Made by a program: the position numbers and the translations under genes
The notes under the pieces: generated by a model
What the model saw: only the letters and a program-made list of their open reading frames with translations
Told to the model about the DNA's origin: nothing
Database searches by the model: none
Assembly (NCBI GenBank): GCA_016784175.1
Contig: JADHVC010000002.1
Location: 330-64,329 of the forward strand
Direction of reading: 5' to 3'
From: Patescibacteria group bacterium
GTDB taxonomy: Bacteria > Patescibacteriota > Patescibacteriia > Patescibacteriales > BS150m-G62
DNA length: 64,000 nucleotides
Part shown: positions 1 through 64,000 of the stretch, piece after piece
How positions within the stretch are numbered: the first letter of the stretch is position 1
Layout: the number at the start of each line of letters is the position of its first letter

Positions 1-1
1 T

Positions 2-1246
2 GTTTGTGGTGATGGAATAATGCAAGCTTCAAACAGTGAAGTATGTGATGGTGCTGATGGTTTGGATGGTCAGAGTTGCCTTGGTGTTAATAATAATGTT
101 TTGTGTGATTCTACTTGTTCTGCTATGTATTGTAGTAATGGTGGGGTTGTGTATGCAGGTATGTGTGGAGACGCAGTTCGTCAAGGACCAGAGATTTGTG
201 AATCTGGAGAAACGAGTGTTTGCAATACTTTGACAGATTATGCAGGAACAAAATTGTGTGCGGCGGGATGTGCTGCTTGGTCAAATGAATGTACTAGCGC
301 ATTATTTTGCGGAGACCGTATTGTTAATGGAACCGAACAGTGCGAAGCACCAGGCAATGGAACAGGTCCTAATAATCAATATGCTTGTACGAATTGTCGA
401 TGGACTGGCGGTTACTGTGGTGATAGTGTTGGGCAAGGAGCGGAAATTTGCGATGGTAGTGACCTAAAAGGCGGAACTTGCGCTTCGCAAGGTTTTAAGA
501 TGGGAACCTTAGCTTGTAATTCTGATTGTAAAACGTTTAATACCAGTGCTTGTATAAATACAGCCACCCTTACGGGTAATGTAAAAGCAGTTAAAACTGG
601 TGCTAATATCGCCGGTGCTACCATTACTGTTGCAGGCAAAACTGCTACAACTGACGCTGCTGGTAATTTTAGTATCACAGATCTTCAAACTAACGCTACT
701 TATACTGCTACAATAGTTGCAAATGGGTTTGCGAATAATACCAGCTATTCGTTCAATTTTACTGGGGCAACAAATATCGAGCCATATCTATTCCCTGCTG
801 GCTGGCCTGGTGGTGTTCTTGCAGTTGTTACTCGTTGGAATGGCAAGCCAACTGACTTGGACCTTTACATGGCAAAAGATACAAATGAATCCATTAGTCT
901 ACCTTATAATACAGCTACAGCTGGGGGTGTACAGGCAAGTTATAATACTGTACCTAAAGGTGGAATGGTCAGTAATGGCGATATGTATAGCAGTGTTGGT
1001 CAAGAAATGATTACTATTACGGCGGTTGACACTTCAAAAATATATCATGCTTACGCTAAGGATGCCAGTTCTCTTCAGGGCTATGATGCTAATGTGAGAG
1101 CGCTAGTTTTTGATGGCACTGGTCGTCTAATAAAGACATTGAATGGTGCGTCTCAACCAACTAGTAAATATTGGAATCCATTTAAAATAACCTTTACATC
1201 TGCAACGAACTTTACAGTTACCGATGTTAATACTTATTCAAATTAA
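2..1246 (+). CDS. Cys-rich-repeat secreted surface protein (5' end outside window)
   Basis: The frame of ORF 20..1246 stays open to nt 2 (VCGDGIM...). Four CGD-x(5-8)-E-x-C units (CGDGIMQASNSEVC, CGDAVRQGPEIC, CGDRIVNGTEQC, CGDSVGQGAEIC) resemble the myxococcal-type Cys-rich repeat. A CarboxypepD_reg-like stretch follows (ATITVAGKTATTDAAGNFSITDL). Confidence 0.6.
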   Translation, partial: VCGDGIMQASNSEVCDGADGLDGQSCLGVNNNVLCDSTCSAMYCSNGGVVYAGMCGDAVRQGPEICESGETSVCNTLTDYAGTKLCAAGCAAWSNECTSALFCGDRIVNGTEQCEAPGNGTGPNNQYACTNCRWTGGYCGDSVGQGAEICDGSDLKGGTCASQGFKMGTLACNSDCKTFNTSACINTATLTGNVKAVKTGANIAGATITVAGKTATTDAAGNFSITDLQTNATYTATIVANGFANNTSYSFNFTGATNIEPYLFPAGWPGGVLAVVTRWNGKPTDLDLYMAKDTNESISLPYNTATAGGVQASYNTVPKGGMVSNGDMYSSVGQEMITITAVDTSKIYHAYAKDASSLQGYDANVRALVFDGTGRLIKTLNGASQPTSKYWNPFKITFTSATNFTVTDVNTYSN

Positions 1247-1295
1247 TAGCTTCTGTTAAAGTAACTAATTTATTTCAATTCAAGCATAAAAAATT

Positions 1296-2036
1296 ATGAC
1301 TATCCCTCACTACTATATTAAATTTATTGCATTCTTTGGTTGTCTATTTCTTCTCTCTATTTTGTTTTTTGTGTTTAATCGTGGTGCTAACGATGGTGTA
1401 AAGACCGTTCAGGTAAAAAATGAAGGTGCATTAACCGAAACTGCCCAAGAGAATAGTAAAAATGTTACAGTTGAGGTAAAAAATGAAGGTGCATTAACCG
1501 AAACTGCCCAAGAGAATAGTAATAATATTGTTGGAAAAAGTGAGCAAGATGTAAGCCCAGTGGTTGTAGATGAAGTTGTTACCATAAATATTGAAACTAT
1601 TAAATCAGAAGAAAATGACTATTTAACTGACGCTGAAAAAGAGGGTCTTGGTATTCGAAAAACAGTAATAGTAAAAGCATTAGAGCGTGATACTAATGGT
1701 CGTGTTTTGTCTTTTAAGATAGAAAAAGACCCTTTATTTATTGACTCCGATGAAGATGGTCTGTCAGACTCAGAAGAGGAAAATGAATTTGGTACCGATA
1801 AAAATAACTATGACACAGATGGTGATAATGCCTCCGACGGTGACGAAGTTATGAATGGCACTAATCCTCTTGTAAACGAAAATCTTCTAGACTCTGATAA
1901 CGACGGTCTTACTGATGCGCAAGAAATGGGTAAATACAAAACTGATAAAAATAATGCCGATACAGACGGAGACGGTTACTCCGATGGCGATGAAATAAAT
2001 GCTGGGTTTAATCCATTGGGCGAGGGTAAGTTATAA
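1296..2036 (+). CDS. Membrane-anchored protein with thrombospondin-type-3-like Ca-binding repeats
   Basis: N-terminal hydrophobic helix (FIAFFGCLFLLSILFFVF). 21-aa tandem duplication. Four DxDxDGxxDxxE units (DSDEDGLSDSEE, DTDGDNASDGDE, DSDNDGLTDAQE, DTDGDGYSDGDE). The stop codon TAA at 2034-2036 is the first 3 nt of a repeat-element fragment. Confidence 0.6.
   Translation: MTIPHYYIKFIAFFGCLFLLSILFFVFNRGANDGVKTVQVKNEGALTETAQENSKNVTVEVKNEGALTETAQENSNNIVGKSEQDVSPVVVDEVVTINIETIKSEENDYLTDAEKEGLGIRKTVIVKALERDTNGRVLSFKIEKDPLFIDSDEDGLSDSEEENEFGTDKNNYDTDGDNASDGDEVMNGTNPLVNENLLDSDNDGLTDAQEMGKYKTDKNNADTDGDGYSDGDEINAGFNPLGEGKL
1411..1522 (+). repeat. Intragenic tandem repeat, period 63 nt, two units
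   Basis: The 49-nt string AGGTAAAAAATGAAGGTGCATTAACCGAAACTGCCCAAGAGAATAGTAA occurs identically at 1411-1459 and 1474-1522. It encodes VKNEGALTETAQENS twice. Confidence 0.9.
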
Positions 2037-2070
2037 GCGAAAAAGTGATGCAGATATAGTGAGCAGTTAC
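2034..2070 (+). mobile_element. Fragment (right end, 37 nt) of the 189-bp foldback element
   Basis: TAAGCGAAAAAGTGATGCAGATATAGTGAGCAGTTAC matches the last 37 nt of the full copies (for example 39262-39298). Confidence 0.85.
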
Positions 2071-2120
2071 TTATAAAAGAAATAAAGATAAATTGTTTTA
2101 AAATAAATTAATAATAAAAA

Positions 2121-2155
2121 AATCACTAACAATTTCGTTGGTGATTTTATTTTTG
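2121..2155 (+). terminator. Rho-independent terminator candidate
   Basis: AATCACTAAC / GTTGGTGATT 10-bp stem (one G:U) with loop AATTTC, followed by TTATTTTTG. It lies downstream of 1296..2036. Confidence 0.6.
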
Positions 2156-2250
2156 TAACTTTACTTAAGCGTTAATTTTTTGATATTTTAGTAGTTCCCT
2201 AGGAGCTATTTTTTTAGTATAATATATGTATAATCTATTCAAATATATTA

Positions 2251-3621
2251 ATGGTGGAAATTATACAAAAATATCTCACACTACCTCAAGAAATTCGGGC
2301 TAAACTAGCTAGTCCGGAAATTTTAAGCGTTGTGGAAAAATTAGAAGGTAAGTATGAACGAAAACTTTCCCAAGTAATAATGAGAGTGATGATAAAAGAA
2401 TTAGAAGTCTCTGAGCTTGTTGATCAGTTTGTTTATATCCACAAACTAGAGAGAGGCTTAGCAGAAGAATTAGTAGCAGATTTGAAAAAAAATATTTTTT
2501 GCCTGGTGCACGAATACATTAACTGGGATGATCCCATGTGCAGTGTCTTAAATGAAAACAAACAATTAGTTAGTGCTATACAGCCAGAGAATAACCAGGA
2601 AATAGAAGCTAAGATCGAAAGTATTTTAAATCAGGCTAATTTAAGTTTCGCATCTTCTGTGCTTAATGCAAGGATGCGCGACATTATAAAGACAAATTTA
2701 ATTGGAGTGCGTGATTGTATAGCAACGAAAGAAACTCTAATGAAGTCTATAAAAAGTGGGGGTCTAGGTTTGAGCGAAGAAAGTGTTGAAAAAATAATAA
2801 AAAATTTAAAATGTGAGGTTAAAGCAGTTCAGGCACAAGCTCAAGAAATTAAAGACAATATTATAAAAGCTCAAGAGAAAGTTTCGGTCAAGCCATTACA
2901 AAGAGATGTCGAATATAATTTTACACAATTTACTAAACCAGCAAATGTAGGCGTCTTTGATGTTCCAAAGTCTGTTGCCAAACCAAGGCAAAGGGTTCCT
3001 GTGATAGAAGAGCCAACCACTGCATCTCAAAAGAAGGCCAAGGCAGTACTAGAGGCATATGGCACATTGGGTACGAGTGCGAGTAAGCAAGAGCGACCAA
3101 AGAAAGAAGGTTTTTTTAGAAGCTTAATGTCAATCATGCCTAGCAAAAAAGACCAAGAAAGAGTTCAAGAGATCGAAAGGCAAAGGCGAACTCAAAGTAA
3201 ATATAGGGTTGTTACGCCAAGTAATTTAGCTCAAGTTAGTCAAGTTACTTCTGACGGAAAAGTAAAAATGGAAGATATTCGCTATATCCCACGCACTATG
3301 GGCCCAATCGACGAGATTGCCAGCTTTAATTTAGTTGACTTAAGGCGTTTGCACAATAATCCACAAACAGCTATAATAAAGATAAGAGAAAAGATAAATT
3401 TAATTGGTGAAGAGGGTATCTTAAGAAGGCAGGAAGCCAAACATGCTTGGCGATCAAGCCCTACAAACAGAACCTATCTAGAGATCGGTCAACTTTGTAT
3501 TAAGGAAGGCAAAACAGTTGATGAAGTAATTGAATCTCTTAAGGATGCTGGAAAGAATTATTTAAATATTGATGAGTTCAATGCCATTTCAGAGCTAAAT
3601 AATCAACTAAGATATGATTAA
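2251..3621 (+). CDS. Hypothetical protein (456 aa), first gene of the T4SS-like gene string
   Basis: Long ORF only 9 nt upstream of the PrgI-like gene. I recognise no catalytic motif. It has a charged low-complexity middle section (KPRQRVPVIEEPTTASQKKAKA). Confidence 0.5.
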   Translation: MVEIIQKYLTLPQEIRAKLASPEILSVVEKLEGKYERKLSQVIMRVMIKELEVSELVDQFVYIHKLERGLAEELVADLKKNIFCLVHEYINWDDPMCSVLNENKQLVSAIQPENNQEIEAKIESILNQANLSFASSVLNARMRDIIKTNLIGVRDCIATKETLMKSIKSGGLGLSEESVEKIIKNLKCEVKAVQAQAQEIKDNIIKAQEKVSVKPLQRDVEYNFTQFTKPANVGVFDVPKSVAKPRQRVPVIEEPTTASQKKAKAVLEAYGTLGTSASKQERPKKEGFFRSLMSIMPSKKDQERVQEIERQRRTQSKYRVVTPSNLAQVSQVTSDGKVKMEDIRYIPRTMGPIDEIASFNLVDLRRLHNNPQTAIIKIREKINLIGEEGILRRQEAKHAWRSSPTNRTYLEIGQLCIKEGKTVDEVIESLKDAGKNYLNIDEFNAISELNNQLRYD

Positions 3622-3630
3622 AATAAAGGC

Positions 3631-4056
3631 ATGAGAAAGTTTACCGTACCACAATTTATCGATATAGAAGACAAAATACTTGGTCCATTAACAGTGAGGC
3701 AATTTTTGATAATGTTAGTGTGTTTTATGGTTCTCTTTATCTACTATAAGGTTTTTGATTTTACTTTATTTGTTGTGGCTGGATTACCAACATTCGGAGT
3801 CTTTGGAGTTCTGGCTTTTACTAAAGTTAACGGAAGACCATTCCATTATTTTATACTTAATTTAATTCAGACCGCAAAAAAACCAGGGCTTAGGGTGTGG
3901 AGCAATGCCGACATAGATAATTTATCCGAAATCGAAGAATTTGTAAAAGAAGAGCTAGACTACATTCCAATATCTGCTACGCCAGTAAGTTCTTCAAGAT
4001 TAACCGAATTGTCACTGGTGGTAGATACTACTGGAACATATAAAGGTAAAGCATAA
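3631..4056 (+). CDS. PrgI-family / VirB3-like small membrane protein
   Basis: The N-terminus FTVPQFIDIEDKILGPLTVRQFLIMLVCFMVLFIY followed by a second hydrophobic helix is the typical PrgI-family pattern. The gene sits immediately upstream of the VirB4-like genes. Confidence 0.65.
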   Translation: MRKFTVPQFIDIEDKILGPLTVRQFLIMLVCFMVLFIYYKVFDFTLFVVAGLPTFGVFGVLAFTKVNGRPFHYFILNLIQTAKKPGLRVWSNADIDNLSEIEEFVKEELDYIPISATPVSSSRLTELSLVVDTTGTYKGKA

Positions 4057-4074
4057 ATATAAAATTATTACGAC

Positions 4075-4764
4075 ATGGCAAAACCAAAGCCTGACAATTT
4101 AGCTAGCAATAAGATCAGAACTGCTACTCAAAAGTATTTAGATATTACTGAAATAAAAGAAGATACAGTAATTTTACGAGATGGAGGTATGCGAGCAGTT
4201 ATGCTGGTTTCGAGTATAAATTTTGCCTTAAAGAGTGAGGATGAACAAGAAGCCCTTGTGTCTGGGTATATTAGTTTTTTAAATACCCTTGATTTTCCTT
4301 TGCAGATTGTAATTCAGTCTCGCGAACTTGATATGGATTCCTATATTAAAGAACTTCGAGAAAAAGAAAGGGAGCAAACAAACGAACTACTCAAAATGCA
4401 AATGCATGAACATACAGCTTACATCGAAGAACTTATCTCGATTGGAAGGATCATGAATAAAAGGTTTTATGTGGTTGTGCCGTATCATCCAGGGTCAGAC
4501 TTGCATAAAAGCTTTTTTTCTTCACTAGCTGATGCATTTAAGCCAGCCGTTTTAATCAGGATTAAAGAAAAAGTTTTTTGGAAGAAAAGAGATGAGCTAA
4601 CAAAACGAGTTGTTAGAGTTAAATCTGGTCTATCGTCTGTTGGTTTAACGGCTGTTGATTTAGATACTCAAGCATTAATTGAGCTTTATTATAATAGTTA
4701 TAATCCTGTTACGTCTGCAAGAGAAAAAATGACTAATGTCCAAGATTTAAGAGTGATAACTTGA
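4075..4764 (+). CDS. VirB4 N-terminal-domain-like protein (possible detached first domain of VirB4)
   Basis: ATQKYLDITEIKEDTVILRDGGMRAVMLVSSINFALKSEDEQEALVSGYISFLNTLDFPLQIVIQS matches, from memory, the pattern at the extreme N-terminus of Gram-positive VirB4/TrsE-type ATPases. The gene ends 21 nt before the ATPase gene. Confidence 0.45.
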   Translation: MAKPKPDNLASNKIRTATQKYLDITEIKEDTVILRDGGMRAVMLVSSINFALKSEDEQEALVSGYISFLNTLDFPLQIVIQSRELDMDSYIKELREKEREQTNELLKMQMHEHTAYIEELISIGRIMNKRFYVVVPYHPGSDLHKSFFSSLADAFKPAVLIRIKEKVFWKKRDELTKRVVRVKSGLSSVGLTAVDLDTQALIELYYNSYNPVTSAREKMTNVQDLRVIT

Positions 4765-4785
4765 TATATTTCATGAATAAAAAAA

Positions 4786-6723
4786 ATGATTGATCCATTT
4801 AAATTTCAACAACAAGAAGCAGAAATTGCCGAGAAAAAAAAGTTGGTCGCAATAAAAGACGAAAAGCAAGTCGCACAAGCTGTTGAGTCAACGGAAGAAC
4901 TTGTAGAAGAGGAAAAGACCTATCGGAGGGGCGCTATCTCTATTCGAGATTTAATTGCCCCAGCTAGCATAAAAATAATGCCTGACTATTTACGGTTGGG
5001 GTCTAAATACGTGAGAACTATTTTTGTGGTTAATTATCCGCGTTATATTAGTGTTGGTTGGTTTACGCCGATTGTTAATTTAAACCAGACCTTTGATATT
5101 GCCATGTACTTTTACCCAATAAAAAGTTCTGTAATATTAGACCAACTGAAGAAAAAGGCCGGAGCAATGGAGGCTCAAATTCTAGCTGATGCGGAAAAAG
5201 GTGCAGCTCGTGATCCGCTTAGAGAAACCGCACTCCGCGATATTGAAGAATTACGCGATAATCTTACCCAGGGAACAGAAAAGTTTTTTCAATTTGGGCT
5301 TTATGTAACAATATATACCGAGTCAGAAGACGAGTTAGACAAGCTTTCAGATGAAATAGAAAGCCTATTTGGATCTCGTTTAGTTTATTCAAAAAAGGTG
5401 TTTTATCAATCTGAACAGGGTTTTAACTCTACTCTTCCACTTAGCAATGATGAGCTATATATAGTATTTAACATGAATTCATCGCCGGTTGCGTCTTCTT
5501 TTCCTTTTATGTCCTGTGACCTAACAAGCGACCACGGTGTGCTTTACGGTGTAAATAGACACAATAATAGTTTGATAATTTTTGATAGGTTTAGTTTGCA
5601 AAATGCTAATACTGTTGTGTTTGCTACATCTGGTGCTGGTAAAAGTTATGCTATCAAATTGGAAGTACTAAGAAGTTTAATGTTAGGAACAGATGTAATA
5701 ATTATTGATCCAGAGTACGAATATAAACACTTGTCCGATGCAGTTGGTGGTACATATATTAATATTTCATTAGCTAGTGAAAGCAAGCTTAATCCTTTTG
5801 ATTTACCTCGAGCTATCGGTGAGGAAGCTAAAGCAGAAGACATCATTAGAAGTGCCGTCATTACAATTAAAGGTCTAATAAAATTGATGGTTGGATCATT
5901 AACTTACGAAGAAGATTCAATAGTTGATAGAGCATTATTAGAAACTTATGCAAAAAAAGATATTACTCCCGAGAGCGATCTAACTAAAGTCGAAGTTCCA
6001 ATTATGCAAGATTTTTATGATCTTTTAGACGGCATGGAAGGTGGATCAAATATTGCATTAAGATTATCAAAATACACAGAGGGTACATTTGCTGGGTTAA
6101 TTAATAATCCCACCAATGTTGAAATGGACAATCAGCTTGTATCTTTTTCAGTAAGAGACTTAGAAGACGAATTAAGACCAATTGGAATATATACAATTGT
6201 AAACTATATCTGGAATGTAGTAAGGTCGGAAAGGAAAAAACGTATTCTTGTGATTGATGAGGCATGGTGGTTAATGCAAAGTGAAGATTCTGCTAAGTTT
6301 GTTTTTGCTTTAGTGAAGCGATGCAGAAAATATTATTTAGGTGTAACAACTATAACTCAAGATGTAAACGATTTTTTAACTTCCCCTTATGGTAAGGCGA
6401 TTGTAACGAACTCAAGTTTACAAATATTATTAAAACAATCTCCAGCTGCTATCGATCTAATCCAAAAAACATTCATGCTAACAGATGGTGAGAAATACTT
6501 ATTGTTAGAGTGTGGTATAGGTGAAGGAATATTCTTTGCAGGTAATAAGCATGCTGCTATCAAGATCGTGGCTTCTTATACAGAAGATCAACTCATCACT
6601 TCTGATCCTGGGCAATTAATGGCGATAGAGGGAGAAAAGAAGGAATTCGAAGAACATCAAAAGCAACTAAGGGGGGAAGCTGGTGAAGAGGGTGCGCCTG
6701 GTGTTGAGGACCTAGATATATAA
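4786..6723 (+). CDS. virB4: VirB4/TrsE-family type IV secretion ATPase
   Basis: Walker A is FATSGAGKSYAIK (GAGKS at nt 5632-5646). Walker B is RILVIDEAWWLM (nt 6241-6276). The region upstream of the ATPase (YVRTIFVVNYPRYISVGWFTPIVNL) is typical of VirB4. Confidence 0.85.
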   Translation: MIDPFKFQQQEAEIAEKKKLVAIKDEKQVAQAVESTEELVEEEKTYRRGAISIRDLIAPASIKIMPDYLRLGSKYVRTIFVVNYPRYISVGWFTPIVNLNQTFDIAMYFYPIKSSVILDQLKKKAGAMEAQILADAEKGAARDPLRETALRDIEELRDNLTQGTEKFFQFGLYVTIYTESEDELDKLSDEIESLFGSRLVYSKKVFYQSEQGFNSTLPLSNDELYIVFNMNSSPVASSFPFMSCDLTSDHGVLYGVNRHNNSLIIFDRFSLQNANTVVFATSGAGKSYAIKLEVLRSLMLGTDVIIIDPEYEYKHLSDAVGGTYINISLASESKLNPFDLPRAIGEEAKAEDIIRSAVITIKGLIKLMVGSLTYEEDSIVDRALLETYAKKDITPESDLTKVEVPIMQDFYDLLDGMEGGSNIALRLSKYTEGTFAGLINNPTNVEMDNQLVSFSVRDLEDELRPIGIYTIVNYIWNVVRSERKKRILVIDEAWWLMQSEDSAKFVFALVKRCRKYYLGVTTITQDVNDFLTSPYGKAIVTNSSLQILLKQSPAAIDLIQKTFMLTDGEKYLLLECGIGEGIFFAGNKHAAIKIVASYTEDQLITSDPGQLMAIEGEKKEFEEHQKQLRGEAGEEGAPGVEDLDI

Positions 6724-6756
6724 TATAATAAATATAAAAGTGAAGTTTTGTGTTTT

Positions 6757-7380
6757 ATGCCTAGAAATTTAATCGCATTAATAATTATAATAGTTGGTTT
6801 TTTGATGATTATTGGGATCAGTATTTTTATATACCAAGCTTCTAAGAGTCAACCAGATCAAGCGGTTACTGTAACCATTCCAAAAGAAGTTGCAGAAAAA
6901 GTTGCCACCGATACTCCGGTAGAATCTATCACAGCGAAAAAAAAATCGGTTGTAATTGAACAAAAAAAACAGCCCGAAGTTGTTGAAAAAAGCAGTGATG
7001 AAGAAGCTTTAGAGCGAATAGCTGGTAGTTTTATTGAGCGCTACGGAACACAATCAACAGCATCAAATTACTCAAATTTAGAAGATTCTCTTGTGTATAT
7101 GAGTGAAAAAATGAAAACGGAAACAAAAAACGAGCTTATTCAATTAAGGGCGGGTGGTGATGATATTAACGATTATCAAGGAATGACAACAAGAGCTGTC
7201 TCAAAAAAAATTATCGAATACGATAAAGAAAATGGAAGCGCAAAGGTGACAATTGGGACGATTAGAGCAAAGCTAAATGGGGATGTTCAGGATTTATCCA
7301 GAAAAAAACAGAATGTTGAAGTGCGTTTCGTGAAAGAATCTGGTACATGGAAGGTTGATGGTGTTGTTTGGGCAAAATAA
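6757..7380 (+). CDS. Bitopic membrane protein, VirB8/NTF2-like candidate
   Basis: One N-terminal TM helix (LIALIIIIVGFLMIIGISIFIY), a charged linker, then a ~120-aa C-terminal globular region ending GTWKVDGVVW. The ATG at 6757 is preferred over the TTG at 6748. The fold assignment rests on topology and position only. Confidence 0.4.
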   Translation: MPRNLIALIIIIVGFLMIIGISIFIYQASKSQPDQAVTVTIPKEVAEKVATDTPVESITAKKKSVVIEQKKQPEVVEKSSDEEALERIAGSFIERYGTQSTASNYSNLEDSLVYMSEKMKTETKNELIQLRAGGDDINDYQGMTTRAVSKKIIEYDKENGSAKVTIGTIRAKLNGDVQDLSRKKQNVEVRFVKESGTWKVDGVVWAK

Positions 7381-7415
7381 TCGCAAGACTTAAATAAAAG
7401 TAACATTAAATAATT

Positions 7416-8093
7416 ATGCAAAAGCGATATAAATTTGAAGGGGCAAGAAATATAAACTATTTATTTATTGCACAACTAATTTTGCTTGCGGTTATCACTT
7501 TTGTTTCTTCTAGGGTTATTATAAACAATGCTTTAGCTGATGAGGTTAATTTAGCAGAAAAGCTTAGCGGGCAAATATTAATTAATACAGAAAATGATGG
7601 CGAGCTTTGGTATGTAGATCCTACCACAAACAAAAGATTGTACCTAGATAGCGCTGATTTTGCCTATACTCTTTTAAGATCACGGGCAATTAGCACAAGT
7701 GCTCAGTCCATTAACGGATTACCAATGGGTCTTCTAAATGTAACTGATACTGATACAGATAGTGATGGTATTAGTGATAGGCTTGAAAAGATAATTGGTG
7801 GTAATGTTTACAGTGTTGATACTGACAATGATGGATTTGATGATAAAAATGAGGTATTAAGTAATTACAATTTAAATGGGAGCGGAAAGAAGATGTTAGA
7901 TAGTACTTTAATCGACAGCTTTCGAGGATATTTTATTTTGAATGTAGATGATAGTGATTCTGTTTGGTATATAAGTCCACGAGATTCTCGCAGGTACTTT
8001 ATTGGGGGTCCGCTAGATTTTAGCGCTGTTGTTAAGCAATTAGCTATTGGTATTAATCTTCAAGATCTAGGCGAAATTGAGAGTGAGGAATAG
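7416..8093 (+). CDS. Membrane-anchored or secreted protein with TSP3-like repeats and two WY-x-P...Y(L/F) modules
   Basis: N-terminal TM helix or signal sequence (LFIAQLILLAVITFVSS). DTDSDGISD and DTDNDGFDD motifs. Modules GELWYVDPTTNKRLYL and DSVWYISPRDSRRYFIGGP. Confidence 0.55.
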   Translation: MQKRYKFEGARNINYLFIAQLILLAVITFVSSRVIINNALADEVNLAEKLSGQILINTENDGELWYVDPTTNKRLYLDSADFAYTLLRSRAISTSAQSINGLPMGLLNVTDTDTDSDGISDRLEKIIGGNVYSVDTDNDGFDDKNEVLSNYNLNGSGKKMLDSTLIDSFRGYFILNVDDSDSVWYISPRDSRRYFIGGPLDFSAVVKQLAIGINLQDLGEIESEE

Positions 8094-8097
8094 TTTA

Positions 8098-8859
8098 ATG
8101 AAGATGACGGAAGGGTGGTCGGTAATAAAAATTAAAAACTTCATTCTCGACTTGCTTTTCCCGATAGAATGTTTTGGTTGTGGGAAAGAAGATATTTGGT
8201 TGTGCAAGCAATGTCACAAAAAAATAGCCTTCAATATAGATCAAAGTTGCTTAAAGTGTGGCGATGCTAACAATTTTGGTGAATTTTGTAAAAATTGTAA
8301 AAAGGATTCTTTTTTAGATGGTGTTCTAGTAGCTAGTTTTTATAAAGATGAAATTACAAAAAATTTAATTAAAAGCTTGAAATATTATTTTGCCAAAGAC
8401 ATCGCAAAAATATTAGGCGAATTTATAAATCTTTTTTTAAGAAACCAGTTGAATAAAGCTTGGCTAATCAAGCAAAGTAAAGATATTCCGCAATTCTTTA
8501 AAGACTTTAATGATGCTTTGTTAATTCCGGTTCCACTACATCCGAGGCGAGAGAGATGGCGCGGTTTTAATCAGTCTTTAAAGCTAGCTCAAGAAGTTAT
8601 TAAGCATTATCAATTTGAACTTTGTGATAATAAGCTAAAAAGAATAATACATAAAAAAGCCCAAGCTAAATTGCAAAATAGTCAACGGGAAGAAAATATT
8701 AATGGTTGCTTTGAGTGGCAAGGTCAAAATTTGGAAGGTAGGAACGTTATTATAATTGATGATGTGGTTACAACCGGCTCAACTCTACAAGAAATTGCTC
8801 GAGTTTTAAAAGAAAATGGCTCCGGCGAAGTATGGGGTTTGGCAGTAGCAAAGGGGTAA
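8098..8859 (+). CDS. comFC: ComF-family protein (ComFC, phosphoribosyltransferase-type competence protein)
   Basis: N-terminal 4-Cys zinc finger (CFGCGK...CKQCH; CLKCG...CKNC). C-terminal PRTase motif VIIIDDVVTTGSTL. The ATG at 8098, 4 nt after the upstream stop, is preferred over the TTG at 8077. Confidence 0.8.
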   Translation: MKMTEGWSVIKIKNFILDLLFPIECFGCGKEDIWLCKQCHKKIAFNIDQSCLKCGDANNFGEFCKNCKKDSFLDGVLVASFYKDEITKNLIKSLKYYFAKDIAKILGEFINLFLRNQLNKAWLIKQSKDIPQFFKDFNDALLIPVPLHPRRERWRGFNQSLKLAQEVIKHYQFELCDNKLKRIIHKKAQAKLQNSQREENINGCFEWQGQNLEGRNVIIIDDVVTTGSTLQEIARVLKENGSGEVWGLAVAKG

Positions 8860-9025
8860 GTGGGCGATGTTTGGTGTATTTTTGGGTTAAAAAAGGATCA
8901 TGCAGAATACCTGGGGTCAGTTAGCGATTCGCTCAAAATTTAGAAACGCTTTATTCCGAAGTGTTAATTGAAAATGGTAATATATTTTGCTAAAAAATAT
9001 ATCTCAATCTATATTTAAAAAAAAT

Positions 9026-9050
9026 AAGGTCAGTTTTAGCTGACCTTTTT
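9026..9050. terminator. Bidirectional hairpin terminator candidate
   Basis: AAGGTCAG-TTTTAG-CTGACCTT stem-loop with an A-run on its 5' side and a T-run on its 3' side. It lies between convergent comFC and 9077..9328(-). Confidence 0.55.
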
Positions 9051-9076
9051 GGTTAATAAGCGTCTTGTGTTCTGGT

Positions 9077-9328
9077 TTATGGGTACTTAATCGTAGTGTC
9101 AAAACTTCTATTCCGCGAGTTGAATGCTCCTTCATTAATTCTCCGAAAAGTTTTTGCTATGAAAACTGCTTCTTTTGTTTGTGCATGCGTAGCCAGCTTT
9201 TTGTTTATTAAAGAGTCAAGATGCATGATATCACCTAGCTCTGTTGCTTCAGATTCAACATAGACTCGTTTGGAGGAAGCCCGTCCGCCGTTAGTAAGAG
9301 TGCCTGTAATAATCCAGTAGTTTGCCAT
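9077..9328 (-). CDS. Hypothetical small protein (83 aa)
   Basis: ORF with a GGAGA SD 5-6 nt upstream of the internal ATG (MANYWIITG...). GC is visibly higher than the flanks. No motif recognised. Confidence 0.4.
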   Translation of the reverse strand: MANYWIITGTLTNGGRASSKRVYVESEATELGDIMHLDSLINKKLATHAQTKEAVFIAKTFRRINEGAFNSRNRSFDTTIKYP

Positions 9329-9456
9329 TTTTATCTCCATCGTTAAGTGTGTGGTTACATTGTATTAGAAAATACCTATTTAAAAATTAGGCAATAAAAA
9401 GATCGATTCTACTACTATCTAATCAGTTTTATTTGTATATGTCAAATACTAGGTCT

Positions 9457-9479
9457 ATAATTACTCACTATATCTATAT
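9457..9479. mobile_element. Solo terminus relic (23 nt) of the foldback element
   Basis: ATAATTACTCACTATATCTATAT compared with the element terminus GTAACTACTCACTATATCTACAT (copy 59921-). About 20 of 23 positions match. Confidence 0.55.
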
Positions 9480-9528
9480 ATTTTTTAAATTTCTTGCTTA
9501 TTACCCTAAAATGAGTTTAAATTAGATT

Positions 9529-10644
9529 ATGGAGAATTTAATAAAAAATATTGAAATATTACGCGAGCAAGTTATTAAAACTCATACTGCTCTAGATATC
9601 GAAGGTAAAAAATCGGAGCTAAGAGATTTAAAGCGCCTCATTAGTGTGCCTGATTTTTGGAATAATCGTGAAAAGGCAGTAGAAGTTTCTAGAAAAGCAG
9701 AAGACTTAGAAAAGGTAACGGGTAAATGGGACAAGCTTCGACAGGACATAAGGTCGCTAGAAGAATTCGTTGCTTATGCCAGTAAAGAAGGGGATGATTC
9801 TGTTTATGACGAGTCGAATGCGATGTATGAAGAATATAAGCAGCTTTATGATGAGTTGGAATTCGGAGTACTTTTTTCAGGTAAATATGATGAAAGTAAC
9901 GCGGTCATTTCTGTGCATGCTGGTTCTGGTGGAGTTGATGCACAAGATTTCGCTCAAATTTTAGAAAGAATGTATTTGCGATATTGCGAGAAAAAGAAAT
10001 TCAAAGTGATGATGGTGGATAGGGTTGATGGGGGAGAGGCAGGCATTAAAAGCAGTTCTTTTGAAGTAAGGGGTAGTTTTGCTTATGGTAATTTGAAAGG
10101 TGAGGCAGGTATTCACAGGTTAGTGCGAATTTCACCATTTGACGCGGAGTCCATGCGACATACTTCATTTGCTTCGGTTGATGTTATTCCTGTTATCGAA
10201 GAAACACAAGATATTATTATTAATGAAAGTGACCTACGGATCGATACCTATAAGTCAGGCGGACCTGGTGGGCAAAGTGTGAACACGACCGACTCTGCTA
10301 TAAGGATTGTACATATTCCAACAAATACAACAGTTACTTGCCAGACAGAACGATCACAACATCAAAATAAGGAAACCGCTTTTAAAATTTTAAAATCAAA
10401 ACTTTATAAATTAGAGCAAGATAAACGAGAGGCCGAGGAAGCAAAGTTACGCGGAGAAGTTGAAAAAGCCGATTGGGGTAAGCAGATTCGGTCATATGTT
10501 ATGCAACCTTATAAGATGGTTAAAGACCATAGAACAAATTTTGAAACACAAGACATTGACGGTGTGCTAGAAGGAGAGATCGAAGGATTTATTGTAGCTT
10601 ATCTTAAGGGAGAGATCACAAGCGAAAAAATAATGCAGACATAG
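9529..10644 (+). CDS. prfB: Peptide chain release factor 2
   Basis: SPF tripeptide (RISPFD), GGQ motif (SGGPGGQSVNTTDSA) and RSQHQNKETA. One uninterrupted ORF with no internal TGA or frameshift site. Confidence 0.92.
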   Translation: MENLIKNIEILREQVIKTHTALDIEGKKSELRDLKRLISVPDFWNNREKAVEVSRKAEDLEKVTGKWDKLRQDIRSLEEFVAYASKEGDDSVYDESNAMYEEYKQLYDELEFGVLFSGKYDESNAVISVHAGSGGVDAQDFAQILERMYLRYCEKKKFKVMMVDRVDGGEAGIKSSSFEVRGSFAYGNLKGEAGIHRLVRISPFDAESMRHTSFASVDVIPVIEETQDIIINESDLRIDTYKSGGPGGQSVNTTDSAIRIVHIPTNTTVTCQTERSQHQNKETAFKILKSKLYKLEQDKREAEEAKLRGEVEKADWGKQIRSYVMQPYKMVKDHRTNFETQDIDGVLEGEIEGFIVAYLKGEITSEKIMQT

Positions 10645-10655
10645 TGAGCAGTTAC
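10621..10655. mobile_element. Fragment (terminal 35 nt) of the foldback element overlapping the prfB 3' end
   Basis: AGCGAAAAAATAATGCAGACATAGTGAGCAGTTAC matches element ends (compare 61804-61838, GCGCTCAAAAATAATACAGACATAGTGAGCAGTTAC). The prfB stop codon TAG (10642-10644) lies inside it. Confidence 0.75.
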
Positions 10656-10699
10656 AACAGAAAATTATTGATGAGGCTGAAAAGATAAACAAATAAAAA

Positions 10700-10748
10700 A
10701 GTCGCTATTGCATAAAAGCTTTATAGCGACTATTATTTTTTTTAAAAA
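10700..10748. terminator. Bidirectional rho-independent terminator
   Basis: AGTCGCTAT (10700-10708) pairs with ATAGCGACT (10723-10731). An A-run lies upstream and ATTATTTTTTTT downstream. It sits between convergent prfB and 10759..11721(-). Confidence 0.7.
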
Positions 10749-10758
10749 AGAACTGTTA

Positions 10759-11721
10759 TTACTTTCTTTTCCATACGTTTTTTGTTTCTATTTCTAATTC
10801 GACGATTTCGCCAGCTGAATCAGTGGATACGAACCAAATATTCCACCAACTACTAATGAATTCTAGGTCACGTCGTTTTACAAAGTTTTGGATATCGGCA
10901 AGGGTGACCGGAAATTTATTTTCATCATGACTTCCTTTACCAAAGAAAAACCGAGTATCATTGTCAATAAATTTACCCCATTTTTCAGGCAATTGTTGTT
11001 TTAATAATTCTACTCCTTTTTCTAGTTTTTCTTTGGTTTTAGCACTTTCAAGAACTAATTTTCGCATAATCATATTACTTTGTTCTTTGTTAAGCGTAGT
11101 GCTTCGCCCGCTATCCAAGATGGTTGAAATCAGAACGGTCGAAAAAGCCAAACTTTTTTTATCTTGTGCAATTTTGGCTAAATGAGGAGTCCGAGAGAAT
11201 TGTCGAATTAACCAATCGGGATAGGCATAGCGTTCCTGAAAAATGTTGTTTATTTCTTGAAACTTATTGCTGAATAGCTGATCTCCGAACCATTCATTTT
11301 GGTTTGTAGCACTAACAAGTTCTGATAATTCGATTTCTTTGTTTATTTGCCACGCACTATTCGTATACGTTGGGTCTTCAAGCAATTTACTGATTCTTGT
11401 TAATTCTGCTACATGTCCCCAACCCAAACGAAAGGCGATAATTAAGCCTTCAGATTGCACATAGATTGAGGCTTTTTCAATGTCTTGACTAAATTTAAAT
11501 GCTAAGCCAAGGCTTATTATTCCAACCACATTTTGCATGGCTTTGCGTAAATTTTCTTCGTGTACGATATCATAATACTTTTTCGCAAACCCTATTGTTA
11601 AGTCTACCCCTTCTTGTTCTGCCTTTTTAAAAAAAGGGTCCTTGAGCTGACCAGATTTTACTCCGTGCTCAAGGACTTGTGTTAAGAAGGGGCGGAGATC
11701 CTTTATAGTAATTCCGCCCAT
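10759..11721 (-). CDS. Hypothetical protein (320 aa), 4th gene of the J-domain operon
   Basis: ORF with AAGGAG 6 nt upstream of the ATG. Elevated GC (43 % in one sampled line). No recognisable motif. Confidence 0.55.
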   Translation of the reverse strand: MGGITIKDLRPFLTQVLEHGVKSGQLKDPFFKKAEQEGVDLTIGFAKKYYDIVHEENLRKAMQNVVGIISLGLAFKFSQDIEKASIYVQSEGLIIAFRLGWGHVAELTRISKLLEDPTYTNSAWQINKEIELSELVSATNQNEWFGDQLFSNKFQEINNIFQERYAYPDWLIRQFSRTPHLAKIAQDKKSLAFSTVLISTILDSGRSTTLNKEQSNMIMRKLVLESAKTKEKLEKGVELLKQQLPEKWGKFIDNDTRFFFGKGSHDENKFPVTLADIQNFVKRRDLEFISSWWNIWFVSTDSAGEIVELEIETKNVWKRK

Positions 11722-11748
11722 TTTAGTCTCCTTTGTTTTTTTTGCTGT

Positions 11749-12498
11749 TTATGGAGCTAGCGGTACAAACATATCTTCGTCGCAGATTGTCGACTGCTCT
11801 ACTCCTATCATCTTTTGTGCATGCTTGGTAAGCGCAAACACCATTCTCGATAACGACGCCTCGCTGATGCCGTTATTGTGTTTGACGAGGCTTTGAGCCA
11901 TCTTTGGAGCAACTTCACTTATAGCAAGAAAAAGTATTTCTATGCTTCCATGTTCCAACAAAGCACTCGCCATATCAATATCAATATTGGTAGATTCAGT
12001 ATGGGCGCATTCAGTTCCTGTATCATCATAAATATTAATCTCAATTGACTTTTTTAACTCTAGTGGTGTCCAACCAATAAAAGTGAATTTCAGAAAAGAT
12101 CTGGCTCCTTCATTAGCAAGAATAGCTTTTATTATTTCCATTTGTCTTTGTTTGTTATTGCAAGACAGAACGAAATGTGCCAGTGTATTGAGGGCATTTT
12201 CTTGAAGTCTTTCGGGACATTCCAAGAGCTTAGCTTCCCAGTTGACTGGCTCAGTCTCAAGTGCTTTTGCAATATCTATTGGTGATAAAAGATCAGTGAG
12301 AATTGACGCCGTTGTGAAATCGTGGGATCTTAAGATATTCGCTTGTTCTACGATATTAAGCGCTCTAACAATTGGCTCCGTTGCCCTATCGCCATGTTCG
12401 CTTGCGAATTTGATAATTAGTTGTTCTGCTGCTTTTCCTTGACCTTGGTTGGCCAGTTCTTTTATTTTGCTAATAACCAAGTCGGTATCTCTATTCAT
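11749..12498 (-). CDS. Hypothetical protein (249 aa), 3rd gene of the J-domain operon
   Basis: ORF with AAGGAG 6 nt upstream of the ATG, 3 nt after the upstream stop. One sampled line is 50 % GC. Looks predicted-helical and repeat-like; no motif recognised. Confidence 0.55.
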   Translation of the reverse strand: MNRDTDLVISKIKELANQGQGKAAEQLIIKFASEHGDRATEPIVRALNIVEQANILRSHDFTTASILTDLLSPIDIAKALETEPVNWEAKLLECPERLQENALNTLAHFVLSCNNKQRQMEIIKAILANEGARSFLKFTFIGWTPLELKKSIEINIYDDTGTECAHTESTNIDIDMASALLEHGSIEILFLAISEVAPKMAQSLVKHNNGISEASLSRMVFALTKHAQKMIGVEQSTICDEDMFVPLAP

Positions 12499-12501
12499 GT
12501 T

Positions 12502-12984
12502 CTACTCCTTGCCCATTTCTTCAAGTTGAATGTCGGCATAAACATCACCACTGCTGATGGTGCTTCCAGTAAGGACAAACTCATCCTGATTCGCAAAGAT
12601 AAAGTTAAGAATAAATGCGGTTTGAAGTGCGTCTTTGTAGGATTCTTCAAGCTCTTTTACTAAGCTAGCACATCTTGGATTTGCGTGAATTGTTTTTTTA
12701 ATGATCTTCCAATCTGGGAAAGCATTTAAATATATCCAAGATAGCCACTTTTCACGATCAACATATTTTACACTGCCAAATACGGCAATCGCCGCATAGG
12801 TTGGGAATTCTACGACAAGATGCGAAGATTCCTTGATTGTCTGAAAGATTACTTTACAGTATTCGGTTAGTCTTGTGGGGTTATCGGGATCATCCGACAT
12901 TTGAATCTCTTCTAAAAATGATTCAAAATTATCAGCGATTGTAGGGTGTAAGTGAATAGGGTGTAAGTGAATTTTGATGCTCAT
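12502..12984 (-). CDS. Hypothetical protein (160 aa), 2nd gene of the J-domain operon
   Basis: ORF with GGAGA 9 nt upstream of the ATG, 3 nt after the J-domain gene stop. The N-terminal IHLHPIHLHP comes from a 15-nt direct repeat. Confidence 0.5.
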   Translation of the reverse strand: MSIKIHLHPIHLHPTIADNFESFLEEIQMSDDPDNPTRLTEYCKVIFQTIKESSHLVVEFPTYAAIAVFGSVKYVDREKWLSWIYLNAFPDWKIIKKTIHANPRCASLVKELEESYKDALQTAFILNFIFANQDEFVLTGSTISSGDVYADIQLEEMGKE

Positions 12985-12987
12985 TCT

Positions 12988-13281
12988 TTAATTCTCCATT
13001 ACAGGTTTAAAAGTGTTAAGATACTCGAACCATATTGTCAGAGTTACCTTTGTTGGGTTATCAGTTACGCGGGCTGCTCTTTCTTTTTCGTACTCTCCTT
13101 TCTTCTGGGGGTTTGTTAGAGTTTTGTATGTATCTATGATTTTCTCAAGTTTTTTAACTGCTTCGGGATCATCGTTTCGATCTGGATGGTACTCCTTCAA
13201 TAAAGAGTGATAAGCCTGCTTGATTTCGGCAGGTGTTGCTTTATTTGTTAGTCCTAAAATAAAATATAGATCGTGTATCAT
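12988..13281 (-). CDS. Stand-alone J-domain protein (97 aa)
   Basis: DLYFILGLTNKATPAEIKQAYHSLLKEYHPDRNDDPEAVKKLEKIIDTYKTLTNPQKKGEYE is a canonical DnaJ J-domain with the HPD motif. There is no G/F or zinc-finger region. Confidence 0.85.
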   Translation of the reverse strand: MIHDLYFILGLTNKATPAEIKQAYHSLLKEYHPDRNDDPEAVKKLEKIIDTYKTLTNPQKKGEYEKERAARVTDNPTKVTLTIWFEYLNTFKPVMEN

Positions 13282-13383
13282 ATATTTTTTCCTTATTTAA
13301 TTGTGTAAAGAACAAAGGAGAAAAGTTATTCTCACTAACCTTATTTATAGAACTATATAAAAACTTTGTCAAGTTAAATGCAT

Positions 13384-13467
13384 GTAACTGCTCACTATGT
13401 CTGCATTATTTTTGAGCGCATATGGAATATGTAGTAATTTTTAGCAGAATTTAACTTAAAAAAAATT
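13384..13467 (+). mobile_element. Fragment (left ~84 nt) of the foldback element
   Basis: GTAACTGCTCACTATGTCTGCATTATTTTTGAGCGCATATGGAATATGTAGTAATTTTTAGCAGAATTTAACTTAAAAAA... then diverges from the consensus. Confidence 0.85.
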
Positions 13468-13475
13468 AACTTAGG

Positions 13476-13504
13476 TTGAATATTAGTTGTTATTGTTCTA
13501 CTAT
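13476..13504 (+). promoter_or_regulatory. Sigma70-like promoter candidate for dnaE
   Basis: TTGAAT (13476-13481), a 17-nt spacer, then TACTAT (13499-13504), 49 nt upstream of the dnaE ATG. AT-rich context makes chance matches common. Confidence 0.3.
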
Positions 13505-13552
13505 TAAGGATAGGGTTTTAGCCAAAATTAATATTTTTTAAGTTTAAATAAA

Positions 13553-16500
13553 ATGTCTTTTATCCATTTACATGTTCATTCGCATTATTCTCTTCTGGAT
13601 GGCTTGTCTAGGTTTAATGAATTGATCGAAATTGCACAGGCAGATGGAGCAAATGCTGTTGCTTTAACTGATCATGGTGTAATGTATGGCATAATCGAGT
13701 TTTATCAAGCTTGTAAAAAGGCGGGCATTAAACCTATTGTTGGTTTTGAGGCATATATGGCCAAGGGTTCAATGTTGGAAAAGGTGACCAAGCAAGATGA
13801 AAAGCGTAATTATCATATATTACTTTTGGCTCGGAACAATCAGGGCTATAAAAATTTAATCAAACTTACTTCTATTGCACATCTAGAGGGTTTTTATTAT
13901 AAGCCACGCATAGACTGGGAAACACTTCAAAAATATTCCGAAGGGCTAATTGCTTGTTCGGCTTGTTTGGGTGGAGAAATACCACAATTAATTTTATCTG
14001 ACAAATACGATAAAGCCAAAAAAAGAGCACAAGAACACGAAGAGCTTTTTGGAAAGGGTCACTATTACTTAGAAATTCAGCCTCACCCTACTATTCCAGA
14101 GCAAGATCAAGTAAATCAAAAAATAATTCAAATAGCTAGAGAGACTGGTATTCCATTGGTTGCTACAAACGACTTGCACTACTTAAAGCCTGACGATTAT
14201 GACGCTCAGGACGTTCTTTTGTGCTTGCAAACAAAAGCCAAGAAGAATGATGTTGGTAGGTTTAGTCTTCATGGAAAGGATTTTTACTACAAGAGTGAGC
14301 AGGAAATGCGAGAGGCTTTCCTAGATGTTCAAGAGGCCGTAGACAATACTCAAGTTATTGCAGATATGTGTGATGTTGAAATCGAATTAGGTAATATTCA
14401 GTTGCCTTCTTTCGAAGTGCCAGAGGGTTTTGATGACTTTACATACCTAGAAAAGATTTGTCATGACGGTTTATTGGTTAGATATGAAAAAGATTATAAT
14501 AATGTAGACGAAGAAGTGCGTACCAGATTAGACTTTGAGTTATCGGTTATTAAGAAAATGGGGTGGCCATCATATTTTTCTATCGTTGCTGATTTTGTAA
14601 TGTGGGCTAAGAATAGAGGGATCGCTGTTGGGCCTGGGCGTGGATCTGCTGCTGGGTCGCTAGTTTGCTATGTGATAGGTATCACAAACTTAGATCCGAT
14701 TAAATACGAACTCCTTTTTGAGCGTTTCTTGAATCCCGAGCGTGTATCTATGCCCGATATCGATATGGACTTTTCGGATAATCGAAGAGAAGAAGTTTTG
14801 CGGTATGTTGAGCAAAAATATGGTAAGGATCATGTAGCGCAAATTATTACATTTGGAACAATGGCGGCTCGAGTGGCTATTCGTGATGTTGGTCGTGTCC
14901 TAGATATTCCATTGGCTTTATGTGACAAGTTGGCTAAATTAGTTCCAATGTTTTCTACTTTAAGTGACGCGCTAGAAAATACAGCCGAATTTAAAGATCT
15001 TTATGACAAAGATCCTCAGGCCAAACAAATTGTTGACTTTTCTCTGCGACTAGAAGGTGTGGCAAGGCATGCATCCACTCACGCTTGTGGTGTTTTGATA
15101 ACAAAAAATCCTCTAACAGATTACACCCCGCTACAATTTGGTTCGCAAGAGGGGGGTGACGGGCAACGAGGTATTGTATCGCAATATTCACTTCATCCAG
15201 TAGAGGACTTGGGTCTGCTTAAAATGGATTTTTTAGGTTTAAAAAACCTTACAATAATTGAGTCTGCTATTCGAATTATTAAAGAATCCAATGGCGTTGA
15301 AATAGATATTGAAAAAATACCTCTTGATGACAAACTTGCATATAAATTATTCCAAGATGGAGAAACAACAGGTGTCTTTCAATTCGAGTCATCGGGAATG
15401 AAGCGCTACTTAAAAGACTTGAAACCAACCGAGCTGGAAGATATTATCGCTATGGTGGCCCTCTATCGTCCTGGACCAATGGAGTGGATTCCAGATTTTA
15501 TTGCCGGTAAACATGGCACAAGGACCATCCAATATCTACATCCTAAGCTAGAGCCAATTTTAAGAAATACTTATGGAGTAGCAATTTACCAAGAGCAAGT
15601 TATGCGTATGGCAAGAGACTTGGCTGGTTTTAGTATGGGTCAAGCAGACGTTTTGCGTAAGGCGATGGGTAAAAAGATTGTAAAGTTGTTGGCTGAACAA
15701 AAAGATAAGTTCTTGAACGGGTGTGAAGATAATAACATTGATAGGCGACTCGCTGAACAAATTTTTTCGTTTATTGAACCTTTCGCGGGTTACGGTTTCA
15801 ACAGAAGTCACGCAGCCTGTTACGCTATGATTGGCTATCAAACAGCCTACCTAAAGGCTCACTATCCGGCAGAATTTATGGCTGCTTTATTAACTGCCGA
15901 TCAGCAGCATATCGACAGAATATCGATAGAGATTGACGAATGCAAGGAGATGGGAATAGATGTATTGCAGCCTAATGTTAATAAATCTTTTGAGTCGTTT
16001 ACAGTTGTTAAAAATACAGAAACAGGTAAGAAAGAAATACGTTTTGGTTTAAGGGCGATAAAAAATGTTGGAACAAATATCTCTGAATTTATCATCAAAG
16101 AGAGGATAGAAAATGGAGAATTCTTGGATCTAAGCGACCTATTGGAGCGAGTTATTAATAGAGATATGAACAAGAAGTCTTTAGATAGTTTGATCAAATG
16201 CGGGGCAATGGATGATTTTGGTGATCGAGGAAAATTAATAGCGAACATGGATAATTTACTTGAGTTTAGTAAAGAAGTGGGTAAACTTAAAGCTAATAAT
16301 CAAAATAGTTTATTTGGTGATGTGACTGGTGTAAATAGTATAAATAAGGTTAGGCTGGATAAAACTGGTGTGGTAGAAAAGCAAGATAAGTTAAGATGGG
16401 AAAAGGAACTTCTTGGTCTGTATATTACCGAACATCCGTTTAACGAATATAGAAAATATCTAGAAGGTTTTTGTGTAAATTTGCTTGATTTGCAGGGCTG

Positions 16501-17068
16501 TATCGACGAAACTGATGTCACAATAGCTGGCATCATCTCTACAATAAAAAAGATTACCACCAAGGCAGGCGATCCTATGCTTTTCGTGCGTCTAGAGGAC
16601 CATGTAGGAAGTACAGAGATTTTAGTTTTTCCGCGAATATATGCAGAAACTCAGCATATCTGGCAAGCAGGTAATATTATTGCTTGTTATGGTAAAATAT
16701 CTGATAAAGATAATGAAAGGAAGGTGTTAGCCAACAAGGTAATAGCGCTTAGTCTAGATGCTATTGATGGTCAAATGCAACGGTTCAAAACAGAGATTCC
16801 ACAAAAAGGCGCAAAGCCTGCATATAGGGCTAGTTATATAAAAAAAGATAATTCTCTTAAGTTAATTTTTGTCCAAAAGTGCTCACCTGAACATCTCTCC
16901 GCTTTAAAGCTTATATTAGACTCAAATCGTGGCAGCGACAAAGTTTATCTAAAGATTTTTAATGGTGATGGTCATAAAATTGTTGAAACAAATTTCTTGG
17001 TTAGCAATGGAAAAGCGTTAGTCGATAATATAGCAACCAAGTTTGACGGAATAATAAAAGTGGCGTAG
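13553..17068 (+). CDS. dnaE: DNA polymerase III alpha subunit
   Basis: 1171 aa. PHP domain start FIHLHVHSHYSLLDG. Polymerase core motifs (PDIDMDF, GLLKMDFLGLKNL, NRSHAACYA). C-terminal OB-fold-like region. Confidence 0.95.
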   Translation: MSFIHLHVHSHYSLLDGLSRFNELIEIAQADGANAVALTDHGVMYGIIEFYQACKKAGIKPIVGFEAYMAKGSMLEKVTKQDEKRNYHILLLARNNQGYKNLIKLTSIAHLEGFYYKPRIDWETLQKYSEGLIACSACLGGEIPQLILSDKYDKAKKRAQEHEELFGKGHYYLEIQPHPTIPEQDQVNQKIIQIARETGIPLVATNDLHYLKPDDYDAQDVLLCLQTKAKKNDVGRFSLHGKDFYYKSEQEMREAFLDVQEAVDNTQVIADMCDVEIELGNIQLPSFEVPEGFDDFTYLEKICHDGLLVRYEKDYNNVDEEVRTRLDFELSVIKKMGWPSYFSIVADFVMWAKNRGIAVGPGRGSAAGSLVCYVIGITNLDPIKYELLFERFLNPERVSMPDIDMDFSDNRREEVLRYVEQKYGKDHVAQIITFGTMAARVAIRDVGRVLDIPLALCDKLAKLVPMFSTLSDALENTAEFKDLYDKDPQAKQIVDFSLRLEGVARHASTHACGVLITKNPLTDYTPLQFGSQEGGDGQRGIVSQYSLHPVEDLGLLKMDFLGLKNLTIIESAIRIIKESNGVEIDIEKIPLDDKLAYKLFQDGETTGVFQFESSGMKRYLKDLKPTELEDIIAMVALYRPGPMEWIPDFIAGKHGTRTIQYLHPKLEPILRNTYGVAIYQEQVMRMARDLAGFSMGQADVLRKAMGKKIVKLLAEQKDKFLNGCEDNNIDRRLAEQIFSFIEPFAGYGFNRSHAACYAMIGYQTAYLKAHYPAEFMAALLTADQQHIDRISIEIDECKEMGIDVLQPNVNKSFESFTVVKNTETGKKEIRFGLRAIKNVGTNISEFIIKERIENGEFLDLSDLLERVINRDMNKKSLDSLIKCGAMDDFGDRGKLIANMDNLLEFSKEVGKLKANNQNSLFGDVTGVNSINKVRLDKTGVVEKQDKLRWEKELLGLYITEHPFNEYRKYLEGFCVNLLDLQGCIDETDVTIAGIISTIKKITTKAGDPMLFVRLEDHVGSTEILVFPRIYAETQHIWQAGNIIACYGKISDKDNERKVLANKVIALSLDAIDGQMQRFKTEIPQKGAKPAYRASYIKKDNSLKLIFVQKCSPEHLSALKLILDSNRGSDKVYLKIFNGDGHKIVETNFLVSNGKALVDNIATKFDGIIKVA

Positions 17069-17103
17069 GGATAAGTTAAGACTAACGCTTTTTCAGTGTG
17101 TTT

Positions 17104-17292
17104 ATAACTGCTCACTATACCTGCATCACTTTTTCGCTTAGGATGGAATGTTGGGCAATTTTTTACGCACAATTTAACAAAAATTTTAAACTCGCTTCAC
17201 TCAAACATAAAATTTTTTAAGTTAAATTCTGCTAAAAATTACTACATATTCCATATGCGCTCAAAAATAATGCAGGTATAGTTAGCAGTTAC
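17104..17292 (-). mobile_element. Foldback MITE-like element, full copy (189 bp)
   Basis: ATAACTGCTCACTATACCTGCAT...ATGCAGGTATAGTTAGCAGTTAC. Reverse orientation relative to 39109-39298. No clear flanking direct repeat. Confidence 0.85.
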
Positions 17293-17293
17293 T

Positions 17294-17336
17294 AAAAAAA
17301 AAGTAAAGCCGCATGGTCATCATGCGGCTTTTTTCT
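17294..17336. terminator. Bidirectional rho-independent terminator
   Basis: AAGCCGCATG (17306-17315) pairs with CATGCGGCTT (17321-17330), loop GTCAT. An A9 run lies upstream and a T-run downstream. It sits between convergent dnaE and the giant gene. Confidence 0.8.
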
Positions 17337-17340
17337 TACG

Positions 17341-20300
17341 CTATCTTTTAGCTCCTGAGTAGGCTATTGCTCGGACTATATCCCAAGCAAGAGCGCTTTT
17401 AGGATTACCTTTGTATATATTCTTGAAACTCTTGATGGCTGCTTTCTCAGAATCTAAGTTGCGATTCGTTGGTCTTAATCCATAAGCTATAATTGTTACA
17501 GCTGCATCATCATGAGGGTTAATTCTATCGGGCACCCTCTTGTAGATAGTCTTGAATTCTTGGATAGCTCTTTCTTCTGAGGCCGCATTTCTTTGGTTTG
17601 TCCACCTACCGTTAGCTATTTTTATTACATCTTCCCAGTCTGTTAGTGTGGTTGGGAGTCTGTCGAATGCAGATTTAAAACTACTTACTGCACCGGCTCT
17701 TTCTCCGGCCCCAAGTTTAAGTGTGGTGAATGTGCCGTAGGTAATGAATTCGTTCATAGCAGTCTTTGATTCATCGCTAACCACTTGTTTCTTAACTAAT
17801 TCGGAAATATACTTGGTATTTGTAAGAGCTTCGCTTTCCAAATTTCTCTTTGTGTTGAATTTCGCAACGAATGCATCAATATTAGCTGCAAATACTTCTT
17901 TAGCTTCGCTAAGAATAGACTTAATTAAGTCAGAGTCAGATGTATTCGCTTGTTCTTGTGATTTGCTTTCTGTTGATGCTGCTTCTGCAACTTTTGCATC
18001 TATTGTTAATCTCGCAAGTGCATTTGCCTTGTCAACGATCGCTTGCCATGCTGGGATTAATCTATTTGTAGTTAATACGGTTGTTGTGCTTAAATTACCA
18101 TTAGCATCATACACTTGATAGGTTGGCGCTACATCTGAAACATAACCTCCTCCCCCTCCTCCTCCACCATTATTCGATGGAGCAACATATATTGCATTGC
18201 AACTATTGCCAGAAAGTTCATAACCATTATCGCAAGTTATTACACATGAATTATTTATACTACCGTTATTAACTGTTTTGTTAGAACAAACTTGAATTTC
18301 AGTCGAGGTAGCAGATTCATTATTCCCAGTATCCAATGCTGTGATCTGATAGTAATATACTGTAAACGCAGCTGTAGTCGCATCGGTGAATGTCGAAGTA
18401 GTAATGTCGATAACATTTACCATGTTTGTTGAACTAGCAGTAAATCCAGTTACTGCATCTCTATAAATATTATATTTTGCTAGATCAGGTTCAGTATTGT
18501 CATCCCAGTTAAGAACTACTGTTGTTCCGGTGCCTGATGTTTGACTTAAATTAGTTGGCGCAATAGGTGCAGTTACATCAGCGCAGAAATTACCATTTTT
18601 CGTAAAGCCTAGATTACAAGTTATTACACAATTATTATCAATACTTCCGTTAGCTACTGTGCTATTTGAACATAGTTGAAGTTCAGTGGCAATGACAGAT
18701 TCGTTACCGCTGTCGTCAGCTGCTGTAACTGTGTAGTAGTAGACTGTGAATGCTGCAGTAGTGGCATCAGTAAAGTTGGATGCTGTAACTTGGCTGCCAT
18801 TTACTTGATTAGCGATGTCAGCTGTGACCCCTGTCGATGTTGCGCGATAGACTTCATACTCTAATAGATCATTTTCAACATTATCTGCCCAATTAATAGT
18901 AACCGAAGTTCCATTGCCAGCTGTTTGACTTAGCCCCGTTGGAGCGTCTGGTGCTGTTGAATCGGTTGGAGTTGTAGCGCCAAAAATTGTTAAGTGATCT
19001 GTGTTAGAGTTTAAGGCGATTTTGTAATCGGCATAAGTATTTGCATTGCCAGCTAGTGCTGTAGCAAAAGCGCTGAAGTCAGTTACCGTTGTCCAATCTG
19101 TATCATTCACATCAGCTTTTGTATACGCAGTTTTCGTAGTGGACATTGCAACCCAGTTACTCAAAGAAGTATCCCAATAAGAGTTAGTAAGTGTAGATAA
19201 CTTTGCATAATTGCTTAACGCTGCGCTTATTTCATCTTTATAATAAACTAATTCAATTTCAATGTCATTACTTAGGTTAGTTATTGCTGCTCCAGACGAA
19301 TCATTAGCAGTAATTTCTTTACCTATTCCACCTAAAGGACTAGCTGTACTTGTTTGTGAAACATTGCTTACTTCTTTCGAGGTTATGCTTCCACTAGTTG
19401 CTTCACTTCCAAGTGCATTCGGCGGAACAATAATTCTTATTCCAGATCCACCTGCGCCACTATTATCTAATGAACCTCCACTTGATGGGGTGATAGATTG
19501 AGCTTTAAGTTTTGTGTCCCAGTTAGCAATCGGCGTTAATCTAATGTTATTACTATTTGAGTCCGAACCACTAATTGTTATTGTCCCGAAAGTTGATTGA
19601 GAATATCCATCGGCGACCGCCTTTAGTCTGTAAGTACTATCTACGACTGGTATAGAAAATGTTCCATCCGACTTGGTTGTAGCACCTATTCTTTTTTTAT
19701 TGATCGTGTCTTCTACCCAAACCCAACCATCTAGAACCTCTTCGCCTGCATCATAGTCGGTGTCGCTATTTAAGTCGTTGTATATAGTTCCAGTGATGCT
19801 TCTATTAGCGCTTACTAACTCATAATCAGCAGCAGTATCAGCACTGATCACGATAGCTGTTGGAGGTTGTGGTATGTAGCCGGTAGCTTCAACGCCTGTT
19901 TTGTAATTACCATTTTTAACTGTGATGGAGTAAGCTCCAGTTGCGTCAGTAGTGTCTCCTAGGTAGTCACCAAGAGCTTCGTTCCCAACCCATACCCATG
20001 CGTTCTCGATTGGACCAGAAGTGTCAGTGATTGTGCCGGTTAGTGTAAATATCTCTGTAGCGCTATCTGGTAAAACGAAAGTAACTGTTGAATCTCCGTT
20101 GAATGTGACTGGGTTTGTAGCTGGCTCAATTGATCCTATGCCAGGAATGTGCATATGGAATAGGTAGGTTCCATTTTTTAATTTGATTGCTGCATTTGAA
20201 GCAAGAGTAGATAGTTTTATGTTTTTATGGAATTCATTTGTAGTGCTATCGATATTAATGATAGCTTCCTGTGAGCTAAGTCCATTCGTGAATGCAAGCG

Positions 20301-23300
20301 TTACAGTATTTAGCGCACCGCTAGCTAAAGTAACATCAACGCCACTTGTATTGGCACTTAAGTTAAGGTTGGCTGGACTAGCTGGATAATCGTCAGCATC
20401 AGTTCTTTCGATTTCACCATAGCTCGCTGTCCATGTATCGATTCTATATATACCAGCTGGTGCTTTTATGGAATACATACCAGAGCTATTCGTTTGACCA
20501 ATATATTCTTCTCCGCTTAATTCGCCTCCTGCAGTATATTTCAATGCTCTAACTGGAGTGTTTGCTTGAACTTCATTATTGACAGTGATAGTTCCGCTAA
20601 TAGTATAGTAAGTTAGTGTTGTATCTGGAGTAATATTTAATGTTTGATTCTCACCATTAATAGTTACAGTTTCAGTTGTCGATAATCCAAACTCTGGAAT
20701 ATTAGCTTCTACGCTCCAAGTGCCGTTATCAACATAAAGAATGTAATTACCACTTGAATCTGTGATAGTTTTTGCCTGTCCTAGCCCATCTTGTTTGGTT
20801 GCCCAAATTGGAGCTAGAATAACCGCGTTAGTACCGTCTGTAACTTTACCAGAAATGGTGTAGCTTGGCTTGATAATTTTAAATATTAATTTATTTGCAG
20901 CCGTAATTAATGCATTATTTTCATAAACATCAGCCGTTGCATTACCATCTACATTGTTAATATCATTAGCTTTAACTTTAACATTTTTGTTAGTCTTGAT
21001 TGGTAAGCCAGCTTTAAATACTCCAACCGAATAATCACCATCGTTAGCTAATTTTAAAATAAATTTACCATCAGTGTCCGTTGTTGTATAAGACCCTTGA
21101 GTTGTCCCGTTTGGTTGATAAGCATTAACCTGAGCGTTGCTTATTCCAACTCCTGCCCCATCAAGTACGAAACCGACAATCTCTTTAGAAGTGCTTGTAA
21201 GTGTAAGATTAAAGCTTTGAGCGCTAGATCCGTCTGACTCTACATTAATTGGACGAGGTGCAACCCAATTAGGCATACTTACTTTTTCGATTGATGTTAT
21301 TTTTTCGCGCGCTGGCAAGACTTGTATTTTCCAAATGCCAGCCTTAAGATATAGCACTTCTGCAATTGCGCCTCCCGTACCAGTTACTTTCTTTGTGATA
21401 TTTAGTTCAGGCGAATTTGCAACGATATCAACATTCTCGCCATTTGGGATGCCTGTAATATTAACGGTAATTGCTGCAACTGAACCTGCATCAGCTCGTT
21501 TGAATGTAATATTCTTTGGGTTTACACCTGCACTAATAGTGATTGGTTCAGGAGCACTTATGCCAATATAATCTGCGTTGCTACTATCAAGAGTGATAGA
21601 TTGATCTGTAAATATTTGATAATTGCTAAGTGGAAGGCTAGAGAAAGAATAATTTCCAGTACCGTCATTAGCTAGACTGACTATAGTTTCCAATGGACCA
21701 GTTGTTGGTGAATCCAAATAAATTTTTATAGTGTCGCTACCGTCAGTGTCGGCAGGATTAATCCCTAAGATATTTCCACTTAAACTAGCACTACCAGCTG
21801 GTTTAATAAAGAAGGGGAGTCCAGCAATCGTTTCGCTCAAGTAACCATTTTCATCTAAGATCTTCATGTCGACAGAATATCCGCCAGTGTCAGGACCTCT
21901 AGGAATAGACGAATTAACAATTCCAGCTAAGTCAAAGTGTAAATAATCCTTAATTGGAGTAGTTCCAGTCACGCCAAGGTCAACCGTAATTATGTTAGCA
22001 CTTGTATCAATCGTAACACCGTCATTATTTGCCCCGCCAGAAGTTTCTGCTTCAGTTGAGAAGCTGACAGTCCCACTATTAACTTCATTTAAGTCATTAT
22101 TTGCAGGTGAATATACATCCTTTTTAGCGTTATTAATATTAAACCCTTTTGGAAAAGTTAATAATATTTTGTAATTGTCTTTAATTTGTTTATTTGTAGG
22201 AAGGTTAACAAAATAAGTTGTAATTTGACTAGCTAGGGCGTTCATAGGGATAGCTCCCGCTTTCATTATTCCCATGTCAGACATAGAGAGAGTTGCTCCT
22301 TCGCCGCTACTATTAGGAACGAGTTCGCCTTTAGTGCTGCTGCTAGACTGGATAGGTGCTTGAAACGAGGTTGTTCCGCTTAATATATTGCCCGAAAGAT
22401 CAGTCGCCCCACTACCATCTACATTAGCGCTTGCCATATCAACATAGATATTTTTACCGCTAACATTTGCAGTCTGTAGTCCCAAATTTTTTATTACAAC
22501 TGTGTTGCTAACTGCATCATAAGTAAAGCTAGAATTAGTAGTGCTAAGGTCAATATTTGTGCCAGATCCGACTACAGTTTCAGCATCACCCCATCTAAGT
22601 TTATAATTTGTTAGGTTAAGCACTGATGATGACCATTTTTGTGTGTTTGCAGCTGTTGATGCATTCATTGGTTCAGAAAATGTAATAGCTACACCGTTGT
22701 CATCTGCATTGCTAAACATTATCTTTGGCGCAATTGTATCTAGCGTAGAGTTTGTTTGAAAGTAAACCACAGTACTGCTAGCTAAATAGTTACCAACCAT
22801 ATCGGCTAGACCATTCGAGCCGCCAATAATTTTTAAAGCATAATTTGCATTTGGGGCCAATACTTGACTTGGAATAAAATTCAATGAATAGGTCTCCGCA
22901 TTGTAGTTAATATTACCACTAATTTGTGATGTTCCTCTTAGTAAAGAAATTGTATTTGAATTAATTGTTGTTGGATTAATGCCTTCTGAAAATTGAAGAA
23001 TCAGTGAACCAGGATTAATCGATATATTTGTAGCGTTGTTGGCTGGCCAAGTGCCAAGAATGGTAGGTCTGGTACTATCAACAACAGAAGTTGTATTTAC
23101 TTTAAAGCGACTTGCAAACACAACGCTATTCGCAGTATTTCTGCTAATATTAGGATCACCCATTGGTATTCCACTAGCGCTTTTTAATGCCCCGGTTGCT
23201 ATTATTTTGTAACTACCTGCTATTAAATTCGAACTTGGTGTAATTGTTATATTTTTCTTTGTGCTATCAATACTAACTGTTGAGCTAACAAGAGTCTCTA

Positions 23301-26046
23301 TTTCGACATTATCACTAATTGTAGTTTTTAAAAGTTTAATATTACCACTTGCAGTGATAGAGCTAGTATCCATAGGATCAGAGAAGCTGATATTTATCTT
23401 TGTATTTGGTGCAATATTAGACATTCCATCGCTAGGAGTCACCCCAATAATTCTAGGTGGTGTCATGTTGCCTTGTCCAAAATTAGTCCACGCATCTTCT
23501 GTACTAAAATCAGCTCCAGTAGTAAATGTAATAGTATAGTTTCCATTCGAATTGTTACCGACTATGCTATTGCCAGACATGTCTCTAATATTGCCACTAA
23601 TTATTAGAGTGTAAGTTTTATTAGCTTCTAAACCTTCACTTGGTACCGTAATAACTCCTAGGTGAGTATTGTGAGAAAATCCATACGCAACATTGTCGTC
23701 ATGATTGTCGCTATGGACAACAGTGTATCCTGCCACTGGATTGTTGATTGGATTAGTTTGATCGGCACTTAATACTACATTGCTCGTTGTAAATAAGGTA
23801 GAATCAATATCTTCGGAAAAAACAACAAATATTTTATAACTACTATCCTTGGGGGGTACGCCGGTTTGGCTATCAGTTGGGAAGGTCGCAACGATTATAG
23901 GTTTAGTGTTATCACCTGTTGATCCACCACCTGTCCCAGTGTAAAGGACTTTGTTTTGACCTGTAATGTTTGAGCTTCCGACAAAAATGTCCGAGATCGA
24001 TTCTTCAAAATAATTATCCTTAGATATCACGAGGTTGTAAGGGCGATTGTTCTTGACATCTAAAGTGTAATTGCCACTTGAATCTGTAGTAGCAGAAGCA
24101 CCAGTGCCCTCTGCAAATACGAGCGCATTAGAAATACCAGCACCTTGTTCGTCTACAATGGTCCCAGATATAGTGCTTGTATCGCCCCAAGCACTCGAGT
24201 CTTCAACTTTAATAACTAAAGGTGATGATTCTGCTTCTTCGTGTGTTATTGCAAGTGGGTCAGCTGAAAGTTGAGTTTCGCCATTGTTAGTTAATACTTG
24301 CAAATGGTAAAGTATTCCGTTTGTGATTGCGTCAGTATCATCGATATGCGCCTGAGGGATTGTGAATTTAAAGTAACCATTCGATTCTCTAGAGCCAATA
24401 ATATGGTAATGTTTTGGGTCCAGATGGTTCATGACTCCTGTGCCGCTGTCGATAGCGTAATGTAATTCTGAGCTAATATTGATGGTCGGTGTTCTTGGAT
24501 CACTAGCTTGGATAAATATATCAAGGTCAGATCCAGCTTTTGCAATGTTTATTGGCATGTGCTTTATCATTGGACCGTTAGCAGCTTGTCCACCATAATT
24601 CGAGAAATTTGGTTGTTCGGTTGGTGATGCAGAGCTTTGCGGGTTAATAGTAGTCCTTTTTACAAAATCAAGTGCATTATTGTCAGCATCCCACCCATTA
24701 CCCATGCTTTCATCTTTCCCACCACTTATCATGTTGACCAATATTGATGTCCCAAAGGCCTTTCTTTCTAGTGATTCATTGTCGCTAAGAGCACTAGCAG
24801 CAAAGCTTTCTGCATACTCTGCAGAACCCCAACCTAGTTTGTCAGCTTCTTTTGTTCCAGTAAATAATCGTATGTGACCACCTTCATCAGTTAAGCCAAT
24901 AACAGACTTGCAGTAATCTAGTGTACTCGCCGGACAAGTCATATCTGCTGCGCCATAAAATTTTGCTGACCCAATTAAGTAGTAGCTATAAGGCTCAATG
25001 TATGTGTTGGCTGGAAGCGTAACCTTTGTACTCCATGACTCAGAGGTGGCAGTACTGTATTGTAACATCCATCCACCTATATTCACCCTTGTACTTCCAG
25101 AGTTATATAGCTCGATGAATTCTGACCAAGCTTCTCCGTTAATTCTTGTAGCTAATTCCGATATCCTTACATTAATCGGATAAGTAATACTTTTTACTGT
25201 CTCTACTCCAAGATTACCAGCGATATCTGTAATATTAGGCGAAATTGTTAGTGTAGTATCTTCGGTTGGAATTACTTTGCTCGATATTATTCTGTAAACA
25301 TTGTCTGAAATTTTGTCAACTTGATGAATAGCTATTTCATTATTAAAGGTATAATTGCTTGCATTTTTAGCTAAAATTTCTTTTACAGCTTCGGAGAATT
25401 TTACATCAACCGATATGGGGTTAACTAAGTTAGCATCTTCTACCGTTGGTTGAATAGAGTCTATAGTTATTGCGCTTGATGTTATTGTAGACAATGGCTC
25501 AGCACCATCATCACTTAAAATTACTCCACCGGGCACTATTGTAACTCTTATTTCGTGGTCAGCAGAGCTAGCTGCTGCTGTTTGAATTGTAAGATAAAAG
25601 GTTTTACTAGTGCCAATCGAAATGGAATTCTTTAAAAAAAGATAAATTTCACTTTCACTGTACCAGTCACTAGATGAATCCAGTATTACTAAGCTATCAT
25701 TCGAGTCAAACCCATTGGCTAAACTTTCAGATTCTTGATAAAGAGAAACGCCACTCAATGAACTGTCGTTAATACTTTTTAAATCTGCTTGCGAAAAGCC
25801 TGTTCCATTAAGTTGAACAATTATATCTGTTAGTTTTCTACCAGGCTTACCCGCTATATCTATTTGAAAAACGGCTCTTGAGCTAGAGTCTTTTTTTATT
25901 TTATTGTTCGTTTGATCAATCAAATCAGTAATAACTACCGATCCATCATTAGCACTCGCCTGCATGGGTGCTAAAAAAATTACTAATAAAAAACACACCA
26001 TTAAGCGTGCGAAATGATACCATGTTCGTTTTGTTTGTTTGATCAT
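17341..26046 (-). CDS. Giant (2901 aa) multidomain secreted surface protein
   Basis: Signal peptide (LMVCFLLVIFLAPMQASA). Lamin-tail-domain-like segment (RISELATRINGEAWSEFIELYNSGSTRVNIGGWMLQY). Several SbsA/Big-like Ig modules (PTILGTWPANNATNISINP...). At least five CarboxypepD_reg-like modules (ISGKVTDGTNA...TDSSGNYILYV). Two FN3 plus 4-Cys modules. A G8 tract. Three C-terminal ~35-40-aa repeats ending AYSGAKR. Confidence 0.85.
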   Translation of the reverse strand: MIKQTKRTWYHFARLMVCFLLVIFLAPMQASANDGSVVITDLIDQTNNKIKKDSSSRAVFQIDIAGKPGRKLTDIIVQLNGTGFSQADLKSINDSSLSGVSLYQESESLANGFDSNDSLVILDSSSDWYSESEIYLFLKNSISIGTSKTFYLTIQTAAASSADHEIRVTIVPGGVILSDDGAEPLSTITSSAITIDSIQPTVEDANLVNPISVDVKFSEAVKEILAKNASNYTFNNEIAIHQVDKISDNVYRIISSKVIPTEDTTLTISPNITDIAGNLGVETVKSITYPINVRISELATRINGEAWSEFIELYNSGSTRVNIGGWMLQYSTATSESWSTKVTLPANTYIEPYSYYLIGSAKFYGAADMTCPASTLDYCKSVIGLTDEGGHIRLFTGTKEADKLGWGSAEYAESFAASALSDNESLERKAFGTSILVNMISGGKDESMGNGWDADNNALDFVKRTTINPQSSASPTEQPNFSNYGGQAANGPMIKHMPINIAKAGSDLDIFIQASDPRTPTINISSELHYAIDSGTGVMNHLDPKHYHIIGSRESNGYFKFTIPQAHIDDTDAITNGILYHLQVLTNNGETQLSADPLAITHEEAESSPLVIKVEDSSAWGDTSTISGTIVDEQGAGISNALVFAEGTGASATTDSSGNYTLDVKNNRPYNLVISKDNYFEESISDIFVGSSNITGQNKVLYTGTGGGSTGDNTKPIIVATFPTDSQTGVPPKDSSYKIFVVFSEDIDSTLFTTSNVVLSADQTNPINNPVAGYTVVHSDNHDDNVAYGFSHNTHLGVITVPSEGLEANKTYTLIISGNIRDMSGNSIVGNNSNGNYTITFTTGADFSTEDAWTNFGQGNMTPPRIIGVTPSDGMSNIAPNTKINISFSDPMDTSSITASGNIKLLKTTISDNVEIETLVSSTVSIDSTKKNITITPSSNLIAGSYKIIATGALKSASGIPMGDPNISRNTANSVVFASRFKVNTTSVVDSTRPTILGTWPANNATNISINPGSLILQFSEGINPTTINSNTISLLRGTSQISGNINYNAETYSLNFIPSQVLAPNANYALKIIGGSNGLADMVGNYLASSTVVYFQTNSTLDTIAPKIMFSNADDNGVAITFSEPMNASTAANTQKWSSSVLNLTNYKLRWGDAETVVGSGTNIDLSTTNSSFTYDAVSNTVVIKNLGLQTANVSGKNIYVDMASANVDGSGATDLSGNILSGTTSFQAPIQSSSSTKGELVPNSSGEGATLSMSDMGIMKAGAIPMNALASQITTYFVNLPTNKQIKDNYKILLTFPKGFNINNAKKDVYSPANNDLNEVNSGTVSFSTEAETSGGANNDGVTIDTSANIITVDLGVTGTTPIKDYLHFDLAGIVNSSIPRGPDTGGYSVDMKILDENGYLSETIAGLPFFIKPAGSASLSGNILGINPADTDGSDTIKIYLDSPTTGPLETIVSLANDGTGNYSFSSLPLSNYQIFTDQSITLDSSNADYIGISAPEPITISAGVNPKNITFKRADAGSVAAITVNITGIPNGENVDIVANSPELNITKKVTGTGGAIAEVLYLKAGIWKIQVLPAREKITSIEKVSMPNWVAPRPINVESDGSSAQSFNLTLTSTSKEIVGFVLDGAGVGISNAQVNAYQPNGTTQGSYTTTDTDGKFILKLANDGDYSVGVFKAGLPIKTNKNVKVKANDINNVDGNATADVYENNALITAANKLIFKIIKPSYTISGKVTDGTNAVILAPIWATKQDGLGQAKTITDSSGNYILYVDNGTWSVEANIPEFGLSTTETVTINGENQTLNITPDTTLTYYTISGTITVNNEVQANTPVRALKYTAGGELSGEEYIGQTNSSGMYSIKAPAGIYRIDTWTASYGEIERTDADDYPASPANLNLSANTSGVDVTLASGALNTVTLAFTNGLSSQEAIINIDSTTNEFHKNIKLSTLASNAAIKLKNGTYLFHMHIPGIGSIEPATNPVTFNGDSTVTFVLPDSATEIFTLTGTITDTSGPIENAWVWVGNEALGDYLGDTTDATGAYSITVKNGNYKTGVEATGYIPQPPTAIVISADTAADYELVSANRSITGTIYNDLNSDTDYDAGEEVLDGWVWVEDTINKKRIGATTKSDGTFSIPVVDSTYRLKAVADGYSQSTFGTITISGSDSNSNNIRLTPIANWDTKLKAQSITPSSGGSLDNSGAGGSGIRIIVPPNALGSEATSGSITSKEVSNVSQTSTASPLGGIGKEITANDSSGAAITNLSNDIEIELVYYKDEISAALSNYAKLSTLTNSYWDTSLSNWVAMSTTKTAYTKADVNDTDWTTVTDFSAFATALAGNANTYADYKIALNSNTDHLTIFGATTPTDSTAPDAPTGLSQTAGNGTSVTINWADNVENDLLEYEVYRATSTGVTADIANQVNGSQVTASNFTDATTAAFTVYYYTVTAADDSGNESVIATELQLCSNSTVANGSIDNNCVITCNLGFTKNGNFCADVTAPIAPTNLSQTSGTGTTVVLNWDDNTEPDLAKYNIYRDAVTGFTASSTNMVNVIDITTSTFTDATTAAFTVYYYQITALDTGNNESATSTEIQVCSNKTVNNGSINNSCVITCDNGYELSGNSCNAIYVAPSNNGGGGGGGGYVSDVAPTYQVYDANGNLSTTTVLTTNRLIPAWQAIVDKANALARLTIDAKVAEAASTESKSQEQANTSDSDLIKSILSEAKEVFAANIDAFVAKFNTKRNLESEALTNTKYISELVKKQVVSDESKTAMNEFITYGTFTTLKLGAGERAGAVSSFKSAFDRLPTTLTDWEDVIKIANGRWTNQRNAASEERAIQEFKTIYKRVPDRINPHDDAAVTIIAYGLRPTNRNLDSEKAAIKSFKNIYKGNPKSALAWDIVRAIAYSGAKR

Positions 26047-26204
26047 AGGAGGCAGCTGGAAACAAAAGATATATCTTATATATGTGCTAATATATCCTTA
26101 CTTCGATTATTTATAAAATAGTATTCAAAAATTGAAAGGTGGAGTTTTCCACATCTGTAATTCTATTATAACAAAAATGCGAGTATTTGCTTAATCGCAT
26201 TAGT

Positions 26205-26270
26205 GTAACTGCCCGCTATATCTGCATTATTTTTGAGCGCATATGGAATATGTAGTAATTTTTAGCAGAT
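26205..26270 (+). mobile_element. Fragment (left ~66 nt) of the foldback element
   Basis: GTAACTGCCCGCTATATCTGCATTATTTTTGAGCGCATATGGAATATGTAGTAATTTTTAGCAGA. It is truncated 4 nt from the stop codon of 26274..27176(-). Confidence 0.85.
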
Positions 26271-26273
26271 TAT

Positions 26274-27176
26274 TTATTCGATGCCTAACTCTATTTTATA
26301 TTTTTTTATCCAATCTGGTAAGTTTATCTTTGGCGTCCAATTTAAAAGTTCGTGCGCTAAAGTATTGTTCGCTAATGTTTCGCGCGGTTCAATTCTAGCT
26401 GGTATGTGAATCGAGTCTCCACCTATCATCAAAGCTACTTCATTAACGCTATAATTCTTTCCTCGTCCAATATTAATCACTTCTCCTCTACCAACATTTT
26501 TACTTTTAGCGGCAAGTATATTGGCCTCTACTACATCGATAACGCTGGTAAAATCTCTTTTTTGTTCACCATCGCCAGTAATTGTTAGGGGTTGACCTTT
26601 TAGTCTTTGGTTTGCAAAAATTCCCATAACTAAACAATAAGCGCCTTCGAGCAACATACGTTGTCCATAAACATTAAAATAGCGTAAAGATACCGTTGGT
26701 AAATTATATAGGTCGCTAAATAAACGACAATAAAGTTCTCCTATATATTTTTGAAGTCCATATGGACTCATAGCCTTGGTTGGCATATTTTCATGCAGTG
26801 GCATTTCGACTTGATCTCCATATGCAGAAGACGATGCACTATATATTACTTTTTTTACTTTTGCATCACGAGCTGCTGTAAGAACGCTAAGAGTTCCATT
26901 TAAATTTATATCATTTGATGCAATGGGATCTTTAATGGAAGGCTCAACTCTTGCGAAAGCAGCAAGGTGAAAAACATAATCGACACCTTCAAATAAAGGT
27001 TTAATTTTAGCAAAATCACGCATATCTAATTTGTAAAATTCAGCTTCTTTGTTAATATTCTCCTCTAATCCTGTCGACAAATTATCAATAATAATTACTT
27101 CATTTCCTTGTTTAATTAATTCATCAGTTAAATTGGAGCCAATAAAACCTGCTCCTCCTGTAATAAGACATTTCAT
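26274..27176 (-). CDS. NAD-dependent sugar epimerase/dehydratase (extended SDR)
   Basis: Rossmann motif ITGGAGFIGSNL. Catalytic S (ASSSAYG). YxxxK (YGLQKYIGE). 300 aa. Confidence 0.85.
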   Translation of the reverse strand: MKCLITGGAGFIGSNLTDELIKQGNEVIIIDNLSTGLEENINKEAEFYKLDMRDFAKIKPLFEGVDYVFHLAAFARVEPSIKDPIASNDINLNGTLSVLTAARDAKVKKVIYSASSSAYGDQVEMPLHENMPTKAMSPYGLQKYIGELYCRLFSDLYNLPTVSLRYFNVYGQRMLLEGAYCLVMGIFANQRLKGQPLTITGDGEQKRDFTSVIDVVEANILAAKSKNVGRGEVINIGRGKNYSVNEVALMIGGDSIHIPARIEPRETLANNTLAHELLNWTPKINLPDWIKKYKIELGIE

Positions 27177-27207
27177 AAATTTAAATTTAATTATAAGTAA
27201 TATTAAG

Positions 27208-27396
27208 GTAACCGCTCACTGTGTCTGCATTATTTTTAAGCGCATATGGAATATGTAGTAATTTTTAGCAGAACTTAACTTAAAAAATTTTATGTTTGAG
27301 TGAAGCAAGTTTAAAATTTTTGTTAAATTGTGTGTAAAAAATTGCACAATATTCCATCCTAAGCGAAAAAGTGATGTAGATATAGTGAGCAGTTAG
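27208..27396 (+). mobile_element. Foldback MITE-like element, full copy (189 bp)
   Basis: GTAACCGCTCACTGTGTCTGCAT...ATGTAGATATAGTGAGCAGTTAG. No clear flanking direct repeat. Confidence 0.85.
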
Positions 27397-27412
27397 TGTT
27401 ATTTTTATATTA

Positions 27413-28510
27413 TTAGCTTGGTAAGCTAAAGTAGAAAGTAGTTCCTTCGTCTTGGTGCGACTCAAACATTATTCTTCCGTCGTGTCCGTCAATGATCTTT
27501 TTAACAATGACTAGACCTAGTCCTGTTCCCACATTTTTTTCCGAATAAGAGTTTTTCGCTCTAAAGAATTTAGTGAAAATATGAATTTGGTCTTCGTCTG
27601 GAATACCTATGCCAGAGTCAGTTATTTGGAATAGTACTTGGTTGTTGGTTTTTTTGGCTTTGATTATGATACTCGATTTAGTTTTTGAATAGGTGATCGC
27701 ATTATCAATTAGGTTAAGAAAAACTGTTTTTATATTTCCTTCATTTACCATAATTTTTAAATTCTTTGGAATATCAACTTCAACTTCCAATTTTTTTTGT
27801 TGAATTCTTTGGTTAAAAGAGCTCACAATATGAACTAATAGCTCGTTTACATCAATCTTGGTTAAATGTGTTGCATGATAATTTTCACCCAGCTCTAAAA
27901 GTTTAAAGAGATCATTAATTATAGCTGTACTTGCTATGCTTGAAGTTTCGATCTCATTAATAAGCGGCAAAAGACCGCGAGCCTTAGGGATCTTTTTGAT
28001 CTGCACTCGTAGTTCATTCGCTTCAAGCTGTAATTTAGAAAGGGGAGTTCTAAATTGGTGTGAAGCACCGGTAATAAATTCATACTTTTCTTTTTCCTGT
28101 TCACGAATAGAAATTATCATTTCGTTAAATGTTTTTGCTAATTCGTCTAGCTCACTGCCATTTTCATTGTAATCAAGTGCAAAATTATAATTTCCTTTTT
28201 GTATCCTAGTAACAGCTTTAGATAAGTTTTTGATCGGGCTAATTAGCCTTTGTGTTATGTAAAAGATTAAAAATGACACAAATGACAATATTAAAACTAA
28301 TGAGAAGAACAAATTTTTCTTCATGATTTTTAATTCAAGATATGGTCTATAAGCATCAATATTTAAACCTTGGCAAGATAGCGCTAGATTATTGCAAAAA
28401 CTTAAAGAGGTGCTCAATATACTAATGGCCGTTACTAAAATAACCATTGTAAAAAAAGCCAATACAAGCTTTGTTTTTATTGATAGGTGTAGGCCACTGA
28501 ATACCTGCAT
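27413..28510 (-). CDS. Sensor histidine kinase
   Basis: Two TM helices. HAMP-like linker (ISPIKNLSKAVTRIQKGNY...ELDELAKTFNEM). H-box SHQFRTPL. N-box NLIDNAITYS. G-boxes DSGIGI and GTGLGLVIVKKI. Confidence 0.85.
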   Translation of the reverse strand: MQVFSGLHLSIKTKLVLAFFTMVILVTAISILSTSLSFCNNLALSCQGLNIDAYRPYLELKIMKKNLFFSLVLILSFVSFLIFYITQRLISPIKNLSKAVTRIQKGNYNFALDYNENGSELDELAKTFNEMIISIREQEKEKYEFITGASHQFRTPLSKLQLEANELRVQIKKIPKARGLLPLINEIETSSIASTAIINDLFKLLELGENYHATHLTKIDVNELLVHIVSSFNQRIQQKKLEVEVDIPKNLKIMVNEGNIKTVFLNLIDNAITYSKTKSSIIIKAKKTNNQVLFQITDSGIGIPDEDQIHIFTKFFRAKNSYSEKNVGTGLGLVIVKKIIDGHDGRIMFESHQDEGTTFYFSLPS

Positions 28511-28565
28511 GTAATTTTAGATCTTATTATTTTAATATTTACTTTAATTATAGCACACAAACAAA

Positions 28566-28844
28566 TTAAATTTTTTTCCACTTATCAACAAATTGACCAA
28601 TACCGTTTGTGTTGAGTTTATTTTTTAGTTTAACATTTGAATATAAGAAAAATATTAAAGATTTTAGCTCAATTGAGTATCTATTTTTGACAACTCTATA
28701 TTCTATAATATTAGATTGAATAGCGCGTCTAATAGTTTTTGTTTGTATTCCGCCCAACTTAGCTGCCTCTGACACCGAAAGCCAGATCGCGTTATGGGTA
28801 TTTTTTGTCGTATCTATTGGCTGATCCATAATAATAGAGCTCAA
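28566..28844 (-). CDS. Small helix-turn-helix DNA-binding protein (excisionase/MerR-like HTH)
   Basis: WLSVSEAAKLGGIQTKTIRRAIQSNIIEY is an HTH_17-type pattern. 92 aa, 55 nt upstream of the kinase gene on the same strand. Confidence 0.55.
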   Translation of the reverse strand: MSSIIMDQPIDTTKNTHNAIWLSVSEAAKLGGIQTKTIRRAIQSNIIEYRVVKNRYSIELKSLIFFLYSNVKLKNKLNTNGIGQFVDKWKKI

Positions 28845-29098
28845 AATTTCAAACCCATTTTTATAAATATAGTGTCATATTGGTAACTATATTTCAAGTT
28901 TAAAATATTTGGTTATTTAAAATAGAATGCATGCCTAAGCGGTTGCAAGTTTTTTAAGCTCAAGTTTGACAATTACCGCCTAAAACCTTGCAATTTTGTG
29001 TATATTTTGCTAATATTATATCAGATTCAAGAAAATTACTTCACTACTGTAACACTTTTATTTTAAAATCGTATTAATTAATAGAAACGACAAAATCA

Positions 29099-29671
29099 AT
29101 GGCTTTTCAAAAACAACTCGGGAAAATTATAGACGCTGGCAAGGAGAAAATATTGCTAATCAGGGTGAAAAACAAGGACAAAAGTGCTTTTGTAGAAGCC
29201 TATGATAAGTATGTCGATCAAGTTTATCGATTTATCTATTTTAAAGTTTCTGACAAGGAAGAGGTCAAGGACTTAACATCTCTGACATTTTTGAAGGCTT
29301 GGGAGTATATCCAAGATAGAGGTATTAATGAAGATCGTAGTATTAAGGCATTGTTCTACAAGATCGCGAGAAATGTCGTTATAGACTACTACAGGGCTCA
29401 AAGTAAAAGACAGGTTACATCCATAGAGCTCTTAGGTGAGATCCGATCAGATGTAGATATAATCACAAACCTAGAGAATAAACTGGAGATCGAAAGAGTT
29501 TCTGGAAAAATGCTTCAATTAAAAAGTGAATATCGCGAAGTTTTAATGTTCTATTATGTTGATGAACTTTCAACCAGAGAGATCGCAAAAATTTTAGGTA
29601 AGACAAGTGGAAATATAAGAGTTACATTGCATAGAGCTTTAAAAACGTTTAAAGAAATCGTAAATGAATAA
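29099..29671 (+). CDS. ECF-type sigma-70 family RNA polymerase sigma factor
   Basis: Region 2 (FVEAYDKYVDQVYRFIYFKVSDKEEVKDLTSLTFLKAW) and region 4 HTH (LSTREIAKILGKTSGNIRVTLHRALKTF). Confidence 0.85.
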   Translation: MAFQKQLGKIIDAGKEKILLIRVKNKDKSAFVEAYDKYVDQVYRFIYFKVSDKEEVKDLTSLTFLKAWEYIQDRGINEDRSIKALFYKIARNVVIDYYRAQSKRQVTSIELLGEIRSDVDIITNLENKLEIERVSGKMLQLKSEYREVLMFYYVDELSTREIAKILGKTSGNIRVTLHRALKTFKEIVNE

Positions 29672-30647
29672 TGAAATATATAAACAAATAAATATTCTTA
29701 AAGATATTAAGCCAAGTGATGATTGGAAAAGTAAAAATAGAGAATTACTTTTAAGTCAAATAAGTAGTGCAAATATCGCAGACATAAAAGAATTAAGCTT
29801 AGTTAACGCATTGTTTAAGACGATTAGTGGTGAGTTGCGTTTATTTGTAGCTCAACCAACTTTGTTTGTGACCATACTAGCTATACTAATGATTGGTCTT
29901 CCGATAGTAAGTGCAGAGTTCGTTAACGATTCAAAGCCAGGCGATTCTCTCTATATAGCAAAATTGGTTAGTGAAGACGCTCAACTTGCTGTTACTTTTG
30001 ATGAAAGAAAGAAAGCAAAACTTGGTCTAGGTTTTGCAGAAAATAGAACAAGAGAGATTACTAAAGTGTTAGTAGAATTTAACGAAAATGAGCAAGACAA
30101 AGACCAAAAAGTAGAAAAATTAACCAATGACTTTAAAGAAGAGATAGCAAAAATTAAAACATACGAAGTAGCAAGTAACATAAAAGCAAAAGTAAGAAAA
30201 GAAAAGGCAATTGTTGTAGAAGATAATAAACAGGTAATTATTCAAAGTAGCATCGATGAAACCTTAACAAAAGAAGAAGATACAAAGGTATTTAGCGCTT
30301 ATCTTGGTAGATCAACTGCTGGAATTCAGCTATCTCAAGATGAGGTAAAAAAAGAATTTCATAAAGTATTAAGTGATGCAGCCGACTTGATTGACTCCAA
30401 GGACTATGTAGGAACATTAAATAAGCTAAAAGAAGCCAATCAGATTATCTTAAAAGTTACTGATGATGAGAGAATCCAAGAGGAAGTGGTAGAGAAACCT
30501 CAGGAAATACTAGAGATTGTTGAGACACTTCAAGCAGACAATATTACCAATAAAGAAGGATTAGCATCTAGTACGTTGAATAGCACGGTAGAGCCAGTGG
30601 AAAATAAAATTATCGAGGATAATAATAAAGATAAAGAAGAAAAATAA
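29664..30647 (+). CDS. DUF5667-like membrane protein, candidate anti-sigma factor
   Basis: Overlaps the sigma gene by 8 nt (ATGAATAA). One TM helix (LFVTILAILMIGLPIV). PGDSLYIAKLVSEDAQLAVTFDERKKAKLGLGFAENRTREI matches my recollection of DUF5667. Charged helical C-terminus. Confidence 0.5.
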   Translation: MNNEIYKQINILKDIKPSDDWKSKNRELLLSQISSANIADIKELSLVNALFKTISGELRLFVAQPTLFVTILAILMIGLPIVSAEFVNDSKPGDSLYIAKLVSEDAQLAVTFDERKKAKLGLGFAENRTREITKVLVEFNENEQDKDQKVEKLTNDFKEEIAKIKTYEVASNIKAKVRKEKAIVVEDNKQVIIQSSIDETLTKEEDTKVFSAYLGRSTAGIQLSQDEVKKEFHKVLSDAADLIDSKDYVGTLNKLKEANQIILKVTDDERIQEEVVEKPQEILEIVETLQADNITNKEGLASSTLNSTVEPVENKIIEDNNKDKEEK

Positions 30648-30652
30648 AATTT

Positions 30653-31441
30653 ATGAGTAATTTGTTTGACGAGCGGTTTGATATAAACGACGAATCAGTT
30701 AGTACCTTAACATACGATGAACATATAGCCAGATATATTTTTGCTTGCAGTTTAGTGAAGGGTAAGATTGTGCTTGATATTGCTTGTGGTACAGGCTATG
30801 GAGCACAAATATTAGCTAAAAACGGAGCTAAAAAAGTAATAGGTGTGGATATAGACCAAAAAACAGTGGATATTGCTAGTAGTCTAAATAAATATTCTAG
30901 TGTAGAATATAAGCACGGAAATGCAATAAAATTAGAATTCGCTAGCAAATCAGTTGATTTTATCACTTCTTTTGAGACAATCGAACATGTTGATAAGGTT
31001 GATAATTATCTAAGTGAATTAAAACGAGTGCTTACAAATAATGGGTTAGTACTAATTTCTACGCCTAACATAGAAATTAGTAAATGTAAGAATCCTTATC
31101 ACCTGAAAGAGTACACAAAGCAAGAGTTTAGCAATCTAGTAAAAAGATATTTTAAACATTGCGTAATTATAGACCAGGTCAGCGGAATGTCGAGCGTGAT
31201 CCGAGTAAATGCAAAGCAAGATTCAAAGTTGTTCTTTGGAGAAAATATCGCACCCAACTACTTTATCGCTATGTGTTCGCAGGTCGAGTTTAATCTTAAT
31301 CAATACAATATAGTTAGCTTTAATCAAACAGCTTTAAACAAATTGCAACGAAACCCAGGTTTAGTTGTCGCAGACAGTATATATAAAGCTTTAGTTAAAG
31401 TCCCAGGTTTAAAAAGTTTCCTTAAAAAAATAGCGAGTTAA
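30653..31441 (+). CDS. Class I SAM-dependent methyltransferase
   Basis: Motif I VLDIACGTGYGAQILA, followed by an acidic residue after beta-2 (VIGVDID) and FETIEHV. Confidence 0.8.
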   Translation: MSNLFDERFDINDESVSTLTYDEHIARYIFACSLVKGKIVLDIACGTGYGAQILAKNGAKKVIGVDIDQKTVDIASSLNKYSSVEYKHGNAIKLEFASKSVDFITSFETIEHVDKVDNYLSELKRVLTNNGLVLISTPNIEISKCKNPYHLKEYTKQEFSNLVKRYFKHCVIIDQVSGMSSVIRVNAKQDSKLFFGENIAPNYFIAMCSQVEFNLNQYNIVSFNQTALNKLQRNPGLVVADSIYKALVKVPGLKSFLKKIAS

Positions 31442-31499
31442 AATTGTTCATTTATCTAGTTTAGATTAGTACCCGTTAGTTAAAATTATTAACATTGTT

Positions 31500-31799
31500 G
31501 GTAGTAATCTGCATTAAATAATGCAGTCGTTCAAGTCTTGTAAGTTTACTCCGACGGTCTGTACAGGTCATAAGCGTAAATTTATTAAAGGTCGATATCT
31601 GTGCCAAAAACACAGGTAAGACTTGCACACAAGAAATTAATTAAAAAATAACCAACGGCAAATCATTAATTTTGTTGGAACTATTGCTGTAGGAACGTTG
31701 TATAGCAATGTTCCTCTACATTAAAAAGATTCGCCCGAGGTATAATTAACTTAGTAATATTATTTATATATAATCTTGCTAGGCGAATATCTATAATTT
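31500..31799 (+). promoter_or_regulatory. Long structured upstream region / putative leader of the S-layer-like gene
   Basis: 360-nt intergenic gap. Hairpins at 31509-31526 (CTGCATT/AATGCAG) and 31599-31615 (CTGTG/CACAG). Long-range pair CAAGTCTT (31532-39) with AAGACTTG (31618-25). Overlapping alternative stems at 31683-31720. TATAAT boxes at 31741 and 31769. Confidence 0.3.
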
Positions 31800-34700
31800 A
31801 TGAGAAAATTACGCAAAACATTCATCTCAGGCGTGATGTTCACCACAATCTTTGCATTAAGTGGTATTGCTGCAGTTAGTCCTGCACAAGCTGCTGCATC
31901 TGCTGGTGACCTAATCAAGATGGACGGTTTAGATACTGTTTATTATCTTGGCGCTGACGGTAAGAGATATGTATTCCCAAATGCACAAACTTATTTTAGT
32001 TGGTATCCTGATTTTTCAAGCGTTGTAACTGTTCCTCAATCAGAGCTAGAGTCATACAGACTTGGTTCTAATGTAACAATGAGAGCTGGTACAAAATTAG
32101 TTAAAATTACTACAGATCCAATGGTATATGCTGTTGAACCAGGTGGTAATTTAAGATCTATTGTTAGTGAAGCTAATGCAATAGCTCTATATGGAGCAGA
32201 TTGGGCAAAAAGAGTAATCGATGTGCCAGATTCATTTTTCACTAACTACAAAGTATTAGCTGATTTAGCTGTAGGTAAATATCCTGCTGGTCAGTTAGTA
32301 AAGAGTGGTGATGCTACTTATTACTTCGACGGTACAGATTACCGTGCGGTAGCAAGTGATGCAGCTATGTCTGCAAATCGTTTTCAAGCTTCAAATGTAG
32401 TTACTACAACTATGGCTATTACAGCTGGTGGTACTGCACTTGCAGGCGCTGAAGCTACTTTAATCGACACTTCTGCTAGTGGTGCTACAACTGGTATTAC
32501 TCCAGGCGTAGGCACAGGTGCTACTGTATCTGTAGCTAGTGATACTCCTTACAGTTCTACTATTCCTAGTAGTTCAGCTAGAGTAACTTTCACTAAATTT
32601 AACATTGCAGCTGCTAGTGATGGCGACGTAACTGTTAATGAGATTACAGTAAGACGAACAGGTGTTGGTGCTTACAACGAATTAAGTAGAGTTTACCTAT
32701 ATGATGGTATGACAAGATTAAGTAACGGTAGAACTATCAATTCTGATAGTCACAGTACTACTTTTTCAGGCCTAGGTTTGAAAGTAGCTGCTGGTACTGT
32801 TAAAACAATCACTATTGCTGCAGATACAGCTAGTGGTTCAGCTGGTAACCATTCTTTGGGTATCAATGCTGCTTCTGATATTAAGACAAATGGTGCTTCT
32901 GTTTCTGGTTCATTTCCAGTTAAAGGTAATACTATGAGTCTTTCATCTGTTACTGCTGGTACAGTTGTGCTTGCAGGCAATGGTACATTATCAAACCCAA
33001 CAATCGGTGATGCTAATGTTTCAGTTGCTCAATTTAAGTTAACAGCTGCTTCAGAGGACTTAATGTTTGGAGACATTACTCTAAAACAAGATGGTACAAT
33101 CGACACATCTTTATTGAGTAATTTTACCTTAATGCAAGGTACAACTAATATTCCTGTTACAACTACTATTAACGGAAGAAATGTAATGGTTAAATTAGAC
33201 ACTCCATTTAAGTTAGTTGACGGTTCTGGTAAAATCTTTACTCTAAAAGCTAACGTAAGCAGTGATACAGAAGTTGGTAAAACTATTGTATTCTATGTAA
33301 ATAATGTAGCTGATGTTAATACACAAAGTATTAATTACGGAGTAGGTGTTACAGCAACAATCACAGCTTATGATGCTGCCGGTGATTCACAAACATTAAC
33401 ATTACAAGGTGGTGGAATTACAATTTCTAACCTAAGCTCACCTTCAAGTGATGTTAAAGTAAATTCAACAGAAGTTGAGTTAACTCGAGTTGCTGTAAAA
33501 GCGTCTTCTGATAGTGCAGAAATTCAAAAAATGACTTTAAGAATCGCTACAACTAAAGCAACTTCTGGTGGTGATGATTATGGTACTTTCAGAGATATGG
33601 CTGATGATGCTGATTATGACAGCGGTACTGACACACTTTTACTTAAAAATATTAAGTTAAAGGATGCAGACACTGGTGCTACTATTGGTTCAGCTAAAGC
33701 TATTACTGATGCTGATAACTTCAGTGCAGCTAATGATGTTGATGCAAGTTTAGATTTTGTGTTCGATGATTATTTCACAATTGCAAAGGGTGCAACAAGA
33801 AATATTATCGCTGTAGCTGATATTGACACAACACAAATTTCTAGTGTAGTTTACGCTACAACAATGCAATTTGGTTCTAGTGACTTTACAGCTAAAGATT
33901 CACAAGATAATACTATAAGTGATGTTGTTCCTGCTACTGATATTGCTGGTTACAACAGAACAACAAGAACTTCATCATTAACAATTTCAAGAGCTTCAAG
34001 CCCAGAAACAAGAACTGTGGTTAAAGGTTCTTCAGTTGATGCTTTGGGTATAATATTTGCAACTGGTTCTGGAACAGGTAATGATGTTAAGCTTTCAGGT
34101 TTAACACTTGATATCTTCGTTGATGCTGACACTACTTTAGCAAGTGACTTTGCATTAAACACAGCAACTGGTGATGCAGATGGCGATACAACAACTATTC
34201 TTGCTAATGCTTTAGTGCAAGACGTAAGTCTATATGTTGGTGCTGACAAAATTGCTGGTCCTGTAAGTGTTGACACTAACGGTAGAGCAATCTTTACTTC
34301 AAGTAAATTTGTAAATGGTTACTACAATCTTCCAGCTGGCGCAAGCAAAACAGTCGTTGTTCGTGCAACTGCATCTGGCAATGCTCCTTATGGTGCTGCT
34401 GATGATAGATTTGCATTCACATTCGATGCTGCTGATGTTACAGCAGAAGACTCAGAAGGTAGTGTAACTCCAACTGTTACAGGTACAGATCTTAACGGTC
34501 TTGCTACACCTGGTGTTTATGTCCAAGTTACTGGTAACGGTACTATCACTGTTGCTGCTGACTCTGGCAAACCTGCTTCTTCTGTAGTTATCGCTGGTCG
34601 TTCAACAGAACAAGAGTTAACAAGAGTGTTGCTTTCAACAACAAAAGAAGATTTCTTAGTTGACGAAATTACATTCGCAGTTAACGAAGCTGGTTCTTAT

Positions 34701-35573
34701 GATGATGTAGAATACCTAAGACTATATGACACTTCAGGTAATGCATTATCAGAAAATGTTGGTCTAAACGCAAGTGGCTTAGCTAATTTTACTGGTTTAA
34801 CAATCAGTGTTCCAAAATTAGATAACAAGGTTTTAGTTGTTAAGGGTAAGATTAAAGCTGTTGGTGAAAGAACAACAGCTACAGATGGTACTGCTGGAAC
34901 TGGTGCTGACACTGGTGATGGTATTACTATCAACATTGACACAACAGCTGGCAACTTCAATGCTACAGGTGCTGCATCTGGTATTGTTGATACTACTGCT
35001 GATGCTGCTGTTGCAAATACCATGGTTGTTAGAAAGTCTCTTCCAACTGTTGTTATGCAATCATTACCAAGCACAACATTGGCTAACGCTTCAAAGACAA
35101 TTAGTAAATTCAGTATTACAGCTGATGCTAATGGAGATATCGTATTCAAGGGCGTTCAACCTATAACAACTTTAGGTGGCGCTTCAGCTATTACAGCTGG
35201 TTCAGTTTACATGTATGATGTAACTGGTTCAAACGAAACTTTACTAAACGCAGTTGGTGTTAATGCAAGTGCATTAATCGAAATTGACAATGCTAGTATT
35301 GTTACGATTGCTGCTGGTACTACAAGAACATTCGAAATCAGAGCTACTATTACTGGTTCTGCTGCAGGTGATTCTGTAGAAACTCAACTAGTTAAGGATA
35401 GCGCTGCATTAAGTTCTACAACAGAAACAGCTGCTGACGCAGTTGCTGATGCAGCAAATAACTTCATTTGGTCAGACAAATCTGCTGATACAAATGCTGT
35501 TACTTCAACTGAGTGGACAAATAGTTATGTCTTCCCAAGTTGGCCAACTACAATCTCAGTATTATCAAGATAA
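31800..35573 (+). CDS. S-layer-like major surface protein (1257 aa, Cys-free)
   Basis: Signal peptide ending PAQAAAS. No cysteine at all; rich in T/A/S/G/V/D. Recurring beta-sandwich-like units (VTFTKFNIAAASDGDVTVNEITV, VSVAQFKLTAASEDLMFGDITL, VELTRVAVKASSDSAEIQKMTL, QELTRVLLSTTKEDFLVDEITF). Strong bias to GGT/GCT/ACT/GTT codons. A strong terminator follows. Confidence 0.7.
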   Translation: MRKLRKTFISGVMFTTIFALSGIAAVSPAQAAASAGDLIKMDGLDTVYYLGADGKRYVFPNAQTYFSWYPDFSSVVTVPQSELESYRLGSNVTMRAGTKLVKITTDPMVYAVEPGGNLRSIVSEANAIALYGADWAKRVIDVPDSFFTNYKVLADLAVGKYPAGQLVKSGDATYYFDGTDYRAVASDAAMSANRFQASNVVTTTMAITAGGTALAGAEATLIDTSASGATTGITPGVGTGATVSVASDTPYSSTIPSSSARVTFTKFNIAAASDGDVTVNEITVRRTGVGAYNELSRVYLYDGMTRLSNGRTINSDSHSTTFSGLGLKVAAGTVKTITIAADTASGSAGNHSLGINAASDIKTNGASVSGSFPVKGNTMSLSSVTAGTVVLAGNGTLSNPTIGDANVSVAQFKLTAASEDLMFGDITLKQDGTIDTSLLSNFTLMQGTTNIPVTTTINGRNVMVKLDTPFKLVDGSGKIFTLKANVSSDTEVGKTIVFYVNNVADVNTQSINYGVGVTATITAYDAAGDSQTLTLQGGGITISNLSSPSSDVKVNSTEVELTRVAVKASSDSAEIQKMTLRIATTKATSGGDDYGTFRDMADDADYDSGTDTLLLKNIKLKDADTGATIGSAKAITDADNFSAANDVDASLDFVFDDYFTIAKGATRNIIAVADIDTTQISSVVYATTMQFGSSDFTAKDSQDNTISDVVPATDIAGYNRTTRTSSLTISRASSPETRTVVKGSSVDALGIIFATGSGTGNDVKLSGLTLDIFVDADTTLASDFALNTATGDADGDTTTILANALVQDVSLYVGADKIAGPVSVDTNGRAIFTSSKFVNGYYNLPAGASKTVVVRATASGNAPYGAADDRFAFTFDAADVTAEDSEGSVTPTVTGTDLNGLATPGVYVQVTGNGTITVAADSGKPASSVVIAGRSTEQELTRVLLSTTKEDFLVDEITFAVNEAGSYDDVEYLRLYDTSGNALSENVGLNASGLANFTGLTISVPKLDNKVLVVKGKIKAVGERTTATDGTAGTGADTGDGITINIDTTAGNFNATGAASGIVDTTADAAVANTMVVRKSLPTVVMQSLPSTTLANASKTISKFSITADANGDIVFKGVQPITTLGGASAITAGSVYMYDVTGSNETLLNAVGVNASALIEIDNASIVTIAAGTTRTFEIRATITGSAAGDSVETQLVKDSAALSSTTETAADAVADAANNFIWSDKSADTNAVTSTEWTNSYVFPSWPTTISVLSR

Positions 35574-35603
35574 TATCTCGATAAGCTAGATTGAACTAGG
35601 CAA

Positions 35604-35641
35604 CCCCCTCTCCTTAAAGCAAGGAGAGGGGGTTTTGGTTT
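35604..35641 (+). terminator. Strong rho-independent terminator
   Basis: CCCCCTCTCCTT (35604-35615) pairs with AAGGAGAGGGGG (35621-35632), followed by TTTTGGTTT. Confidence 0.9.
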
Positions 35642-35700
35642 GTGGGTGTTTTTTTGCTATACTAAACAATATAAAGAATTATCCTAACCTTTTTTAAAAT

Positions 35701-37950
35701 ATGAAATACCCCAGGCTATTATTTTGTTTTTTATCGTTATTTTTGTTTGTGCCATTTAGTGCTAGTGCCGTTGATTATGATTACCATATAGATAGTATTA
35801 CTGTTAGTGGCGACCCAACAATCAATAAGGATGTTGATGTGAAAGTTAAAGTTTATAATTATTCAACAGAACCATTGATCACAATGGATGTTGTAAACGA
35901 TTATTCTATAAATTTTGATAACTTTCGTTTATCTAGCGTAACTTTACCCACTATTTCAAGCACTAGTCCAATTGATGTGCTTGAATATTTTGAGTATATA
36001 ATCACAGGTCGTTTTATCGACTTTGATGGATCAAAGCTAATTTTTAATTTTAATACGCAAAATATTCCCTTTGAAGCGAATAGAGCTAACAATACCTATT
36101 CGGAAATAATAAATGTTATTTCGGCTCAGGATACGTCTGTTAATGAGATCGAAGTTATTCCTGAAAAGCCTGCTGTGGACGAAATAGTTATAATTAAAGT
36201 GAAAATCAAGAATGGAGGCGATATTGCCTTATCTTCAACTTTTGGTGTTAATGATTTTTTGCGAAATTTCCAGGACTTTGAAGAAACAGATCCTTTTACA
36301 TTTTCTACCTTTAGGGACAATATCTTCAATAAAGATCAAGAATTTATATATACTTATCGTGGAAAGTTTAAATCTATTGGAACAAAAGAGCTCAAATTTA
36401 CAATTGATGCGACAGATAGCATAAAGGAAATAAATGAAACAAATAATACTTTAGCAAACAATATTGAGGTAATCGGGAAAGAATCACTCGATGTTACTCT
36501 TCACCAAATAAAGTTACCAGACAAGGATATATTGTATAATACTGTTTTAGACATTAAGGCATCAATAAGGAATGGGGGCTCGGTTGCACTAAGTGATCCA
36601 ACAGGTATCTCTATAGATAGTCTTAAATATTCTATCCCCGGGTTTGTGGTAAGTTCAATATCTCAAGACAGCTATCCTACTGCTAGTGATCCCTTTAAAC
36701 CAACAGATATTTTTAACTATGTGTTTAGGGGGTGGTTTAATCAAACTGGCAATATTGATGTAAGTTTTATGATAGATAAGTATGACTATTTGGATGAGTC
36801 AGATGAAGTTAACAACCTTGCTACATCAACTTTAACAGTATATGTAAACCAAGAAGCAGCAGATGCTATTGTGATCTCTGATGTTTCAGTTAATCCGATA
36901 AGCTCAACATCGGTAGAAATATTGTGGAAAACGGACAGAGAAGCTACTTCAGAAGTTCGTTACAACAAATATAGATTTGGTTCATTTGATAGGTATAAGA
37001 TTCCAGAAAATGTACCAAACGATATATGGCCAAATAACACATCAGCAACTATCGACCATGCGGTAACGATTGTTGAGCTTGACAGCAATGCTAGTTACGA
37101 CTTTGAAGTTAATAGCACTCGAGGTAGTGTAAAAACATTTAGTCCAGTTGGTCACTTCGAGACGCCACCAACCGATAATGTATCTATCAATAATGTTAAT
37201 ATTTACCCAAATAAAGATGACAAGTCAGCAACAATTACCTGGAAAACAAGTTATCTAGCTGATAGCAATGTGTATTACTCAGAAGTTGGAAAGAACGACT
37301 ATATTTTTGTTGGTACAGCCGATCCAACCATGAATCATGCAATTAAATTGCAAAATTTAAAGCCTGTAGAATATAACTATTATGTCGAATCAAAGAACTC
37401 TAAAATTGCCTCTTCTACAAAATCAGCCATTTATAGTTTTTCCATGGTCTCTCTAGTTAAAGAGATAATTATTGCTCCAGAGTCAGAAAAACCAGCCATG
37501 AAGATCATAAATGAGCAAGAAAAAGATGTATTATTAGTGACTAATGGAAGTTTATTCCAAAAACTTAAAGGTCGCATTCTTCTTAAAGTAGAAGACGAGG
37601 GTGAAGCGTGGTATGTTAGCCCAGACGATGCTAAAAAGTATTACTTAGGTCGCCCAAGAGATGCTTTTAATGTAATGCGAACGTTTGGGGTGGGTATAAC
37701 TAATGCAAATTTGCAAAAGATCCAAGTGGGGGACAGATATACTCCAAAAATGGCTAGAGATGGTCTTGATTACAACTTCACCAAAAAGAATAGTGGCAAG
37801 ATATTTATAGCTGTTGAAGCAAATGGTGAAGCTTGGTATGTTAACCCTATCGACTTAAAAAGATATTATCTAGGTCGTCCCCAGGATGCTTTTCAGATAA
37901 TGCGCGAACTAAGCACAGGTATAACTAACGAAGACTTTATAAGGTTGTAG
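35701..37950 (+). CDS. Secreted multidomain protein (CARDB-like, FN3-like and two GEAWY modules)
   Basis: Signal peptide (FLFVPFSASA). Repeated CARDB-like ends (ANNTYSEIINV, ETNNTLANNIEV, EVNNLATSTLTV). Two FN3-like units (ISSTSVEILWKTDREATSEVRY; KSATITWKTSYLADSNVYY). C-terminal GEAWYVSPDDAKKYYLGRPRDAF and GEAWYVNPIDLKRYYLGRPQDAF. Confidence 0.7.
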   Translation: MKYPRLLFCFLSLFLFVPFSASAVDYDYHIDSITVSGDPTINKDVDVKVKVYNYSTEPLITMDVVNDYSINFDNFRLSSVTLPTISSTSPIDVLEYFEYIITGRFIDFDGSKLIFNFNTQNIPFEANRANNTYSEIINVISAQDTSVNEIEVIPEKPAVDEIVIIKVKIKNGGDIALSSTFGVNDFLRNFQDFEETDPFTFSTFRDNIFNKDQEFIYTYRGKFKSIGTKELKFTIDATDSIKEINETNNTLANNIEVIGKESLDVTLHQIKLPDKDILYNTVLDIKASIRNGGSVALSDPTGISIDSLKYSIPGFVVSSISQDSYPTASDPFKPTDIFNYVFRGWFNQTGNIDVSFMIDKYDYLDESDEVNNLATSTLTVYVNQEAADAIVISDVSVNPISSTSVEILWKTDREATSEVRYNKYRFGSFDRYKIPENVPNDIWPNNTSATIDHAVTIVELDSNASYDFEVNSTRGSVKTFSPVGHFETPPTDNVSINNVNIYPNKDDKSATITWKTSYLADSNVYYSEVGKNDYIFVGTADPTMNHAIKLQNLKPVEYNYYVESKNSKIASSTKSAIYSFSMVSLVKEIIIAPESEKPAMKIINEQEKDVLLVTNGSLFQKLKGRILLKVEDEGEAWYVSPDDAKKYYLGRPRDAFNVMRTFGVGITNANLQKIQVGDRYTPKMARDGLDYNFTKKNSGKIFIAVEANGEAWYVNPIDLKRYYLGRPQDAFQIMRELSTGITNEDFIRL

Positions 37951-38130
37951 AAATTATAAAAAATCTCAAGATAAAAAAGTGGTTTTAAATGCCGCTTTTT
38001 TATTTTTTTAGGTTAAGTTGTTAATAGTTAAGTTATTAAAATTTGTTTACTTTGAGTTTTATGTGTAGTAATATGTAATTTGTAAGAGTTAATTGTGGGG
38101 TATCTTTCGTTCTTTAAAAGGAGTTTTTTT

Positions 38131-39019
38131 ATGTGTGCTTTTGAAATATTAACTCGTGGTAATGGTTCTAGTGGTCTGATTGCCTCACTATCCCAATTCA
38201 CATTGGCCTGCGGATACACTGTTTTAGCAGGCACAGATCGTGGGGTTGGTTATTCTGATGTAAACCAAGACTGTATCGGAATAGATGTTGAAAATAATAG
38301 AATCGTCGTAGCTGACGGTCTTGGGTCAGATAAGGATAGCGAACTAGCGGCTAAGCTCGCTGTCGAATGCATCCTTAAGGGTCAAAAATCATTCCATGAA
38401 GTACAAAAAGAATTTTGTGGTTTAATTAACGGTGCAGATCGGACTGGCACTCTAGCGAATGGTTTTTCTGGGCAAATAGAGGGTGATACATGCCTTATCG
38501 CGTTAGAAATACAAGAAATCATGGGACAATTTAAAAAGCTTTCAATTGCGCAAGCTGGTGATGTAAAGCTAATTGTTGTAAGACCAAGTGTTATATATAA
38601 CCCAATTTTTACAACAGTTGATCAAACAGTGGCCCAAGAAGCTTATGATAGTGGAGAAATAAAAGATAAAAGACAGTACTATTGTTCCTTCTCAAAAGCA
38701 GATAGTAACGTCCACTTTCTTAACTAGTGAAGTAAAAATGACACAATTTTTTGTTAAGCGGGGTGATATTGTGTACATATATAGTGATGGTATAGGTGAT
38801 AATTTGCTTCCTGAAGAAATATCTATTATAACGCGTGGGCAATATTATGCTGACGCTTTTAGAGCGATCATAGACACTGTTACTGGAAGGATGTTGCGCT
38901 ATGGACTCGAGAGTCATTCAGGACAGTATCATTTCTCAAAAATATTTGGCCCATGTAAAGATGGTTTTTGGCAACCACCCAAGGCGGATAATCGTTCTTT
39001 AGTGGCAATTCAAATATAA
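38131..39019 (+). pseudogene. PP2C/SpoIIE-like Ser/Thr phosphatase split by a frameshift
   Basis: The first ORF (ends 38727, frame 1) carries GYSDVNQDCIG, VVADGLGS and AQAGDVKLIVV. The second ORF (38738..39019, frame 2, open from 38663) carries GDIVYIYSDGIGDNLLPEEI and DNRSLVAIQI. Together they make one PP2C-like domain. AGGAG lies 7 nt before the ATG at 38131. Confidence 0.5.
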
Positions 39020-39038
39020 CAAATCGCAAAAACATTTT

Positions 39039-39071
39039 AGCTGCAGCTTTTTATGACTGCAGCTTTTTTTT
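39039..39071 (+). terminator. Rho-independent terminator
   Basis: AGCTGCAG (39039-46) pairs with CTGCAGCT (39057-64), followed by a T8 run. Confidence 0.75.
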
Positions 39072-39108
39072 GTTTTTTTAAAGCATTGTGCTAATATGAA
39101 AAAATATT

Positions 39109-39298
39109 GTAACTGCTCACTATACTTGCATTATTTTTGAGCGCATATGGAATATGTAGTAATTTTTAGCAGAATTTAACTTAAAGAATTTTATGTTTGA
39201 GTGAAGCGAGTTTAAAATTTTTGTTAAATTGTGCGTAAAAAAATTGCCCAATATTCAATCCTAAGCGAAAAAGTGATGCAAGTATAGTGAGCAGTTAC
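39109..39298 (+). mobile_element. Foldback MITE-like element, full copy (190 bp)
   Basis: GTAACTGCTCACTATACTTGCAT...ATGCAAGTATAGTGAGCAGTTAC. The first 23 nt at the two ends are perfectly complementary. Flanks are AAAATATT and AAAAGATT (7/8). Confidence 0.9.
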
Positions 39299-39319
39299 AA
39301 AAGATTATATTGATTCTTA

Positions 39320-41539
39320 ATGATTCTATTAAATTATATGTCTAAAAATATCTATAAACTTATCTTAAAGGTGGGCGTGTATATGTCTCTTTTTTCTGTA
39401 TTTTTAGTTTATAGTGGTTTCTTGTTTCCCTATATTACTTCAAAGCAAATATATTTTAATATATTAATCGAATTTATAAGTATATTTTGGGTAGTATATT
39501 TATTGAAATATCCAAAAGAAAGACCAAAAATAACTTATGTTGGTTGGGGTTTAATAGCATATTTCTCTGTAGTTTTACTCACATCCTTCACGGGCGTAGA
39601 TTTTAATCTAAGCTTCTGGGGTGATATTGAGCGAATGCTTGGTTTTTTTCACATAGTTCACTTCTTAGTCCTCTATTTTATTATAATAACTGTGATGCGT
39701 GAATGGCAGGACTGGAAGATATTTTTACTTCTTTCTGTTATTTTAGCCCAGATAGTAAGTTTAAACGGTATTGTTGGCCAGGCTTATTCTACTATCGGCA
39801 ATACTGCTTATGTTGCTGGTTATATAATATTTAACATATTTTTTACTTTTATTCTTATTGCTCGCGAGCAAAATATAAGGTTGCGTTGGGCATATTTGGC
39901 ATTATTACCACTTTTAGTAAAGCAGTTTTTGCTCGCTAGTTCCGCTGGTGGGGCATTTGGATTGGGTTTTAGTTTTTTTGTTATGCTTTTTTTGTATGGC
40001 ATGTTTAGCTCTAATCAAAAAATAAAAAAATATACCTTCGCAGCCATAATTACCTTCTCCGTTCTAACAATAACTGCATTTTCTAATAAGTCGCTAATGA
40101 AAGATACTTCCTTGTTAAGCGACATGTCTTTTGAAAAAAATACCTTTAAAACAAGGCTTATTTCATGGAAGGCCGCTATGTACGATATGCCAAATCATTT
40201 TTTCTTAGGAACTGGATTTGGAAATTTTGCGGTAACTTTTGATAAATATTTTGATCCAATTTTTTATAACTATTCAAGAAGTGAAACATATTTTGACAGA
40301 GCACATAATAATATAATTGAAATTGCCTCAACTACTGGAATGCTAGGGCTAATGGCATATCTCTCAATCTTTTTAGCCGCCGGTATATATCTAATAAGAT
40401 ATTTTAATAGTGGCGTAATTAACATTTATGATTTTTGTTTTGTAAGTGCATTGTTGATAGCCTATTTCGTTCAAAACTTAGCTGTTTTTGATTCTTTAGT
40501 TACATTTATAGGTCTAATGATGACGCTTGGTTATGTGCATTGGATAACGCAAAATAGGGGAGTCGTCACTCAAGAAATTTACTCTGAGGAAAACAATGGA
40601 AAAGTAATAGTTACGAGAGACAATGAAATTTTTGCTTTAGTGGTAGTTGGTTTTGTATTTATTACAATTATTTATCAATACAATTATAAGCCAATAAGAA
40701 TGTTAAAAGGGACAATCGATGGGCAAATTGCATTTATTGAAGGGGATTATCCTAGAGCTAATAAGCACTATGCTCAAGCATTAAGTTATCACACTGGCTT
40801 AGACAGAGATTCAAAAGTTGCTTTTGTACGTGAGGTTGGTAGTCGGATTAGCAGCTTAATCTCATTACCAAAGGAAGAGCGTGATTCAATGGTTAATATG
40901 GCAATAAGATTGGCCGAGGAGAATGTAGCTTTAAATCCACTTGATAGTATGTTGCAATTACAATTGTCTCAAATATATAGAGTGGCTGCTGATTATTATA
41001 CAAATGATCATGCTCTTGCATTAGATCTATTTAATAAATCCAACGATGCTATTGATAGGTCTATCGAAAGCTCTCCAAGAAGAATTAGAATTTATTTTTC
41101 AAAAGCTCAAATTTTACTTTCGGCTGGCAAGACAGAGGATGCAATAGAAATTTTAAAATATGCCAGTACGTTAAATGAAGACTATTATGACACTTTTTGT
41201 CATCTTGGCGGTATTGCGCTTTCTCTAAATGACAAAGAAGAGGCTTATGGTGCATTTGATAAATGTTTAGCACTCAACGGGCAGGGAGTGCTAACTACTC
41301 CAAGCGTGGTTTTCGAATTAGTAAAACACTACAAGGAGATTGGAAATATGGATAATGTTATCAAATTGCTTATTAGGTTAGCCGAGCTTGATCCAAAAAA
41401 TACCAGCATTTTAATAGAGTTAGCTAAACAATATGCGTCTATTGGTGATGTTGAAAACGCAAAAAAAGCAACTTTTAAGGCTACTGAATTAAATCCAAAT
41501 TTGCGAACGCAGGCAATGGAGTTTATTGAAAACTTATAG
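39320..41539 (+). CDS. O-antigen ligase/polymerase-like (Wzy_C) polytopic membrane protein with C-terminal TPR domain
   Basis: At least 10 hydrophobic helices. Wzy_C-type signature RAHNNIIEIASTTGMLGLMAYLSIF. C-terminal TPR-like repeats (AIEILKYASTLNEDYYDTF..., DVENAKKATFKATELNP). Confidence 0.7.
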   Translation: MILLNYMSKNIYKLILKVGVYMSLFSVFLVYSGFLFPYITSKQIYFNILIEFISIFWVVYLLKYPKERPKITYVGWGLIAYFSVVLLTSFTGVDFNLSFWGDIERMLGFFHIVHFLVLYFIIITVMREWQDWKIFLLLSVILAQIVSLNGIVGQAYSTIGNTAYVAGYIIFNIFFTFILIAREQNIRLRWAYLALLPLLVKQFLLASSAGGAFGLGFSFFVMLFLYGMFSSNQKIKKYTFAAIITFSVLTITAFSNKSLMKDTSLLSDMSFEKNTFKTRLISWKAAMYDMPNHFFLGTGFGNFAVTFDKYFDPIFYNYSRSETYFDRAHNNIIEIASTTGMLGLMAYLSIFLAAGIYLIRYFNSGVINIYDFCFVSALLIAYFVQNLAVFDSLVTFIGLMMTLGYVHWITQNRGVVTQEIYSEENNGKVIVTRDNEIFALVVVGFVFITIIYQYNYKPIRMLKGTIDGQIAFIEGDYPRANKHYAQALSYHTGLDRDSKVAFVREVGSRISSLISLPKEERDSMVNMAIRLAEENVALNPLDSMLQLQLSQIYRVAADYYTNDHALALDLFNKSNDAIDRSIESSPRRIRIYFSKAQILLSAGKTEDAIEILKYASTLNEDYYDTFCHLGGIALSLNDKEEAYGAFDKCLALNGQGVLTTPSVVFELVKHYKEIGNMDNVIKLLIRLAELDPKNTSILIELAKQYASIGDVENAKKATFKATELNPNLRTQAMEFIENL

Positions 41540-41551
41540 TTTTACTATCTA

Positions 41552-41602
41552 AATATTCCATCCTAAGCAAAAAAAGTGATGTAGGTATAAGTGAGCACTT
41601 AC
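41552..41602 (+). mobile_element. Fragment (right ~51 nt) of the foldback element
   Basis: AATATTCCATCCTAAGCAAAAAAAGTGATGTAGGTATAAGTGAGCACTTAC. Confidence 0.8.
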
Positions 41603-41615
41603 ATAAATCTCATCT

Positions 41616-42809
41616 TTAAAGTAACGCTTCATAAACCTCATTTGTTTCGGTGAGCATGTTTTCAATTTTAAAGTTTTCTTGAATATTTATTTTGAGTGCT
41701 TCACCAAATTTTATCCTTTTCTTTGGGTCATCAATTAATTCTTTTATACTTCGAGCTAATTCATCCGGTTTTCCAGCCTCAACAAGTAGCCCATTAACAT
41801 CACCCTGAATTATGTCTGATGCACCTCCAACATTAGTGCTTGTTACTGCTAACCCAGCTAAGCCAGCTTCTAATATTGAGTACGGTAAACCTTCTTTCAC
41901 TGAAGAGCAAGCATATATGTCAAAAGCCTTCAGCAAAACACTAGCATTCTGCATTGATCCAGCAAGGATTATATCGTCTTGTAAATTTTTTTGTCTAATC
42001 ATATCTTCTAACTTCTCTCTTTCCTCTCCTTCTCCAATTATAATAGCCTTGATGTTTATAGTATTCTTGATTTGAATTTGTAATGCAATTTTTACAATCT
42101 CAAAAGCTTGGATAAAGTCACCAAAACCCTTGGCTGGATATAAGTTACCAATTGACCCAATCAAGATTGTTGATTTATTAATAGCTAGTCTATCGCCCAG
42201 TAAGTTTTTCAGTGCTTCCAGTGCAGCAGTTTTTTCCAAAAAGTTATCTGCTTTCGTATCTATTCCACTATAAATAAGATTTAACTTGTTTTGTGGAATA
42301 TTTAAGACTTTCCTGGCTGCAATTAAGTCGGGTTTATTTGTGCAGATTATTGCATTTTTTGTTTTAACGGTTCGTTTTTGTGCTAACTTATATAGTGCTA
42401 TTTGCCATTTTGGTATTGGTTCATTAAATATCCATCCATGCGCAGTATACACAACTTTTGTTTTAGTTATAGAACATGCTATAGAGCCTAAAATAGAAGT
42501 TTTAGATGAGTTTAAGTGAACTATGTCAGGGTCAATTTTTCTTATTATTTTAACTAATTTTATGATTGTTTTTATATCATTGATGGGTGAGATGGATCGC
42601 GTTAAGCTGTCTATGCAGAAATACGAAATTTTATTGTTAGTTAATATTTCTCTAAATTTGTTTTCTGGACTATTGCAACCAGAAACAACACCTACTCTGT
42701 ATTTTTCACTAAGGCCAACTGCCAAGTCAATAATATATTTTTGAGAACCGCCAAGCTCAGATTTAGTTACGATATAAAGAATTATCTTTTTTATTTTATT
42801 GTTTATCAT
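41616..42809 (-). CDS. Glycosyltransferase family 4 (GT-B)
   Basis: N-terminal ELGGSQKYIIDLAVGL. C-terminal EGLPYSILEAGLAGLAVTSTNVGGASDII (E-x7-E type motif). Confidence 0.8.
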   Translation of the reverse strand: MINNKIKKIILYIVTKSELGGSQKYIIDLAVGLSEKYRVGVVSGCNSPENKFREILTNNKISYFCIDSLTRSISPINDIKTIIKLVKIIRKIDPDIVHLNSSKTSILGSIACSITKTKVVYTAHGWIFNEPIPKWQIALYKLAQKRTVKTKNAIICTNKPDLIAARKVLNIPQNKLNLIYSGIDTKADNFLEKTAALEALKNLLGDRLAINKSTILIGSIGNLYPAKGFGDFIQAFEIVKIALQIQIKNTINIKAIIIGEGEEREKLEDMIRQKNLQDDIILAGSMQNASVLLKAFDIYACSSVKEGLPYSILEAGLAGLAVTSTNVGGASDIIQGDVNGLLVEAGKPDELARSIKELIDDPKKRIKFGEALKINIQENFKIENMLTETNEVYEALL

Positions 42810-42877
42810 ATGCTTACTATTATATAATAATTCAATATATTTGTTAAATTCTTAAATATGCTATAATTAAATTAGTT

Positions 42878-44170
42878 ATGAATATATCAATAAAAATTCT
42901 ATTAATCTGTCTAATGTTTTTCACAGGAGGTGTTGCTCATGCTGCAATACCTTCCGATCTTAACCCTACTTCATCGCTTGGTGAATATACTGGATCGCTT
43001 TCGCTTAAGGCAACGAGAGTATCTGATTTCTCTTATGGTTTGGACCTCTCAACTGGTCAAAAGGATGTTGAGTTGCTCAAATTTAATCTTGAGATAAAAG
43101 GATCCGAGGGCGCTGGTTTGACTTGGCTTGGTCTTCGTCAGGTAGGTTTTGAAAATAAATTTACTAATATTCGAGCATACTTTGGTAATCAAAAATTAGG
43201 ACGAAGTATCGATAATTCAGAGTTCTTGGGTGAGGTTATTGACTTTTATAGTTTGGATCAGAGCTTTAGTAAAAATACAAAAAATAGAGTAAGAATAGTT
43301 GGCGATGTTTTAAGTACGGCCTCTCAGGGTCCTGCTACATTAGCTTTTGCTGGTGCCGATTTTAAGGGTACTCAAACTGATTGGGTTAGATCGATAGCAG
43401 AAATAAGTAATACTATTGAATCTAGGATAATAACCACTGATAATACCAAGTTTATAGATCCGACTTCTCCCGAAGACGAATTTGTAGATGAATTTTATCC
43501 TCCGGTAAATCCAACTGATCCTGTCTTACCACCATCAAATCTAACTGGTACTATTTTATCGTCAGTTGGCGAGGCTAAGTGTGATTCAAGTTATCCTACT
43601 GTTGGCGTTAGCGTAAAAAATACAAATTTGTATAGTAAATTAAAAGGCAGGATTATCCTAAAAGTGGAGGAAAACGGTGAGGCATTTTATGTCCACCCAA
43701 CAAAAAAATATATGTATTATCTATGTCGTCCAAGCCATGCTTTCAGGATAATGCGCGAGCAAAGTACTGGTATAACCTCAGCTAGTTTAGAAAAAATGCC
43801 TTATGGTTTAAGCGATCTAAGTGGAGTAGATTCAGATGGAGATGGACTCCCAGACATATTTGAGGATGCTATAGGTACAAATAGAAATTTAAGTAATACA
43901 GATGGGGAAGGTAGCACCGATAGGGTAGATATATTAAATGGTCTTGATCCAAAAAAAAATGGCGCACTAAATACAAATACAAGCAATTCGGCACGGCATA
44001 ATGGTAAAATATTCTTACAAGTTCAGGACCATGGTGAAGCTTGGTATATTTATCCAATTGACTCAATTAGGTACTACTTGGGTCGACCAAGTCATGCCTT
44101 AACAATCATGCGCAGTATGGGGTTGGGCATAAATGATAGTGATTTTAATAAAATGTATTATGACAATTAA
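42878..44170 (+). CDS. Secreted protein with a TSP3-like motif and two GEAWY modules
   Basis: Signal peptide (FFTGGVAHA). DSDGDGLPDIFE. GEAFYVHPTKKYMYYLCRPSHAFRIMRE and GEAWYIYPIDSIRYYLGRPSHALTIMRS. Confidence 0.65.
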   Translation: MNISIKILLICLMFFTGGVAHAAIPSDLNPTSSLGEYTGSLSLKATRVSDFSYGLDLSTGQKDVELLKFNLEIKGSEGAGLTWLGLRQVGFENKFTNIRAYFGNQKLGRSIDNSEFLGEVIDFYSLDQSFSKNTKNRVRIVGDVLSTASQGPATLAFAGADFKGTQTDWVRSIAEISNTIESRIITTDNTKFIDPTSPEDEFVDEFYPPVNPTDPVLPPSNLTGTILSSVGEAKCDSSYPTVGVSVKNTNLYSKLKGRIILKVEENGEAFYVHPTKKYMYYLCRPSHAFRIMREQSTGITSASLEKMPYGLSDLSGVDSDGDGLPDIFEDAIGTNRNLSNTDGEGSTDRVDILNGLDPKKNGALNTNTSNSARHNGKIFLQVQDHGEAWYIYPIDSIRYYLGRPSHALTIMRSMGLGINDSDFNKMYYDN

Positions 44171-44178
44171 ATTTTAAT

Positions 44179-45210
44179 ATGAACTTAATAAATTTCTCTA
44201 CAATATTTATCTCGCTGGTGCTGGTTTTTTACATATTATCTATCGGAAAATCATTTTTTATTCCAATAGTGATCGCTGTTGTTATTTGGTATCTGATAAT
44301 TGCTATGGCAAGTTTTTTTGGAAAGATTATGTTGAACGAAAAAAGAGCTATCCCTAGGTGGCTAGCCCTTTCATTTTCTCTTATCTCAATATTTTTTATT
44401 TTTTGGGCGCTTATCAGTCTTCTTGAGGCAAATATTCAATCTGTTGTAAGTGCGGCTCCGGGTTATCAAGAAAAGTTTAAAGCTTTGGCGATAAGGTCAT
44501 TTAATGCTATGCATATTGATCAATCGTCAACGCTAGATACGGTGCTCGAGTCTATTAATTTAACAAGTATGGTTGGAAATTTGGCTAACTTTGCAGCCAC
44601 TTTGGCTAAGAATATTAGTATGATATTTATTTATGTTTTGTTTCTACTGGCCGAATATCGAACATTTAATGATAAATTTGCTAAGTTATTTAAAGATAAA
44701 GGTCAACAAAAAAAAGTTAGTGACATTGTAGTGAAGATCGATCAGGATATTAAGACATATATTTCCATTAAAACCATCGCTAGTTTTGTTACTGCATGTT
44801 TAAGTTTTGTAGTGCTTGTTTTTGTGGGCGTGGATTTTCCGGTTTTTTGGGCTCTAATAATATTTTTACTAAATTTTATTCCTACGGTTGGTTCCATTGT
44901 TGCAGTTATATTTCCTGTTTTACTTACATTAATTCAATTTGATACATTGGGGCCCTTTATTGTAGTATTGGTACTTTTAATGTCGGTACAAGTTTTAATT
45001 GGAAATGTACTTGAGCCAAAATTCATGGGAAAGTCATTGAATTTAAGCCCACTAGTTATTATTATTTCTTTGGTTCTTTGGGGTAATGTCTGGGGAGTAA
45101 CTGGTATGTTTTTGTGCGTTCCAATTATGGTAATTTTAAATATTGTGCTATCAAAGTTCTCAAAAACTAGGTCATTAGCTATTATCTTCTCAGCTTCTGG
45201 AAAGATATAA
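44179..45210 (+). CDS. AI-2E family transporter (PerM/UPF0118)
   Basis: Polytopic membrane protein. FIPTVGSIVAVIFPVLLTL and LEPKFMGKSLNLSPLVIIISLVLWGNVWGVTGMFLCVPI are the family's conserved C-terminal block. Confidence 0.8.
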   Translation: MNLINFSTIFISLVLVFYILSIGKSFFIPIVIAVVIWYLIIAMASFFGKIMLNEKRAIPRWLALSFSLISIFFIFWALISLLEANIQSVVSAAPGYQEKFKALAIRSFNAMHIDQSSTLDTVLESINLTSMVGNLANFAATLAKNISMIFIYVLFLLAEYRTFNDKFAKLFKDKGQQKKVSDIVVKIDQDIKTYISIKTIASFVTACLSFVVLVFVGVDFPVFWALIIFLLNFIPTVGSIVAVIFPVLLTLIQFDTLGPFIVVLVLLMSVQVLIGNVLEPKFMGKSLNLSPLVIIISLVLWGNVWGVTGMFLCVPIMVILNIVLSKFSKTRSLAIIFSASGKI

Positions 45211-45222
45211 TCAGAAAAGTAT

Positions 45223-45410
45223 GTAACTACTCACTATGTCTGCATTATTTTTGAGCGCATATGGAATAAGTAGTAATTTTTAGCAGAATTTAACTTAAAA
45301 AATTTTTGTTTGAGTGAAGCGAGTTTAAAATTTTTATTAAATTGTGCGTAAAAAATTGCCCAATATTCCATCCTAAGCGAAAAAGTGATGTAGATATAGT
45401 GAGTAGTTAC
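45223..45410 (+). mobile_element. Foldback MITE-like element, full copy (188 bp)
   Basis: GTAACTACTCACTATGTCTGCAT...ATGTAGATATAGTGAGTAGTTAC. No clear flanking direct repeat. Confidence 0.85.
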
Positions 45411-45458
45411 GATTTTACCGGGTGGTTTGTTAAATAACATTCCACCTTTTTTTATAAC

Positions 45459-47483
45459 TTACAATTTTTCTTGTTTTCTTGGTTCGCTTACTTGGTTTAA
45501 ATAGTATAGTGCGTGTGTATTTTTTTTATCTAGTTTTAAAGCTTTTTTCCACAGTGTTTCGGCTTTAGGGTAATCACGAAGATTCCAATAGTTTAAGCCC
45601 ATTTTGTTGTATACTGAGGCTAACTTATACCCCTCATCTATCGATCTTTGTAGATAATCTTGAGCTAATAATACATCAGATTCATTTTGGCTAGAAGAGA
45701 GTAGGTAACCTTTTGAAGCTAAGATGTGCATATTGTTTGGTAGTTTTTTTTCTAGCTCATTGTATGTATTAAGCGCTAAGTCTGATTGCCCGTTTAATAA
45801 ACATAACTGAGCTAGATTCAATTTATGGTTAAAGCTAGTACCTTTATTAAGATATGTAATCCTCTCTTTAAAGCCATCTGCAGTTATTGCATGTTTTTTT
45901 ATGGTCTCACTATTTTGTTCTGTATTTTTGAGCATTATTATAGAATAGTAGTCAAAATAAACTAGTGTCCAATTTTTATCATTTAATCGTGAGGCAATAA
46001 AGCTTAATGCCCAAGGTGTTCCGTCAGTGTGAGAAAAGTAAATCGAATTAATATTATATTGTTTGCTGTACAGTTTCCATGCGCTTGTGTCTTCTTGCAT
46101 TGGCTTATAAATATCATGAAAAAATGACACAGTGTATGCTTCTGGCCTATTGTCAACAAATACTAGCTCGTCTGGGTAAAGCCAATATTCAAGTGCGCTT
46201 CCTAAGTCATAATTATTAAAGATTGGCCCTCTGAGTTTATTATCGCGAAAAAAACTTATAGAATTTTCACTGTAATCTGCAAGTCCGAATCCAAAAGGTT
46301 GTTTAATAAAATAGTGATTAGTTCTAGCATCATCGACAATTAAAATTAACACTAAAGAATAGACAATAATAATTGCCATACTGATCGATTTTGCTTTTAC
46401 AAAAAACTCTCTTTTTATGCTCGGTATTGTTATGTAGATATTGTTTGCGATTATTGGCAGAGTGATGAGCGCAAAAATAGGCAAATTTCTAATAGCAAAA
46501 AAAGCTAAAAAGCTAAAGAAAGAAGCGACTAATACATTATAAATTGCAATTCTTTTTCTTTGAATAAGTAGTAAGGTAAAACTTATAACTAGTAGAATGA
46601 AAATAAACTTAAAAAGGCTAATGTTGTAGTTAATCATTATTTCTTCCAAGTAAAACGGCGATTTATTTTCTACAATTTCATAGCCATATTCTCGCAATAT
46701 ACTAAAAGGGTATAGCAGTCCTTTTATAAAATGTGGGTTTAATAAGCTGATCAGAACACTTACATACAAGACTTTGAATAATTCCTGAATAGAATTCGAT
46801 TTAAAAATGTACTTATATTTTATAATCAGTTGTTCAATAAGTGCAGCTCCTATTAAAAAGAATCCAAGAAAAAAGTAGATATGCAAATTTATCCAAAGTA
46901 GTTGAATTGGTACAATCCATTTGATCGATTTAAAGTTGAATTTATTTATTACTGTGGTGTGCAATATTTTATGTTTTGAGTTTAATGTTTGAGTTCGCCA
47001 GTTATAAATTAAGTATGATTCGAATGCTAAAAACAGGTAGCTAAAAGCTTCCGGTCTTATCTCTGTTCTTTGCGATGTTATAAGGATTACTGGTAATATC
47101 AGCGCGCTTGCTAATAAAAAGTTTGACTTAGACTTCGCTATGTTAAAAAATATTAATATTATAGCGATGGCAATAGAAACATTAACTATGCTTAATAATT
47201 TAAAACCACCGATCACAGTTACGGCGTAAAATAATACCCCTGCTAGCCAGTGATGGTTAACAAAAGGTAAATGCTGCTCTGTGAAAGAATAAAAATTTGT
47301 ATACAGCACGCTGGGGTTACTCCAAACAACTTCTCCATTTTTAATGTGTCTGCCTAAATCTAGCGAACTAAATTCCGCCTTTTGAGCAAAAATCACTACA
47401 GTAAGAGTTACTATAAACAAATATAGTATAATGTTTGGCCAATTTTTAATGCTATAGTTTTTAATTTTTTGAAAGTTAATCAT
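45459..47483 (-). CDS. Polytopic membrane protein with C-terminal TPR domain (possible GT-C-fold glycosyltransferase)
   Basis: About 12 hydrophobic helices in the first 380 aa, then a soluble domain ending in TPR-like repeats (YNKMGLNYWNLRDYPKAETLWKKALKLDKKNTHALYYL). The function is inferred from architecture only. Confidence 0.45.
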   Translation of the reverse strand: MINFQKIKNYSIKNWPNIILYLFIVTLTVVIFAQKAEFSSLDLGRHIKNGEVVWSNPSVLYTNFYSFTEQHLPFVNHHWLAGVLFYAVTVIGGFKLLSIVNVSIAIAIILIFFNIAKSKSNFLLASALILPVILITSQRTEIRPEAFSYLFLAFESYLIYNWRTQTLNSKHKILHTTVINKFNFKSIKWIVPIQLLWINLHIYFFLGFFLIGAALIEQLIIKYKYIFKSNSIQELFKVLYVSVLISLLNPHFIKGLLYPFSILREYGYEIVENKSPFYLEEIMINYNISLFKFIFILLVISFTLLLIQRKRIAIYNVLVASFFSFLAFFAIRNLPIFALITLPIIANNIYITIPSIKREFFVKAKSISMAIIIVYSLVLILIVDDARTNHYFIKQPFGFGLADYSENSISFFRDNKLRGPIFNNYDLGSALEYWLYPDELVFVDNRPEAYTVSFFHDIYKPMQEDTSAWKLYSKQYNINSIYFSHTDGTPWALSFIASRLNDKNWTLVYFDYYSIIMLKNTEQNSETIKKHAITADGFKERITYLNKGTSFNHKLNLAQLCLLNGQSDLALNTYNELEKKLPNNMHILASKGYLLSSSQNESDVLLAQDYLQRSIDEGYKLASVYNKMGLNYWNLRDYPKAETLWKKALKLDKKNTHALYYLNQVSEPRKQEKL

Positions 47484-47510
47484 ATATATAAAGTATACTA
47501 TATAGTATGT

Positions 47511-47541
47511 AAAAAAAAGCCATTGAGTTCATTCAATGGCT
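47511..47541 (-). terminator. Rho-independent terminator (minus strand) after purC
   Basis: GCCATTGA (47519-26) pairs with TCAATGGC (47533-40). The A8 run at 47511-18 becomes the T-tract on the minus strand. Confidence 0.75.
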
Positions 47542-47552
47542 TTGAGGTTAAT

Positions 47553-48599
47553 TTACTTGCTTTGTGCGCGAAGTAAGAATTGGTTTTGGTAGTTTTTTAG
47601 ACTTTGATTAGTAAGTTTTTCAAAGATTTCATGCAGTCTTGTTTGAACAGTGTCGATGACTTCTTCTGGAACCTTGAGGTTGTGCACAAAGTCTATGTGC
47701 TCATTAACTTCTGGATCAAGGTTGTTTATGCCAATGATGGGACTCCCGTTTTTATCTATAAAAGGTGTTACAATTTGTCTACCCCATACTCTTGCAACTT
47801 CTTTATCATAGAATATCGGATCCCGGCCTTCTTCCATTGCTAATTTCCAGTCTTCATCTGTTGTGAATCGTGAAGAGTCAGGTGTTAGAATTTCATCTGC
47901 AATAATGCCCTCGCCCTCTATTTTTGTATCAAGAATCCTTATCCCAGCCTTTATGAGAGCATATTGATAAGCTTCTTCGTAGGCCTTGCTGAACATTTTT
48001 TCTGTGCGATGTCCTGCTTCTCCTGTTTGGTCAAAGAAAGACCGTACCGTGATGTTCACGTCATGACCTACGCTAGCTTTTGTGGACGGAGTAAAAAGCG
48101 GCTTTGGCATAAATGACCACTTTTGCAGATTCGGCTCTAGTTTTACTCCAGCTACGATGCCAGTCTTTTGATAGTTTTTAAAAACCGACCCTCCAAGGTG
48201 GTGTCTAAAAATCATTTCGAATGGTGGGATAGTAACTTTCTTTACAACCAATGCTCTTTTGAGTGGTATTTCTGGTAGCTTTTCGCTCAAGTCATAAGCA
48301 AAGTTGTGTGTATTAGGGTGAATCTTTGAAGGCTCAAGATGGTTTGGAAAGTCTTTCAAGACAGTTGTCATCCAAAAATGAGTGAGTGCTGTTAAAATTT
48401 CTCCTTTATCTGGCACTTCCACTGGCAACACAAAATCAAAAATCGATAGTCTGTCACTGGCCACCACGAGAAGTAGTGGCTTAGAGTCGCCTGGTTTAGA
48501 GAGTGTATAAGTCTCCCTTACCTTTCCCTGGTGGGTAAGGAGCTCAAATAGCGATGGTATTATTGCACTATCTTTGACTGATTCAGGAATTGACGCCAT
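47553..48599 (-). CDS. purC: Phosphoribosylaminoimidazole-succinocarboxamide (SAICAR) synthase, long form
   Basis: GKVRETY...LLLVVASDRLSIFDFVLPVEVPDKGEILTALTHFWM matches the SAICAR synthetase signature. An AAGGA SD lies 7 nt upstream. GC is above the window average. Confidence 0.8.
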   Translation of the reverse strand: MASIPESVKDSAIIPSLFELLTHQGKVRETYTLSKPGDSKPLLLVVASDRLSIFDFVLPVEVPDKGEILTALTHFWMTTVLKDFPNHLEPSKIHPNTHNFAYDLSEKLPEIPLKRALVVKKVTIPPFEMIFRHHLGGSVFKNYQKTGIVAGVKLEPNLQKWSFMPKPLFTPSTKASVGHDVNITVRSFFDQTGEAGHRTEKMFSKAYEEAYQYALIKAGIRILDTKIEGEGIIADEILTPDSSRFTTDEDWKLAMEEGRDPIFYDKEVARVWGRQIVTPFIDKNGSPIIGINNLDPEVNEHIDFVHNLKVPEEVIDTVQTRLHEIFEKLTNQSLKNYQNQFLLRAQSK

Positions 48600-48657
48600 G
48601 ACTTTATCCTTTTAGTTTTGAGTTTGATGAGGTATGCAATTTTATTGCGTTTTAATG

Positions 48658-49197
48658 CTACTGAGTTTTTTGCATTTCAATTACTTCTGCAAATTCACGC
48701 GAATACGTTGGCCTAGGATCAGGCTTTTTAATTATTGGAAGATTTTCAGAGATGGCGAACTTACAGGCTCTGCTAAACCCTTCCTCACCAAAATAAAAAC
48801 CATGACCATCCTCAAAGACTACTTGGGTTCCGGGCACTTGCGATATACTTAGTCTTGCAGCGAGATTGGCTTTTTTAGTTTTTCCTGAAAAAGCGACCCC
48901 AATGATAACGAGACGATAATCTTCTAATTCGTAGCGTAGAATTGAGTCAATCATTCCCGGCAAGTGGGCTGCCATGCCTGCTCCTGCGATAATTACATCG
49001 AGTTCATTTCTTAATAGCAAAGCTCTTTGCACAGTTAGTAAGTGTCTATGTACACTTGCAGTAATAATTTCCTTTCCTTTAATCGTGGTAATGAGGCCAG
49101 CTGTCTTTGCTTCAATGAGATGTTTAAGGCCGCGCGCGCACTGTGGCAAGTCAGAGTCAGAACCAACTATAACCATTACTCTTCTTGGGCTTTTCAT
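48658..49197 (-). CDS. purE: PurE-family AIR carboxylase / N5-CAIR mutase
   Basis: VMVIVGSDSDLPQ, SVHRH and VIIAGAGMAAHLPGMIDS. The start is set at the ATG at 49197 (MKSPRR...), which has GGAGAA 8 nt upstream, rather than at 49245. Confidence 0.7.
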   Translation of the reverse strand: MKSPRRVMVIVGSDSDLPQCARGLKHLIEAKTAGLITTIKGKEIITASVHRHLLTVQRALLLRNELDVIIAGAGMAAHLPGMIDSILRYELEDYRLVIIGVAFSGKTKKANLAARLSISQVPGTQVVFEDGHGFYFGEEGFSRACKFAISENLPIIKKPDPRPTYSREFAEVIEMQKTQ

Positions 49198-49289
49198 ATA
49201 ATTTTCTCCATAGGTTGTGAATAGGTTGTGAAAAGGACAAATCAAGTAAAATATACCAAAAGATCATTAAATATGCAAGTAAAAAAAAC

Positions 49290-49490
49290 ATAACTACTCA
49301 CTATGTCTGCATTATTTTTAAGCGCATATGGAATATGTAGTAATTATTAGCACAATTTAACTTAAAAAAAATATGTTTGAGTGAAGCGAGTTTAAAATTT
49401 TTGTTTAAAATTTTTGTTAAATTGTGCGTAAAAAATTGCCCAATATTCCATCCTAAGCGAAAAAGTGATGTAGATATAGTAAGTAGTTAC
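49290..49490 (+). mobile_element. Foldback MITE-like element, full copy (201 bp, internal 13-nt duplication)
   Basis: ATAACTACTCACTATGTCTGCAT...ATAGTAAGTAGTTAC. Contains an extra TTTAAAATTTTTG unit. AAAAAAAAC flanks both sides (49281-89 and 49491-99; low complexity). Confidence 0.85.
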
Positions 49491-49520
49491 AAAAAAAACA
49501 CTCTCATAAGTTGAGAGTGT
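49491..49520 (-). terminator. Rho-independent terminator (minus strand) after 49546..51588
   Basis: ACACTCTCA (49498-506) pairs with TGAGAGTGT (49512-20). The A-run at 49491-98 gives the T-tract on the minus strand. Confidence 0.7.
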
Positions 49521-49545
49521 TATTAATGAAATATTTTATGTTGTA

Positions 49546-51588
49546 CTATTTAGTAATAATAGCCTTAAAGAGTTTATCTGCTTGTAAGTCCGTTTTCCAG
49601 TCAACTTTTGTATCACTAATATTTCTGGTATAGAATGCATCTCCTTCTGTTTTTTCTATATTGCTGGCAAGGCTTACAAAAACTTCAAGATTATCAATGT
49701 CATTACCCGGTTGCTTTTGAACATAAAGCGAATAAGCATCCTTGTTATCTACGTCAATAATGTAACCTGGAAGTTCATAGGAAATTTGAAATTCATACGA
49801 TGTTCCGGGTTTAATTTCTAAGGTTGCACCGAACGAAGTTTTACCAAGCTCGTTTTCTATATCAATATTATTTAAGTTGGTTGAAGAGCTAATAATTCTT
49901 GATCCAAGTGGTGTAAATACTCTGATGTAATTTTTGTAGTTTCGACTATCGTTATTCTTTACATAAACATATTTAACTCTTAGTTTAGCAATTAATTTAT
50001 CGCCTTTTTGCTCAACTTCATAATGTGCAGTTTCACTAATATTTTCATTTAATCTTTGTGCAGGAATATTCGCATCTACTATCATTAAATAATCACCATT
50101 AGTCTTTTTCAATTCTCCTGACCAATTTTGAATTGAAAGTAGATCCTGTAAGTCCGTATTTTTTGAGTATACTAAGATGTTTTTATTATCTGCATTATTA
50201 GCCAAGATCATCCCAAGTTCAGGCCAACTTGAAAATGGAAGGTCAAATAATCTAAGCTGAACTGTTTTTACGATTTCTGCAATCAGTAGCTTTTGGTTAG
50301 TATATTTTCCTGCTTGTAAATATTTCTTATCCAACTCTTCCTCATATAGTCTAACGAAGTTATCTTTTGTATAGGTAACATTATCTACCTCAACAGGTCC
50401 AGTAATTGATAGTAAGTCAAGAGTCAATTCTGGAGTTAATCCAATAACACCGTCAAAGTTCAAGCTACAATCAGAGATTGGACACTCATCTGATTTATTA
50501 TTTTTTGTTATATTTAATAATTTAGTTTTGTATAATTGTTCTGCATTCTTGGCACTAGTTGGCCAATCTGGACTCCAGTTAGCATCTCTTAATAGCCAAT
50601 TATCACTACCCGTTAATTCTTTTATTATCTTAGGGGGGTCAATTTTTTCAACTTTTTTTGACTGAATATCTAAATGGTTTGTGTCATAAAGCTCATAACT
50701 AATAATTTCTCCTCTATCAAATTCTAGAATAGCATATGTTCCAATCGTACCACCAATCGGTCTTAGTCTATCTGAATTTTGAAGTAGTACTAAATATCTA
50801 GCCTTCTGAGGGTATCCAACTAATGTCGGCATTATTTTTGTTAAAGGTACTATCTTATTTATAACATCACGACCTTGAGTAAGTTTATCCTTTAGTGCAG
50901 AGACATCATCCTTGATAAACCAAAGTAATCCATTTGTTTTAACATTGTTTAGGTTGTTGCCCGCCTCATTTATGTTTAATTCGATATCTTTTAGCTTACC
51001 ACCAGATTTTGTAATCTTTTCTAGTAAATCTGCTTTCTTATTTGGGGTTAAGTTTGTTAAGTTAGTTGCAGTTTCCGTATCCAATATTGCTTGTAAATCA
51101 AGCGAGAAAGAAGAAGAATTACTAATTGCTAAACTTACTTTTTCACCAGTCAAGAGCAAGTTTTCAATATTCTGAAGTTCTGAGTCAAGAAACGGTATGC
51201 GACTTGCTATAAGACCTTCCTGAATTTTAGTTACTTTGTTGATAGCTAGAGAAAAGTTGTGAGAGGCTAAGTCTGCCTGATGTATAGCATTGCTAAAGTC
51301 AAACTTTTTTGCGAGGCTTATTGACGTCTCTAGTCCATTTTTACCAGATATACCATACTGGTAGGATTGTTTGATATCTAGTGCGTAACTAGCAAATAAC
51401 ATAATTGCTAGAATTGGTAATGTTAAGAGAAACACACCAAAATATTTAAGAGCTAATATAAGTTTGTCTCTATCAATATTTAGTTTGAATGATTCCTTTA
51501 CCTCTTGATTGCTATTTTTAGAGCCAATAATGATGTTGTTATCTGAACCTTGTTTGCTATTTTGTTGTTCTATTTTTTGTGGTTCCAT
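49546..51588 (-). CDS. DUF4012-like membrane-anchored protein (680 aa)
   Basis: N-terminal TM helix (YFGVFLLTLPILAIMLF). YLVLLQNSDRLRPIGGTIGTYAILEFDRGEI resembles the QN..E.R..GG motif I associate with DUF4012. It sits in a glycan locus. Confidence 0.5.
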   Translation of the reverse strand: MEPQKIEQQNSKQGSDNNIIIGSKNSNQEVKESFKLNIDRDKLILALKYFGVFLLTLPILAIMLFASYALDIKQSYQYGISGKNGLETSISLAKKFDFSNAIHQADLASHNFSLAINKVTKIQEGLIASRIPFLDSELQNIENLLLTGEKVSLAISNSSSFSLDLQAILDTETATNLTNLTPNKKADLLEKITKSGGKLKDIELNINEAGNNLNNVKTNGLLWFIKDDVSALKDKLTQGRDVINKIVPLTKIMPTLVGYPQKARYLVLLQNSDRLRPIGGTIGTYAILEFDRGEIISYELYDTNHLDIQSKKVEKIDPPKIIKELTGSDNWLLRDANWSPDWPTSAKNAEQLYKTKLLNITKNNKSDECPISDCSLNFDGVIGLTPELTLDLLSITGPVEVDNVTYTKDNFVRLYEEELDKKYLQAGKYTNQKLLIAEIVKTVQLRLFDLPFSSWPELGMILANNADNKNILVYSKNTDLQDLLSIQNWSGELKKTNGDYLMIVDANIPAQRLNENISETAHYEVEQKGDKLIAKLRVKYVYVKNNDSRNYKNYIRVFTPLGSRIISSSTNLNNIDIENELGKTSFGATLEIKPGTSYEFQISYELPGYIIDVDNKDAYSLYVQKQPGNDIDNLEVFVSLASNIEKTEGDAFYTRNISDTKVDWKTDLQADKLFKAIITK

Positions 51589-51606
51589 AGTTATTATTTA
51601 TTTATG

Positions 51607-52773
51607 CTATAAGGCCTTTGACATCATATTCTTAGTTTTAAAATTTATGATATTATATTTTTGTTTTGTTAGGATATTTTTATATAACCTCTCTGTTTTA
51701 TCCGTAATTTTATCCCAGTCGTAATTCTCTTCCACAACTTGCTTGCCCTTTTCTTTATATTTTTTTACTAATTTTGGTTTTTTTAATAAGTAGTCTAATT
51801 GTTTTTTCATACTAGGAACATTCTTATTTTCAAAATAGAATCCATTATTCAAAACTGCTTCTCTATTTTCTGGGATATTACTCACTAGTACGGTATTCTT
51901 GCTTGCTAAGGATTCAAGTAATGCGATCGACAATCCTTCTGATGTAGAGGGTTGAACGAATAGATATGCATTAGAGAATAGCTCAACTAGGTTGCTGCCA
52001 GTTTGATTGTTGGTAAAGATAATGTTTGGATTTTTCTGCGCAATTTTTTTAAGATAAGTTACATATTCGTTTGTGTATGAGCTTGCCCCGACAATTACTA
52101 GTTTCTTGTCAGTTTTTAGAAGGTTATATGCATTAATTAAGAAGTGTATTCCTTTATGCTCAATCAATCTTGAAACGCTTAGTATGTAGCTATCTTTTGT
52201 AAGGCCCCATTTCTTCTTTATTGCATGGGCATTCTTTGATTGCATAAGCTCAACTCCATTTGGAATATAGATTGCGTCAGTATTGTATGTTTTTTTTGCG
52301 TATCTAGCTAAGCCTTTCGAAACTGTAATTGTTTTGTTTGGTAGTGTACAAGCAACAAACTCTCCAAATCGCAAGTATGTTCTAGCCAAAAATCCCCATT
52401 TTTGATGATAGTAGTCTTGACAATGAAAAGTTGCAATTATTTTAGTTCTTGGTTTCAATACTCGTGCAAGCCAAATTAGAGAAGATGGTCCAATCGAGTG
52501 AAAATGAATTATATCTGGCTTTTGGGTTATTAGATGCAGACAAGCTAAGAAAGTGTGACTAATTGCTTCTAGGTGCTTTTTCTTCATGCTCGGTAAGCTA
52601 ATTAAATTCACTCCCTTGTAGCTGGTTTTATTTTTAGCGGTATAGGTTGATCGAGTATAGATTGTTACATTGTTCCCACGTCTAACTAGACGGGTTGCAA
52701 GCATTTCAACATGCTTTTCCACCCCACCTCCAATTGACGGTATTCCTTTTTGACCAATTATGTGTATGTTCAT
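51607..52773 (-). CDS. Glycosyltransferase family 4 (GT-B)
   Basis: MNIHIIGQKGIPSIGGGVEKHVEMLA at the N-terminus. C-terminal SEGLSIALLESLASKNTVLVSNIPEN. Confidence 0.8.
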   Translation of the reverse strand: MNIHIIGQKGIPSIGGGVEKHVEMLATRLVRRGNNVTIYTRSTYTAKNKTSYKGVNLISLPSMKKKHLEAISHTFLACLHLITQKPDIIHFHSIGPSSLIWLARVLKPRTKIIATFHCQDYYHQKWGFLARTYLRFGEFVACTLPNKTITVSKGLARYAKKTYNTDAIYIPNGVELMQSKNAHAIKKKWGLTKDSYILSVSRLIEHKGIHFLINAYNLLKTDKKLVIVGASSYTNEYVTYLKKIAQKNPNIIFTNNQTGSNLVELFSNAYLFVQPSTSEGLSIALLESLASKNTVLVSNIPENREAVLNNGFYFENKNVPSMKKQLDYLLKKPKLVKKYKEKGKQVVEENYDWDKITDKTERLYKNILTKQKYNIINFKTKNMMSKAL

Positions 52774-52859
52774 TTTAACTGTAATCTTGATGAATATTTG
52801 CTAAAAATTAATTTGTATGACCTTAGCATATAAGAAAAAAAATGTCAAGGGTTTTTTAG

Positions 52860-53048
52860 GTAGATACTCACTATACCTCCATTATTTTTGAGCGCATATG
52901 GAATATGTAGTAATTTTTAGCACAATTTAACCTAAAAAATTTTATGTTTGAGTAAAGCGAGTTTAAAATTTTTGTTAAATTGTGCGTAAAAAATTGCCCA
53001 ATATTCCATCCTAAGCGAAAAAGTGATTCAGGCATAGTGAGTATCTAC
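52860..53048 (+). mobile_element. Foldback MITE-like element, full copy (189 bp) with co-varying termini
   Basis: GTAGATACTCACTAT...ATAGTGAGTATCTAC. Both termini carry the same variant (GATAC instead of ACTGC). Flanks are TTTTTTAG and CTTTTTAG (7/8). Confidence 0.9.
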
Positions 53049-53052
53049 CTTT

Positions 53053-54300
53053 TTAGAAACTTGAATTTTTCTTTGCATATTCTTGCTTTTTTAATTCAAT
53101 TAACTTCGAATAAATCCCAGCAATACTGTTATAATAGTCTTGCTTATTAAAGGATTTAGCTTTTAAATAGGCATTCTCGCCAATTTCCTTTAAGTTGTAA
53201 TTACTAAGTTCCATTATCTTGAATTTTAAGTCATTTACATCTCCAAGTTTAAATAGGAAGCCGTTTACGCCATGCTCAATTATCTCTTTAATTCCGCCTA
53301 TGTTAGTAACTATTATTGGTTTTTTTAACGCCATTGCCTCCAATATTGTAAGTGGCATATTCTCTGGCCAAATAGACGGCACGATAACAGCTGTAGCATT
53401 GTTAATAATGTTTTTTAGACTATCTCCATATTTTGGGCCCACTAGTTTAATATTTGTAATATTCCTGCTTTCGATTATCTCTGAATATTTTTTATAATCC
53501 GGTCCTGTACCAACTATAATGAGACTAGACTTGTGATCGCTAAATGCATCAATGAGAACATCTATCCCTTTTTCTTCCGATATTCTTCCAAAATACAAAT
53601 AATAGCTTTTATCATGTTTATTTGAAAAATCTCGTTGATTATTGATATTACCTAAATTGGTGAAATTATTCAAGGTTTGAATTTTATTTGAGTTCACTCC
53701 AAATTTAATGCAAGTATTTCGAAGGTAATCAGATGGAGTAATAAACAGATCAACTTTTTCGTAGGTTTTTAAAAAAACATTATGCAAATAAGCCTCTAAC
53801 ATAGCCAATAAGCTTTTTTTGTAAGAGTTTTTAGCACACTTTTTTAATAAACAATTATAATATTTTTGACCAATACATGAATTACATATTTTGCCTTGGC
53901 TAAAAAGCTGATAATTCGGACAAATTATTTTGTAGTCATGAAGAGTCATAACCATTGGAATATTGTGCTTCTTGATTGTATTTATGATTGCTGGGGATAA
54001 CTGATGATAAATATTATGCATATGCACAATGTCTGGCCGTTCTGCCTCTAGTAAGCTATCTAATTTTTTTTGAGCATCAAAATTATAAAATATTTTAAAG
54101 ATATTCACTAAGCTAAATTTTTCCAGATTAACTTGTTTGGCAAAATATTTACCGTATTTGGAAAATTCATTGCGCGAATCATTCATGGAAAAATGAATTA
54201 CTTCGTGTCCATGAGATTTTAGTAATTCTGACAACTCTAAATAGTGGCGCTCAGCCCCACCTCGTAAATAATGAAATTTATTAATTTGAAGTATTTTCAT
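53053..54300 (-). CDS. Glycosyltransferase family 4 (GT-B)
   Basis: MKILQINKFHYLRGGAERHYLELSELL at the N-terminus. C-terminal ENMPLTILEAMALKKPIIVTNIGGIKEII. Confidence 0.8.
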   Translation of the reverse strand: MKILQINKFHYLRGGAERHYLELSELLKSHGHEVIHFSMNDSRNEFSKYGKYFAKQVNLEKFSLVNIFKIFYNFDAQKKLDSLLEAERPDIVHMHNIYHQLSPAIINTIKKHNIPMVMTLHDYKIICPNYQLFSQGKICNSCIGQKYYNCLLKKCAKNSYKKSLLAMLEAYLHNVFLKTYEKVDLFITPSDYLRNTCIKFGVNSNKIQTLNNFTNLGNINNQRDFSNKHDKSYYLYFGRISEEKGIDVLIDAFSDHKSSLIIVGTGPDYKKYSEIIESRNITNIKLVGPKYGDSLKNIINNATAVIVPSIWPENMPLTILEAMALKKPIIVTNIGGIKEIIEHGVNGFLFKLGDVNDLKFKIMELSNYNLKEIGENAYLKAKSFNKQDYYNSIAGIYSKLIELKKQEYAKKNSSF

Positions 54301-54326
54301 ATAAGATACTGATTAGTGCAAATTAA

Positions 54327-55322
54327 TTAACTCTTAAAAAAGACACAAGAATGACATTTGGTTTTTTTTTCAGGTTTAACTCCAGTGTTATTAAAATAAT
54401 CTCGTGCGTTTCTATAATCCTCATTGTTGTAGATATCGGATACAGGGCTGGTGGCTACATTCCCAAAGTTATTTTCAGTGTGTTCATAGAAATTGCAACA
54501 TGGTTGTAATGTACCGTCCCATTTAAATGATGGATTACCGTACAACCAAAAACAATTCTTTTTTATTGGTGTTGGAACTTTATATTTTGGTGTTACATCG
54601 TCTTTCAGTGTAAATAAATCAACCTTCAAACTTTCTACAAATTTTTTCATTTCAATGATTTCATTCTCGGTTGTATGTTTAAATCTAATCATTTGTATTT
54701 CTAGTTTAGGGTACTTCGAATTTTGTATCTTTTTTTCGCTATTTATTAATCTAATGTTTTTTATTACGGTTTCAAAGTTTCCGCCTACCCTATAGTCATT
54801 GTATATTTTGCTATTTGGACCATCTAAGCTAACAATTAAGTGAGTTAATTTATTTTTTACAAGGTTGGCAGCTAGTGGTTCTGGCAAGTAGTTTAAATTC
54901 GAACTAATTACAGACCCGATTTTTCTTTTTGTTAGATATTCTATCATTTCGGCAATTTGTGGATATATTAAAGGTTCACCAAGGGAGTATAGTGATACTT
55001 TTACTAAATATTTTTCTAGCTCATTAATAATTTTTTCAAATAAGCTAAAATCCATTTGCCCAAGTTCTTTATTATCATTTAGCTCTGCTCTATCGGCAGC
55101 ATGCAAACAGCCCTTGCAACGAAGGTTACACTTATTTGTTGGCTCTATTTTTACGAAATACGGTTTAGATCTGACTGTGACCTTACCAAGTCTTCGTTCT
55201 AAAAGTGCTAGTACAATATTAAACATCTTAGTGATATTTAGGTATGGCATGGTACTACTCCAGTGCCTTTTAACAACGCTTAAAAGCAATGTATTATAGT
55301 TTTTGTATTGCAGGTTGATCAT
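54327..55322 (-). CDS. Radical SAM enzyme with SPASM-like C-terminal Cys cluster
   Basis: CNLRCKGC (CX3CX2C) near residue 65. C-terminal cysteines are CFW...QPCCNF...KCHSC. Confidence 0.8.
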   Translation of the reverse strand: MINLQYKNYNTLLLSVVKRHWSSTMPYLNITKMFNIVLALLERRLGKVTVRSKPYFVKIEPTNKCNLRCKGCLHAADRAELNDNKELGQMDFSLFEKIINELEKYLVKVSLYSLGEPLIYPQIAEMIEYLTKRKIGSVISSNLNYLPEPLAANLVKNKLTHLIVSLDGPNSKIYNDYRVGGNFETVIKNIRLINSEKKIQNSKYPKLEIQMIRFKHTTENEIIEMKKFVESLKVDLFTLKDDVTPKYKVPTPIKKNCFWLYGNPSFKWDGTLQPCCNFYEHTENNFGNVATSPVSDIYNNEDYRNARDYFNNTGVKPEKKTKCHSCVFFKS

Positions 55323-55354
55323 TTGTTAATTTAAAAGTAATATTAATATATACT

Positions 55355-56743
55355 ATGATAAATTATTTAATCATAAAAATTAAAAATAGTCAAGAGCTAG
55401 CCTTGTTTTCTGTTACTGCTTTGTTGCTCTTCTTGCTCATGTTCTTTTTGGGTACTACAACGCTCGCAATTAAATTCATCCTAATTATTATTATTGGCTT
55501 GATTCCAGTGTTCTTTAAGAAGCCAATTATTTTTTTATATTTTTTGTTTCTTGTTACGCCAAGTTTACGCGTTCTTACTCGAGATGAACTAATATTCCAA
55601 AATTATGGAATCAATTTTAACGTATTAATTCACTTGTCTCTGCTATTTTACGGATCTTTGATGGCTTGGCGGTCAAGAAGTCAGTTACTAGTTTATGTTA
55701 AAAAGTATCAATTTATTAGTTATTTTGCTGTTTTTTTATTTTTATCTGGTGCAAGTATTTTTTATTCGCTAGATAGGCCAAGTACATTAGATCAGTTTGT
55801 TAGGTTATGTAGTTCGTCTTTTGGAATCTTTTTCTTTGCCTTACTCGCAATAAACACAAGAAAAGATTTTTATAATCTTATTTATTGCATAGTGCTAGGT
55901 TTAATTGTTCCTAGTATAGTTGGGTACTACGAATTTTTTGCGGGTACGGGTTGGTATGACCCGTCGATGAGAACTTATAGGATCGACAGTACTTTTACAC
56001 ACCCAGTTATTTTTTCTGGATATCTATTGTTGGCTATGCCAATTTTATATGCTTTAGTGGAGGACAAGATTAAAAATAGAGTAAAAGTTGGTTTGTTCGC
56101 GTTCTTAGGTAATAACCTATTCTTTGTGATTGCAAGCTTGACACGTGGTATTTGGAATGCAGGGGCTGCAATGTTACTTGTTTTTGGTGGCATAAAGAGC
56201 AGGAAGACACTTGTGGCTGGAATTTTAATCTTTGTTCTGACTTTTATGTTTATCGAACCTCTCAAGCAAAGAGTTTATGATACATTTAGACCTAGTCCAG
56301 ATAGTTCTTTTCAAACAAGACTAGATATTATAAAGACAACCTTTCCTGCTTTTTGGAGTGCACCATTTTTGGGTTATGGTTTTGGTGCATTTGAAGTTAT
56401 CCACTTGCGTTACAATGAAGATGCACGTTTTTGGCCGTCGCTACAAGCACATAACGATTACCTAAGAATTTTAATTGAGCTTGGTGTAATAGGTGCAATT
56501 CTATATCTATCTATTTTTATTTCTTTGTTATTGCTTATTAGAAGGTTATATTTAGGTGCTGATAGTAAAGAACTTCAAAATTATTATTTCAGTCTAGTTT
56601 TAATTTGGATAGCGGCTGGTACAATTTCCTTAAGTGATAATTTTTTAAGAATAGTAGAGTTCCAACAGATCGCCTGGGCTTACACTGGAGCGGTCTTAGC
56701 CTTTGGGTTAGTAAAGAAAGAAAGTACGCACAAAAAAAGATAG
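55355..56743 (+). CDS. O-antigen ligase/polymerase family (Wzy_C) membrane protein
   Basis: At least 10 hydrophobic helices. LQAHNDYLRILIELGVIGAILYLSIF is the Wzy_C signature. Confidence 0.75.
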   Translation: MINYLIIKIKNSQELALFSVTALLLFLLMFFLGTTTLAIKFILIIIIGLIPVFFKKPIIFLYFLFLVTPSLRVLTRDELIFQNYGINFNVLIHLSLLFYGSLMAWRSRSQLLVYVKKYQFISYFAVFLFLSGASIFYSLDRPSTLDQFVRLCSSSFGIFFFALLAINTRKDFYNLIYCIVLGLIVPSIVGYYEFFAGTGWYDPSMRTYRIDSTFTHPVIFSGYLLLAMPILYALVEDKIKNRVKVGLFAFLGNNLFFVIASLTRGIWNAGAAMLLVFGGIKSRKTLVAGILIFVLTFMFIEPLKQRVYDTFRPSPDSSFQTRLDIIKTTFPAFWSAPFLGYGFGAFEVIHLRYNEDARFWPSLQAHNDYLRILIELGVIGAILYLSIFISLLLLIRRLYLGADSKELQNYYFSLVLIWIAAGTISLSDNFLRIVEFQQIAWAYTGAVLAFGLVKKESTHKKR

Positions 56744-56932
56744 GTAACTACTCACTATACCTGCATCACCTTTTCGCTTAGGATGTAATATTGGGCAATT
56801 TTTTACGCACAAGTTAACAAAAATTTTAAATTCGCTTCACTCAAACATAAAATTTTTTAAGTTATATTCTGCTAAAAATTACTACATATTCCATATGCGC
56901 TCAAAAATAATGCAGGTATAGTGAGTAGTTAC
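56744..56932 (-). mobile_element. Foldback MITE-like element, full copy (189 bp) with perfect 8-bp flanking direct repeat
   Basis: GTAACTACTCACTATACCTGCAT...ATGCAGGTATAGTGAGTAGTTAC. AAAGATAG occurs at 56736-56743 and again at 56933-56940. The left copy contains the TAG stop of 55355..56743. Confidence 0.92.
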
Positions 56933-56980
56933 AAAGATAGTGTAGTTAGTCTTAGTAAGAATAAAAATAGCGAATATAAA

Positions 56981-57021
56981 AAAAAGAGGCGATCAGTCTA
57001 AGACTGATCGCCTTTGTTGTT
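56981..57021. terminator. Bidirectional rho-independent terminator
   Basis: GGCGATCAGTC (56988-98) pairs with GACTGATCGCC (57002-12), loop TAA. An A-run lies upstream and TTTGTTGTT downstream. Confidence 0.8.
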
Positions 57022-57080
57022 GGTGGCTTACGCCGCCTTTTGTTTGAGGTTGTGTTTATTTATTTGCAACCACCATTGCT

Positions 57081-57689
57081 CTAGATCTGGTCGGGAAATA
57101 CCCAACCATCGGCCAACGATTCTGCGATGGCCGTGCTGACTTTGTTTTCGACCACTTTGAACCGAATTTCAAACTTGTCTCCTTTTTGGAAGAGCATCGT
57201 GTTTTTTTCACCGCGTCCACCACAAGCCCACTCCATTATTCCCCAATAAGCATTGGGGTCCAGTTTTCCAACTGGAAGGGTAGAGAAATTTACCCCCATA
57301 ATGAAAGATGACGACTTGTCGCGGCTGTTCTTAAATGTGAATGTTGCTGGGAGTCGATCCTGAAAGTCCCCATTTGCAACACTCCGTGGTGCTCGCCAGC
57401 CATTCATGGCTGTCCCTAAGGTCGGGTAACTATGTGCATACATTTCCAACCCTTTCCACATAAACTGGCCGGGTGGATGTATGCCCTGTTTCGTCACGCG
57501 GTTCCAGAGCACTTTCAGCTGGACATCCCCGTTTTCCAACATTGTTATTTTTCGGAACGAATCGTTAATCATCGTTCCGCTTTGCTCCGAAAAGCTTGAA
57601 CTTTCATTCCAGTTCTCAGCATGTGCTGAGCCGGTGAAAACCAGTAGCACGAATGCCATTACAGCCAACACTTTTCTCAACGCTTTCAT
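57081..57689 (-). CDS. Secreted protein of unknown function on a GC-rich islet
   Basis: Signal peptide MKALRKVLAVMAFVLLVFTGSAHA. GGGAGA SD 6 nt upstream. Sampled 60-nt lines are 45-48 % GC against about 33 % in the flanks. Confidence 0.65.
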   Translation of the reverse strand: MKALRKVLAVMAFVLLVFTGSAHAENWNESSSFSEQSGTMINDSFRKITMLENGDVQLKVLWNRVTKQGIHPPGQFMWKGLEMYAHSYPTLGTAMNGWRAPRSVANGDFQDRLPATFTFKNSRDKSSSFIMGVNFSTLPVGKLDPNAYWGIMEWACGGRGEKNTMLFQKGDKFEIRFKVVENKVSTAIAESLADGWVFPDQI

Positions 57690-57862
57690 CTTGGTTCTCC
57701 CTTCAGTTCGTTGGATTGAATTGCAATTTTTTTAAGATACAGTAAAAATTTTAATGATATCCTCCTTTAATTTGATTGTGATTGTAAAGATCGTATTCAG
57801 CCCTCAATTCATAGAACTTAGCCTTTGTTTTAGTATAAGTCAATAAATAGAGGGTTGAATGT

Positions 57863-58585
57863 TTATAATTCAACTACCTCTTTTCCATCTTCAGTAAAAT
57901 AAGCATCAGGCTCACCATTTTCTTCTTTCTTTTTTTTCTTGTTTTTACCTAATGAAAAGTTGATATGAATTTTAGCTTCAGGGAATAAGTAACAAAACCA
58001 AGTGCCAATAATAAGCCCAGATACAAAGGCTAACGCAAGGTTAGCAAATATATTCGGTTTAACTGGCCAATTACTAGTTATTGGTTGATCGATGATTGTA
58101 ACTTTTACTTTGTTACCGCTACCATGATAAATGGTGTGTTTTGTTTTGAGAATATAACTTACCGCTTGCACGATCTGTTCCGCTTGGTCTCTTTTCACAC
58201 TATAAGCATCGATGGTTATAATCCCGGTATCTCGCAATACTTTAGTTTCAACAGTCTTTTGCCATTGTTTCTTTCGTTTTTGCTCATCTTGACTAAAATT
58301 ATCGTCAATTCTAAAACCAGAGTTCATTACATTGTCTAAAAACGAAGATGAATATATAACCTGAGTTAAAATGTCACTTAAATATTGCGCCGATTTAGAC
58401 GAAGTATAGTAATCTAAACTTTCCTTACCTTCTTGAATAACAAGTAGGTTCATTGTTGACCTATATTTTAATGGTTGAACGATAGTTATGATAGATGCAA
58501 AAAAACACATAATTAAAGTAATAGAGATTATATTACGCCAATTTTTAGTGATTATTTGCCAAATATTTAAATTATTTTGTTCCAT
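57863..58585 (-). CDS. Wzz-like polysaccharide chain-length determinant
   Basis: N-terminal TM helix (IISITLIMCFFASIITIV) followed by PLKYRSTMNLLV. C-terminal TM helix (LALAFVSGLIIGTWFCYLF). This is the PCP topology. Confidence 0.6.
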   Translation of the reverse strand: MEQNNLNIWQIITKNWRNIISITLIMCFFASIITIVQPLKYRSTMNLLVIQEGKESLDYYTSSKSAQYLSDILTQVIYSSSFLDNVMNSGFRIDDNFSQDEQKRKKQWQKTVETKVLRDTGIITIDAYSVKRDQAEQIVQAVSYILKTKHTIYHGSGNKVKVTIIDQPITSNWPVKPNIFANLALAFVSGLIIGTWFCYLFPEAKIHINFSLGKNKKKKKEENGEPDAYFTEDGKEVVEL

Positions 58586-58678
58586 TTTTTTGTTAGTATT
58601 TTATAATAAAGGATCCTAGCATATATTTTTATTTATGTCAAGCTTTTGTAGCTATTCTGTATATGCTATGATAAATGT

Positions 58679-59896
58679 ATGTCAATATCACGCATAAAAG
58701 ATATAAAATTTTCTAGTAAGATTCTAATAATCGCTACTCGATACTTTCCTCATCCATCAGGTCCAGCTGAAGCGGTGAGGCAAATTACTAATCAAATCGA
58801 TACAGTTAAATTTGACTTGATTACAATTAAGGAGAGTAGAGATTTATCTCGGTTTGATAGAATAGATATGGTTAATGTACATAGGTTTGGTATTGGAAAT
58901 AGAATTATTGACCAATACTTACTTGCTTTTTTTGGCCATATGTTTGCAAAAAGACTTCATGATAATCGTCAGTATTCGGCTATTTGGGGCATCGGCTCAG
59001 ATTACGGTGCAACTGCTGCTGCTTCCTTTAAGATCAAAAATCCAGAAATCCCATTTTTACTTACCATTCAAGACGAAGATGACCCTAAACATATCAGAAA
59101 GAGGATCGGTTTAGTTGATCCATGGTTTCGGCGTATATTTGCTTCGGCTGACCATATTCAGTGTGTGAACGATGTTCTAATGCGATGGGCAAGGAGAATG
59201 GGGGCAACTTGCGAAGTTAGCATTGTTCCAAATGGAATTAATTTCGAAGAGTTTTATAAGGGAAGATTAAGAGAATTTTACATTGACGATTTAAAAGGTC
59301 GACTTGGTATTACTCCTTCAGAGAAGGTTATTATAACTTCTAGGTTTCCTAATATTACATGGACAAAGAATTTGATACGAGCAATTGCCTTACTAAGAGA
59401 TATGGATGGAGTAAAAATTAAGTTATTAGTTCATGATTATGGTCATAGACGGTTTTTTTTAAGGAGAGAGGCAAAAAGTAGGGGTGTGGAAAAGCAGATT
59501 ATTTTTTTAAAGCAAATTGATCATGATGAAATGCCAAGTTATCTTTGGATTAGCGATATGTATTTTGTAACCTCAAAGGTCATTCCTCCCAATACAGATT
59601 TACTTGAAGCAATGGCTGCAAAAGTGCCTATTTTTAGTCCTCGGGGTTCGATGGCACCAATATTCTTTAGGGATGTTGATACTGGCTTTTATTACAATCC
59701 TAATGAGTCTTTAAGTATTGCAGAGAAAATCAGAATGATTATTGATGAGACCGAATTACGAAATCAGATTATTATAAACGGAGAAAGAGTTGCTCGCGAG
59801 CAATTTAGTTATGAGAAAATAAAAATTGACATTGAAAATATTTTTGACAAGTTGTTTAATAAGGCCAGAAAAAGACGCGGTATTATTAGGGAGTAA
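58679..59896 (+). CDS. Glycosyltransferase (GT-B, GT4-like)
   Basis: ILIIATRYFPHPSGPAEAV at the N-terminus. C-terminal LLEAMAAKVPIFSP. 405 aa. Confidence 0.6.
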   Translation: MSISRIKDIKFSSKILIIATRYFPHPSGPAEAVRQITNQIDTVKFDLITIKESRDLSRFDRIDMVNVHRFGIGNRIIDQYLLAFFGHMFAKRLHDNRQYSAIWGIGSDYGATAAASFKIKNPEIPFLLTIQDEDDPKHIRKRIGLVDPWFRRIFASADHIQCVNDVLMRWARRMGATCEVSIVPNGINFEEFYKGRLREFYIDDLKGRLGITPSEKVIITSRFPNITWTKNLIRAIALLRDMDGVKIKLLVHDYGHRRFFLRREAKSRGVEKQIIFLKQIDHDEMPSYLWISDMYFVTSKVIPPNTDLLEAMAAKVPIFSPRGSMAPIFFRDVDTGFYYNPNESLSIAEKIRMIIDETELRNQIIINGERVAREQFSYEKIKIDIENIFDKLFNKARKRRGIIRE

Positions 59897-59920
59897 GTTA
59901 CTGACCATAAGTTAACCTTA

Positions 59921-60109
59921 GTAACTACTCACTATATCTACATCACTTTTTTACTTAGGATGAAATATTGGGCAATTTTTTACACACAATTTAACAAAAA
60001 TTTTAAACTTGCTTCACTCAAACATAAAATTTTTTAAGTTAAATTCTGCTAAAAATTACTACATATTCCATATGCGCTTAAAAATAATGCAGATATAGTG
60101 AGCACTTAC
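59921..60109 (-). mobile_element. Foldback MITE-like element, full copy (189 bp)
   Basis: GTAACTACTCACTATATCTACAT...ATGCAGATATAGTGAGCACTTAC. Flanks are TAACCTTA and TAATCATA (6/8). Confidence 0.85.
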
Positions 60110-60157
60110 TAATCATATTCTTGCAAAAAGTATGATATTTTGTTATTTTGTAGAAGT

Positions 60158-60382
60158 ATGAAAATAGAAGAAAAAATTAAACAAACATTAGACAATATTA
60201 GACCGGCGTTGCAGGCAGACGGAGGAGATCTTCGTTTTGTAAAGTTTAGTGATGGAGTTTTGGAAATTGAGCTTGTTGGTGCCTGTGCTGGCTGTCCAAT
60301 GGCACAACTTACCTTAAAGGATGGTATTGAAGTTGAAGTAATGAAAGCGGTGCCAGAAGTCAAAGAAGTTGTGGCAGTTTAA
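60158..60382 (+). CDS. NifU C-terminal-domain (Nfu-type) Fe-S cluster carrier
   Basis: IRPALQADGGDLRFVKFSDGVLEIELVGACAGCPMAQLTLKDGIE with the CxxC motif. The ATG at 60158 (MKIEEKI) is preferred over 60140. Confidence 0.8.
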   Translation: MKIEEKIKQTLDNIRPALQADGGDLRFVKFSDGVLEIELVGACAGCPMAQLTLKDGIEVEVMKAVPEVKEVVAV

Positions 60383-60411
60383 GCGTCTTCTAAGAGTTTG
60401 TATAAAAAAAT

Positions 60412-61629
60412 ATGTCAATATATTTTGATCATGCAGCAACAACACCTGTTAGTGAAAGTGTGCTTAATAAAATGCTGCCTTTTTTTAGTGCAAAATTTGG
60501 CAATGCGTCTTCGGTGCATAATTTTGGGCACGAAGCATTATTGGCTGTTGATGAGGCTAGGGGGACAATTAAGAACTTTTTTAATTGTGAGGTTGATGAG
60601 ATAGTTTTTACTTCTGGTGCTACCGAAGCTAATAATCTTTGTTTGAGTGGGATAATAAAGAGCGCCAAAAGTAGGGAAATAGAGGTGCCAAAAATTATAA
60701 TATCAGACATTGAACATCCCTCTGTAATAGAAACTTGTAAAGAGTTGGAAGGTCAAGGGGTTACACTAGAATACCTCAAAGTCAATAAGGATGGGCTAGT
60801 AAGCGTTGAAGACTTAGTTGCAAAAATCGACGAAAATACTGTTTTGGTCAGTATTATGTATGTAAATAATGAGATAGGTTCAATTCAACCTATTAGGGAG
60901 TTAGGAAAAGCTATAAAAAAAATTAACGAAAATAACGACAAGGCTTGGCGACAGGCAAAAGTAGACAAAAGAGGGACACGACCAAACAAAATTGTATTCC
61001 ATACGGACGCTACTCAAGCTATACGGTACTTAAATTGCGATATGGACTGGAACTATATTGATGCTTTAACTTTTTCTGGGCATAAAATATATGGACCAAA
61101 AGGAATCGGAGCTTTAATTTGCAAAGCCAATGTTGAAATTGAACCTATAATTTTTGGAGGCGGTCAAGAAGGTGGTAAGCGATCAGGTACGCTAAATGTG
61201 CCTGGTATTGTTGGTTTAGGTAAATCGATCGACGATATTAAGAAATTTAGCCAGCCAATGGATTTAAAGAAAATCGAAGATCTTAGACAATCGTTGGTTG
61301 ACAAAATAAGTTCCGAATTTTTTGATATTGTATTAAACGGTAATTATGAAAAAGCTTTGCCAAATATTATAAATTTTAGAATTAAAAATATTAATGCCGA
61401 AAGTTTAATGATTGCTCTCGACATGAAGGGTATTGGTATATCTACCGGATCAGCTTGTTCTCTTAGTAAACTTACTTATTCTCATGTACTTAACGCTATA
61501 GGATTAAACGCAGATGAGGCTAGGTCCTCGATTAGAGTTAGTTTAGGAAATGCTAGTACGGAGGATGAGGTTACACAGTTCGCGGCAATATTAAAAGAAG
61601 TAATATTGCAAATTAAAAATTTAAAATAG
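60412..61629 (+). CDS. Cysteine desulfurase (class V aminotransferase, IscS/NifS type)
   Basis: IYFDHAATTPV, HTDATQA, FSGHKIYGPKGIGAL (PLP lysine) and STGSACS (catalytic Cys). Confidence 0.9.
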   Translation: MSIYFDHAATTPVSESVLNKMLPFFSAKFGNASSVHNFGHEALLAVDEARGTIKNFFNCEVDEIVFTSGATEANNLCLSGIIKSAKSREIEVPKIIISDIEHPSVIETCKELEGQGVTLEYLKVNKDGLVSVEDLVAKIDENTVLVSIMYVNNEIGSIQPIRELGKAIKKINENNDKAWRQAKVDKRGTRPNKIVFHTDATQAIRYLNCDMDWNYIDALTFSGHKIYGPKGIGALICKANVEIEPIIFGGGQEGGKRSGTLNVPGIVGLGKSIDDIKKFSQPMDLKKIEDLRQSLVDKISSEFFDIVLNGNYEKALPNIINFRIKNINAESLMIALDMKGIGISTGSACSLSKLTYSHVLNAIGLNADEARSSIRVSLGNASTEDEVTQFAAILKEVILQIKNLK

Positions 61630-61649
61630 TAGTCTCTTTCTCTCTCTCT

Positions 61650-61838
61650 GTAAATACTCACTATATCTGCATCACTTTTTCGCTTAGGATGGAATATTGG
61701 GCAATTTTTTACGCAAAATTTAACAAAAATTTTAAACTCGCTTCACTTAAACATAAAATTTTTTAAGTTAAATTCTGCTAAAAATTACTACATATTCCAT
61801 GTGCGCTCAAAAATAATACAGACATAGTGAGCAGTTAC
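61650..61838 (-). mobile_element. Foldback MITE-like element, full copy (189 bp)
   Basis: GTAAATACTCACTATATCTGCAT...ATACAGACATAGTGAGCAGTTAC. Flanks are CTCTCTCT and CACTTTCT (6/8). Confidence 0.85.
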
Positions 61839-61854
61839 CACTTTCTCTAAGAGC

Positions 61855-62751
61855 TTAAAATAAATTTTGATTGATGGTTTTTTTTAATAGACTTCGAGTG
61901 AGTCGTGGATGTCTTAAAGTGTTTTTTGTAATTGTGTTAATTTTAAAAAGTTTGAAACAACGTCTACCATCCTTTATGTGCTGGAAGGCGACTAAGTTTA
62001 GGTAATTTGCCAGCATTTTTGGGTTTATTCCGTTGTTAATTAAACCAACAAAAGCATTGGTTATATTATTTGCATTAATTGAAATCGTTACTGGTATGCC
62101 TTGTTCAACAAGATCAGTAGACTTTTTTAGTAAGATAATCTCAGGGGTATCCAATGAGATGAAGTTTGGTTTTTCACGTAAAAAAATACTTACAATTGAC
62201 TTATTATAGCTTGTGCTTAAAATTTGATGTATACCGTCTAGCTCATCTTCAATATGTTTTTCGACTGAATAAATATCCTTGTAAGGGCTATTTAAATAAT
62301 TTAACAAGCTGTAAAGAGTAGTCGTTAGTCCAGACCCAGCTTCTCCTATTAGTAAATTTATTTTATCTGGAATAAAAATATTTTCTTCTATAAGATTGAG
62401 TTCTTTGTCTTTAAATCCAATCTTGTTAATTGGAATTTGTCTAAAATTATTTTTTGAGATATTTATAATATATCTGATGCCATTTTCTTTTTTGTATATT
62501 TCTGAGCTGTAGATAAATGAGGTATTGTTGATTAGTTGCTTGCGTCTTTCTGAGCAAAAGTGCATTAAATTATCAATAAAATCATTTTGTTCGCGTGGAT
62601 TTATTGTGAAGTGTTGATCAACTTGTTTGTCGATTATTCGAATATCTAAAACACCATCCACTTGGTCAATATCAATAATGTTTGCATTGCTTATTGTAGC
62701 GTAATCTATTAATTTTTGTAGAAGATTGCATGTGGACATATAAATAATCAT
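61855..62751 (-). CDS. GspE/PilB-like ATPase-fold protein with degenerate catalytic motifs
   Basis: LLIGEAGSGLTTTLYSLLNYLNSPYKDIYSVEKHIEDELDGIHQI aligns by eye with GPTGSGKTTTLY...niiTiEDPvEy...giaQv. The Walker A lysine is replaced by Leu, EDP by EKH, and the His box by NAN. Confidence 0.6.
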   Translation of the reverse strand: MIIYMSTCNLLQKLIDYATISNANIIDIDQVDGVLDIRIIDKQVDQHFTINPREQNDFIDNLMHFCSERRKQLINNTSFIYSSEIYKKENGIRYIINISKNNFRQIPINKIGFKDKELNLIEENIFIPDKINLLIGEAGSGLTTTLYSLLNYLNSPYKDIYSVEKHIEDELDGIHQILSTSYNKSIVSIFLREKPNFISLDTPEIILLKKSTDLVEQGIPVTISINANNITNAFVGLINNGINPKMLANYLNLVAFQHIKDGRRCFKLFKINTITKNTLRHPRLTRSLLKKTINQNLF

Positions 62752-62816
62752 ATCATTGATTTTCTCTAAAGACTATAGTCAATAAAAAATAATCATGGTA
62801 AATTATAGTAAGATAC

Positions 62817-63215
62817 ATGAAAAATAATAATAATGTTAAAGATTTGAATAAGCAATTATTTAGCGGAGCCGTGAAAGTCCTACGTAATAGTTATATACGC
62901 TATTTGTGCTATGTTGCTATTTTGATAAATCTTCTAAACTGGCTATCGTCCTACTATATTGTGTCTAGAATAGATCATGACTTAATGATCCTACATTATA
63001 ATGTAAAGTTCGGTATTGATTATATTGGAGAAGTTGGAAAAATATATAATTTTCCGCTAGTTGGATTTATAGTAATCTTGGTGAATTTGAGTATCTATCT
63101 GTTTTCAAAAAGAGACTATAAATTTTTAGGGTATACACTTTTGGTTGTATCAATATTGGTTAATATTTTCATCTTAATGTCTTTGGGTCCAATTTATTTA
63201 ATTAATTTAAGCTAA
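62817..63215 (+). CDS. Small membrane protein (132 aa)
   Basis: Three hydrophobic helices (YLCYVAILINLLNWL, LVGFIVILVNLSIYLF, LLVVSILVNIFILMSL). It ends 2 nt before mraY. Confidence 0.5.
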   Translation: MKNNNNVKDLNKQLFSGAVKVLRNSYIRYLCYVAILINLLNWLSSYYIVSRIDHDLMILHYNVKFGIDYIGEVGKIYNFPLVGFIVILVNLSIYLFSKRDYKFLGYTLLVVSILVNIFILMSLGPIYLINLS

Positions 63216-63217
63216 CT

Positions 63218-64000
63218 ATGCAAGATTTTTTTATAATTAAAATACTGCTTTTAACAACCTTGTCGTTTATTTTTACTATTTTGTGGACACCGTTACTAAC
63301 TCATTTTTTGTATAAATATAAGGTTGGGAAGCAAATTAGAAATACTGGAGTAACACCTCTATTTTCCAAAATGCATGCTAAAAAACAAGGTACCCCAACT
63401 ATGGGCGGATTGCTTGTGTGGGTGACAGTGTTAATATTTAGTTTTTTGTTTTTTTATTTAGCAAAATTTTTTCCTGATACTATTCTCGAGCAACTAAACT
63501 TTTTATCAAGAAAAGAGACATTCCTCCCTTTGGGCGTATTGGTCGCAACTGCTATTGTTGGACTTGTTGATGATTGGGTCGACTTAAAAGGAGATAAAAA
63601 AGGCGGATTTGGTGTGGCACGAAGATTGTTTATTTATTCATGCATAGCTTTTATAGGTGCTTATTGGTTTTATTATAAATTGGATTGGGATTTATTTCAT
63701 ATTCCATTTGTTGGGAGTATTGAATTGGGAGCATGGTATATTCTTGTTTTCCTGTTTGTTATTGTTGCTAGTGCCTTTTCTGTTAATGAAACAGATGGTT
63801 TAGATGGATTGGCGGGTGGTGCTTTATTGACCTCATATTCTGCTTATGGAGTTATTGCTTTTTCTATGGGGAAGTATGATCTAGCTACATTTTGCGGAGT
63901 TCTTGTGGGTGCACTTCTTGCTTTTTTATGGTTTAATATTAATCCAGCTCGTTTTTTTATGGGAGATACTGGAGCAATGAGTATGGGTATAACTCTTGGT
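63218..64000 (+). CDS. mraY: Phospho-N-acetylmuramoyl-pentapeptide transferase (3' end outside window)
   Basis: Not in the supplied ORF track because it has no stop in the window. ATG at 63218. The translation contains KQGTPTMGGL, NETDGLDGLAGG and NPARFFMGDTGAMSMG, the MraY signatures. The frame is open for 261 codons to the window edge. Confidence 0.9.
   Translation, partial: MQDFFIIKILLLTTLSFIFTILWTPLLTHFLYKYKVGKQIRNTGVTPLFSKMHAKKQGTPTMGGLLVWVTVLIFSFLFFYLAKFFPDTILEQLNFLSRKETFLPLGVLVATAIVGLVDDWVDLKGDKKGGFGVARRLFIYSCIAFIGAYWFYYKLDWDLFHIPFVGSIELGAWYILVFLFVIVASAFSVNETDGLDGLAGGALLTSYSAYGVIAFSMGKYDLATFCGVLVGALLAFLWFNINPARFFMGDTGAMSMGITLG

Follow-up and report, generated by a model that had tools for sequence, protein, structure and literature searches.

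The repeats dispersed over the window, that is, the whole 64-kb stretch of DNA analysed here, are most probably MITEs (probability about 0.8): 189-bp, non-coding deletion derivatives of an IS, which have IS66-family/ISBst12-type ends and footprint and whose cognate transposase we infer. The 189-bp element is a previously undescribed family of a well-known element kind, and it was found in an uncultivated relative of Falkowbacteria, a member of the Patescibacteria. Genomes in this group (Candidate Phyla Radiation) are small and streamlined, at ~1 Mb, and one family occupying ~3% of a 64-kb stretch points to recent transposon activity in such a reduced genome. To our knowledge IS66/ISBst12-type MITEs are little documented, and a full-text literature search returned no paper describing MITEs in Patescibacteria.

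A dispersed 189-bp foldback family

Searches by BLASTN and nhmmer with the consensus of the preliminary description recovered its nine full copies and five of its six fragments, whereas the weakest fragment (9457-9479), probably a lone end remnant to judge from its sequence, was recognized by a 19/23 match to the end repeat (Table 1). In addition, an end-pattern scan (25 nt, at most three mismatches) gave 12 matches, compared to none expected in shuffles. The full copies, which lie on both strands as had been described, are 88.6-97.3% identical to the consensus, in line with the ~90% or more estimated by eye; pairwise, they are 87-97% identical, which shows a recent amplification of the family. 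The density thus amounts to nine full copies and six fragments per 64 kb, plus one copy on another contig, and the copies and fragments sum to ~2.0 kb or 3.1% of the window, matching the earlier figure of about 3%.

Table 1. Full copies and fragments of the 189-bp element in the window.
Feature	Coordinates	Strand	Match to consensus	Context and flanking duplication
Right-arm fragment, consensus 153-189	2034..2070	+	100% over 37 nt	TAA is the stop of ORF 1296-2036
Probable lone terminal-repeat remnant ATAATTACTCACTATATCTATAT	9457..9479	+	End repeat match 19/23	Weakest fragment
Terminal fragment	10620..10655	+		Terminus faces inserted atc-like block
Left half-copy, consensus 1-87	13384..13470	+	100% over 1-80	Terminus faces inserted atc-like block
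Full copy	17104..17292	-		Between convergent dnaE and 2901-aa gene, beside bidirectional terminator; no recognisable duplication
Left-arm fragment, consensus 1-66	26205..26270	+		Truncated 3 nt from stop of epimerase gene 26274-27176
Full copy	27208..27396	+		Between epimerase and histidine-kinase genes (both -); no recognisable duplication
Full copy	39109..39298	+		Octamers AAAATATT / AAAAGATT, 7/8
Right-arm fragment, consensus 141-189	41552..41602	+		12 nt past stop of gene 39320-41539
Full copy	45223..45410	+		Between convergent genes; no recognisable duplication
Full copy, 13-nt internal duplication	49290..49490	+		In T-tract of DUF4012-gene terminator; 9-bp duplication AAAAAAAAC, 9/9
Full copy	52860..53048	+		Octamers TTTTTTAG / CTTTTTAG, 7/8; both ends mirrored, GTAGATAC...GTATCTAC
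Full copy	56744..56932	-		8-bp duplication, 8/8: CTATCTTT (element orientation), AAAGATAG (+ strand)
Full copy	59921..60109	-		Between glycosyltransferase gene and nifU; octamers 6/8
Full copy	61650..61838	-		Between convergent nifS-like and T2SSE genes; octamers 6/8

The element is non-coding, with no ORF conserved among copies, as the preliminary description had held. Public annotation places only two sporadic 68-aa gene calls here, both running out of the element. The terminal inverted repeats of 23-30 bp are near-perfect (GTAAC...GTTAC) and begin GTAACTRCTCACTAT, the element ends in the window being GTAACTGCTCACTA and GTAACTACTCACTA; GTAA starts eight of ten left ends and eight of ten right ends. 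Aligned with its reverse complement, the element matches at ~70% over the full length, and its predicted fold is a single long hairpin (-84.5 kcal/mol, z = -13.9), which bears out the foldback character ascribed to it earlier.

Comparison between copies showed a variability of 8% per site in the ends against 2.5% in the interior, which is nearly invariant. As the transposase-binding ends are the best-conserved part of usual MITEs, this pattern is the reverse of that expected and counts against the MITE explanation. Singleton substitutions, by comparison, occur at the same frequency in ends and interior, as expected under neutral decay after insertion. The variants common to several copies cluster in the outermost 28 nt, where one arm mirrors the other, with mirrored changes at positions 4-5 (AC to GA, in both arms of copy 52860), 7, 17 and 18. 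Together with the near-invariant interior, these mirrored variants would fit a single-stranded hairpin intermediate or arm-to-arm templated correction. That the unit propagated is the foldback as such, rather than merely a pair of separate transposase-binding ends, is a speculative and rather unlikely extension of the MITE reading. The transposition mechanism of IS66/ISBst12 elements is poorly understood; a hairpin intermediate or arm templating, if true, would be a new clue to it, and the mirrored end changes provide natural variants for testing it.

Insertion footprints and IS66-type ends

Every factual point checked in the preliminary description, which had reported a dispersed, GTAA-terminated foldback family without a credible ORF or a transposase in the window, was borne out, and a mobile, non-autonomous element is supported by 8-bp duplications, empty orthologous sites and IS66-type ends. 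The octamers abutting the exact ends agree at 6 or more of 8 positions in seven of ten copies (8/8 in one, 7/8 in three and 6/8 in three), where the chance of such agreement in the window's own intergenic DNA is 0.016 (binomial P = 3e-11); the other three copies show no recognisable duplication. At copy 56744-56932, the Wzy_C gene (55355-56743) has its TAG stop within the duplication.

Moreover, two orthologous sites are empty in sister species B. In the DUF4012-purE spacer, the terminator (AACACTCTCA...GAGTGTTTTT) is conserved in species B but unoccupied, whereas in the window the element sits within its T-tract, which is duplicated around the copy with GTTTTTTTT on either side. In the spacer between the 202-aa and Wzy genes, species B has ACACTATCTTT once, compared to CTATCTTT flanking copy 56744 on both sides in the window.

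The inverted ends of the IS66 family are 20-30 bp long, start 5'-GTAA and are bordered by 8-bp direct repeats (PMC11946415). ISDge4 of Deinococcus geothermalis, an ISBst12-group element shown to transpose, is bounded by GTAACTGCTCAGCA / GTGACTACTCAGCA, with a repeat of 8 bp (PMC12898284). A single-ORF IS66-family IS of 1,635 bp on Geobacillus kaustophilus pHTA426 (14107-15741), which was checked directly, has the ends GTAACTATTCAGCCC / GTATCTATTCAGCCC and the duplication GACGAGTT (8/8), and its protein matches Pfam DDE_Tnp_IS66 at 1.9e-64. The window end GTAACTGCTCA agrees with ISDge4 at 11/11 terminal bases, and GTAACTACTCA agrees with GTAACTATTCA of the pHTA426 IS at 10/11, the similarity to IS66-family elements being confined to the terminal 11-14 nt. 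The consensus had earlier not been recognised as a named repeat, and the 189-bp element as a whole indeed matched nothing in the GTDB species representatives, in Rfam or in the plasmid and phage sets; a match to catalogued IS ends exists at family level only, through these terminal 11-14 nt. Against plasmids, BLASTN with the consensus gave only short AT-rich chance matches, and against phages none. The 25-nt core pattern found nothing in GTDB species representatives or viral contigs, and one extra copy in metagenome contigs, on JACKQG010153379.1 adjoining tRNA-Gln. The end pattern matched once, in a Paramuribaculum MAG, no more than chance would give.

As had been noted, no transposase is present in the window, where neither a transposase nor an integrase domain was found; DDE_Tnp_IS66 and other transposases are likewise absent from 85 kb of the source contig (27.8-112.9 kb). 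The end- and core-pattern scans of public collections returned no parent IS, and a homologue search with UbiA returned no sister orthologues. The lack of an encoded transposase is as expected for a non-autonomous derivative, and the element is thus filed as an IS66-type MITE, not as a member of IS66 proper. It combines a short non-coding sequence (189 bp, within the ~50-500 bp usual for MITEs), terminal inverted repeats, a target-site duplication of fixed length and multiple similar copies, as do MITEs, which depend on a transposase supplied by an autonomous IS with the same ends.

Diverged families of their own, sharing the end motif, occur in two sister species. Species B, from the same sample, has a ~194-bp family of at least four copies in ~43 kb, with ends ATAGCTGCTCAC / ATACGTGCTCAC and perfect 8-bp duplications (ACTTTAAA, CTTAATTA and TGAAGTTT) in the three copies whose flanks were read; in species A, a diverged copy follows dnaE. 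The sister-family ends begin ATA instead of GTA. A recently amplified family in the window, in addition to these sister families, implies a transposase source in the lineage.

We propose that deletion within a parent IS would have left a 189-bp derivative that keeps the two transposase-recognized ends and codes for nothing. An ISBst12-group DDE transposase, encoded elsewhere in the genome or formerly present, would bind the GTAACTRCTCAC... ends; the identity and location of this mobilising enzyme we infer. Staggered cuts at A/T-rich targets would generate the duplication of 8 bp (sometimes 9 bp). Copies would then persist where they are harmless, just past stop codons and beside terminators, and would decay by deletion to single arms.

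Placement at gene ends

Full copies occupy four of seven convergent and five of 32 tandem gaps but none of seven divergent ones. Copies adjoin the 3' ends of genes, and no divergent gene pair has one between its members. The preliminary description had placed the elements at most operon boundaries, which applies to 39-62 kb only; outside the window, a single end fragment lies in the 18 kb upstream and none in the 3 kb downstream. Copies also rewrite gene 3' ends in the host genome. The release-factor gene 9529-10644 takes its stop and its last 8 codons (TSEKIMQT) from the fragment at 10620-10655, a gain of 8 residues, whereas the sister orthologues are 363 aa long and lack this extension; the stop codon of ORF 1296-2036 is also element-derived.

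One copy lies inside a terminator T-tract, and another three to four have a terminator within 50 nt. Specific targeting of terminators is only partly supported by these positions. A preference for A/T-rich targets, combined with tolerance of insertions at the 3' ends of genes, would place copies near terminators as well. The long hairpin may affect read-through transcripts. The element contains only weak, AT-rich 9/12 promoter matches, and the frequency of promoter-like sites in this region does not exceed that in shuffles.

In addition, copies are found where gene order differs between species. They bracket lineage-specific gene insertions, including several genes that were gained or have moved in comparison with the sister species, and element ends enclose the epimerase-kinase block as well as the atc-like operon. 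A composite-transposon origin of these blocks was not borne out, as no duplication flanks them and the element ends face the atc-like block instead of pointing outward. In a speculative and rather unlikely reading, related to that of the propagating foldback, the copies would serve as recombination boundaries that shuffle gene blocks in a small genome. They are also a practical cause of fragmented short-read assemblies in this lineage.

Alternative readings and comparison with known elements

It had been suggested that read mapping might expose the repeats as assembly artefacts, for example repeat-induced chimeric joins, and short-read contigs from other samples do stop inside copies, as do the shorter contigs of independent assemblies. 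This possibility is practically negligible, because at least five independent assemblies (ERZ24794645, ERZ24794647, ERZ24794644, Logan ERR13319542 and GenBank JACKQG010153379.1) contain the same copies with identical flanks and private substitutions, every copy is distinct, and the gene order across copies agrees with the sister species. It is hardly more plausible that the repeats are integron-like recombination sites of the attC / VCR type separating gene cassettes. The attC / Vibrio VCR sites are imperfect palindromes of similar size recurring between genes, and the window element likewise is an imperfect palindrome with GTAAC...GTTAC ends that recurs every 1.7-4.1 kb between 39 and 62 kb and brackets several gained or moved genes. 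However, attC sites have a fixed orientation, an IntI integrase, a GTTRRRY core and no target duplication, whereas the copies here occur in both orientations with 8-bp duplications, which site-specific recombination does not make, no integrase is found in the window, and the right end CAGTTAC misfits the attC core. Moreover, the intervening genes are core genes, whose order is conserved in sister species without these copies.

A structured RNA or DNA-level hairpin (terminator, stabiliser or insulator) selected at operon boundaries, with mobility secondary, would account for the very stable fold and the well-conserved interior. The two strands fold differently as RNA (-84.5 vs -61.8 kcal/mol), the G-U-type mismatches in the consensus stem number 7 on one strand and 2 on the other, and the arms of the terminal stem co-vary, with five pairs changed on both sides compared to 0-1 in slid controls (0 at 5/6 offsets). 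Nevertheless, such a function is very unlikely as the primary explanation. The 7 vs 2 asymmetry is a single inherited state and not significant (P ~0.09), ~10 between-copy changes create G-U and 6 create A-C, the better-folding strand is antisense in 4/5 tandem gene pairs, and no internal helix has a compensatory change. The Rfam search proposed earlier gave no match at gathering thresholds in the whole window, which also has no tRNAs; a relaxed search with one copy returned chance hairpins only, the best being a plant miRNA hairpin at 25.6 of the 139.7 bits required. Furthermore, sister orthologous sites without the element keep ordinary terminators, and the duplications and decaying fragments point to insertion followed by neutral loss. 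RNA-level selection, considered on account of the ~23 kcal/mol strand gap, was rejected as unsupported, as the asymmetry is not significant and the orientation is unbiased towards the stable strand. Finally, the repeats could be MITEs of a different or undescribed transposon family with 8-bp duplications, the GTAACTRYTCA match to IS66-family ends being convergent. The parent transposase was not found in the 85 kb searched, the end similarity is limited to 11-14 nt, and the sister-family ends start ATA, not GTA. This is also unlikely, though less so than a selected hairpin, since a fixed-register match of 10-11/11 to two independent single-ORF IS66-family elements would very rarely arise by chance and the duplication length is the same as in the IS66 family. 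Other 8-bp-duplication families, such as ISL3, IS256, IS6, IS1 and IS1595, are not known to have ends of this kind, and theirs would be quite different.

Like the ISBst12-group IS (ISDge4 and the pHTA426 IS), the window element has ends of the form GTAACT-R-Y-TCA, 8-bp duplications and inverted ends of ~20-30 bp; unlike them, it is 189 bp long, encodes no transposase and has no similarity past the first 11-14 nt. The known ISBst12-group hosts are Deinococcus and Bacillota, whereas the host here belongs to Patescibacteria.

Classical bacterial MITEs include Correia elements (Neisseria), ERIC/IRU (enterobacteria), RUP (Streptococcus pneumoniae) and RPE (Rickettsia), which originate from different IS families, IS630 among them, and whose duplications are short (TA or others). 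They share with the window element a short, non-coding sequence, terminal inverted repeats and many dispersed copies, which are mostly intergenic at gene ends, form transcript hairpins and break short-read assemblies; like RPE, the window element can alter gene termini. Compared to Correia, ERIC, RUP and RPE, the window element differs in its 8-bp duplications, its IS66-type ends and a palindrome that extends over nearly its whole length.

Structure of the repeat and its insertion sites

BLASTN and nhmmer searches with the consensus of the preliminary description recovered the nine full copies and the fragments where that description had placed them, and a multiple alignment yielded an essentially identical 189-bp consensus. 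Identity to the consensus is 88.6-97.3%, and that between copies 87-97%; together the copies make up ~3.1% of the window, in agreement with the first estimate of ~3%. A 25-nt end pattern allowing up to three mismatches gave 12 matches against 0 expected; the weakest fragment (9457-9479) fits the end repeat at 19 of its 23 positions. Assembly artefact, which had been considered as an alternative, is ruled out by the recurrence of identical copies in independent assemblies, the shorter contigs of which end within copies. An additional copy was found on the GenBank metagenome contig JACKQG010153379.1 (L003), where 13 nt separate it from a gene for tRNA-Gln(CTG).

The ends of each copy form near-perfect inverted repeats of 23-30 bp (GTAACTRCTCACTATRYCTGCAT...), and the full length is an imperfect palindrome that folds as a single hairpin (-84.5 kcal/mol, z = -13.9). 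Octamers flanking the exact ends match at 8/8 positions in copy 56744 (copies are named by their start coordinate), at 7/8 in copies 39109, 49290 and 52860, and at 6/8 in copies 59921 and 61650 and the L003 copy; in copy 49290 the duplication is 9/9 when counted over 9 nt. Against the background of the window's own intergenic DNA, the chance of a match of at least 6/8 is 0.016, so that such matches in seven of ten copies correspond to P = 3e-11.

Empty orthologous sites were found in sister species B (NODE_1825, from the same sample as the window's organism). In its DUF4012-purE spacer the same terminator is present, with one T-tract after it and no element, whereas in the window the element lies within the terminator T-tract, with GTTTTTTTT on either side. 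Similarly, ACACTATCTTT occurs once in its 202-aa/Wzy spacer, beside a conserved terminator, whereas CTATCTTT flanks the window copy on both sides, at a site where the automatic alignment is ambiguous. Short and non-coding, with inverted ends, duplications of fixed length, numerous similar copies and orthologous sites that are unoccupied, the element is a MITE.

Some peculiarities of single copies were also observed. Within copy 49290-49490, 13 nt close to the tip of the hairpin are duplicated in tandem (GTTTAAAATTTTT, at 49380-49405). A lone end fragment (consensus positions 1-31) lies ~15 kb upstream of the window on the source contig (L023, 2498-2528) and overlaps the 3' end of a 219-aa gene. 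The public annotation calls a 68-aa ORF within two copies (L014 19534-19740 and L002 17444-17650), which is probably spurious since the other copies have no such call. In the region of L003 around the extra copy (858-1131 and 1101-1397), an opposite-strand ORF overlaps the tRNA-Gln gene and, by the look of its sequence, may encode a recombinase.

Genomic placement and gene-order differences

The window corresponds to bases 45,709-109,708 of ENA contig ERZ24794645 NODE_1131 (112,948 bp). Its DnaE is identical to GenBank MBL7057829.1 ("Patescibacteria group bacterium") and ~64% identical to Falkowbacteria DnaE. The gene content, including PrgI/TraC/VirB4-like genes, ComF, giant surface proteins and a glycosyltransferase/Wzy cluster, is typical of Patescibacteria. 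Gene order is common to the window and two sister species, A (GCA_964569045.1 and JGI contigs) and B, with DnaE 79% identical. A 63-bp (21-codon) tandem repeat, 94% identical, was found at 1404-1529 within a TSP3-repeat ORF (1296-2036). Upstream of the window, a UbiA prenyltransferase gene (L023 9840-11830; contig 37.7-39.7 kb) lies between the two units of a direct repeat of ~200 bp, the sequence of which was copied from the 3' end of the 2426-aa gene before it. It appears on 1.8-1.9-kb contigs in three other assemblies (L024-L026), of which L024 looks circular because its start and end sequences are the same; the gene is seemingly absent from the closest sister species, and its next-best match is 42% identical.

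Full copies occupy four of seven convergent gaps, five of 32 tandem gaps and none of seven divergent gaps, and six of the seven convergent gaps are marked once fragments are included. This placement agrees with an A/T-rich target choice and the loss of promoter-disrupting insertions. In tandem gaps, the next start codon lies 21-86 nt beyond the element end, so that transcripts must cross the hairpin or begin past it; promoter-like matches within the element are weak. Element sequence also supplies gene ends. The release factor (9529-10644) has 371 residues, compared to 363 in both sisters, and its final eight residues (TSEKIMQT) and stop codon are element sequence; ORF 1296-2036 terminates at a TAA that belongs to the element, and the stop codon of the Wzy_C gene (55355-56743), a TAG, lies within the duplicated octamer of copy 56744. 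Four of the five longer fragments adjoin a gene 3' end on the truncated side, and the fragments resemble remnants of copies decaying by deletions that halted at the nearest functional sequence.

Copies also border differences in gene order. In both sisters, dnaE lies next to the release-factor gene (5 and 124 bp apart), whereas in the window they are separated by a 2.7-kb block on the minus strand (10656-13383), which encodes a J-domain protein, AtcA, AtcB and a 320-aa DUF6178-like protein, resembling the atcJABC operon. This block is bordered by two element ends, with their termini pointing toward it. Likewise, an epimerase gene (26274-27176; product 54-56% identical to the sisters' epimerases), which in the sisters lies between a 442-aa gene and a glycosyltransferase gene, occurs at another place in the window, with an element fragment on one side and a full copy on the other, beside an extra HAMP/HATPase histidine-kinase gene. 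The epimerase and kinase genes (26205-28565) separate the giant surface-protein and HTH_17 genes, which are neighbours in the sisters. The copies may have caused these changes, for example via recombination or aberrant transposition, or the copies and the changes may merely occupy the same permissive sites. In both sisters, moreover, an extra radical-SAM gene (321/327 aa) separates the glycosyltransferase genes GT4 and DUF1972, where the window instead has copy 52860-53048 (52774-53052, compared to L016 5597-6887), and sister species B has its own MITE copy in the same spacer.

Mirrored variation of the two ends

The terminal 28 nt vary at 8% per site and the interior at 2.5% (Fisher's test, P = 9e-8 when counted by cells and P = 0.004 when counted by columns). 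Ends and interior do not differ in the frequency of singleton changes, and the excess at the ends thus comes from variants common to several copies. Shared variants at positions 7 (G/A) and 17 (T/C) are mirrored in both arms, as are changes at position 18 in copy 39109 and at positions 4-5 (AC to GA) in copy 52860. Five stem pairs are changed on both sides, all in the terminal stem, compared to 0-1 in slid controls (0 at five of six offsets), and none of 500 shuffles reached the observed count of doubly changed cells.

General homogenisation of the arms is excluded, as fixed mismatches elsewhere in the stem were never corrected. One candidate explanation is templated copying from arm to arm, a process known from quasi-palindromes; others are selection that favours paired ends in a foldback intermediate, and adaptation of both ends to variant transposases. 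Selection on the hairpin at the RNA level would fit with one strand folding better as RNA (-84.5 versus -61.8 kcal/mol), but it is not supported: the asymmetry reflects seven versus two inherited wobble positions, which is not significant, new changes comprise ~10 G-U versus six A-C, and in four of five tandem cases the better-folding strand lies antisense to the genes on either side. Both the mirrored changes in the ends and the coincidence of copies with gene rearrangements merit further study.

Related families and similarity to insertion sequences

Sister species B carries its own family of ~194 bp, with ends ATAGCTGCTCACACAACA.../ATAGCTGCTCAC and ATACGTGCTCAC, and at least four copies in ~43 kb, where contigs break. 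Perfect 8-bp duplications (ACTTTAAA, CTTAATTA and TGAAGTTT) flank the three copies whose flanks were read.

Positions of MITE copies on contigs of sister species B
Feature	Contig	Positions
MITE copy	L017	3364-3553
MITE copy	L017	12262-12455
MITE copy	L013	8164-8359
MITE copy	L016	3174-3360

In sister species A, a single diverged foldback copy directly follows dnaE (L010 13530-13745), and its arms align with both the window and species B families. It shares spacer and orientation with window copy 17104-17292, and may have inserted independently or go back to an ancient insertion common to both. The species B family was not found in the window, nor the window family in the species B loci. The lineage as a whole thus carries elements with the end core TGCTCAC, which were amplified independently in the individual species.

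Nothing similar to the 189-bp sequence was found in Rfam, the plasmid and phage sets or the GTDB representative genomes, and full-text literature searches turned up neither a description of MITEs from Patescibacteria nor a paper tying ISBst12 to MITEs. This kind of element is well known; the family is new, in a lineage without earlier description of such elements. The window was described as free of transposase genes, and indeed no transposase or integrase domain was detected across 85 kb of the source contig.

The ends point to a transposon family. IS66-family ends reportedly start with GTAA(GCG) and are accompanied by 8-bp direct repeats (PMC11946415). ISDge4, a single-ORF member of the ISBst12 group whose transposition was seen experimentally, has ends GTAACTGCTCAGCA and GTGACTACTCAGCA and an 8-bp repeat (PMC12898284). 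We also directly examined a 1,635-bp single-ORF element of Geobacillus kaustophilus plasmid pHTA426 (14107-15741). The encoded protein hits the Pfam family DDE_Tnp_IS66 (1.9e-64), and the element has ends GTAACTATTCAGCCC and GTATCTATTCAGCCC and a perfect duplication, GACGAGTT. Comparison with the two end variants of the window element (GTAACTGCTCACTA and GTAACTACTCACTA) revealed a common motif, GTAACT-R-Y-TCA, plus the 8-bp duplication. Altogether, the window element probably represents a new MITE family of the IS66/ISBst12 type (probability of about 0.8), sharing with ISDge4 and the pHTA426 element both the GTAACT-R-Y-TCA ends and the 8-bp target duplication.

Follow-up and report, generated by a model that had tools for sequence, protein, structure and literature searches.

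A probable dual system of translation initiation in a Patescibacterium, with Shine-Dalgarno sequences kept on a minority of mostly old operons

Background

A stretch of 64,000 nucleotides from the genome of a Patescibacteria group bacterium (assembly GCA_016784175.1, contig JADHVC010000002.1, positions 330 to 64,329; hereafter the window) contains genes of two kinds, a majority whose starts are preceded only by AT-rich sequence and a minority with a clear Shine-Dalgarno (SD) sequence. The initial annotation saw that the latter genes are also comparatively GC-rich, and took the coincidence of both signals as the mark of at least five small patches acquired horizontally from SD-using donors by a host that otherwise initiates translation without SDs. 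The question raised by this locus is whether an SD tells us where a gene came from, or rather how it is translated.

Results and Discussion

Two classes of gene starts

Our survey of starts covered a contig lengthened to 76 kb, with 53 genes in 31 transcription units. Nine genes carry an SD, with a GGAG or AGGA core 6-9 nt before the ATG in all nine cases. They form five units, namely the operons atcJABC and purE-purC and the single genes for a PP2C phosphatase, for an ORFan of 83 aa and for a secreted ORFan of 202 aa (Table 1). The energies of the duplex with the anti-SD are bimodal, with these nine genes at -5.4 kcal/mol or below and the remaining 44 at -3.3 kcal/mol or above. The SD-less genes, about five in six, have AU-rich, unstructured leaders; their initiation regions (-30 to +30, 44 genes) exhibit a median GC of 0.21 and a fold energy of -3.1 kcal/mol, compared with 0.35 and -4.2 kcal/mol for the SD-bearing genes and with a fold energy of -7.4 kcal/mol for internal coding windows. 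The earlier view of a mostly SD-less genome is supported, and it also holds for the individual starts reported as SD-less (2251, 3631, 4075, 4786, 7416, 9529, 13553, 29099, 30653, 31800, 35701, 42878, 44179, 55355, 58679 and 60412; duplex energy -2.8 kcal/mol or weaker) and for the SDs reported at 9328(-), atcC, atcB, atcA, 38131, purC, purE and 57689(-), as well as for the SD of the J-domain gene, which is indeed weaker than those of its operon partners. The case of comFC, regarded as a partial exception, is ambiguous: a GAGG does lie 9 nt before an ATG, but the start preferred by the gene callers is an upstream TTG without an SD.

Table 1. Features of the contig discussed in the text, with positions numbered from the first letter of the window.
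Feature	Coordinates	Strand	SD (distance from ATG)	Duplex dG (kcal/mol)	GC3	Remarks
comFC	8077..8859	+	none before TTG 8077; GAGG 8085-8088 before ATG 8098		0.287	start ambiguous
83-aa ORFan	9077..9328	-	GGAG 9335-9338 (6 nt)	-6.4	0.345	
atcC-like, 320 aa	10759..11721	-	AAGGAG, core GGAG 11728-11731 (6 nt)	-8.7	0.318	NCBIfam AtcC 1.5e-15
atcB-like, 249 aa	11749..12498	-	AAGGAG, core GGAG 12505-12508 (6 nt)	-8.0	0.344	NCBIfam AtcB 2.5e-13 across 6-248/252; Pfam AtcB_N/AtcB_C
atcA-like, 160 aa	12502..12984	-	GGAG 12994-12997, within atcJ 3' end (9 nt)	-6.4	0.366	NCBIfam AtcA 1.7e-12, under equivalog cut-off
atcJ, 97 aa	12988..13281	-	AAGGA 13290-13294 (8 nt)	-6.2	0.337	J-domain with HPD motif; C-terminal PX7W = PTKVTLTIW; Pfam DnaJ 3e-18, NCBIfam AtcJ 1.5e-9
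dnaE	13553..17068	+	none			SD-less, like the majority; leader ATTTTTTAAGTTTAAATAAA
PP2C-type phosphatase gene	38131..39019	+	AGGAG 38119-38123	-8.2	0.27	Pfam PP2C_2; frameshifted here (38131-38727 plus 38738-39019)
purC (SAICAR synthetase), 348 aa	47553..48599	-	AAGGA 48607-48611	-5.4	0.364	Pfam 6.6e-39
purE (AIR carboxylase family), 179 aa	48658..49197	-	GGAGA 49205-49209	-6.4	0.333	Pfam AIRC; true ATG 49197
Monocistronic cassette of the 202-aa ORFan	56987..57701	-	GGGAGA 57696-57701		0.532	ORFan 57081-57689; intrinsic terminator 56987-57013

Such motifs might be random strings in G-richer sequence, behind which the starts were chosen, and at loose energy thresholds of -4.5 and -5.4 the share of in-frame ATGs inside genes that pass is indeed 16% and 13%, about as high as for real starts. 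However, when the core is required to end 5-10 nt before the start, it is found at 17% of the starts and at 3.5% of 316 internal in-frame ATG decoys, a fivefold enrichment (binomial p=8e-5); in intergenic 20-mers the core occurs in 2.4%. Chance or annotation would also have to account for SDs on four consecutive genes of one operon, for motifs conserved across orthologous leaders and for a decoy rate that stays flat as GC3 rises, while most starts are supported in common by the gene calls of NCBI and ENA/Logan, and the NCBI annotation has identical starts for 9328, 38131 and purE. We rejected this explanation as having a negligible probability, and we consider the SDs of the nine genes to be probably functional.

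Relationship between SDs and base composition

The claimed coincidence of SDs with raised GC stands as far as GC3 is concerned, with medians of 0.344 for SD genes and 0.271 for SD-less genes (p=1.8e-5 per gene). The association is also seen per transcription unit (p=6.7e-4, or 3.4e-3 without the 202-aa ORFan), and the top four of the 31 units ranked by GC3 are all SD units, i.e. four of the five, which is what one would expect if SDs and GC were leftovers of donors of recently acquired genes. On the other hand, the coincidence is less sharp for total GC, which in SD genes is 0.37-0.42 (0.48 in the 202-aa ORFan) and overlaps with the SD-less dnaE (0.379), prf (0.383) and the gene for a 2901-aa protein (0.385), and it fails for the PP2C gene, whose GC3 is native and whose raised total GC stems from the first two codon positions.

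The excess in atc and purEC is of a particular kind: at fourfold sites C amounts to 0.18-0.20 versus 0.105, and G at NNR codons exhibits no rise. In four lineages that differ in genomic GC, C at NNY codons of the pur genes reaches 0.42, 0.44, 0.40 and 0.45, compared with 0.26, 0.29, 0.25 and 0.37 in other genes of the same lineages. A shift from T to C in the third position, instead of a general rise in GC, and its recurrence in pur would be understandable if SDs and C-ending pyrimidine codons both reflected selection for efficient translation irrespective of origin, and the extreme strength of the pur SDs in two relatives, L088 and L089 (-9 to -12, amid mostly SD-less neighbours), points in the same direction. 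Yet high expression would not be typical of atc, purEC, a phosphatase or small ORFans, and on this contig the genes for MreB and IscS have an ordinary GC3 and no SD. We regard expression class as the full explanation with considerable doubt. In atc, the enrichment in C-ending codons is inconsistent across lineages and the GC3 excess is absent from L094 and L095, which weighs against the dual system that we prefer below. In 18 Patescibacteria loci, whose gene calls are partly crude ORF calls, the SD-bearing share increases from 11% to 18% and 39% as the local GC3 excess grows, while the decoy rate remains constant at 8%; in loci picked by dnaE alone the link is weak (p=0.006, and 0.04 without L007).

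The PP2C gene and the two ORFans

The best case for recent import is the 202-aa ORFan, which has a predicted signal peptide, a GC of 0.478 (G as well as C is in excess), an SD and a terminator of its own, and only a self hit, with no homologue among 5.8 billion proteins. The cassette has an identical arrangement on an independent Logan contig, and in the sister genome (L087; syntenic, protein identity 50-79%) the same slot is occupied by a non-homologous gene, also of 202 aa, high-GC and SD-bearing. Among the SD units, horizontal transfer is well supported, as judged from composition and gene turnover, for this one only. It is possible for the PP2C gene, which was not found at the syntenic site in the sister genome (its native GC3 argues against a recent transfer), and likewise for the ORFan of 83 aa, which matched no family in Pfam, NCBIfam or PHROGs and whose cluster members come from the same species only. 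An intact 295-aa form of the PP2C protein exists elsewhere (alignment with P0014), and the ORF at 38738 is no gene of its own but the C-terminal part of the frameshifted one. Neither integrases nor tRNAs nor direct repeats on the flanks were found at any SD islet in the window, which also weakens the case for acquired patches.

purE-purC is an old resident

In the sister genome purE and purC are syntenic, retain their SD leaders (the conserved motifs are ACAACCyATGGAGAAA for purE and AAAAGGA-AAA--TCATG for purC) and have a GC3 of 0.32-0.34, compared with ~0.27 in their neighbours. The top named homologues of PurC are all from Patescibacteria/Parcubacteria, with the best identity of 60%, comparable to the 63% of the best DnaE homologue. 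The closest named homologues are thus Patescibacterial and the operon of the sister genome shares the GC3 excess, an outcome that the initial annotation had named as speaking against its interpretation, and recent acquisition is refuted for purEC.

The divergent atcJABC operon

The operon with the J-domain gene is, judging from gene order and profile matches, a divergent atcJABC cold-adaptation operon. As in Shewanella oneidensis, where AtcJ of ~95 aa has a J-domain and a C-terminal PX7W motif (Maillot et al. 2019, PMC6715715), there are four genes in the order J-A-B-C and the PX7W motif is present, and all four products match the NCBIfam Atc models. Unlike in S. oneidensis, the host is a Patescibacterium, the scores are 50-58 bits compared with equivalog cut-offs of 200-440, and the function is predicted. 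Most descriptions of Atc systems concern Beta- and Gammaproteobacteria (bioRxiv 10.64898/2026.09.07.749886), which would agree with an import, recent or ancient. A recent one is contradicted by the divergence: no relative above 35% identity was found for the atc proteins among 1.8 billion representatives, and the best of the 66 relatives of AtcC exhibit 33-35%, the nearest named one being from a Patescibacterium. At such distances a passively inherited SD and GC3 would have decayed, but SDs are present on 20 of 20 genes in the five Patescibacteria-type atc operons (the window, L090/L091, L092, L094 and L095), amid mainly SD-less neighbours. Since all genes of the four other CPR-type operons carry them, the SD in atc appears to be a long-maintained trait and not an unameliorated relic. 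With purEC and atc both removed from the list of recent patches, leaving the 202-aa cassette as the only well-supported case, we find it unlikely that all five units are recent arrivals.

SDs and the anti-SD in relatives

SD-poor relatives are common, and ten SD-less orthologue pairs between the window and the sister genome are SD-less in both. No rRNA genes were found in the window; L088, which has a two-class pattern of starts like that in the window, has a full 16S rRNA ending with GGATCACCTCCTTT, with the anti-SD intact. The persistence of SDs on atc and pur in distantly related, mostly SD-less Patescibacteria points to ribosomes in which the anti-SD can still be used, and the 16S rRNA of our organism presumably carries one as well; the loss of this motif reported for about half of Parcubacteria (see below) counts against it.

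In the few CPR loci that were read, biosynthetic and accessory functions are frequent among the SD-bearing genes (pur, pyrF, AsnS, DAGK, atc), and many core genes are SD-less, including those for a sigma factor, RuvC, FtsH, GyrA and ABC transporters. This distribution, together with the known range of Atc systems and the less AU-rich initiation regions of SD genes, suits a scenario in which an early ancestor of the Patescibacteria received atc and pur from bacteria that use SDs, and in which these operons have kept SD initiation since then, because their mRNAs would never have evolved the AU-rich leader needed by the native mode. There are exceptions, namely the S1 gene of L094 and dnaE, which is SD-bearing in L001, L006 and L009. 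Because the status of core genes varies between CPR lineages, the loss of SDs looks gradual and lineage-specific, not tied to origin; the scenario also leaves the persistent C-ending codon bias unexplained. We view this ancient transfer as a tentative possibility, slightly better placed than expression class.

Comparison with known systems

Genomic islets are classically recognized by atypical composition (the amelioration model). The 202-aa cassette resembles them, with its strongly atypical GC3, ORFan status and a locus that differs between sister genomes, whereas each of the other four SD units lacks at least one hallmark: they have no mobility genes, they occur in sister or distant CPR genomes, and their compositional shift is codon-specific or absent. 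In Flavobacterium, SDs are reportedly still present on a minority of genes. For Bacteroidota such as Prevotella and Flavobacterium, PMC3155529 describes most genes as SD-less, with AU-rich, weakly structured start regions of lowered GC. Our organism is similar in both the SD-less majority and the SD minority, but it belongs to another phylum, Patescibacteria, and its SD minority can be assigned to particular operons (atc, pur) that keep this status from lineage to lineage. About half of Parcubacteria, members of the same radiation, are reported to be missing the anti-SD motif CCTCCT (Tsurumaki et al. 2022, RNA, PMC9297842), with which the low SD usage in the window and several relatives is in line; that study dealt with rRNA, while ours deals with gene starts and finds conserved, correctly spaced SDs on a minority of genes, which we take as an argument for continued use of the SD in this lineage. 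GeneMarkS-2, as its gene-finding framework is presented (PMC6028130), also takes into account that some genes have no SD-consensus ribosome binding site in front of them, and it has separate models for native and atypical genes; unlike that framework, our comparison covers the conservation of SDs per operon across CPR.

Conclusions

Our preferred explanation, to which we assign a probability of roughly 0.6, is a conserved dual system of translation initiation in a genome of the Parcubacteria type, with SDs kept by selection on a minority of operons that are mostly old residents. About 83% of genes would initiate independently of SDs from very AU-rich, unstructured leaders in the style of Bacteroidota, and about 17% by classical SD:anti-SD pairing. 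The raised GC3 in atc and purEC, mainly a preference for C over T in the third position, would fit a property of codon usage or expression, or else a less AU-rich initiation region in need of an SD, and it is at odds with a residue of donor composition. A general excess of G+C, together with the replacement of one gene by another in a syntenic slot, would mark the 202-aa cassette alone as a recent import. The SD status would thus be a heritable property of particular operons, retained through selection, and the foreign origin of atc and pur, if any, may be ancient.

Two classes of gene starts

The gene set comprises 53 genes on 75.9 kb of a MAG (NCBI locus tags ISS03_*; ENA ERZ24794645), the window having been lengthened with near-identical ENA/Logan contigs (up to 112,948 bp) that differ from it by a few SNPs and a homopolymer indel; starts were taken from NCBI or ENA gene calls where known. 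For each gene, the energy of the Shine-Dalgarno (SD) interaction was calculated as the best duplex between the upstream region from -20 to -3 and the anti-SD tail ACCUCCUUA. The energies are bimodal: nine genes lie at -5.4 to -8.7 kcal/mol and the remaining 44 at -3.3 or weaker (n = 53). A motif criterion, which demands GGAG, AGGA or GAGG ending 5-10 nt before the start, returns the identical nine genes (9/53 starts, 17%), against a background of 3.5% among 316 internal in-frame ATGs used as decoys (p = 8e-5) and 2.4% among intergenic 20-mers, and the GGAG/AGGA core stands 6-9 nt from the ATG in all nine. Since a loose energy cut-off alone yields no enrichment of starts over coding-sense decoys, it is the spacing and the bimodality that carry the signal. 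The dichotomy of SD-less and SD-bearing genes perceived in the initial annotation is real, and the SD-bearing starts it named are exactly these nine: 9328(-), the four genes of the J-domain operon, 38131, the purE ATG at 49197, purC and 57689(-).

The leaders of the SD-less genes are 80-90% A+T, and their initiation regions are weakly structured, with a median fold energy of -3.1 kcal/mol as compared to -7.4 for internal coding windows; SD-bearing initiation regions fold at -4.2 with a GC content of 0.35. The 44 SD-less genes as a group combine the three traits of initiation of the Bacteroidota type, namely no SD, an AU-rich leader and little structure around the start, a likeness that for the window concerns gene starts alone. 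In Bacteroidota, AU-rich starts that mostly lack an SD are a familiar feature (PMC3155529). For Parcubacteria, it has already been published that SDs are little used and that the anti-SD has been lost in part (PMC9297842), and this rRNA-side observation is the only one we found in the literature on SD usage in Patescibacteria. Rfam and tRNA scans revealed no rRNA, tRNA or Rfam family in the window and no rRNA in its flanks, and the window encodes no ribosomal components; a complete 16S rRNA is present in the relative L088, where its 3' end reads GGATCACCTCCTTT.

Features of the window (window coordinates)
Feature	Position	Strand	Remarks
atcJABC-like operon	13281 to 10759	-	four NCBIfam Atc matches in the order J-A-B-C; gaps of 3, 3 and 27 nt
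purE-purC	47553-49197	-	SD unit
PP2C phosphatase gene	38131-38727 plus 38738-39019	+	frameshifted here; intact (295 aa) elsewhere
83-aa ORFan	9077-9328	-	SD unit
202-aa cassette	56987-57701	-	monocistronic: SD, signal-peptide protein, intrinsic terminator
Full repeat copies (9)	17104-17292, 27208-27396, 39109-39298, 45223-45410, 49290-49490, 52860-53048, 56744-56932, 59921-60109, 61650-61838
Solo repeat arms	2048, 10633, 13384, 26205; 9457		the arm at 9457 is degenerate

Composition of the SD-bearing genes

The initial annotation had combined the SD motif with a raised GC content and read the coincidence as a mark of at least five small patches acquired horizontally. Third-position GC (GC3) is indeed higher in SD-bearing than in SD-less genes (median 0.344 vs 0.271; p = 1.8e-5 per gene). 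Because the SD genes make up only five independent units, the test was repeated per transcription unit, and each of the four units with the highest GC3, out of 31, carries SDs (p = 6.7e-4; 3.4e-3 when the ORFan is left out). The elevation does not extend to PP2C, whose GC3 is native (0.27), and the total GC of the SD genes overlaps that of SD-less ones such as dnaE, prf and the 2901-aa gene. The effect is modest except in the gene at 57081-57689 (GC 0.478, GC3 0.532), where fourfold sites are enriched in G as well as in C. In atc and purE-purC (GC3 0.32-0.37), the excess is small and C-specific, with a shift from T to C in the third codon position: C reaches 0.18-0.20 at fourfold sites (vs 0.105) and 0.34-0.42 at NNY codons (vs 0.26), with no rise of G at NNR codons. 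Strand bias was considered as the source of the C excess and rejected, as SD-less genes have 0.117 C at fourfold sites on the minus strand and 0.099 on the plus strand, far under the values of atc and purE-purC. The pur genes prefer C over T in four of four lineages whose genomic GC ranges from 0.33 to 0.47, and this recurrence despite different genomic compositions is more suggestive of selected codon choice than of the composition of a donor.

In 245 crude gene calls from 18 Patescibacteria loci, SD-bearing starts make up 11%, then 18% and then 39% as the local GC3 excess rises, while decoys remain constant at 8%; these flat decoy rates rule out chance SDs driven by composition. The trend is weaker when only loci selected by dnaE are counted (p = 0.006, or 0.04 without L007). 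At L007:3481-6052, a locus from Komeilibacteria, three SD-bearing ORFs have a GC3 of 0.80-0.87 against a locus median of ~0.46, an outlier far stronger than any in the window, which may be a foreign island or a set of spurious ORFs produced by the crude calling.

The purE-purC operon

All named top matches of purC are from Patescibacteria, Parcubacteria, Paceibacterota or Giovannonibacteria, and the best one is 60% identical, similarly to the best match of DnaE (63%). It is located on L087, a contig of a sister genome (ENA ERZ24794647, NODE_917) that is syntenic with the window over 39320-57689 at protein identities of 50-79%. There, the start region of purC retains AAAAGGA-AAA--TCATG, ACAACCyATGGAGAAA still precedes the ATG of purE, and the GC3 of both genes (0.32-0.34, neighbours ~0.27) exceeds that of the surroundings by the same margin as in the window; ten orthologue pairs that lack an SD in the window are still SD-less in L087. 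Closest homologues in sister lineages of the same composition were what the initial annotation had named in advance as speaking against horizontal acquisition, and by this measure purE-purC is not a recent import. In two further Patescibacteria loci (L088 and L089), purE, purC, purH, purB and pyrF have very strong SDs (-9 to -12), with mostly SD-less neighbours. The window and the sister genome carry only purE and purC of this set, two steps of the purine pathway retained in a reduced genome.

The atc operon

All four products of the J-domain operon match the NCBIfam families of the Atc cold-adaptation system nearly over their full length (E 1.5e-9 to 1.5e-15). AtcA, AtcB and AtcC reach 47.5, 50.1 and 57.5 bits, the respective cut-offs being 200, 440 and 370, and with E-values of 1e-12 to 1e-15 but scores so far under the curated thresholds, they are homologous to the Atc proteins, yet not equivalogs. 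Precomputed Pfam domains AtcB_N and AtcB_C agree with the assignment of AtcB, a protein that in the known Atc system requires two conserved Asp residues for binding of RNA polymerase; a cold-sensitivity phenotype is a further mark of that system. The 97-aa AtcJ contains the HPD motif (...YHPDRN...) and a C-terminal PX7W (...PTKVTLTIW...), both of which have been described for AtcJ (PMC6715715; bioRxiv 10.64898/2026.09.07.749886). The gene order, the short J-domain AtcJ and the PX7W motif are shared with the known system, and the operon is a divergent atcJABC whose AtcA, AtcB and AtcC fall below the equivalog cut-offs. The atc operon has been reported from 294 reference proteomes, mainly of Beta- and Gammaproteobacteria (bioRxiv 10.64898/2026.09.07.749886). 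A word-indexed homologue search with the AtcB-like protein returned only the self match. When the AtcC-like protein was searched exhaustively, 66 relatives were identified with best identities of 33-35%, the nearest named ones being from one Patescibacterium and from one contig labelled Woesearchaeota.

Four further atc contexts were read (L090/L091, L092, L094 and L095). In each of them all four atc genes carry SDs (-5.7 to -12.5) and the neighbours are mainly SD-less, so that with the window included SDs precede 20 of 20 atc genes in five operons. As passive SDs would have decayed at such divergence, the atc SDs must have been maintained. PX7W is retained in three of the four contexts outside the window; the GC3 excess is seen in the window and L090, and absent in L094 and L095.

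In the window, atc and dnaE are divergent and 272 nt apart (10759-17068), and in the distant relative L090 (6578-8896)/L091, with a DnaE 54% identical to that of the window, they are convergent and 5-6 kb apart. Closeness of the two in two genomes hints at an old linkage. Among 80 GTDB genomes the best DnaE relative is 63% identical and the dnaE neighbourhood is not conserved, which makes synteny in this sample uninformative for atc.

The 202-aa cassette and the other single-gene units

The 202-aa ORFan had no homologue among 5.8 billion proteins, gave only a self match in the word-indexed search and none in tblastn against plasmids and phages, and its single-sequence AlphaFold2 model is unusable (pLDDT 44); both ORFans were also without a match in PHROGs, Pfam and NCBIfam. 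In the sister genome, the same slot beside Wzy (L087:60-770) contains another secreted protein of 202 aa with a GC of 0.50, a GC3 of 0.54 and the SD AAGGAGAACCA. The terminator of the L087 cassette (AAAGGCGAT...ATCGCCT plus a T-run) resembles that in the window, the ribosome-binding sites of the two cassettes are similar (GGAGAACCA), and both genes, at ~50% GC, stand out from genomes whose GC is 33-35%. Homology of the two proteins was rejected (BLASTP E > 7; z-scores of global and local alignments < 1 against shuffles). The slot, between Wzz and Wzy, shows gene turnover, which suggests a hot spot of cassette exchange within a polysaccharide gene cluster, and of the five units the 202-aa cassette is the single good case for a recent acquisition.

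The PP2C gene is interrupted near 38715-38740, giving ORFs of 198 and 93 aa in place of the intact 295-aa protein P0014 encoded on a different ENA contig; either a genuine pseudogene or an error of the assembly may account for the break. In L087, PP2C is missing between the CARDB and Wzy-TPR genes, and with its native GC3 it is a lineage-specific gain or loss.

Repeats, gene content and strain variation

The window has a GC content of 34.9%, and its intergenic regions contain a dispersed ~190-bp palindromic repeat, MITE- or REPIN-like, with termini GTAAC...GTTAC. Almost all intergenic regions above 200 nt are filled by it; 22 arm matches were observed and none expected, and the full copies have a mean column identity of 88%. 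The fold of each copy is a single long hairpin of 76 pairs (-76 kcal/mol), and within individual copies changes in one arm are compensated in the other. The repeat belongs to no Rfam family and is absent from L087 and all other loci, its core being present on one 1.5-kb metagenome contig (L093). Perfect 31-nt inverted arms flank atc (10626-10656 and 13383-13413), and the operon was considered as a composite transposon. This interpretation was rejected, since these arms are members of the dispersed family, point outward from atc and resemble each other no more closely than arms taken from unrelated copies do.

The gene content is typical of Patescibacteria/Parcubacteria and includes PrgI and a VirB4-like component of type IV secretion, comFC, DUF4012, DUF5667 adjoining a sigma factor, many glycosyltransferases and giant surface proteins. 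The 1257-aa ORF at 31800-35573, with no Pfam match, a GC2 of 0.50 and the lowest GC3 of the contig (0.168), is probably a low-complexity surface protein. Between the NCBI contig and the 112,948-bp ENA contig, the poly-T length differs at 10744-10750, just 3' of atcC, and SNPs are scattered (e.g. 80, 332-392, 930-947), including a cluster in the S8 protease gene; in sample L085 the gene order upstream of the TSP3-repeat gene differs from that of the window. These differences represent strain-level variation.

A probable conserved dual mode of initiation

No integrase, tRNA target or flanking direct repeats were found at any of the five units. As to closest homologues, those of purC and the nearest named Patescibacterium relative of AtcC point to the same phylum, and the 202-aa ORFan has none. 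At the syntenic sites of L087, purE-purC is present, PP2C absent and the 202-aa ORFan replaced by an unrelated gene. Of the proposed series of at least five horizontal acquisitions, the 202-aa cassette is the part that stands, by its GC3 and the turnover of its slot; synteny and homologues speak against purE-purC, SDs kept at deep divergence against atc, and native GC3 against PP2C. With the purE and purC leaders kept in L087 and SDs on every atc gene read, the dichotomy is best explained by two modes of translation initiation, conserved side by side in a lineage poor in SDs, and not by five recent foreign patches. The operon-specific conservation of SDs in atc and pur across Patescibacteria, the presence of atcJABC in this radiation and the cassette hot spot are new here.

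A rather unlikely extension is that SD-poor Patescibacteria might translate a small conserved set of operons (the DnaK-linked atc, and purine/pyrimidine biosynthesis) through a separate SD-dependent channel, tunable apart from the SD-less bulk of the proteome, e.g. by temperature or by availability of the anti-SD tail, with C-ending codons as part of the same programme.

In genomes of the CPR, an SD together with a slightly raised GC is an unsafe flag for foreign DNA, by which pur and atc would be miscalled as horizontal. Such genomes call for two start models in gene finders and start callers; the starts of purE, PP2C, the 83-aa gene and comFC differ between callers because the genome has two types of starts. 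The Atc J-domain system, so far mainly known from Proteobacteria, extends to Patescibacteria as a divergent branch. Should SD status indeed be conserved operon by operon where a lineage is poor in SDs, it would offer a comparative route to the genes that still depend on the anti-SD while the motif is being lost.

Follow-up and report, generated by a model that had tools for sequence, protein, structure and literature searches.

A giant modular surface protein with a putative C-terminal cell-wall anchor in a Patescibacteria-labelled genome

An intact giant gene and its surroundings

The window, i.e., the whole stretch of 64,000 nucleotides that was analysed, carries on its minus strand a complete gene for a giant surface protein (17341..26046), delimited by its ORF and translation and identical in its product to the NCBI protein MBL7057830.1. 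As the first-pass annotation had described it, this is a single uninterrupted ORF; it starts with ATG, encodes 2901 aa and occupies 13.6% of the window. The whole predicted protein has a mass of 307 kDa, a pI of 4.5 and an S+T+N content of 30%.

Given that the source is a metagenome-assembled contig and that large modular genes are prone to misassembly, the ORF could be an artefact, either a concatenation of repeats in the assembly or a pseudogene in decay that happens to be read through. However, the gene contains no long or near-identical DNA repeats: a search for tandem and dispersed repeats within it found only copies of no more than 74-83% identity and 90 nt, and a self-comparison of the protein revealed a single, diverged duplication, that of the FN3+Cys unit (~57% identity, see below). 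Because such near-identical internal repeats are absent from the DNA, the ORF is not an assembly artefact. The same ORF is also present in two independent public assemblies, ENA and Logan (identities of 2900/2901 and 2873/2874), with one amino-acid substitution in comparison to the window. Moreover, full-length collinear homologues at 58-61% identity are within 13 aa of its length, and the signal peptide, the terminator and the C-terminal module each lie where they are expected. Thus, the ORF stood up to the check for concatenated repeats and frameshifts that had been proposed for it; it is a real gene, and the artefact or pseudogene explanation is effectively refuted, keeping hardly any probability.

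On the 3' side, 10 nt past the stop codon, lies a bidirectional intrinsic terminator hairpin (17305..17331) that is common to the gene and the convergent dnaE. The repeat search placed a full copy of a dispersed ~190-nt MITE-like element directly 3' of the gene and outside it (17104..17292), one of nine full copies in the window, and a partial copy, comprising one end, at 155-223 nt upstream of the start codon (26201..26269). The MITE fragment that had been noticed upstream of the gene (26205-26270) is therefore real, but as a partial copy of a genome-wide repeat it is not specific to this gene. The gene is also flanked by a 65-nt inverted repeat (arms at 17228-17292 and 26205-26269). A mobile or invertible segment was nevertheless rejected, since these arms are copies of the element, of which the window has at least 10, and since, in addition, a relative has the gene in synteny with dnaE. 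As previously remarked, no Shine-Dalgarno sequence is seen before the ATG; this carries no weight as an anomaly, because the genome rarely uses one (an SD-like motif precedes just 5 of the 41 window ORFs). A promoter scan upstream of the gene gave a result no better than chance, and Rfam and tRNA scans of the window returned no matches.

The protein belongs to a family of ~20 giants (2300-3650 aa) that are collinear with it at 27-61% identity. The orthologue at 61% identity, P0002, has the same dnaE/ECF-sigma neighbourhood, and the ECF sigma gene recurs together with that of a ~1250-aa secreted protein in the window and at loci L001 and L081; of these three, only the window and L001 had a detected DUF5667 gene. 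Genes near that of the giant encode a Wzy_C/TPR protein, GT4 transferases and an epimerase, and the locus of the homologue P0014 is embedded among sugar-biosynthesis genes. Wzy_C/TPR genes are common in CPR genomes, and so this neighbourhood link may be partly coincidental.

Domain architecture of the signal peptide and passenger

In the mature chain, ~24 distinct domains, mostly beta sandwiches, follow one another in a fixed, collinear order: head, LTD, Big_5, CarboxypepD_reg, two family-specific domains, FN3, poly-Gly hinge, helical spacer and basic module (all on the minus strand, as the gene). This chain is preceded by a Sec-type signal peptide (aa 1-32, 25951..26046) with a KQTKR n-region, a hydrophobic core and a predicted ASA/ND cleavage site of the AXA type (A30-S31-A32 / N33). 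The hydrophobic stretch within aa 8-33 is the sole one in the protein, and equivalent N-termini, with ...A(N/H)DGSV at their end, are found in the homologues P0002 and P0003. The N-terminal head domain that follows (aa 33-197, 25456..25950) has no Pfam or NCBIfam match and shows the lowest conservation in the protein. Its identity to close relatives is 41-53%, versus 55-77% for the rest of the passenger and 71-79% for the C-terminal module, and drops to 13-29% for distant relatives, so that conservation forms a gradient from the C-terminal module (highest) to the head (lowest).

A weak Big_5-like Ig unit probably comes next (aa ~198-290, 25177..25455, with estimated boundaries; Pfam Big_5 at aa 191-278, E = 0.3), followed by a lamin-tail domain (LTD, 24637..25173). 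The latter was assigned by PF00932 at aa 292-406 (nt 24829-25173) with 37.7 bits for the full-length protein and 43.3 for the segment, above the gathering cut-off of 34.3, and the family consensus suggests a conserved extension to ~aa 470 with a Cys371/Cys379 pair. Another domain with estimated boundaries (aa ~485-612, 24211..24594) has no Pfam match and is kept across the family. Further along are the first CarboxypepD_reg (transthyretin-like) domain (aa 625-700, 23947..24174; best PF13620 stretch at aa 625-696) and an array of Big_5 (SbsA-type Ig-like) domains (22360..23913) at aa 712-843, ~862-985 and 990-1098, to which the sequence pattern adds a probable fourth, Big_5-like unit at ~1105-1229. 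In Pfam, Big_5 (PF13205) reaches 95 bits with three stretches above threshold, and two weaker Big_5-like units besides.

A flexible S/G-rich linker (aa 1230-1261, 22264..22359; AF2 pLDDT <50 for model residues 1-32) leads to a family-signature beta domain (aa 1264-1414, 21805..22257). The latter has no Pfam match, is predicted by AF2 as all-beta (pLDDT ~70-90) and is among the best-conserved parts of the passenger, with 66% identity even to homologues that are 41-43% identical overall. Based on Pfam, AF2 and Foldseek, ~8 beta-sandwich domains follow in an array (aa 1419-2158, 19573..21792), which contains the four C-proximal CarboxypepD_reg units found by Pfam (~1623-1700, 1705-1796, 2001-2060 and 2109-2171); in the whole protein this family has five stretches, totalling 168 bits. 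The second family-signature domain (aa 2180-2359, 18970..19509) likewise has no Pfam match; it is a beta sandwich with helical decorations in AF2, ends in ...HLTIFGATTP, is 69-77% identical to P0002 and P0003 and is kept in all groups. The AF2 model of aa 1230-2362 is essentially all-beta with a mean pLDDT of 79 and a pTM of 0.40, a value that makes the inter-domain geometry unreliable and is expected for beads on a string. Its Foldseek matches comprise SdrD B-domains, Gram-positive pilins, Bap, a large-adhesin extender and macroglobulin domains, as well as one S-layer protein, the archaeal 7ptp. A thioester adhesin, suggested by the top match (TIE of B. anthracis), was rejected, as aa 1230-2362 contain no Cys.

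Towards the C-terminus, two tandem FN3 + 4-Cys units (aa 2362-2489 and 2490-2625, 18172..18963) are ~57% identical to each other and share a DNA repeat of 74% identity (18233-18322 / 18617-18706). The fn3 model matches two stretches, with 33.1 bits when the segment is scanned alone versus 21.9 in the whole-protein scan (cut-off 25), and homologues have 2, 1 or 0 such units. Each FN3 is followed by a 30-aa 4-Cys module (aa 2459-2488 and 2587-2616), with Sushi/EGF matches below threshold. A Gly8 hinge follows (aa 2627-2634, 18145..18168), and Gly runs also precede the C-terminal module in many unrelated carriers.

This architecture agrees in most points with the first-pass annotation, which had recognised the signal peptide, an LTD-like domain, multiple SbsA/Big-type Ig units (three to four Big_5 here), at least five CarboxypepD_reg-like units, two FN3 units and the Gly8 hinge. 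It had also listed Cys-knot-like inserts; Cys-rich inserts are indeed present, but with Sushi/EGF below threshold "Cys-knot" is an overstatement, and we call them Cys-rich mini-modules. As a whole, the passenger has a pI of 4.38, 31% S/T/N and very few Cys. The NCBIfam scan of the protein gave just a spurious sub-threshold match to CopC, and neither Pfam nor NCBIfam found a peptidase catalytic domain, the only related hit being the non-catalytic CarboxypepD_reg. Despite its database name, which reflects nothing but this beta-sandwich domain label, the protein is not a carboxypeptidase.

A C-terminal helical module widespread in Patescibacteria-labelled genomes

A helical spacer (aa 2635-2760, 17767..18144) opens the C-terminal region. 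Its four final helices (~2703-2760) pack against the basic module at the C-terminus (aa 2761-2901, 17344..17766), a putative non-covalent cell-wall anchor that consists of three helix-loop-helix repeats and ends in ...WDIVRAIAYSGAKR. The AF2 model of aa 2690-2901 is all-alpha (pLDDT 94, pTM 0.88) and has 10 helices, with those of the spacer at model residues H15-31, 34-40, 47-61 and 69-81. Profile-profile comparisons indicate that the three ~43-aa repeats are homologous (E = 1.7e-7 for repeats 1 and 3, 2.8e-7 for 2 and 3), with a weaker match between repeats 1 and 2 (E = 0.13). The module has a pI of 9.84, against 4.38 for the passenger. No match to the module (~140-200 aa) was found in Pfam, NCBIfam or the PDB, the comparison of its AF2 model with PDB folds gave nothing at E < 1, and neither search yielded a relative with a known ligand.

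The helical C-terminal region with three anchor-like repeats, as originally proposed, is thus well founded; what had been missed is that these repeats belong to a large, lineage-wide family of C-terminal domains, previously unnamed. Its core of ~140 aa reads ...LGAGERAGV...KIANGRWP...DDAAVTVIAYGLRP...WDIVRAIAYSGAxR and, with few exceptions, lies at the very C-terminus of a secreted protein. The window protein scores 228.6 bits (E = 3.7e-70) against an HMM built from 121 members, the alignment of which includes its own C-terminus. A profile search of 1.84 billion protein representatives gave 1,400 matches to the module, 1,221 of them at E <= 1e-10, and in nearly all of the 150 matches listed the module reaches the last residue of the protein. 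In GTDB species genomes, at least 279 module loci are present, several per genome. The 79 loci that were fetched hold 81 copies, and in 79 of these the module runs right up to the stop codon; 50 complete carriers have signal-like N-termini. Carriers include S8 subtilases, a GDSL lipase, a polysaccharide deacetylase and Ig-rich proteins, and the records examined come almost only from Patescibacteria-labelled genomes. Within the window, the module HMM found no other gene bearing it.

Also overlooked before was an exchange of this region in related giants, where the module is replaced by PG_binding_1/PG_binding_3 repeats or by CARDB domains with a TM helix and an Arg-rich tail; for instance, PG_binding_1 (PF01471), absent in the 2901-aa protein, occupies the equivalent position in the homologues P0014-P0020. 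Since the module is basic, C-terminal on secreted proteins and replaced by PG_binding_1 or a TM helix, it is most likely a non-covalent cell-wall anchor, a reading that draws on architecture, charge and domain swapping.

Comparison with known surface proteins

With MSCRAMM-type adhesins and pilins (SdrD of S. aureus; RrgB, BcpA and SpaC), the giant shares an N-terminal signal peptide, a long stalk of Ig-/transthyretin-like domains (Foldseek matches to SdrD, 10ps and 8vdk, and to the pilins 4oq1, 3rpk and 3kpt) and a C-terminal anchor, which leaves the N-terminal end distal. In contrast, it has no LPXTG, C-terminal TM segment or sortase signal, its anchor would be a folded basic helical domain, and it has no known ligand-binding A-domain. 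Its stalk domains are all divergent and in fixed order, and it is 3-5 times larger. The giant does not belong with the type I-secreted giant adhesins of the RTX/Bap/LapA kind, as it has a Sec signal peptide and Pfam detected no RTX/HemolysinCabind or other T1SS-related domain. With eukaryotic NOMO and carboxypeptidase D, it shares the repeated transthyretin-like CarboxypepD_reg fold (PDB sequence matches to NOMO2, 9c7v, and CPD, 5aq0). Only this single-domain fold is common to them, as the giant has no peptidase domain and the cellular contexts are unrelated.

The C-terminal module resembles SLH, CWB2, LysM and PG_binding_1 modules in being repeated (three repeats), basic and present on many secreted proteins per genome, and PG_binding_1 is interchangeable with it in related proteins. 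Unlike them, it is strictly C-terminal and almost confined to Patescibacteria-labelled genomes, matches none of these families in Pfam (nor was an SLH triplet found there in the giant) and has a helical-hairpin fold without a PDB match. The layout as a whole recalls the S-layer proteins SbsA and SbsC of Geobacillus stearothermophilus, which also combine a basic helical domain with a beta chain and an acidic passenger and with which Big_5 is connected by its description as "SbsA Ig-like"; in SbsC, an alpha-helical, positively charged domain that binds a wall polymer precedes beta "beads on a string" (PMC13635256). The domain is N-terminal in SbsC and C-terminal in the giant, and no solved structure was found to resemble the anchor of the giant in sequence or fold; SbsC has 1099 aa against 2901.

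Within the CPR, giant surface proteins of Vampirococcus are thought to build a fibrous, host-contacting surface (PMC8080830). Like the protein described here, those of Vampirococcus lugosii are very large, predicted to be at the surface and equipped with interaction-type domains; however, these are WD40, PKD, integrin and DUF11, a different composition, and the likeness noted here is one of general type. The present family and its anchor are not discussed in that paper (PMC8080830).

Proposed function and alternatives

We consider it probable, with some reservation, that the protein is a Sec-exported, wall-anchored giant surface fibril, likely in contact with cells or particles or forming part of a fibrous outer layer. 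Sec would export the ~304 kDa protein, very acidic and Ser/Thr/Asn-rich, and the C-terminal module would bind the wall non-covalently, by way of peptidoglycan or an anionic wall polymer. With this end wall-bound, the acidic and possibly glycosylated passenger would therefore project outward, as a fibril of up to ~80-100 nm with the fast-evolving head at its tip. The extended form is an assumption, because the inter-domain geometry of the AF2 model is unreliable. The likeliest role would be contact with other cells or particles, as an adhesin or spacer, or a share in the fibrous outer layer of the cell.

In many fibrillar adhesins, the stalk is built of near-identical repeats that are gained and lost. 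The giant has a secretion signal and a tandem beta-sandwich stalk, but each of its domains differs from the others and they come in a fixed order, an arrangement no less suited to a structural or lattice protein, and Pfam, NCBIfam and PDB profile searches recognised no adhesive or lectin domain. As judged from its sequence, an adhesin role is plausible. The suggestion that it serves attachment to a host cell or substrate thus holds insofar as the protein is a secreted, modular surface giant with a C-terminal anchoring region, whereas attachment itself is not backed by a recognised adhesive or lectin domain; the epibiotic lifestyle invoked with it is assumed from taxonomy (the NCBI label Patescibacteria group bacterium) and not from the locus.

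The CPR/Patescibacteria account for a considerable part of bacterial diversity and are believed to live in attachment to other cells; to our knowledge, there is little information on what keeps their surface proteins on the cell and on which of these proteins make contact. In the literature, we found nothing specific on a CPR S-layer protein or a CPR wall anchor. More tentatively, and with the balance somewhat against it, the module may define an undescribed Patescibacteria-wide surface-anchoring system, with the giant as an ~80-100 nm fibril bridging the cell to a host or substrate. The module may then be the CPR counterpart of SLH, CWB2 or LysM, holding on the wall a "surfaceome" of proteases, lipases, deacetylases and Ig-rich proteins; the 2901-aa protein may be among its largest cargoes and the length of the fibril may amount to a considerable part of an ultra-small cell's diameter. 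If the module is an anchor, the signature ...RAIAYSGAxR at the C-terminus would flag wall-retained proteins and so make it possible to catalogue the proteins displayed by hundreds of uncultured genomes, and it would offer a handle for surface display, antibody targeting and pull-downs in the few cultivable systems. The giant itself offers a specific candidate for the fibrous or S-layer-like envelope that electron microscopy has revealed on CPR cells. If the module is not an anchor, an ordinary, already-deposited large modular surface protein remains.

Rather than a discrete adhesin, the protein could be a structural S-layer or sheath (glyco)protein, the helical module of which docks to the wall and the acidic beta chain of which self-assembles into the regular outer layer of CPR cells. 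The same data are compatible with such a role; we regard it as unlikely, although it is the stronger of the two alternatives, given the S-layer-like composition of the passenger (pI 4.4, 31% S/T/N, very few Cys), the presence of Big_5 as the SbsA Ig-like family, the domain order that is fixed and collinear across the family, the archaeal S-layer protein 7ptp among the Foldseek matches and the glycosylation-type genes at the locus (Wzy_C O-antigen-ligase-like, GT4, epimerase) and, as sugar-biosynthesis genes, around P0014. S-layers are also reportedly present on ultra-small groundwater CPR cells (Luef et al. 2015). A further point in favour is the layout, a helical, positively charged wall-binding domain with acidic beta "beads on a string", as in SbsC (PMC13635256). 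The size of the giant, on the other hand, exceeds that of typical bacterial S-layer proteins. Its 304 kDa and ~24 domains are well above the ~120 kDa and nine domains of SbsC (PMC13635256). Moreover, neither Pfam nor the PDB fold search identified SLH or a known S-layer self-assembly domain, and the anchor is also found on many enzymes and small proteins, so that it is general and not S-layer-specific. The ~1250-aa secreted protein encoded at a conserved position nearby contains no Cys and is closer to S-layer size, and the gain and loss of FN3/Cys units among relatives fits a spacer more easily than a lattice.

Considerably less probable still is a non-adhesive surface coat, i.e., a protective or spacing "glycocalyx" fibril, which might act as a shield against phages or predators, as an anti-fouling layer or as a holder keeping surface enzymes at a distance, and in which the variable head would reflect evasion and not ligand binding. 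Such a coat would be compatible with the undetected adhesive domain, the very acidic, S/T/N-rich passenger and the head being the fastest-evolving part, and the display of hydrolases by the same anchor suggests a crowded functional surface layer. However, no positive evidence separates a coat from adhesion, and the LTD and the head are positionally conserved in the family, suggesting that the tip has a specific function.

A genuine, conserved giant protein

The giant gene, at 17341-26046 on the minus strand, encodes a genuine, conserved and Sec-exported protein of ~24 mostly beta-sandwich domains that ends in a lineage-wide C-terminal module. It is a single uninterrupted ORF from ATG to TAG (2,901 aa, 13.6% of the 64-kb window), and on this point the translation agrees with the first-pass annotation, made from the sequence alone. 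The computed product has a mass of 307 kDa, a pI of 4.5, 30% Ser+Thr+Asn and only 11 Cys. Its sole hydrophobic stretch lies within aa 8-33, with a Lys/Arg-rich n-region before it and an A-S-A|N site after it, thus forming the classical Sec signal peptide that had been proposed; beyond it there is no second hydrophobic segment, and a sequence scan found no LPXTG motif. Ten nucleotides past the stop codon, a GC-rich terminator-like hairpin of 27 nt (17305-17331), with T-runs on both strands, is common to the giant gene and the convergent dnaE. The absence of an SD before the ATG had been noted correctly, but it is the rule in this genome: of the window's 41 ORFs, only 5 have an SD-like motif.

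The chance that such an ORF is an assembly concatenation of repeats, the caveat attached to it in the first-pass annotation, is negligible. TRF detected nothing relevant within the gene, no DNA repeat inside it exceeds 90 nt (74% identity), and protein self-comparison reveals one duplicated unit only, FN3 plus a 4-Cys module (aa 2362-2489 versus aa 2490-2625, ~57% identity). The same protein, with one substitution, is present in ENA (contigs up to 113 kb) and Logan assemblies (2900/2901 and 2873/2874), while the nearest two homologues, with 61% and 58% identity and lengths of 2,888 and 2,889 aa, can be aligned over their full span with hardly a gap. Since near-identical internal repeats are lacking, two further assemblies agree and the homologues are collinear, the artefact was rejected.

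Domain composition of the passenger

The domains that had been read from the sequence were recovered with Pfam: an LTD above the curated cut-off (aa 292-406, nt 24829-25173, minus strand), three Big_5 (SbsA-type Ig) units at aa 712-1098 with weaker ones on both sides, five CarboxypepD_reg units (168 bits in total) and two FN3 units, the latter above cut-off only when the segment was scanned alone. The Gly8 run described as a hinge is found at aa 2627-2634. As for the Cys-knot-like inserts, two 4-Cys modules of 30 aa each (C-x13-C-x3-C-x10-C) are indeed present, but their Sushi/EGF similarity is below threshold and thus they are not cystine knots. Pfam assigned no family to aa 33-197 (the N-terminal head), aa 1264-1414 or aa 2180-2359, the last two being among the best-conserved passenger regions.

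In an AlphaFold2 model built from a 20-sequence family alignment, aa 1230-2362 open with a disordered linker of 32 residues and are essentially all-beta (mean pLDDT 79); the pTM of 0.40 is as expected if the predicted domains are independent beads. Foldseek matched the modelled passenger to SdrD B-repeats, Gram-positive pilins, Bap, a large-adhesin extender, macroglobulin domains and one archaeal S-layer protein, all chains of beta sandwiches; TM-scores were low throughout, so the likeness is at the generic domain level. The family profile matched only FN3 and CarboxypepD_reg/NOMO-type domains among PDB sequences. As neither Pfam nor this profile search found a catalytic or a recognised adhesive domain, the database name is uninformative on function.

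A C-terminal module shared by many CPR proteins

The most informative part of the giant is its C-terminal module. A search with aa 2690-2901 retrieved 344 proteins, almost none with Pfam annotation and most labelled Patescibacteria, Parcubacteria or Falkowbacteria. A profile built from 121 of these gave 1,400 matches against 1.84 billion cluster representatives (1,221 at E <= 1e-10); among the 150 matches listed, nearly all extend to the final residue of proteins 221-3605 aa long. GTDB species genomes hold at least 279 module-encoding loci, and a genome often has two or three of them. Of the 81 copies at the 79 loci fetched, 79 end exactly at the stop codon. A signal-like hydrophobic segment opens 50 complete carriers (270-1372 aa), and another 24 extend past the fetched flank. 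Among the carriers are S8 subtilases whose prodomain is of the fervidolysin type, along with a GDSL lipase, a polysaccharide deacetylase and numerous Ig-rich proteins, and the small ones typically run from passenger through a poly-Gly run and a helical spacer to the module.

AlphaFold2 predicts ten helices for aa 2690-2901 (pLDDT 94, pTM 0.88), the last six forming three helix-loop-helix repeats of ~43 aa each. Profile-profile comparison shows the repeats to be homologous (two of the pairs at E = 1.7e-7 and 2.8e-7, the remaining one at 0.13), which upholds the helical, three-repeat C-terminus seen earlier. The module has a pI of 9.84, versus 4.38 for the passenger. From five observations taken together, namely its strictly C-terminal position on varied Sec-exported proteins, several copies per genome, basic charge, lack of a membrane segment, and the presence in its place, among related giants, of peptidoglycan-binding repeats or a TM helix, we infer a putative non-covalent cell-wall-retention module. 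[quoted passage not shown] The proposed anchoring is open to direct test.

The only cytoplasmic-type passenger seen belongs to a 681-aa fusion with a DEAD-box helicase (P0152), probably a gene-call or assembly chimera. Many module-bearing TPA MAG records (loci L002, L004, L006, L012 and others) are titled 'uncultured Gammaproteobacteria bacterium'; these titles may be wrong, as the median GC of their loci falls in the same range as that of Patescibacteria-labelled ones (0.415 versus 0.408).

A choice of putative anchors among related giants

A collinear core is common to ~20 giants of 2300-3650 aa, which split by C-terminus into three groups. Group A, comprising the window protein plus eight more (P0002-P0007, P0010 and P0013), has the helical region, ending in ...WDIVRAIAYSGAKR in most members; P0013 carries more than one copy and a different ending. 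The seven proteins of Group B have PG_binding_1 repeats, one with PG_binding_3 in addition, and Group C (P0008, P0009, P0011, P0012) has CARDB domains and then one TM helix, with a short Arg/Lys-rich tail ending three of the four. Conservation rises along the giant, from the first 200 residues (41-53% identity to the closest relatives, 13-29% to distant ones) to the last 100 (63-79%), and FN3/Cys units number 2, 1 or 0 among relatives. The locus of P0009, the one TM-helix-type locus examined, has 50% GC and a context unlike CPR (an Opp transporter, aldehyde:ferredoxin oxidoreductases, thiolase/DUF35 pairs), which suggests that the family spans phylum, possibly domain, boundaries.

The giant itself is already known, NCBI holding the exact protein on a 64.4-kb contig (MBL7057830.1, 'carboxypeptidase regulatory-like domain-containing protein [Patescibacteria group bacterium]'), and very large surface proteins are a familiar feature of CPR; the unnamed module family and this 'choice of anchor' pattern go further.

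Genomic context

The window comes from an AT-rich CPR genome (35% GC) and is ordinary chromosomal DNA, with genes for RF-1/2, dnaE, a T4SS-like cluster, comF-like and purC. The cluster is of Gram-positive type, encodes a PrgI-family protein together with a P-loop ATPase of the VirB4/TraG type (3631-6723, plus strand), and is shared by the syntenic relative L001. On the upstream side of the giant gene come an NAD-dependent sugar epimerase (26274-27176, minus) and a histidine kinase and, further upstream and divergent, a methyltransferase and an ECF-type sigma-70 gene overlapping the start of a DUF5667 gene (29099-30647, plus), whose single-pass membrane product is probably the anti-sigma factor to it. 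Both relatives examined (L001 and L081) have the sigma gene close to their giant gene, DUF5667 being detected in L001 only. Also upstream are a 749-aa CARDB/FN3 protein, a Wzy_C (O-antigen-ligase-like) protein predicted to have 10 TM segments, with TPR repeats at its C-terminus (39320-41539, plus), GT4 glycosyltransferases (41616-42809 and 51607-52773, minus) and a Cys-free, acidic, S/T/A-rich secreted protein of 1257 aa (31800-35573, plus) with no Pfam match.

This last protein, ~1250 aa in length, adjoins the giant and sigma genes in three genomes, its relatives being 47% and 26% identical. Together with the sigma factor and a Wzy_C/TPR protein, it recurs beside the giant gene at the loci of P0002 and P0010, the latter giant being only 29% identical to ours. 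P0014, a PG_binding-type relative, is encoded inside a sugar-nucleotide and glycosyltransferase cluster. These surroundings suggest a cell-envelope context, possibly including protein glycosylation. The Wzy_C protein, the two GT4 enzymes and the epimerase could together serve surface-glycan synthesis or protein O-glycosylation. As CPR genomes frequently carry Wzy_C/TPR genes, the link is only suggestive.

Proposed role of the giant

We consider it fairly probable that the giant is a wall-anchored fibril for contact or adhesion. The module would hold it on the wall, the acidic chain would extend outward, ~22 beta domains of ~4 nm each could give a reach of ~80-100 nm, and the variable head would be distal, meeting the environment. 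This reading fits the role suggested for the giant surface proteins of Vampirococcus, an epibiont from the CPR (PMC8080830). A structural S-layer or sheath protein is an unlikely alternative that would follow SbsC-like logic and suit the fixed domain order, but it is weakened by the size of the giant and the generic nature of the anchor; the 1257-aa protein, which is S-layer-sized, could itself make up the S-layer or else act as the giant's partner. That the giant forms a non-adhesive protective coat appears less likely still.

Dispersed MITE-like elements

The MITE fragment reported near the giant start (26201-26269) is a partial copy of a dispersed, intergenic MITE-like element of ~190 nt with terminal inverted repeats of ~27 nt (GTAACTnCTCACTATAnCTGCAT ... 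ATGCAGnTATAGTGAGnAGTTAC) and no match in Rfam. Another copy (17104-17292) lies just beyond the terminator of the giant gene, and the two are the arms of a 65-nt inverted repeat bracketing it. A mobile cassette was considered and rejected, since the inverted repeat is two element copies and the gene is syntenic with dnaE in a relative. The window holds nine full copies with 84-98% mutual identity (17104-17292, 27204-27404, 39105-39306, 45217-45418, 49285-49498, 52855-53056, 56728-56940, 59905-60117, 61634-61846) and several partial ones (also 13379-13565, 2034-2078, 10619-10663, 9454-9486), which for a small CPR genome is unusually dense.
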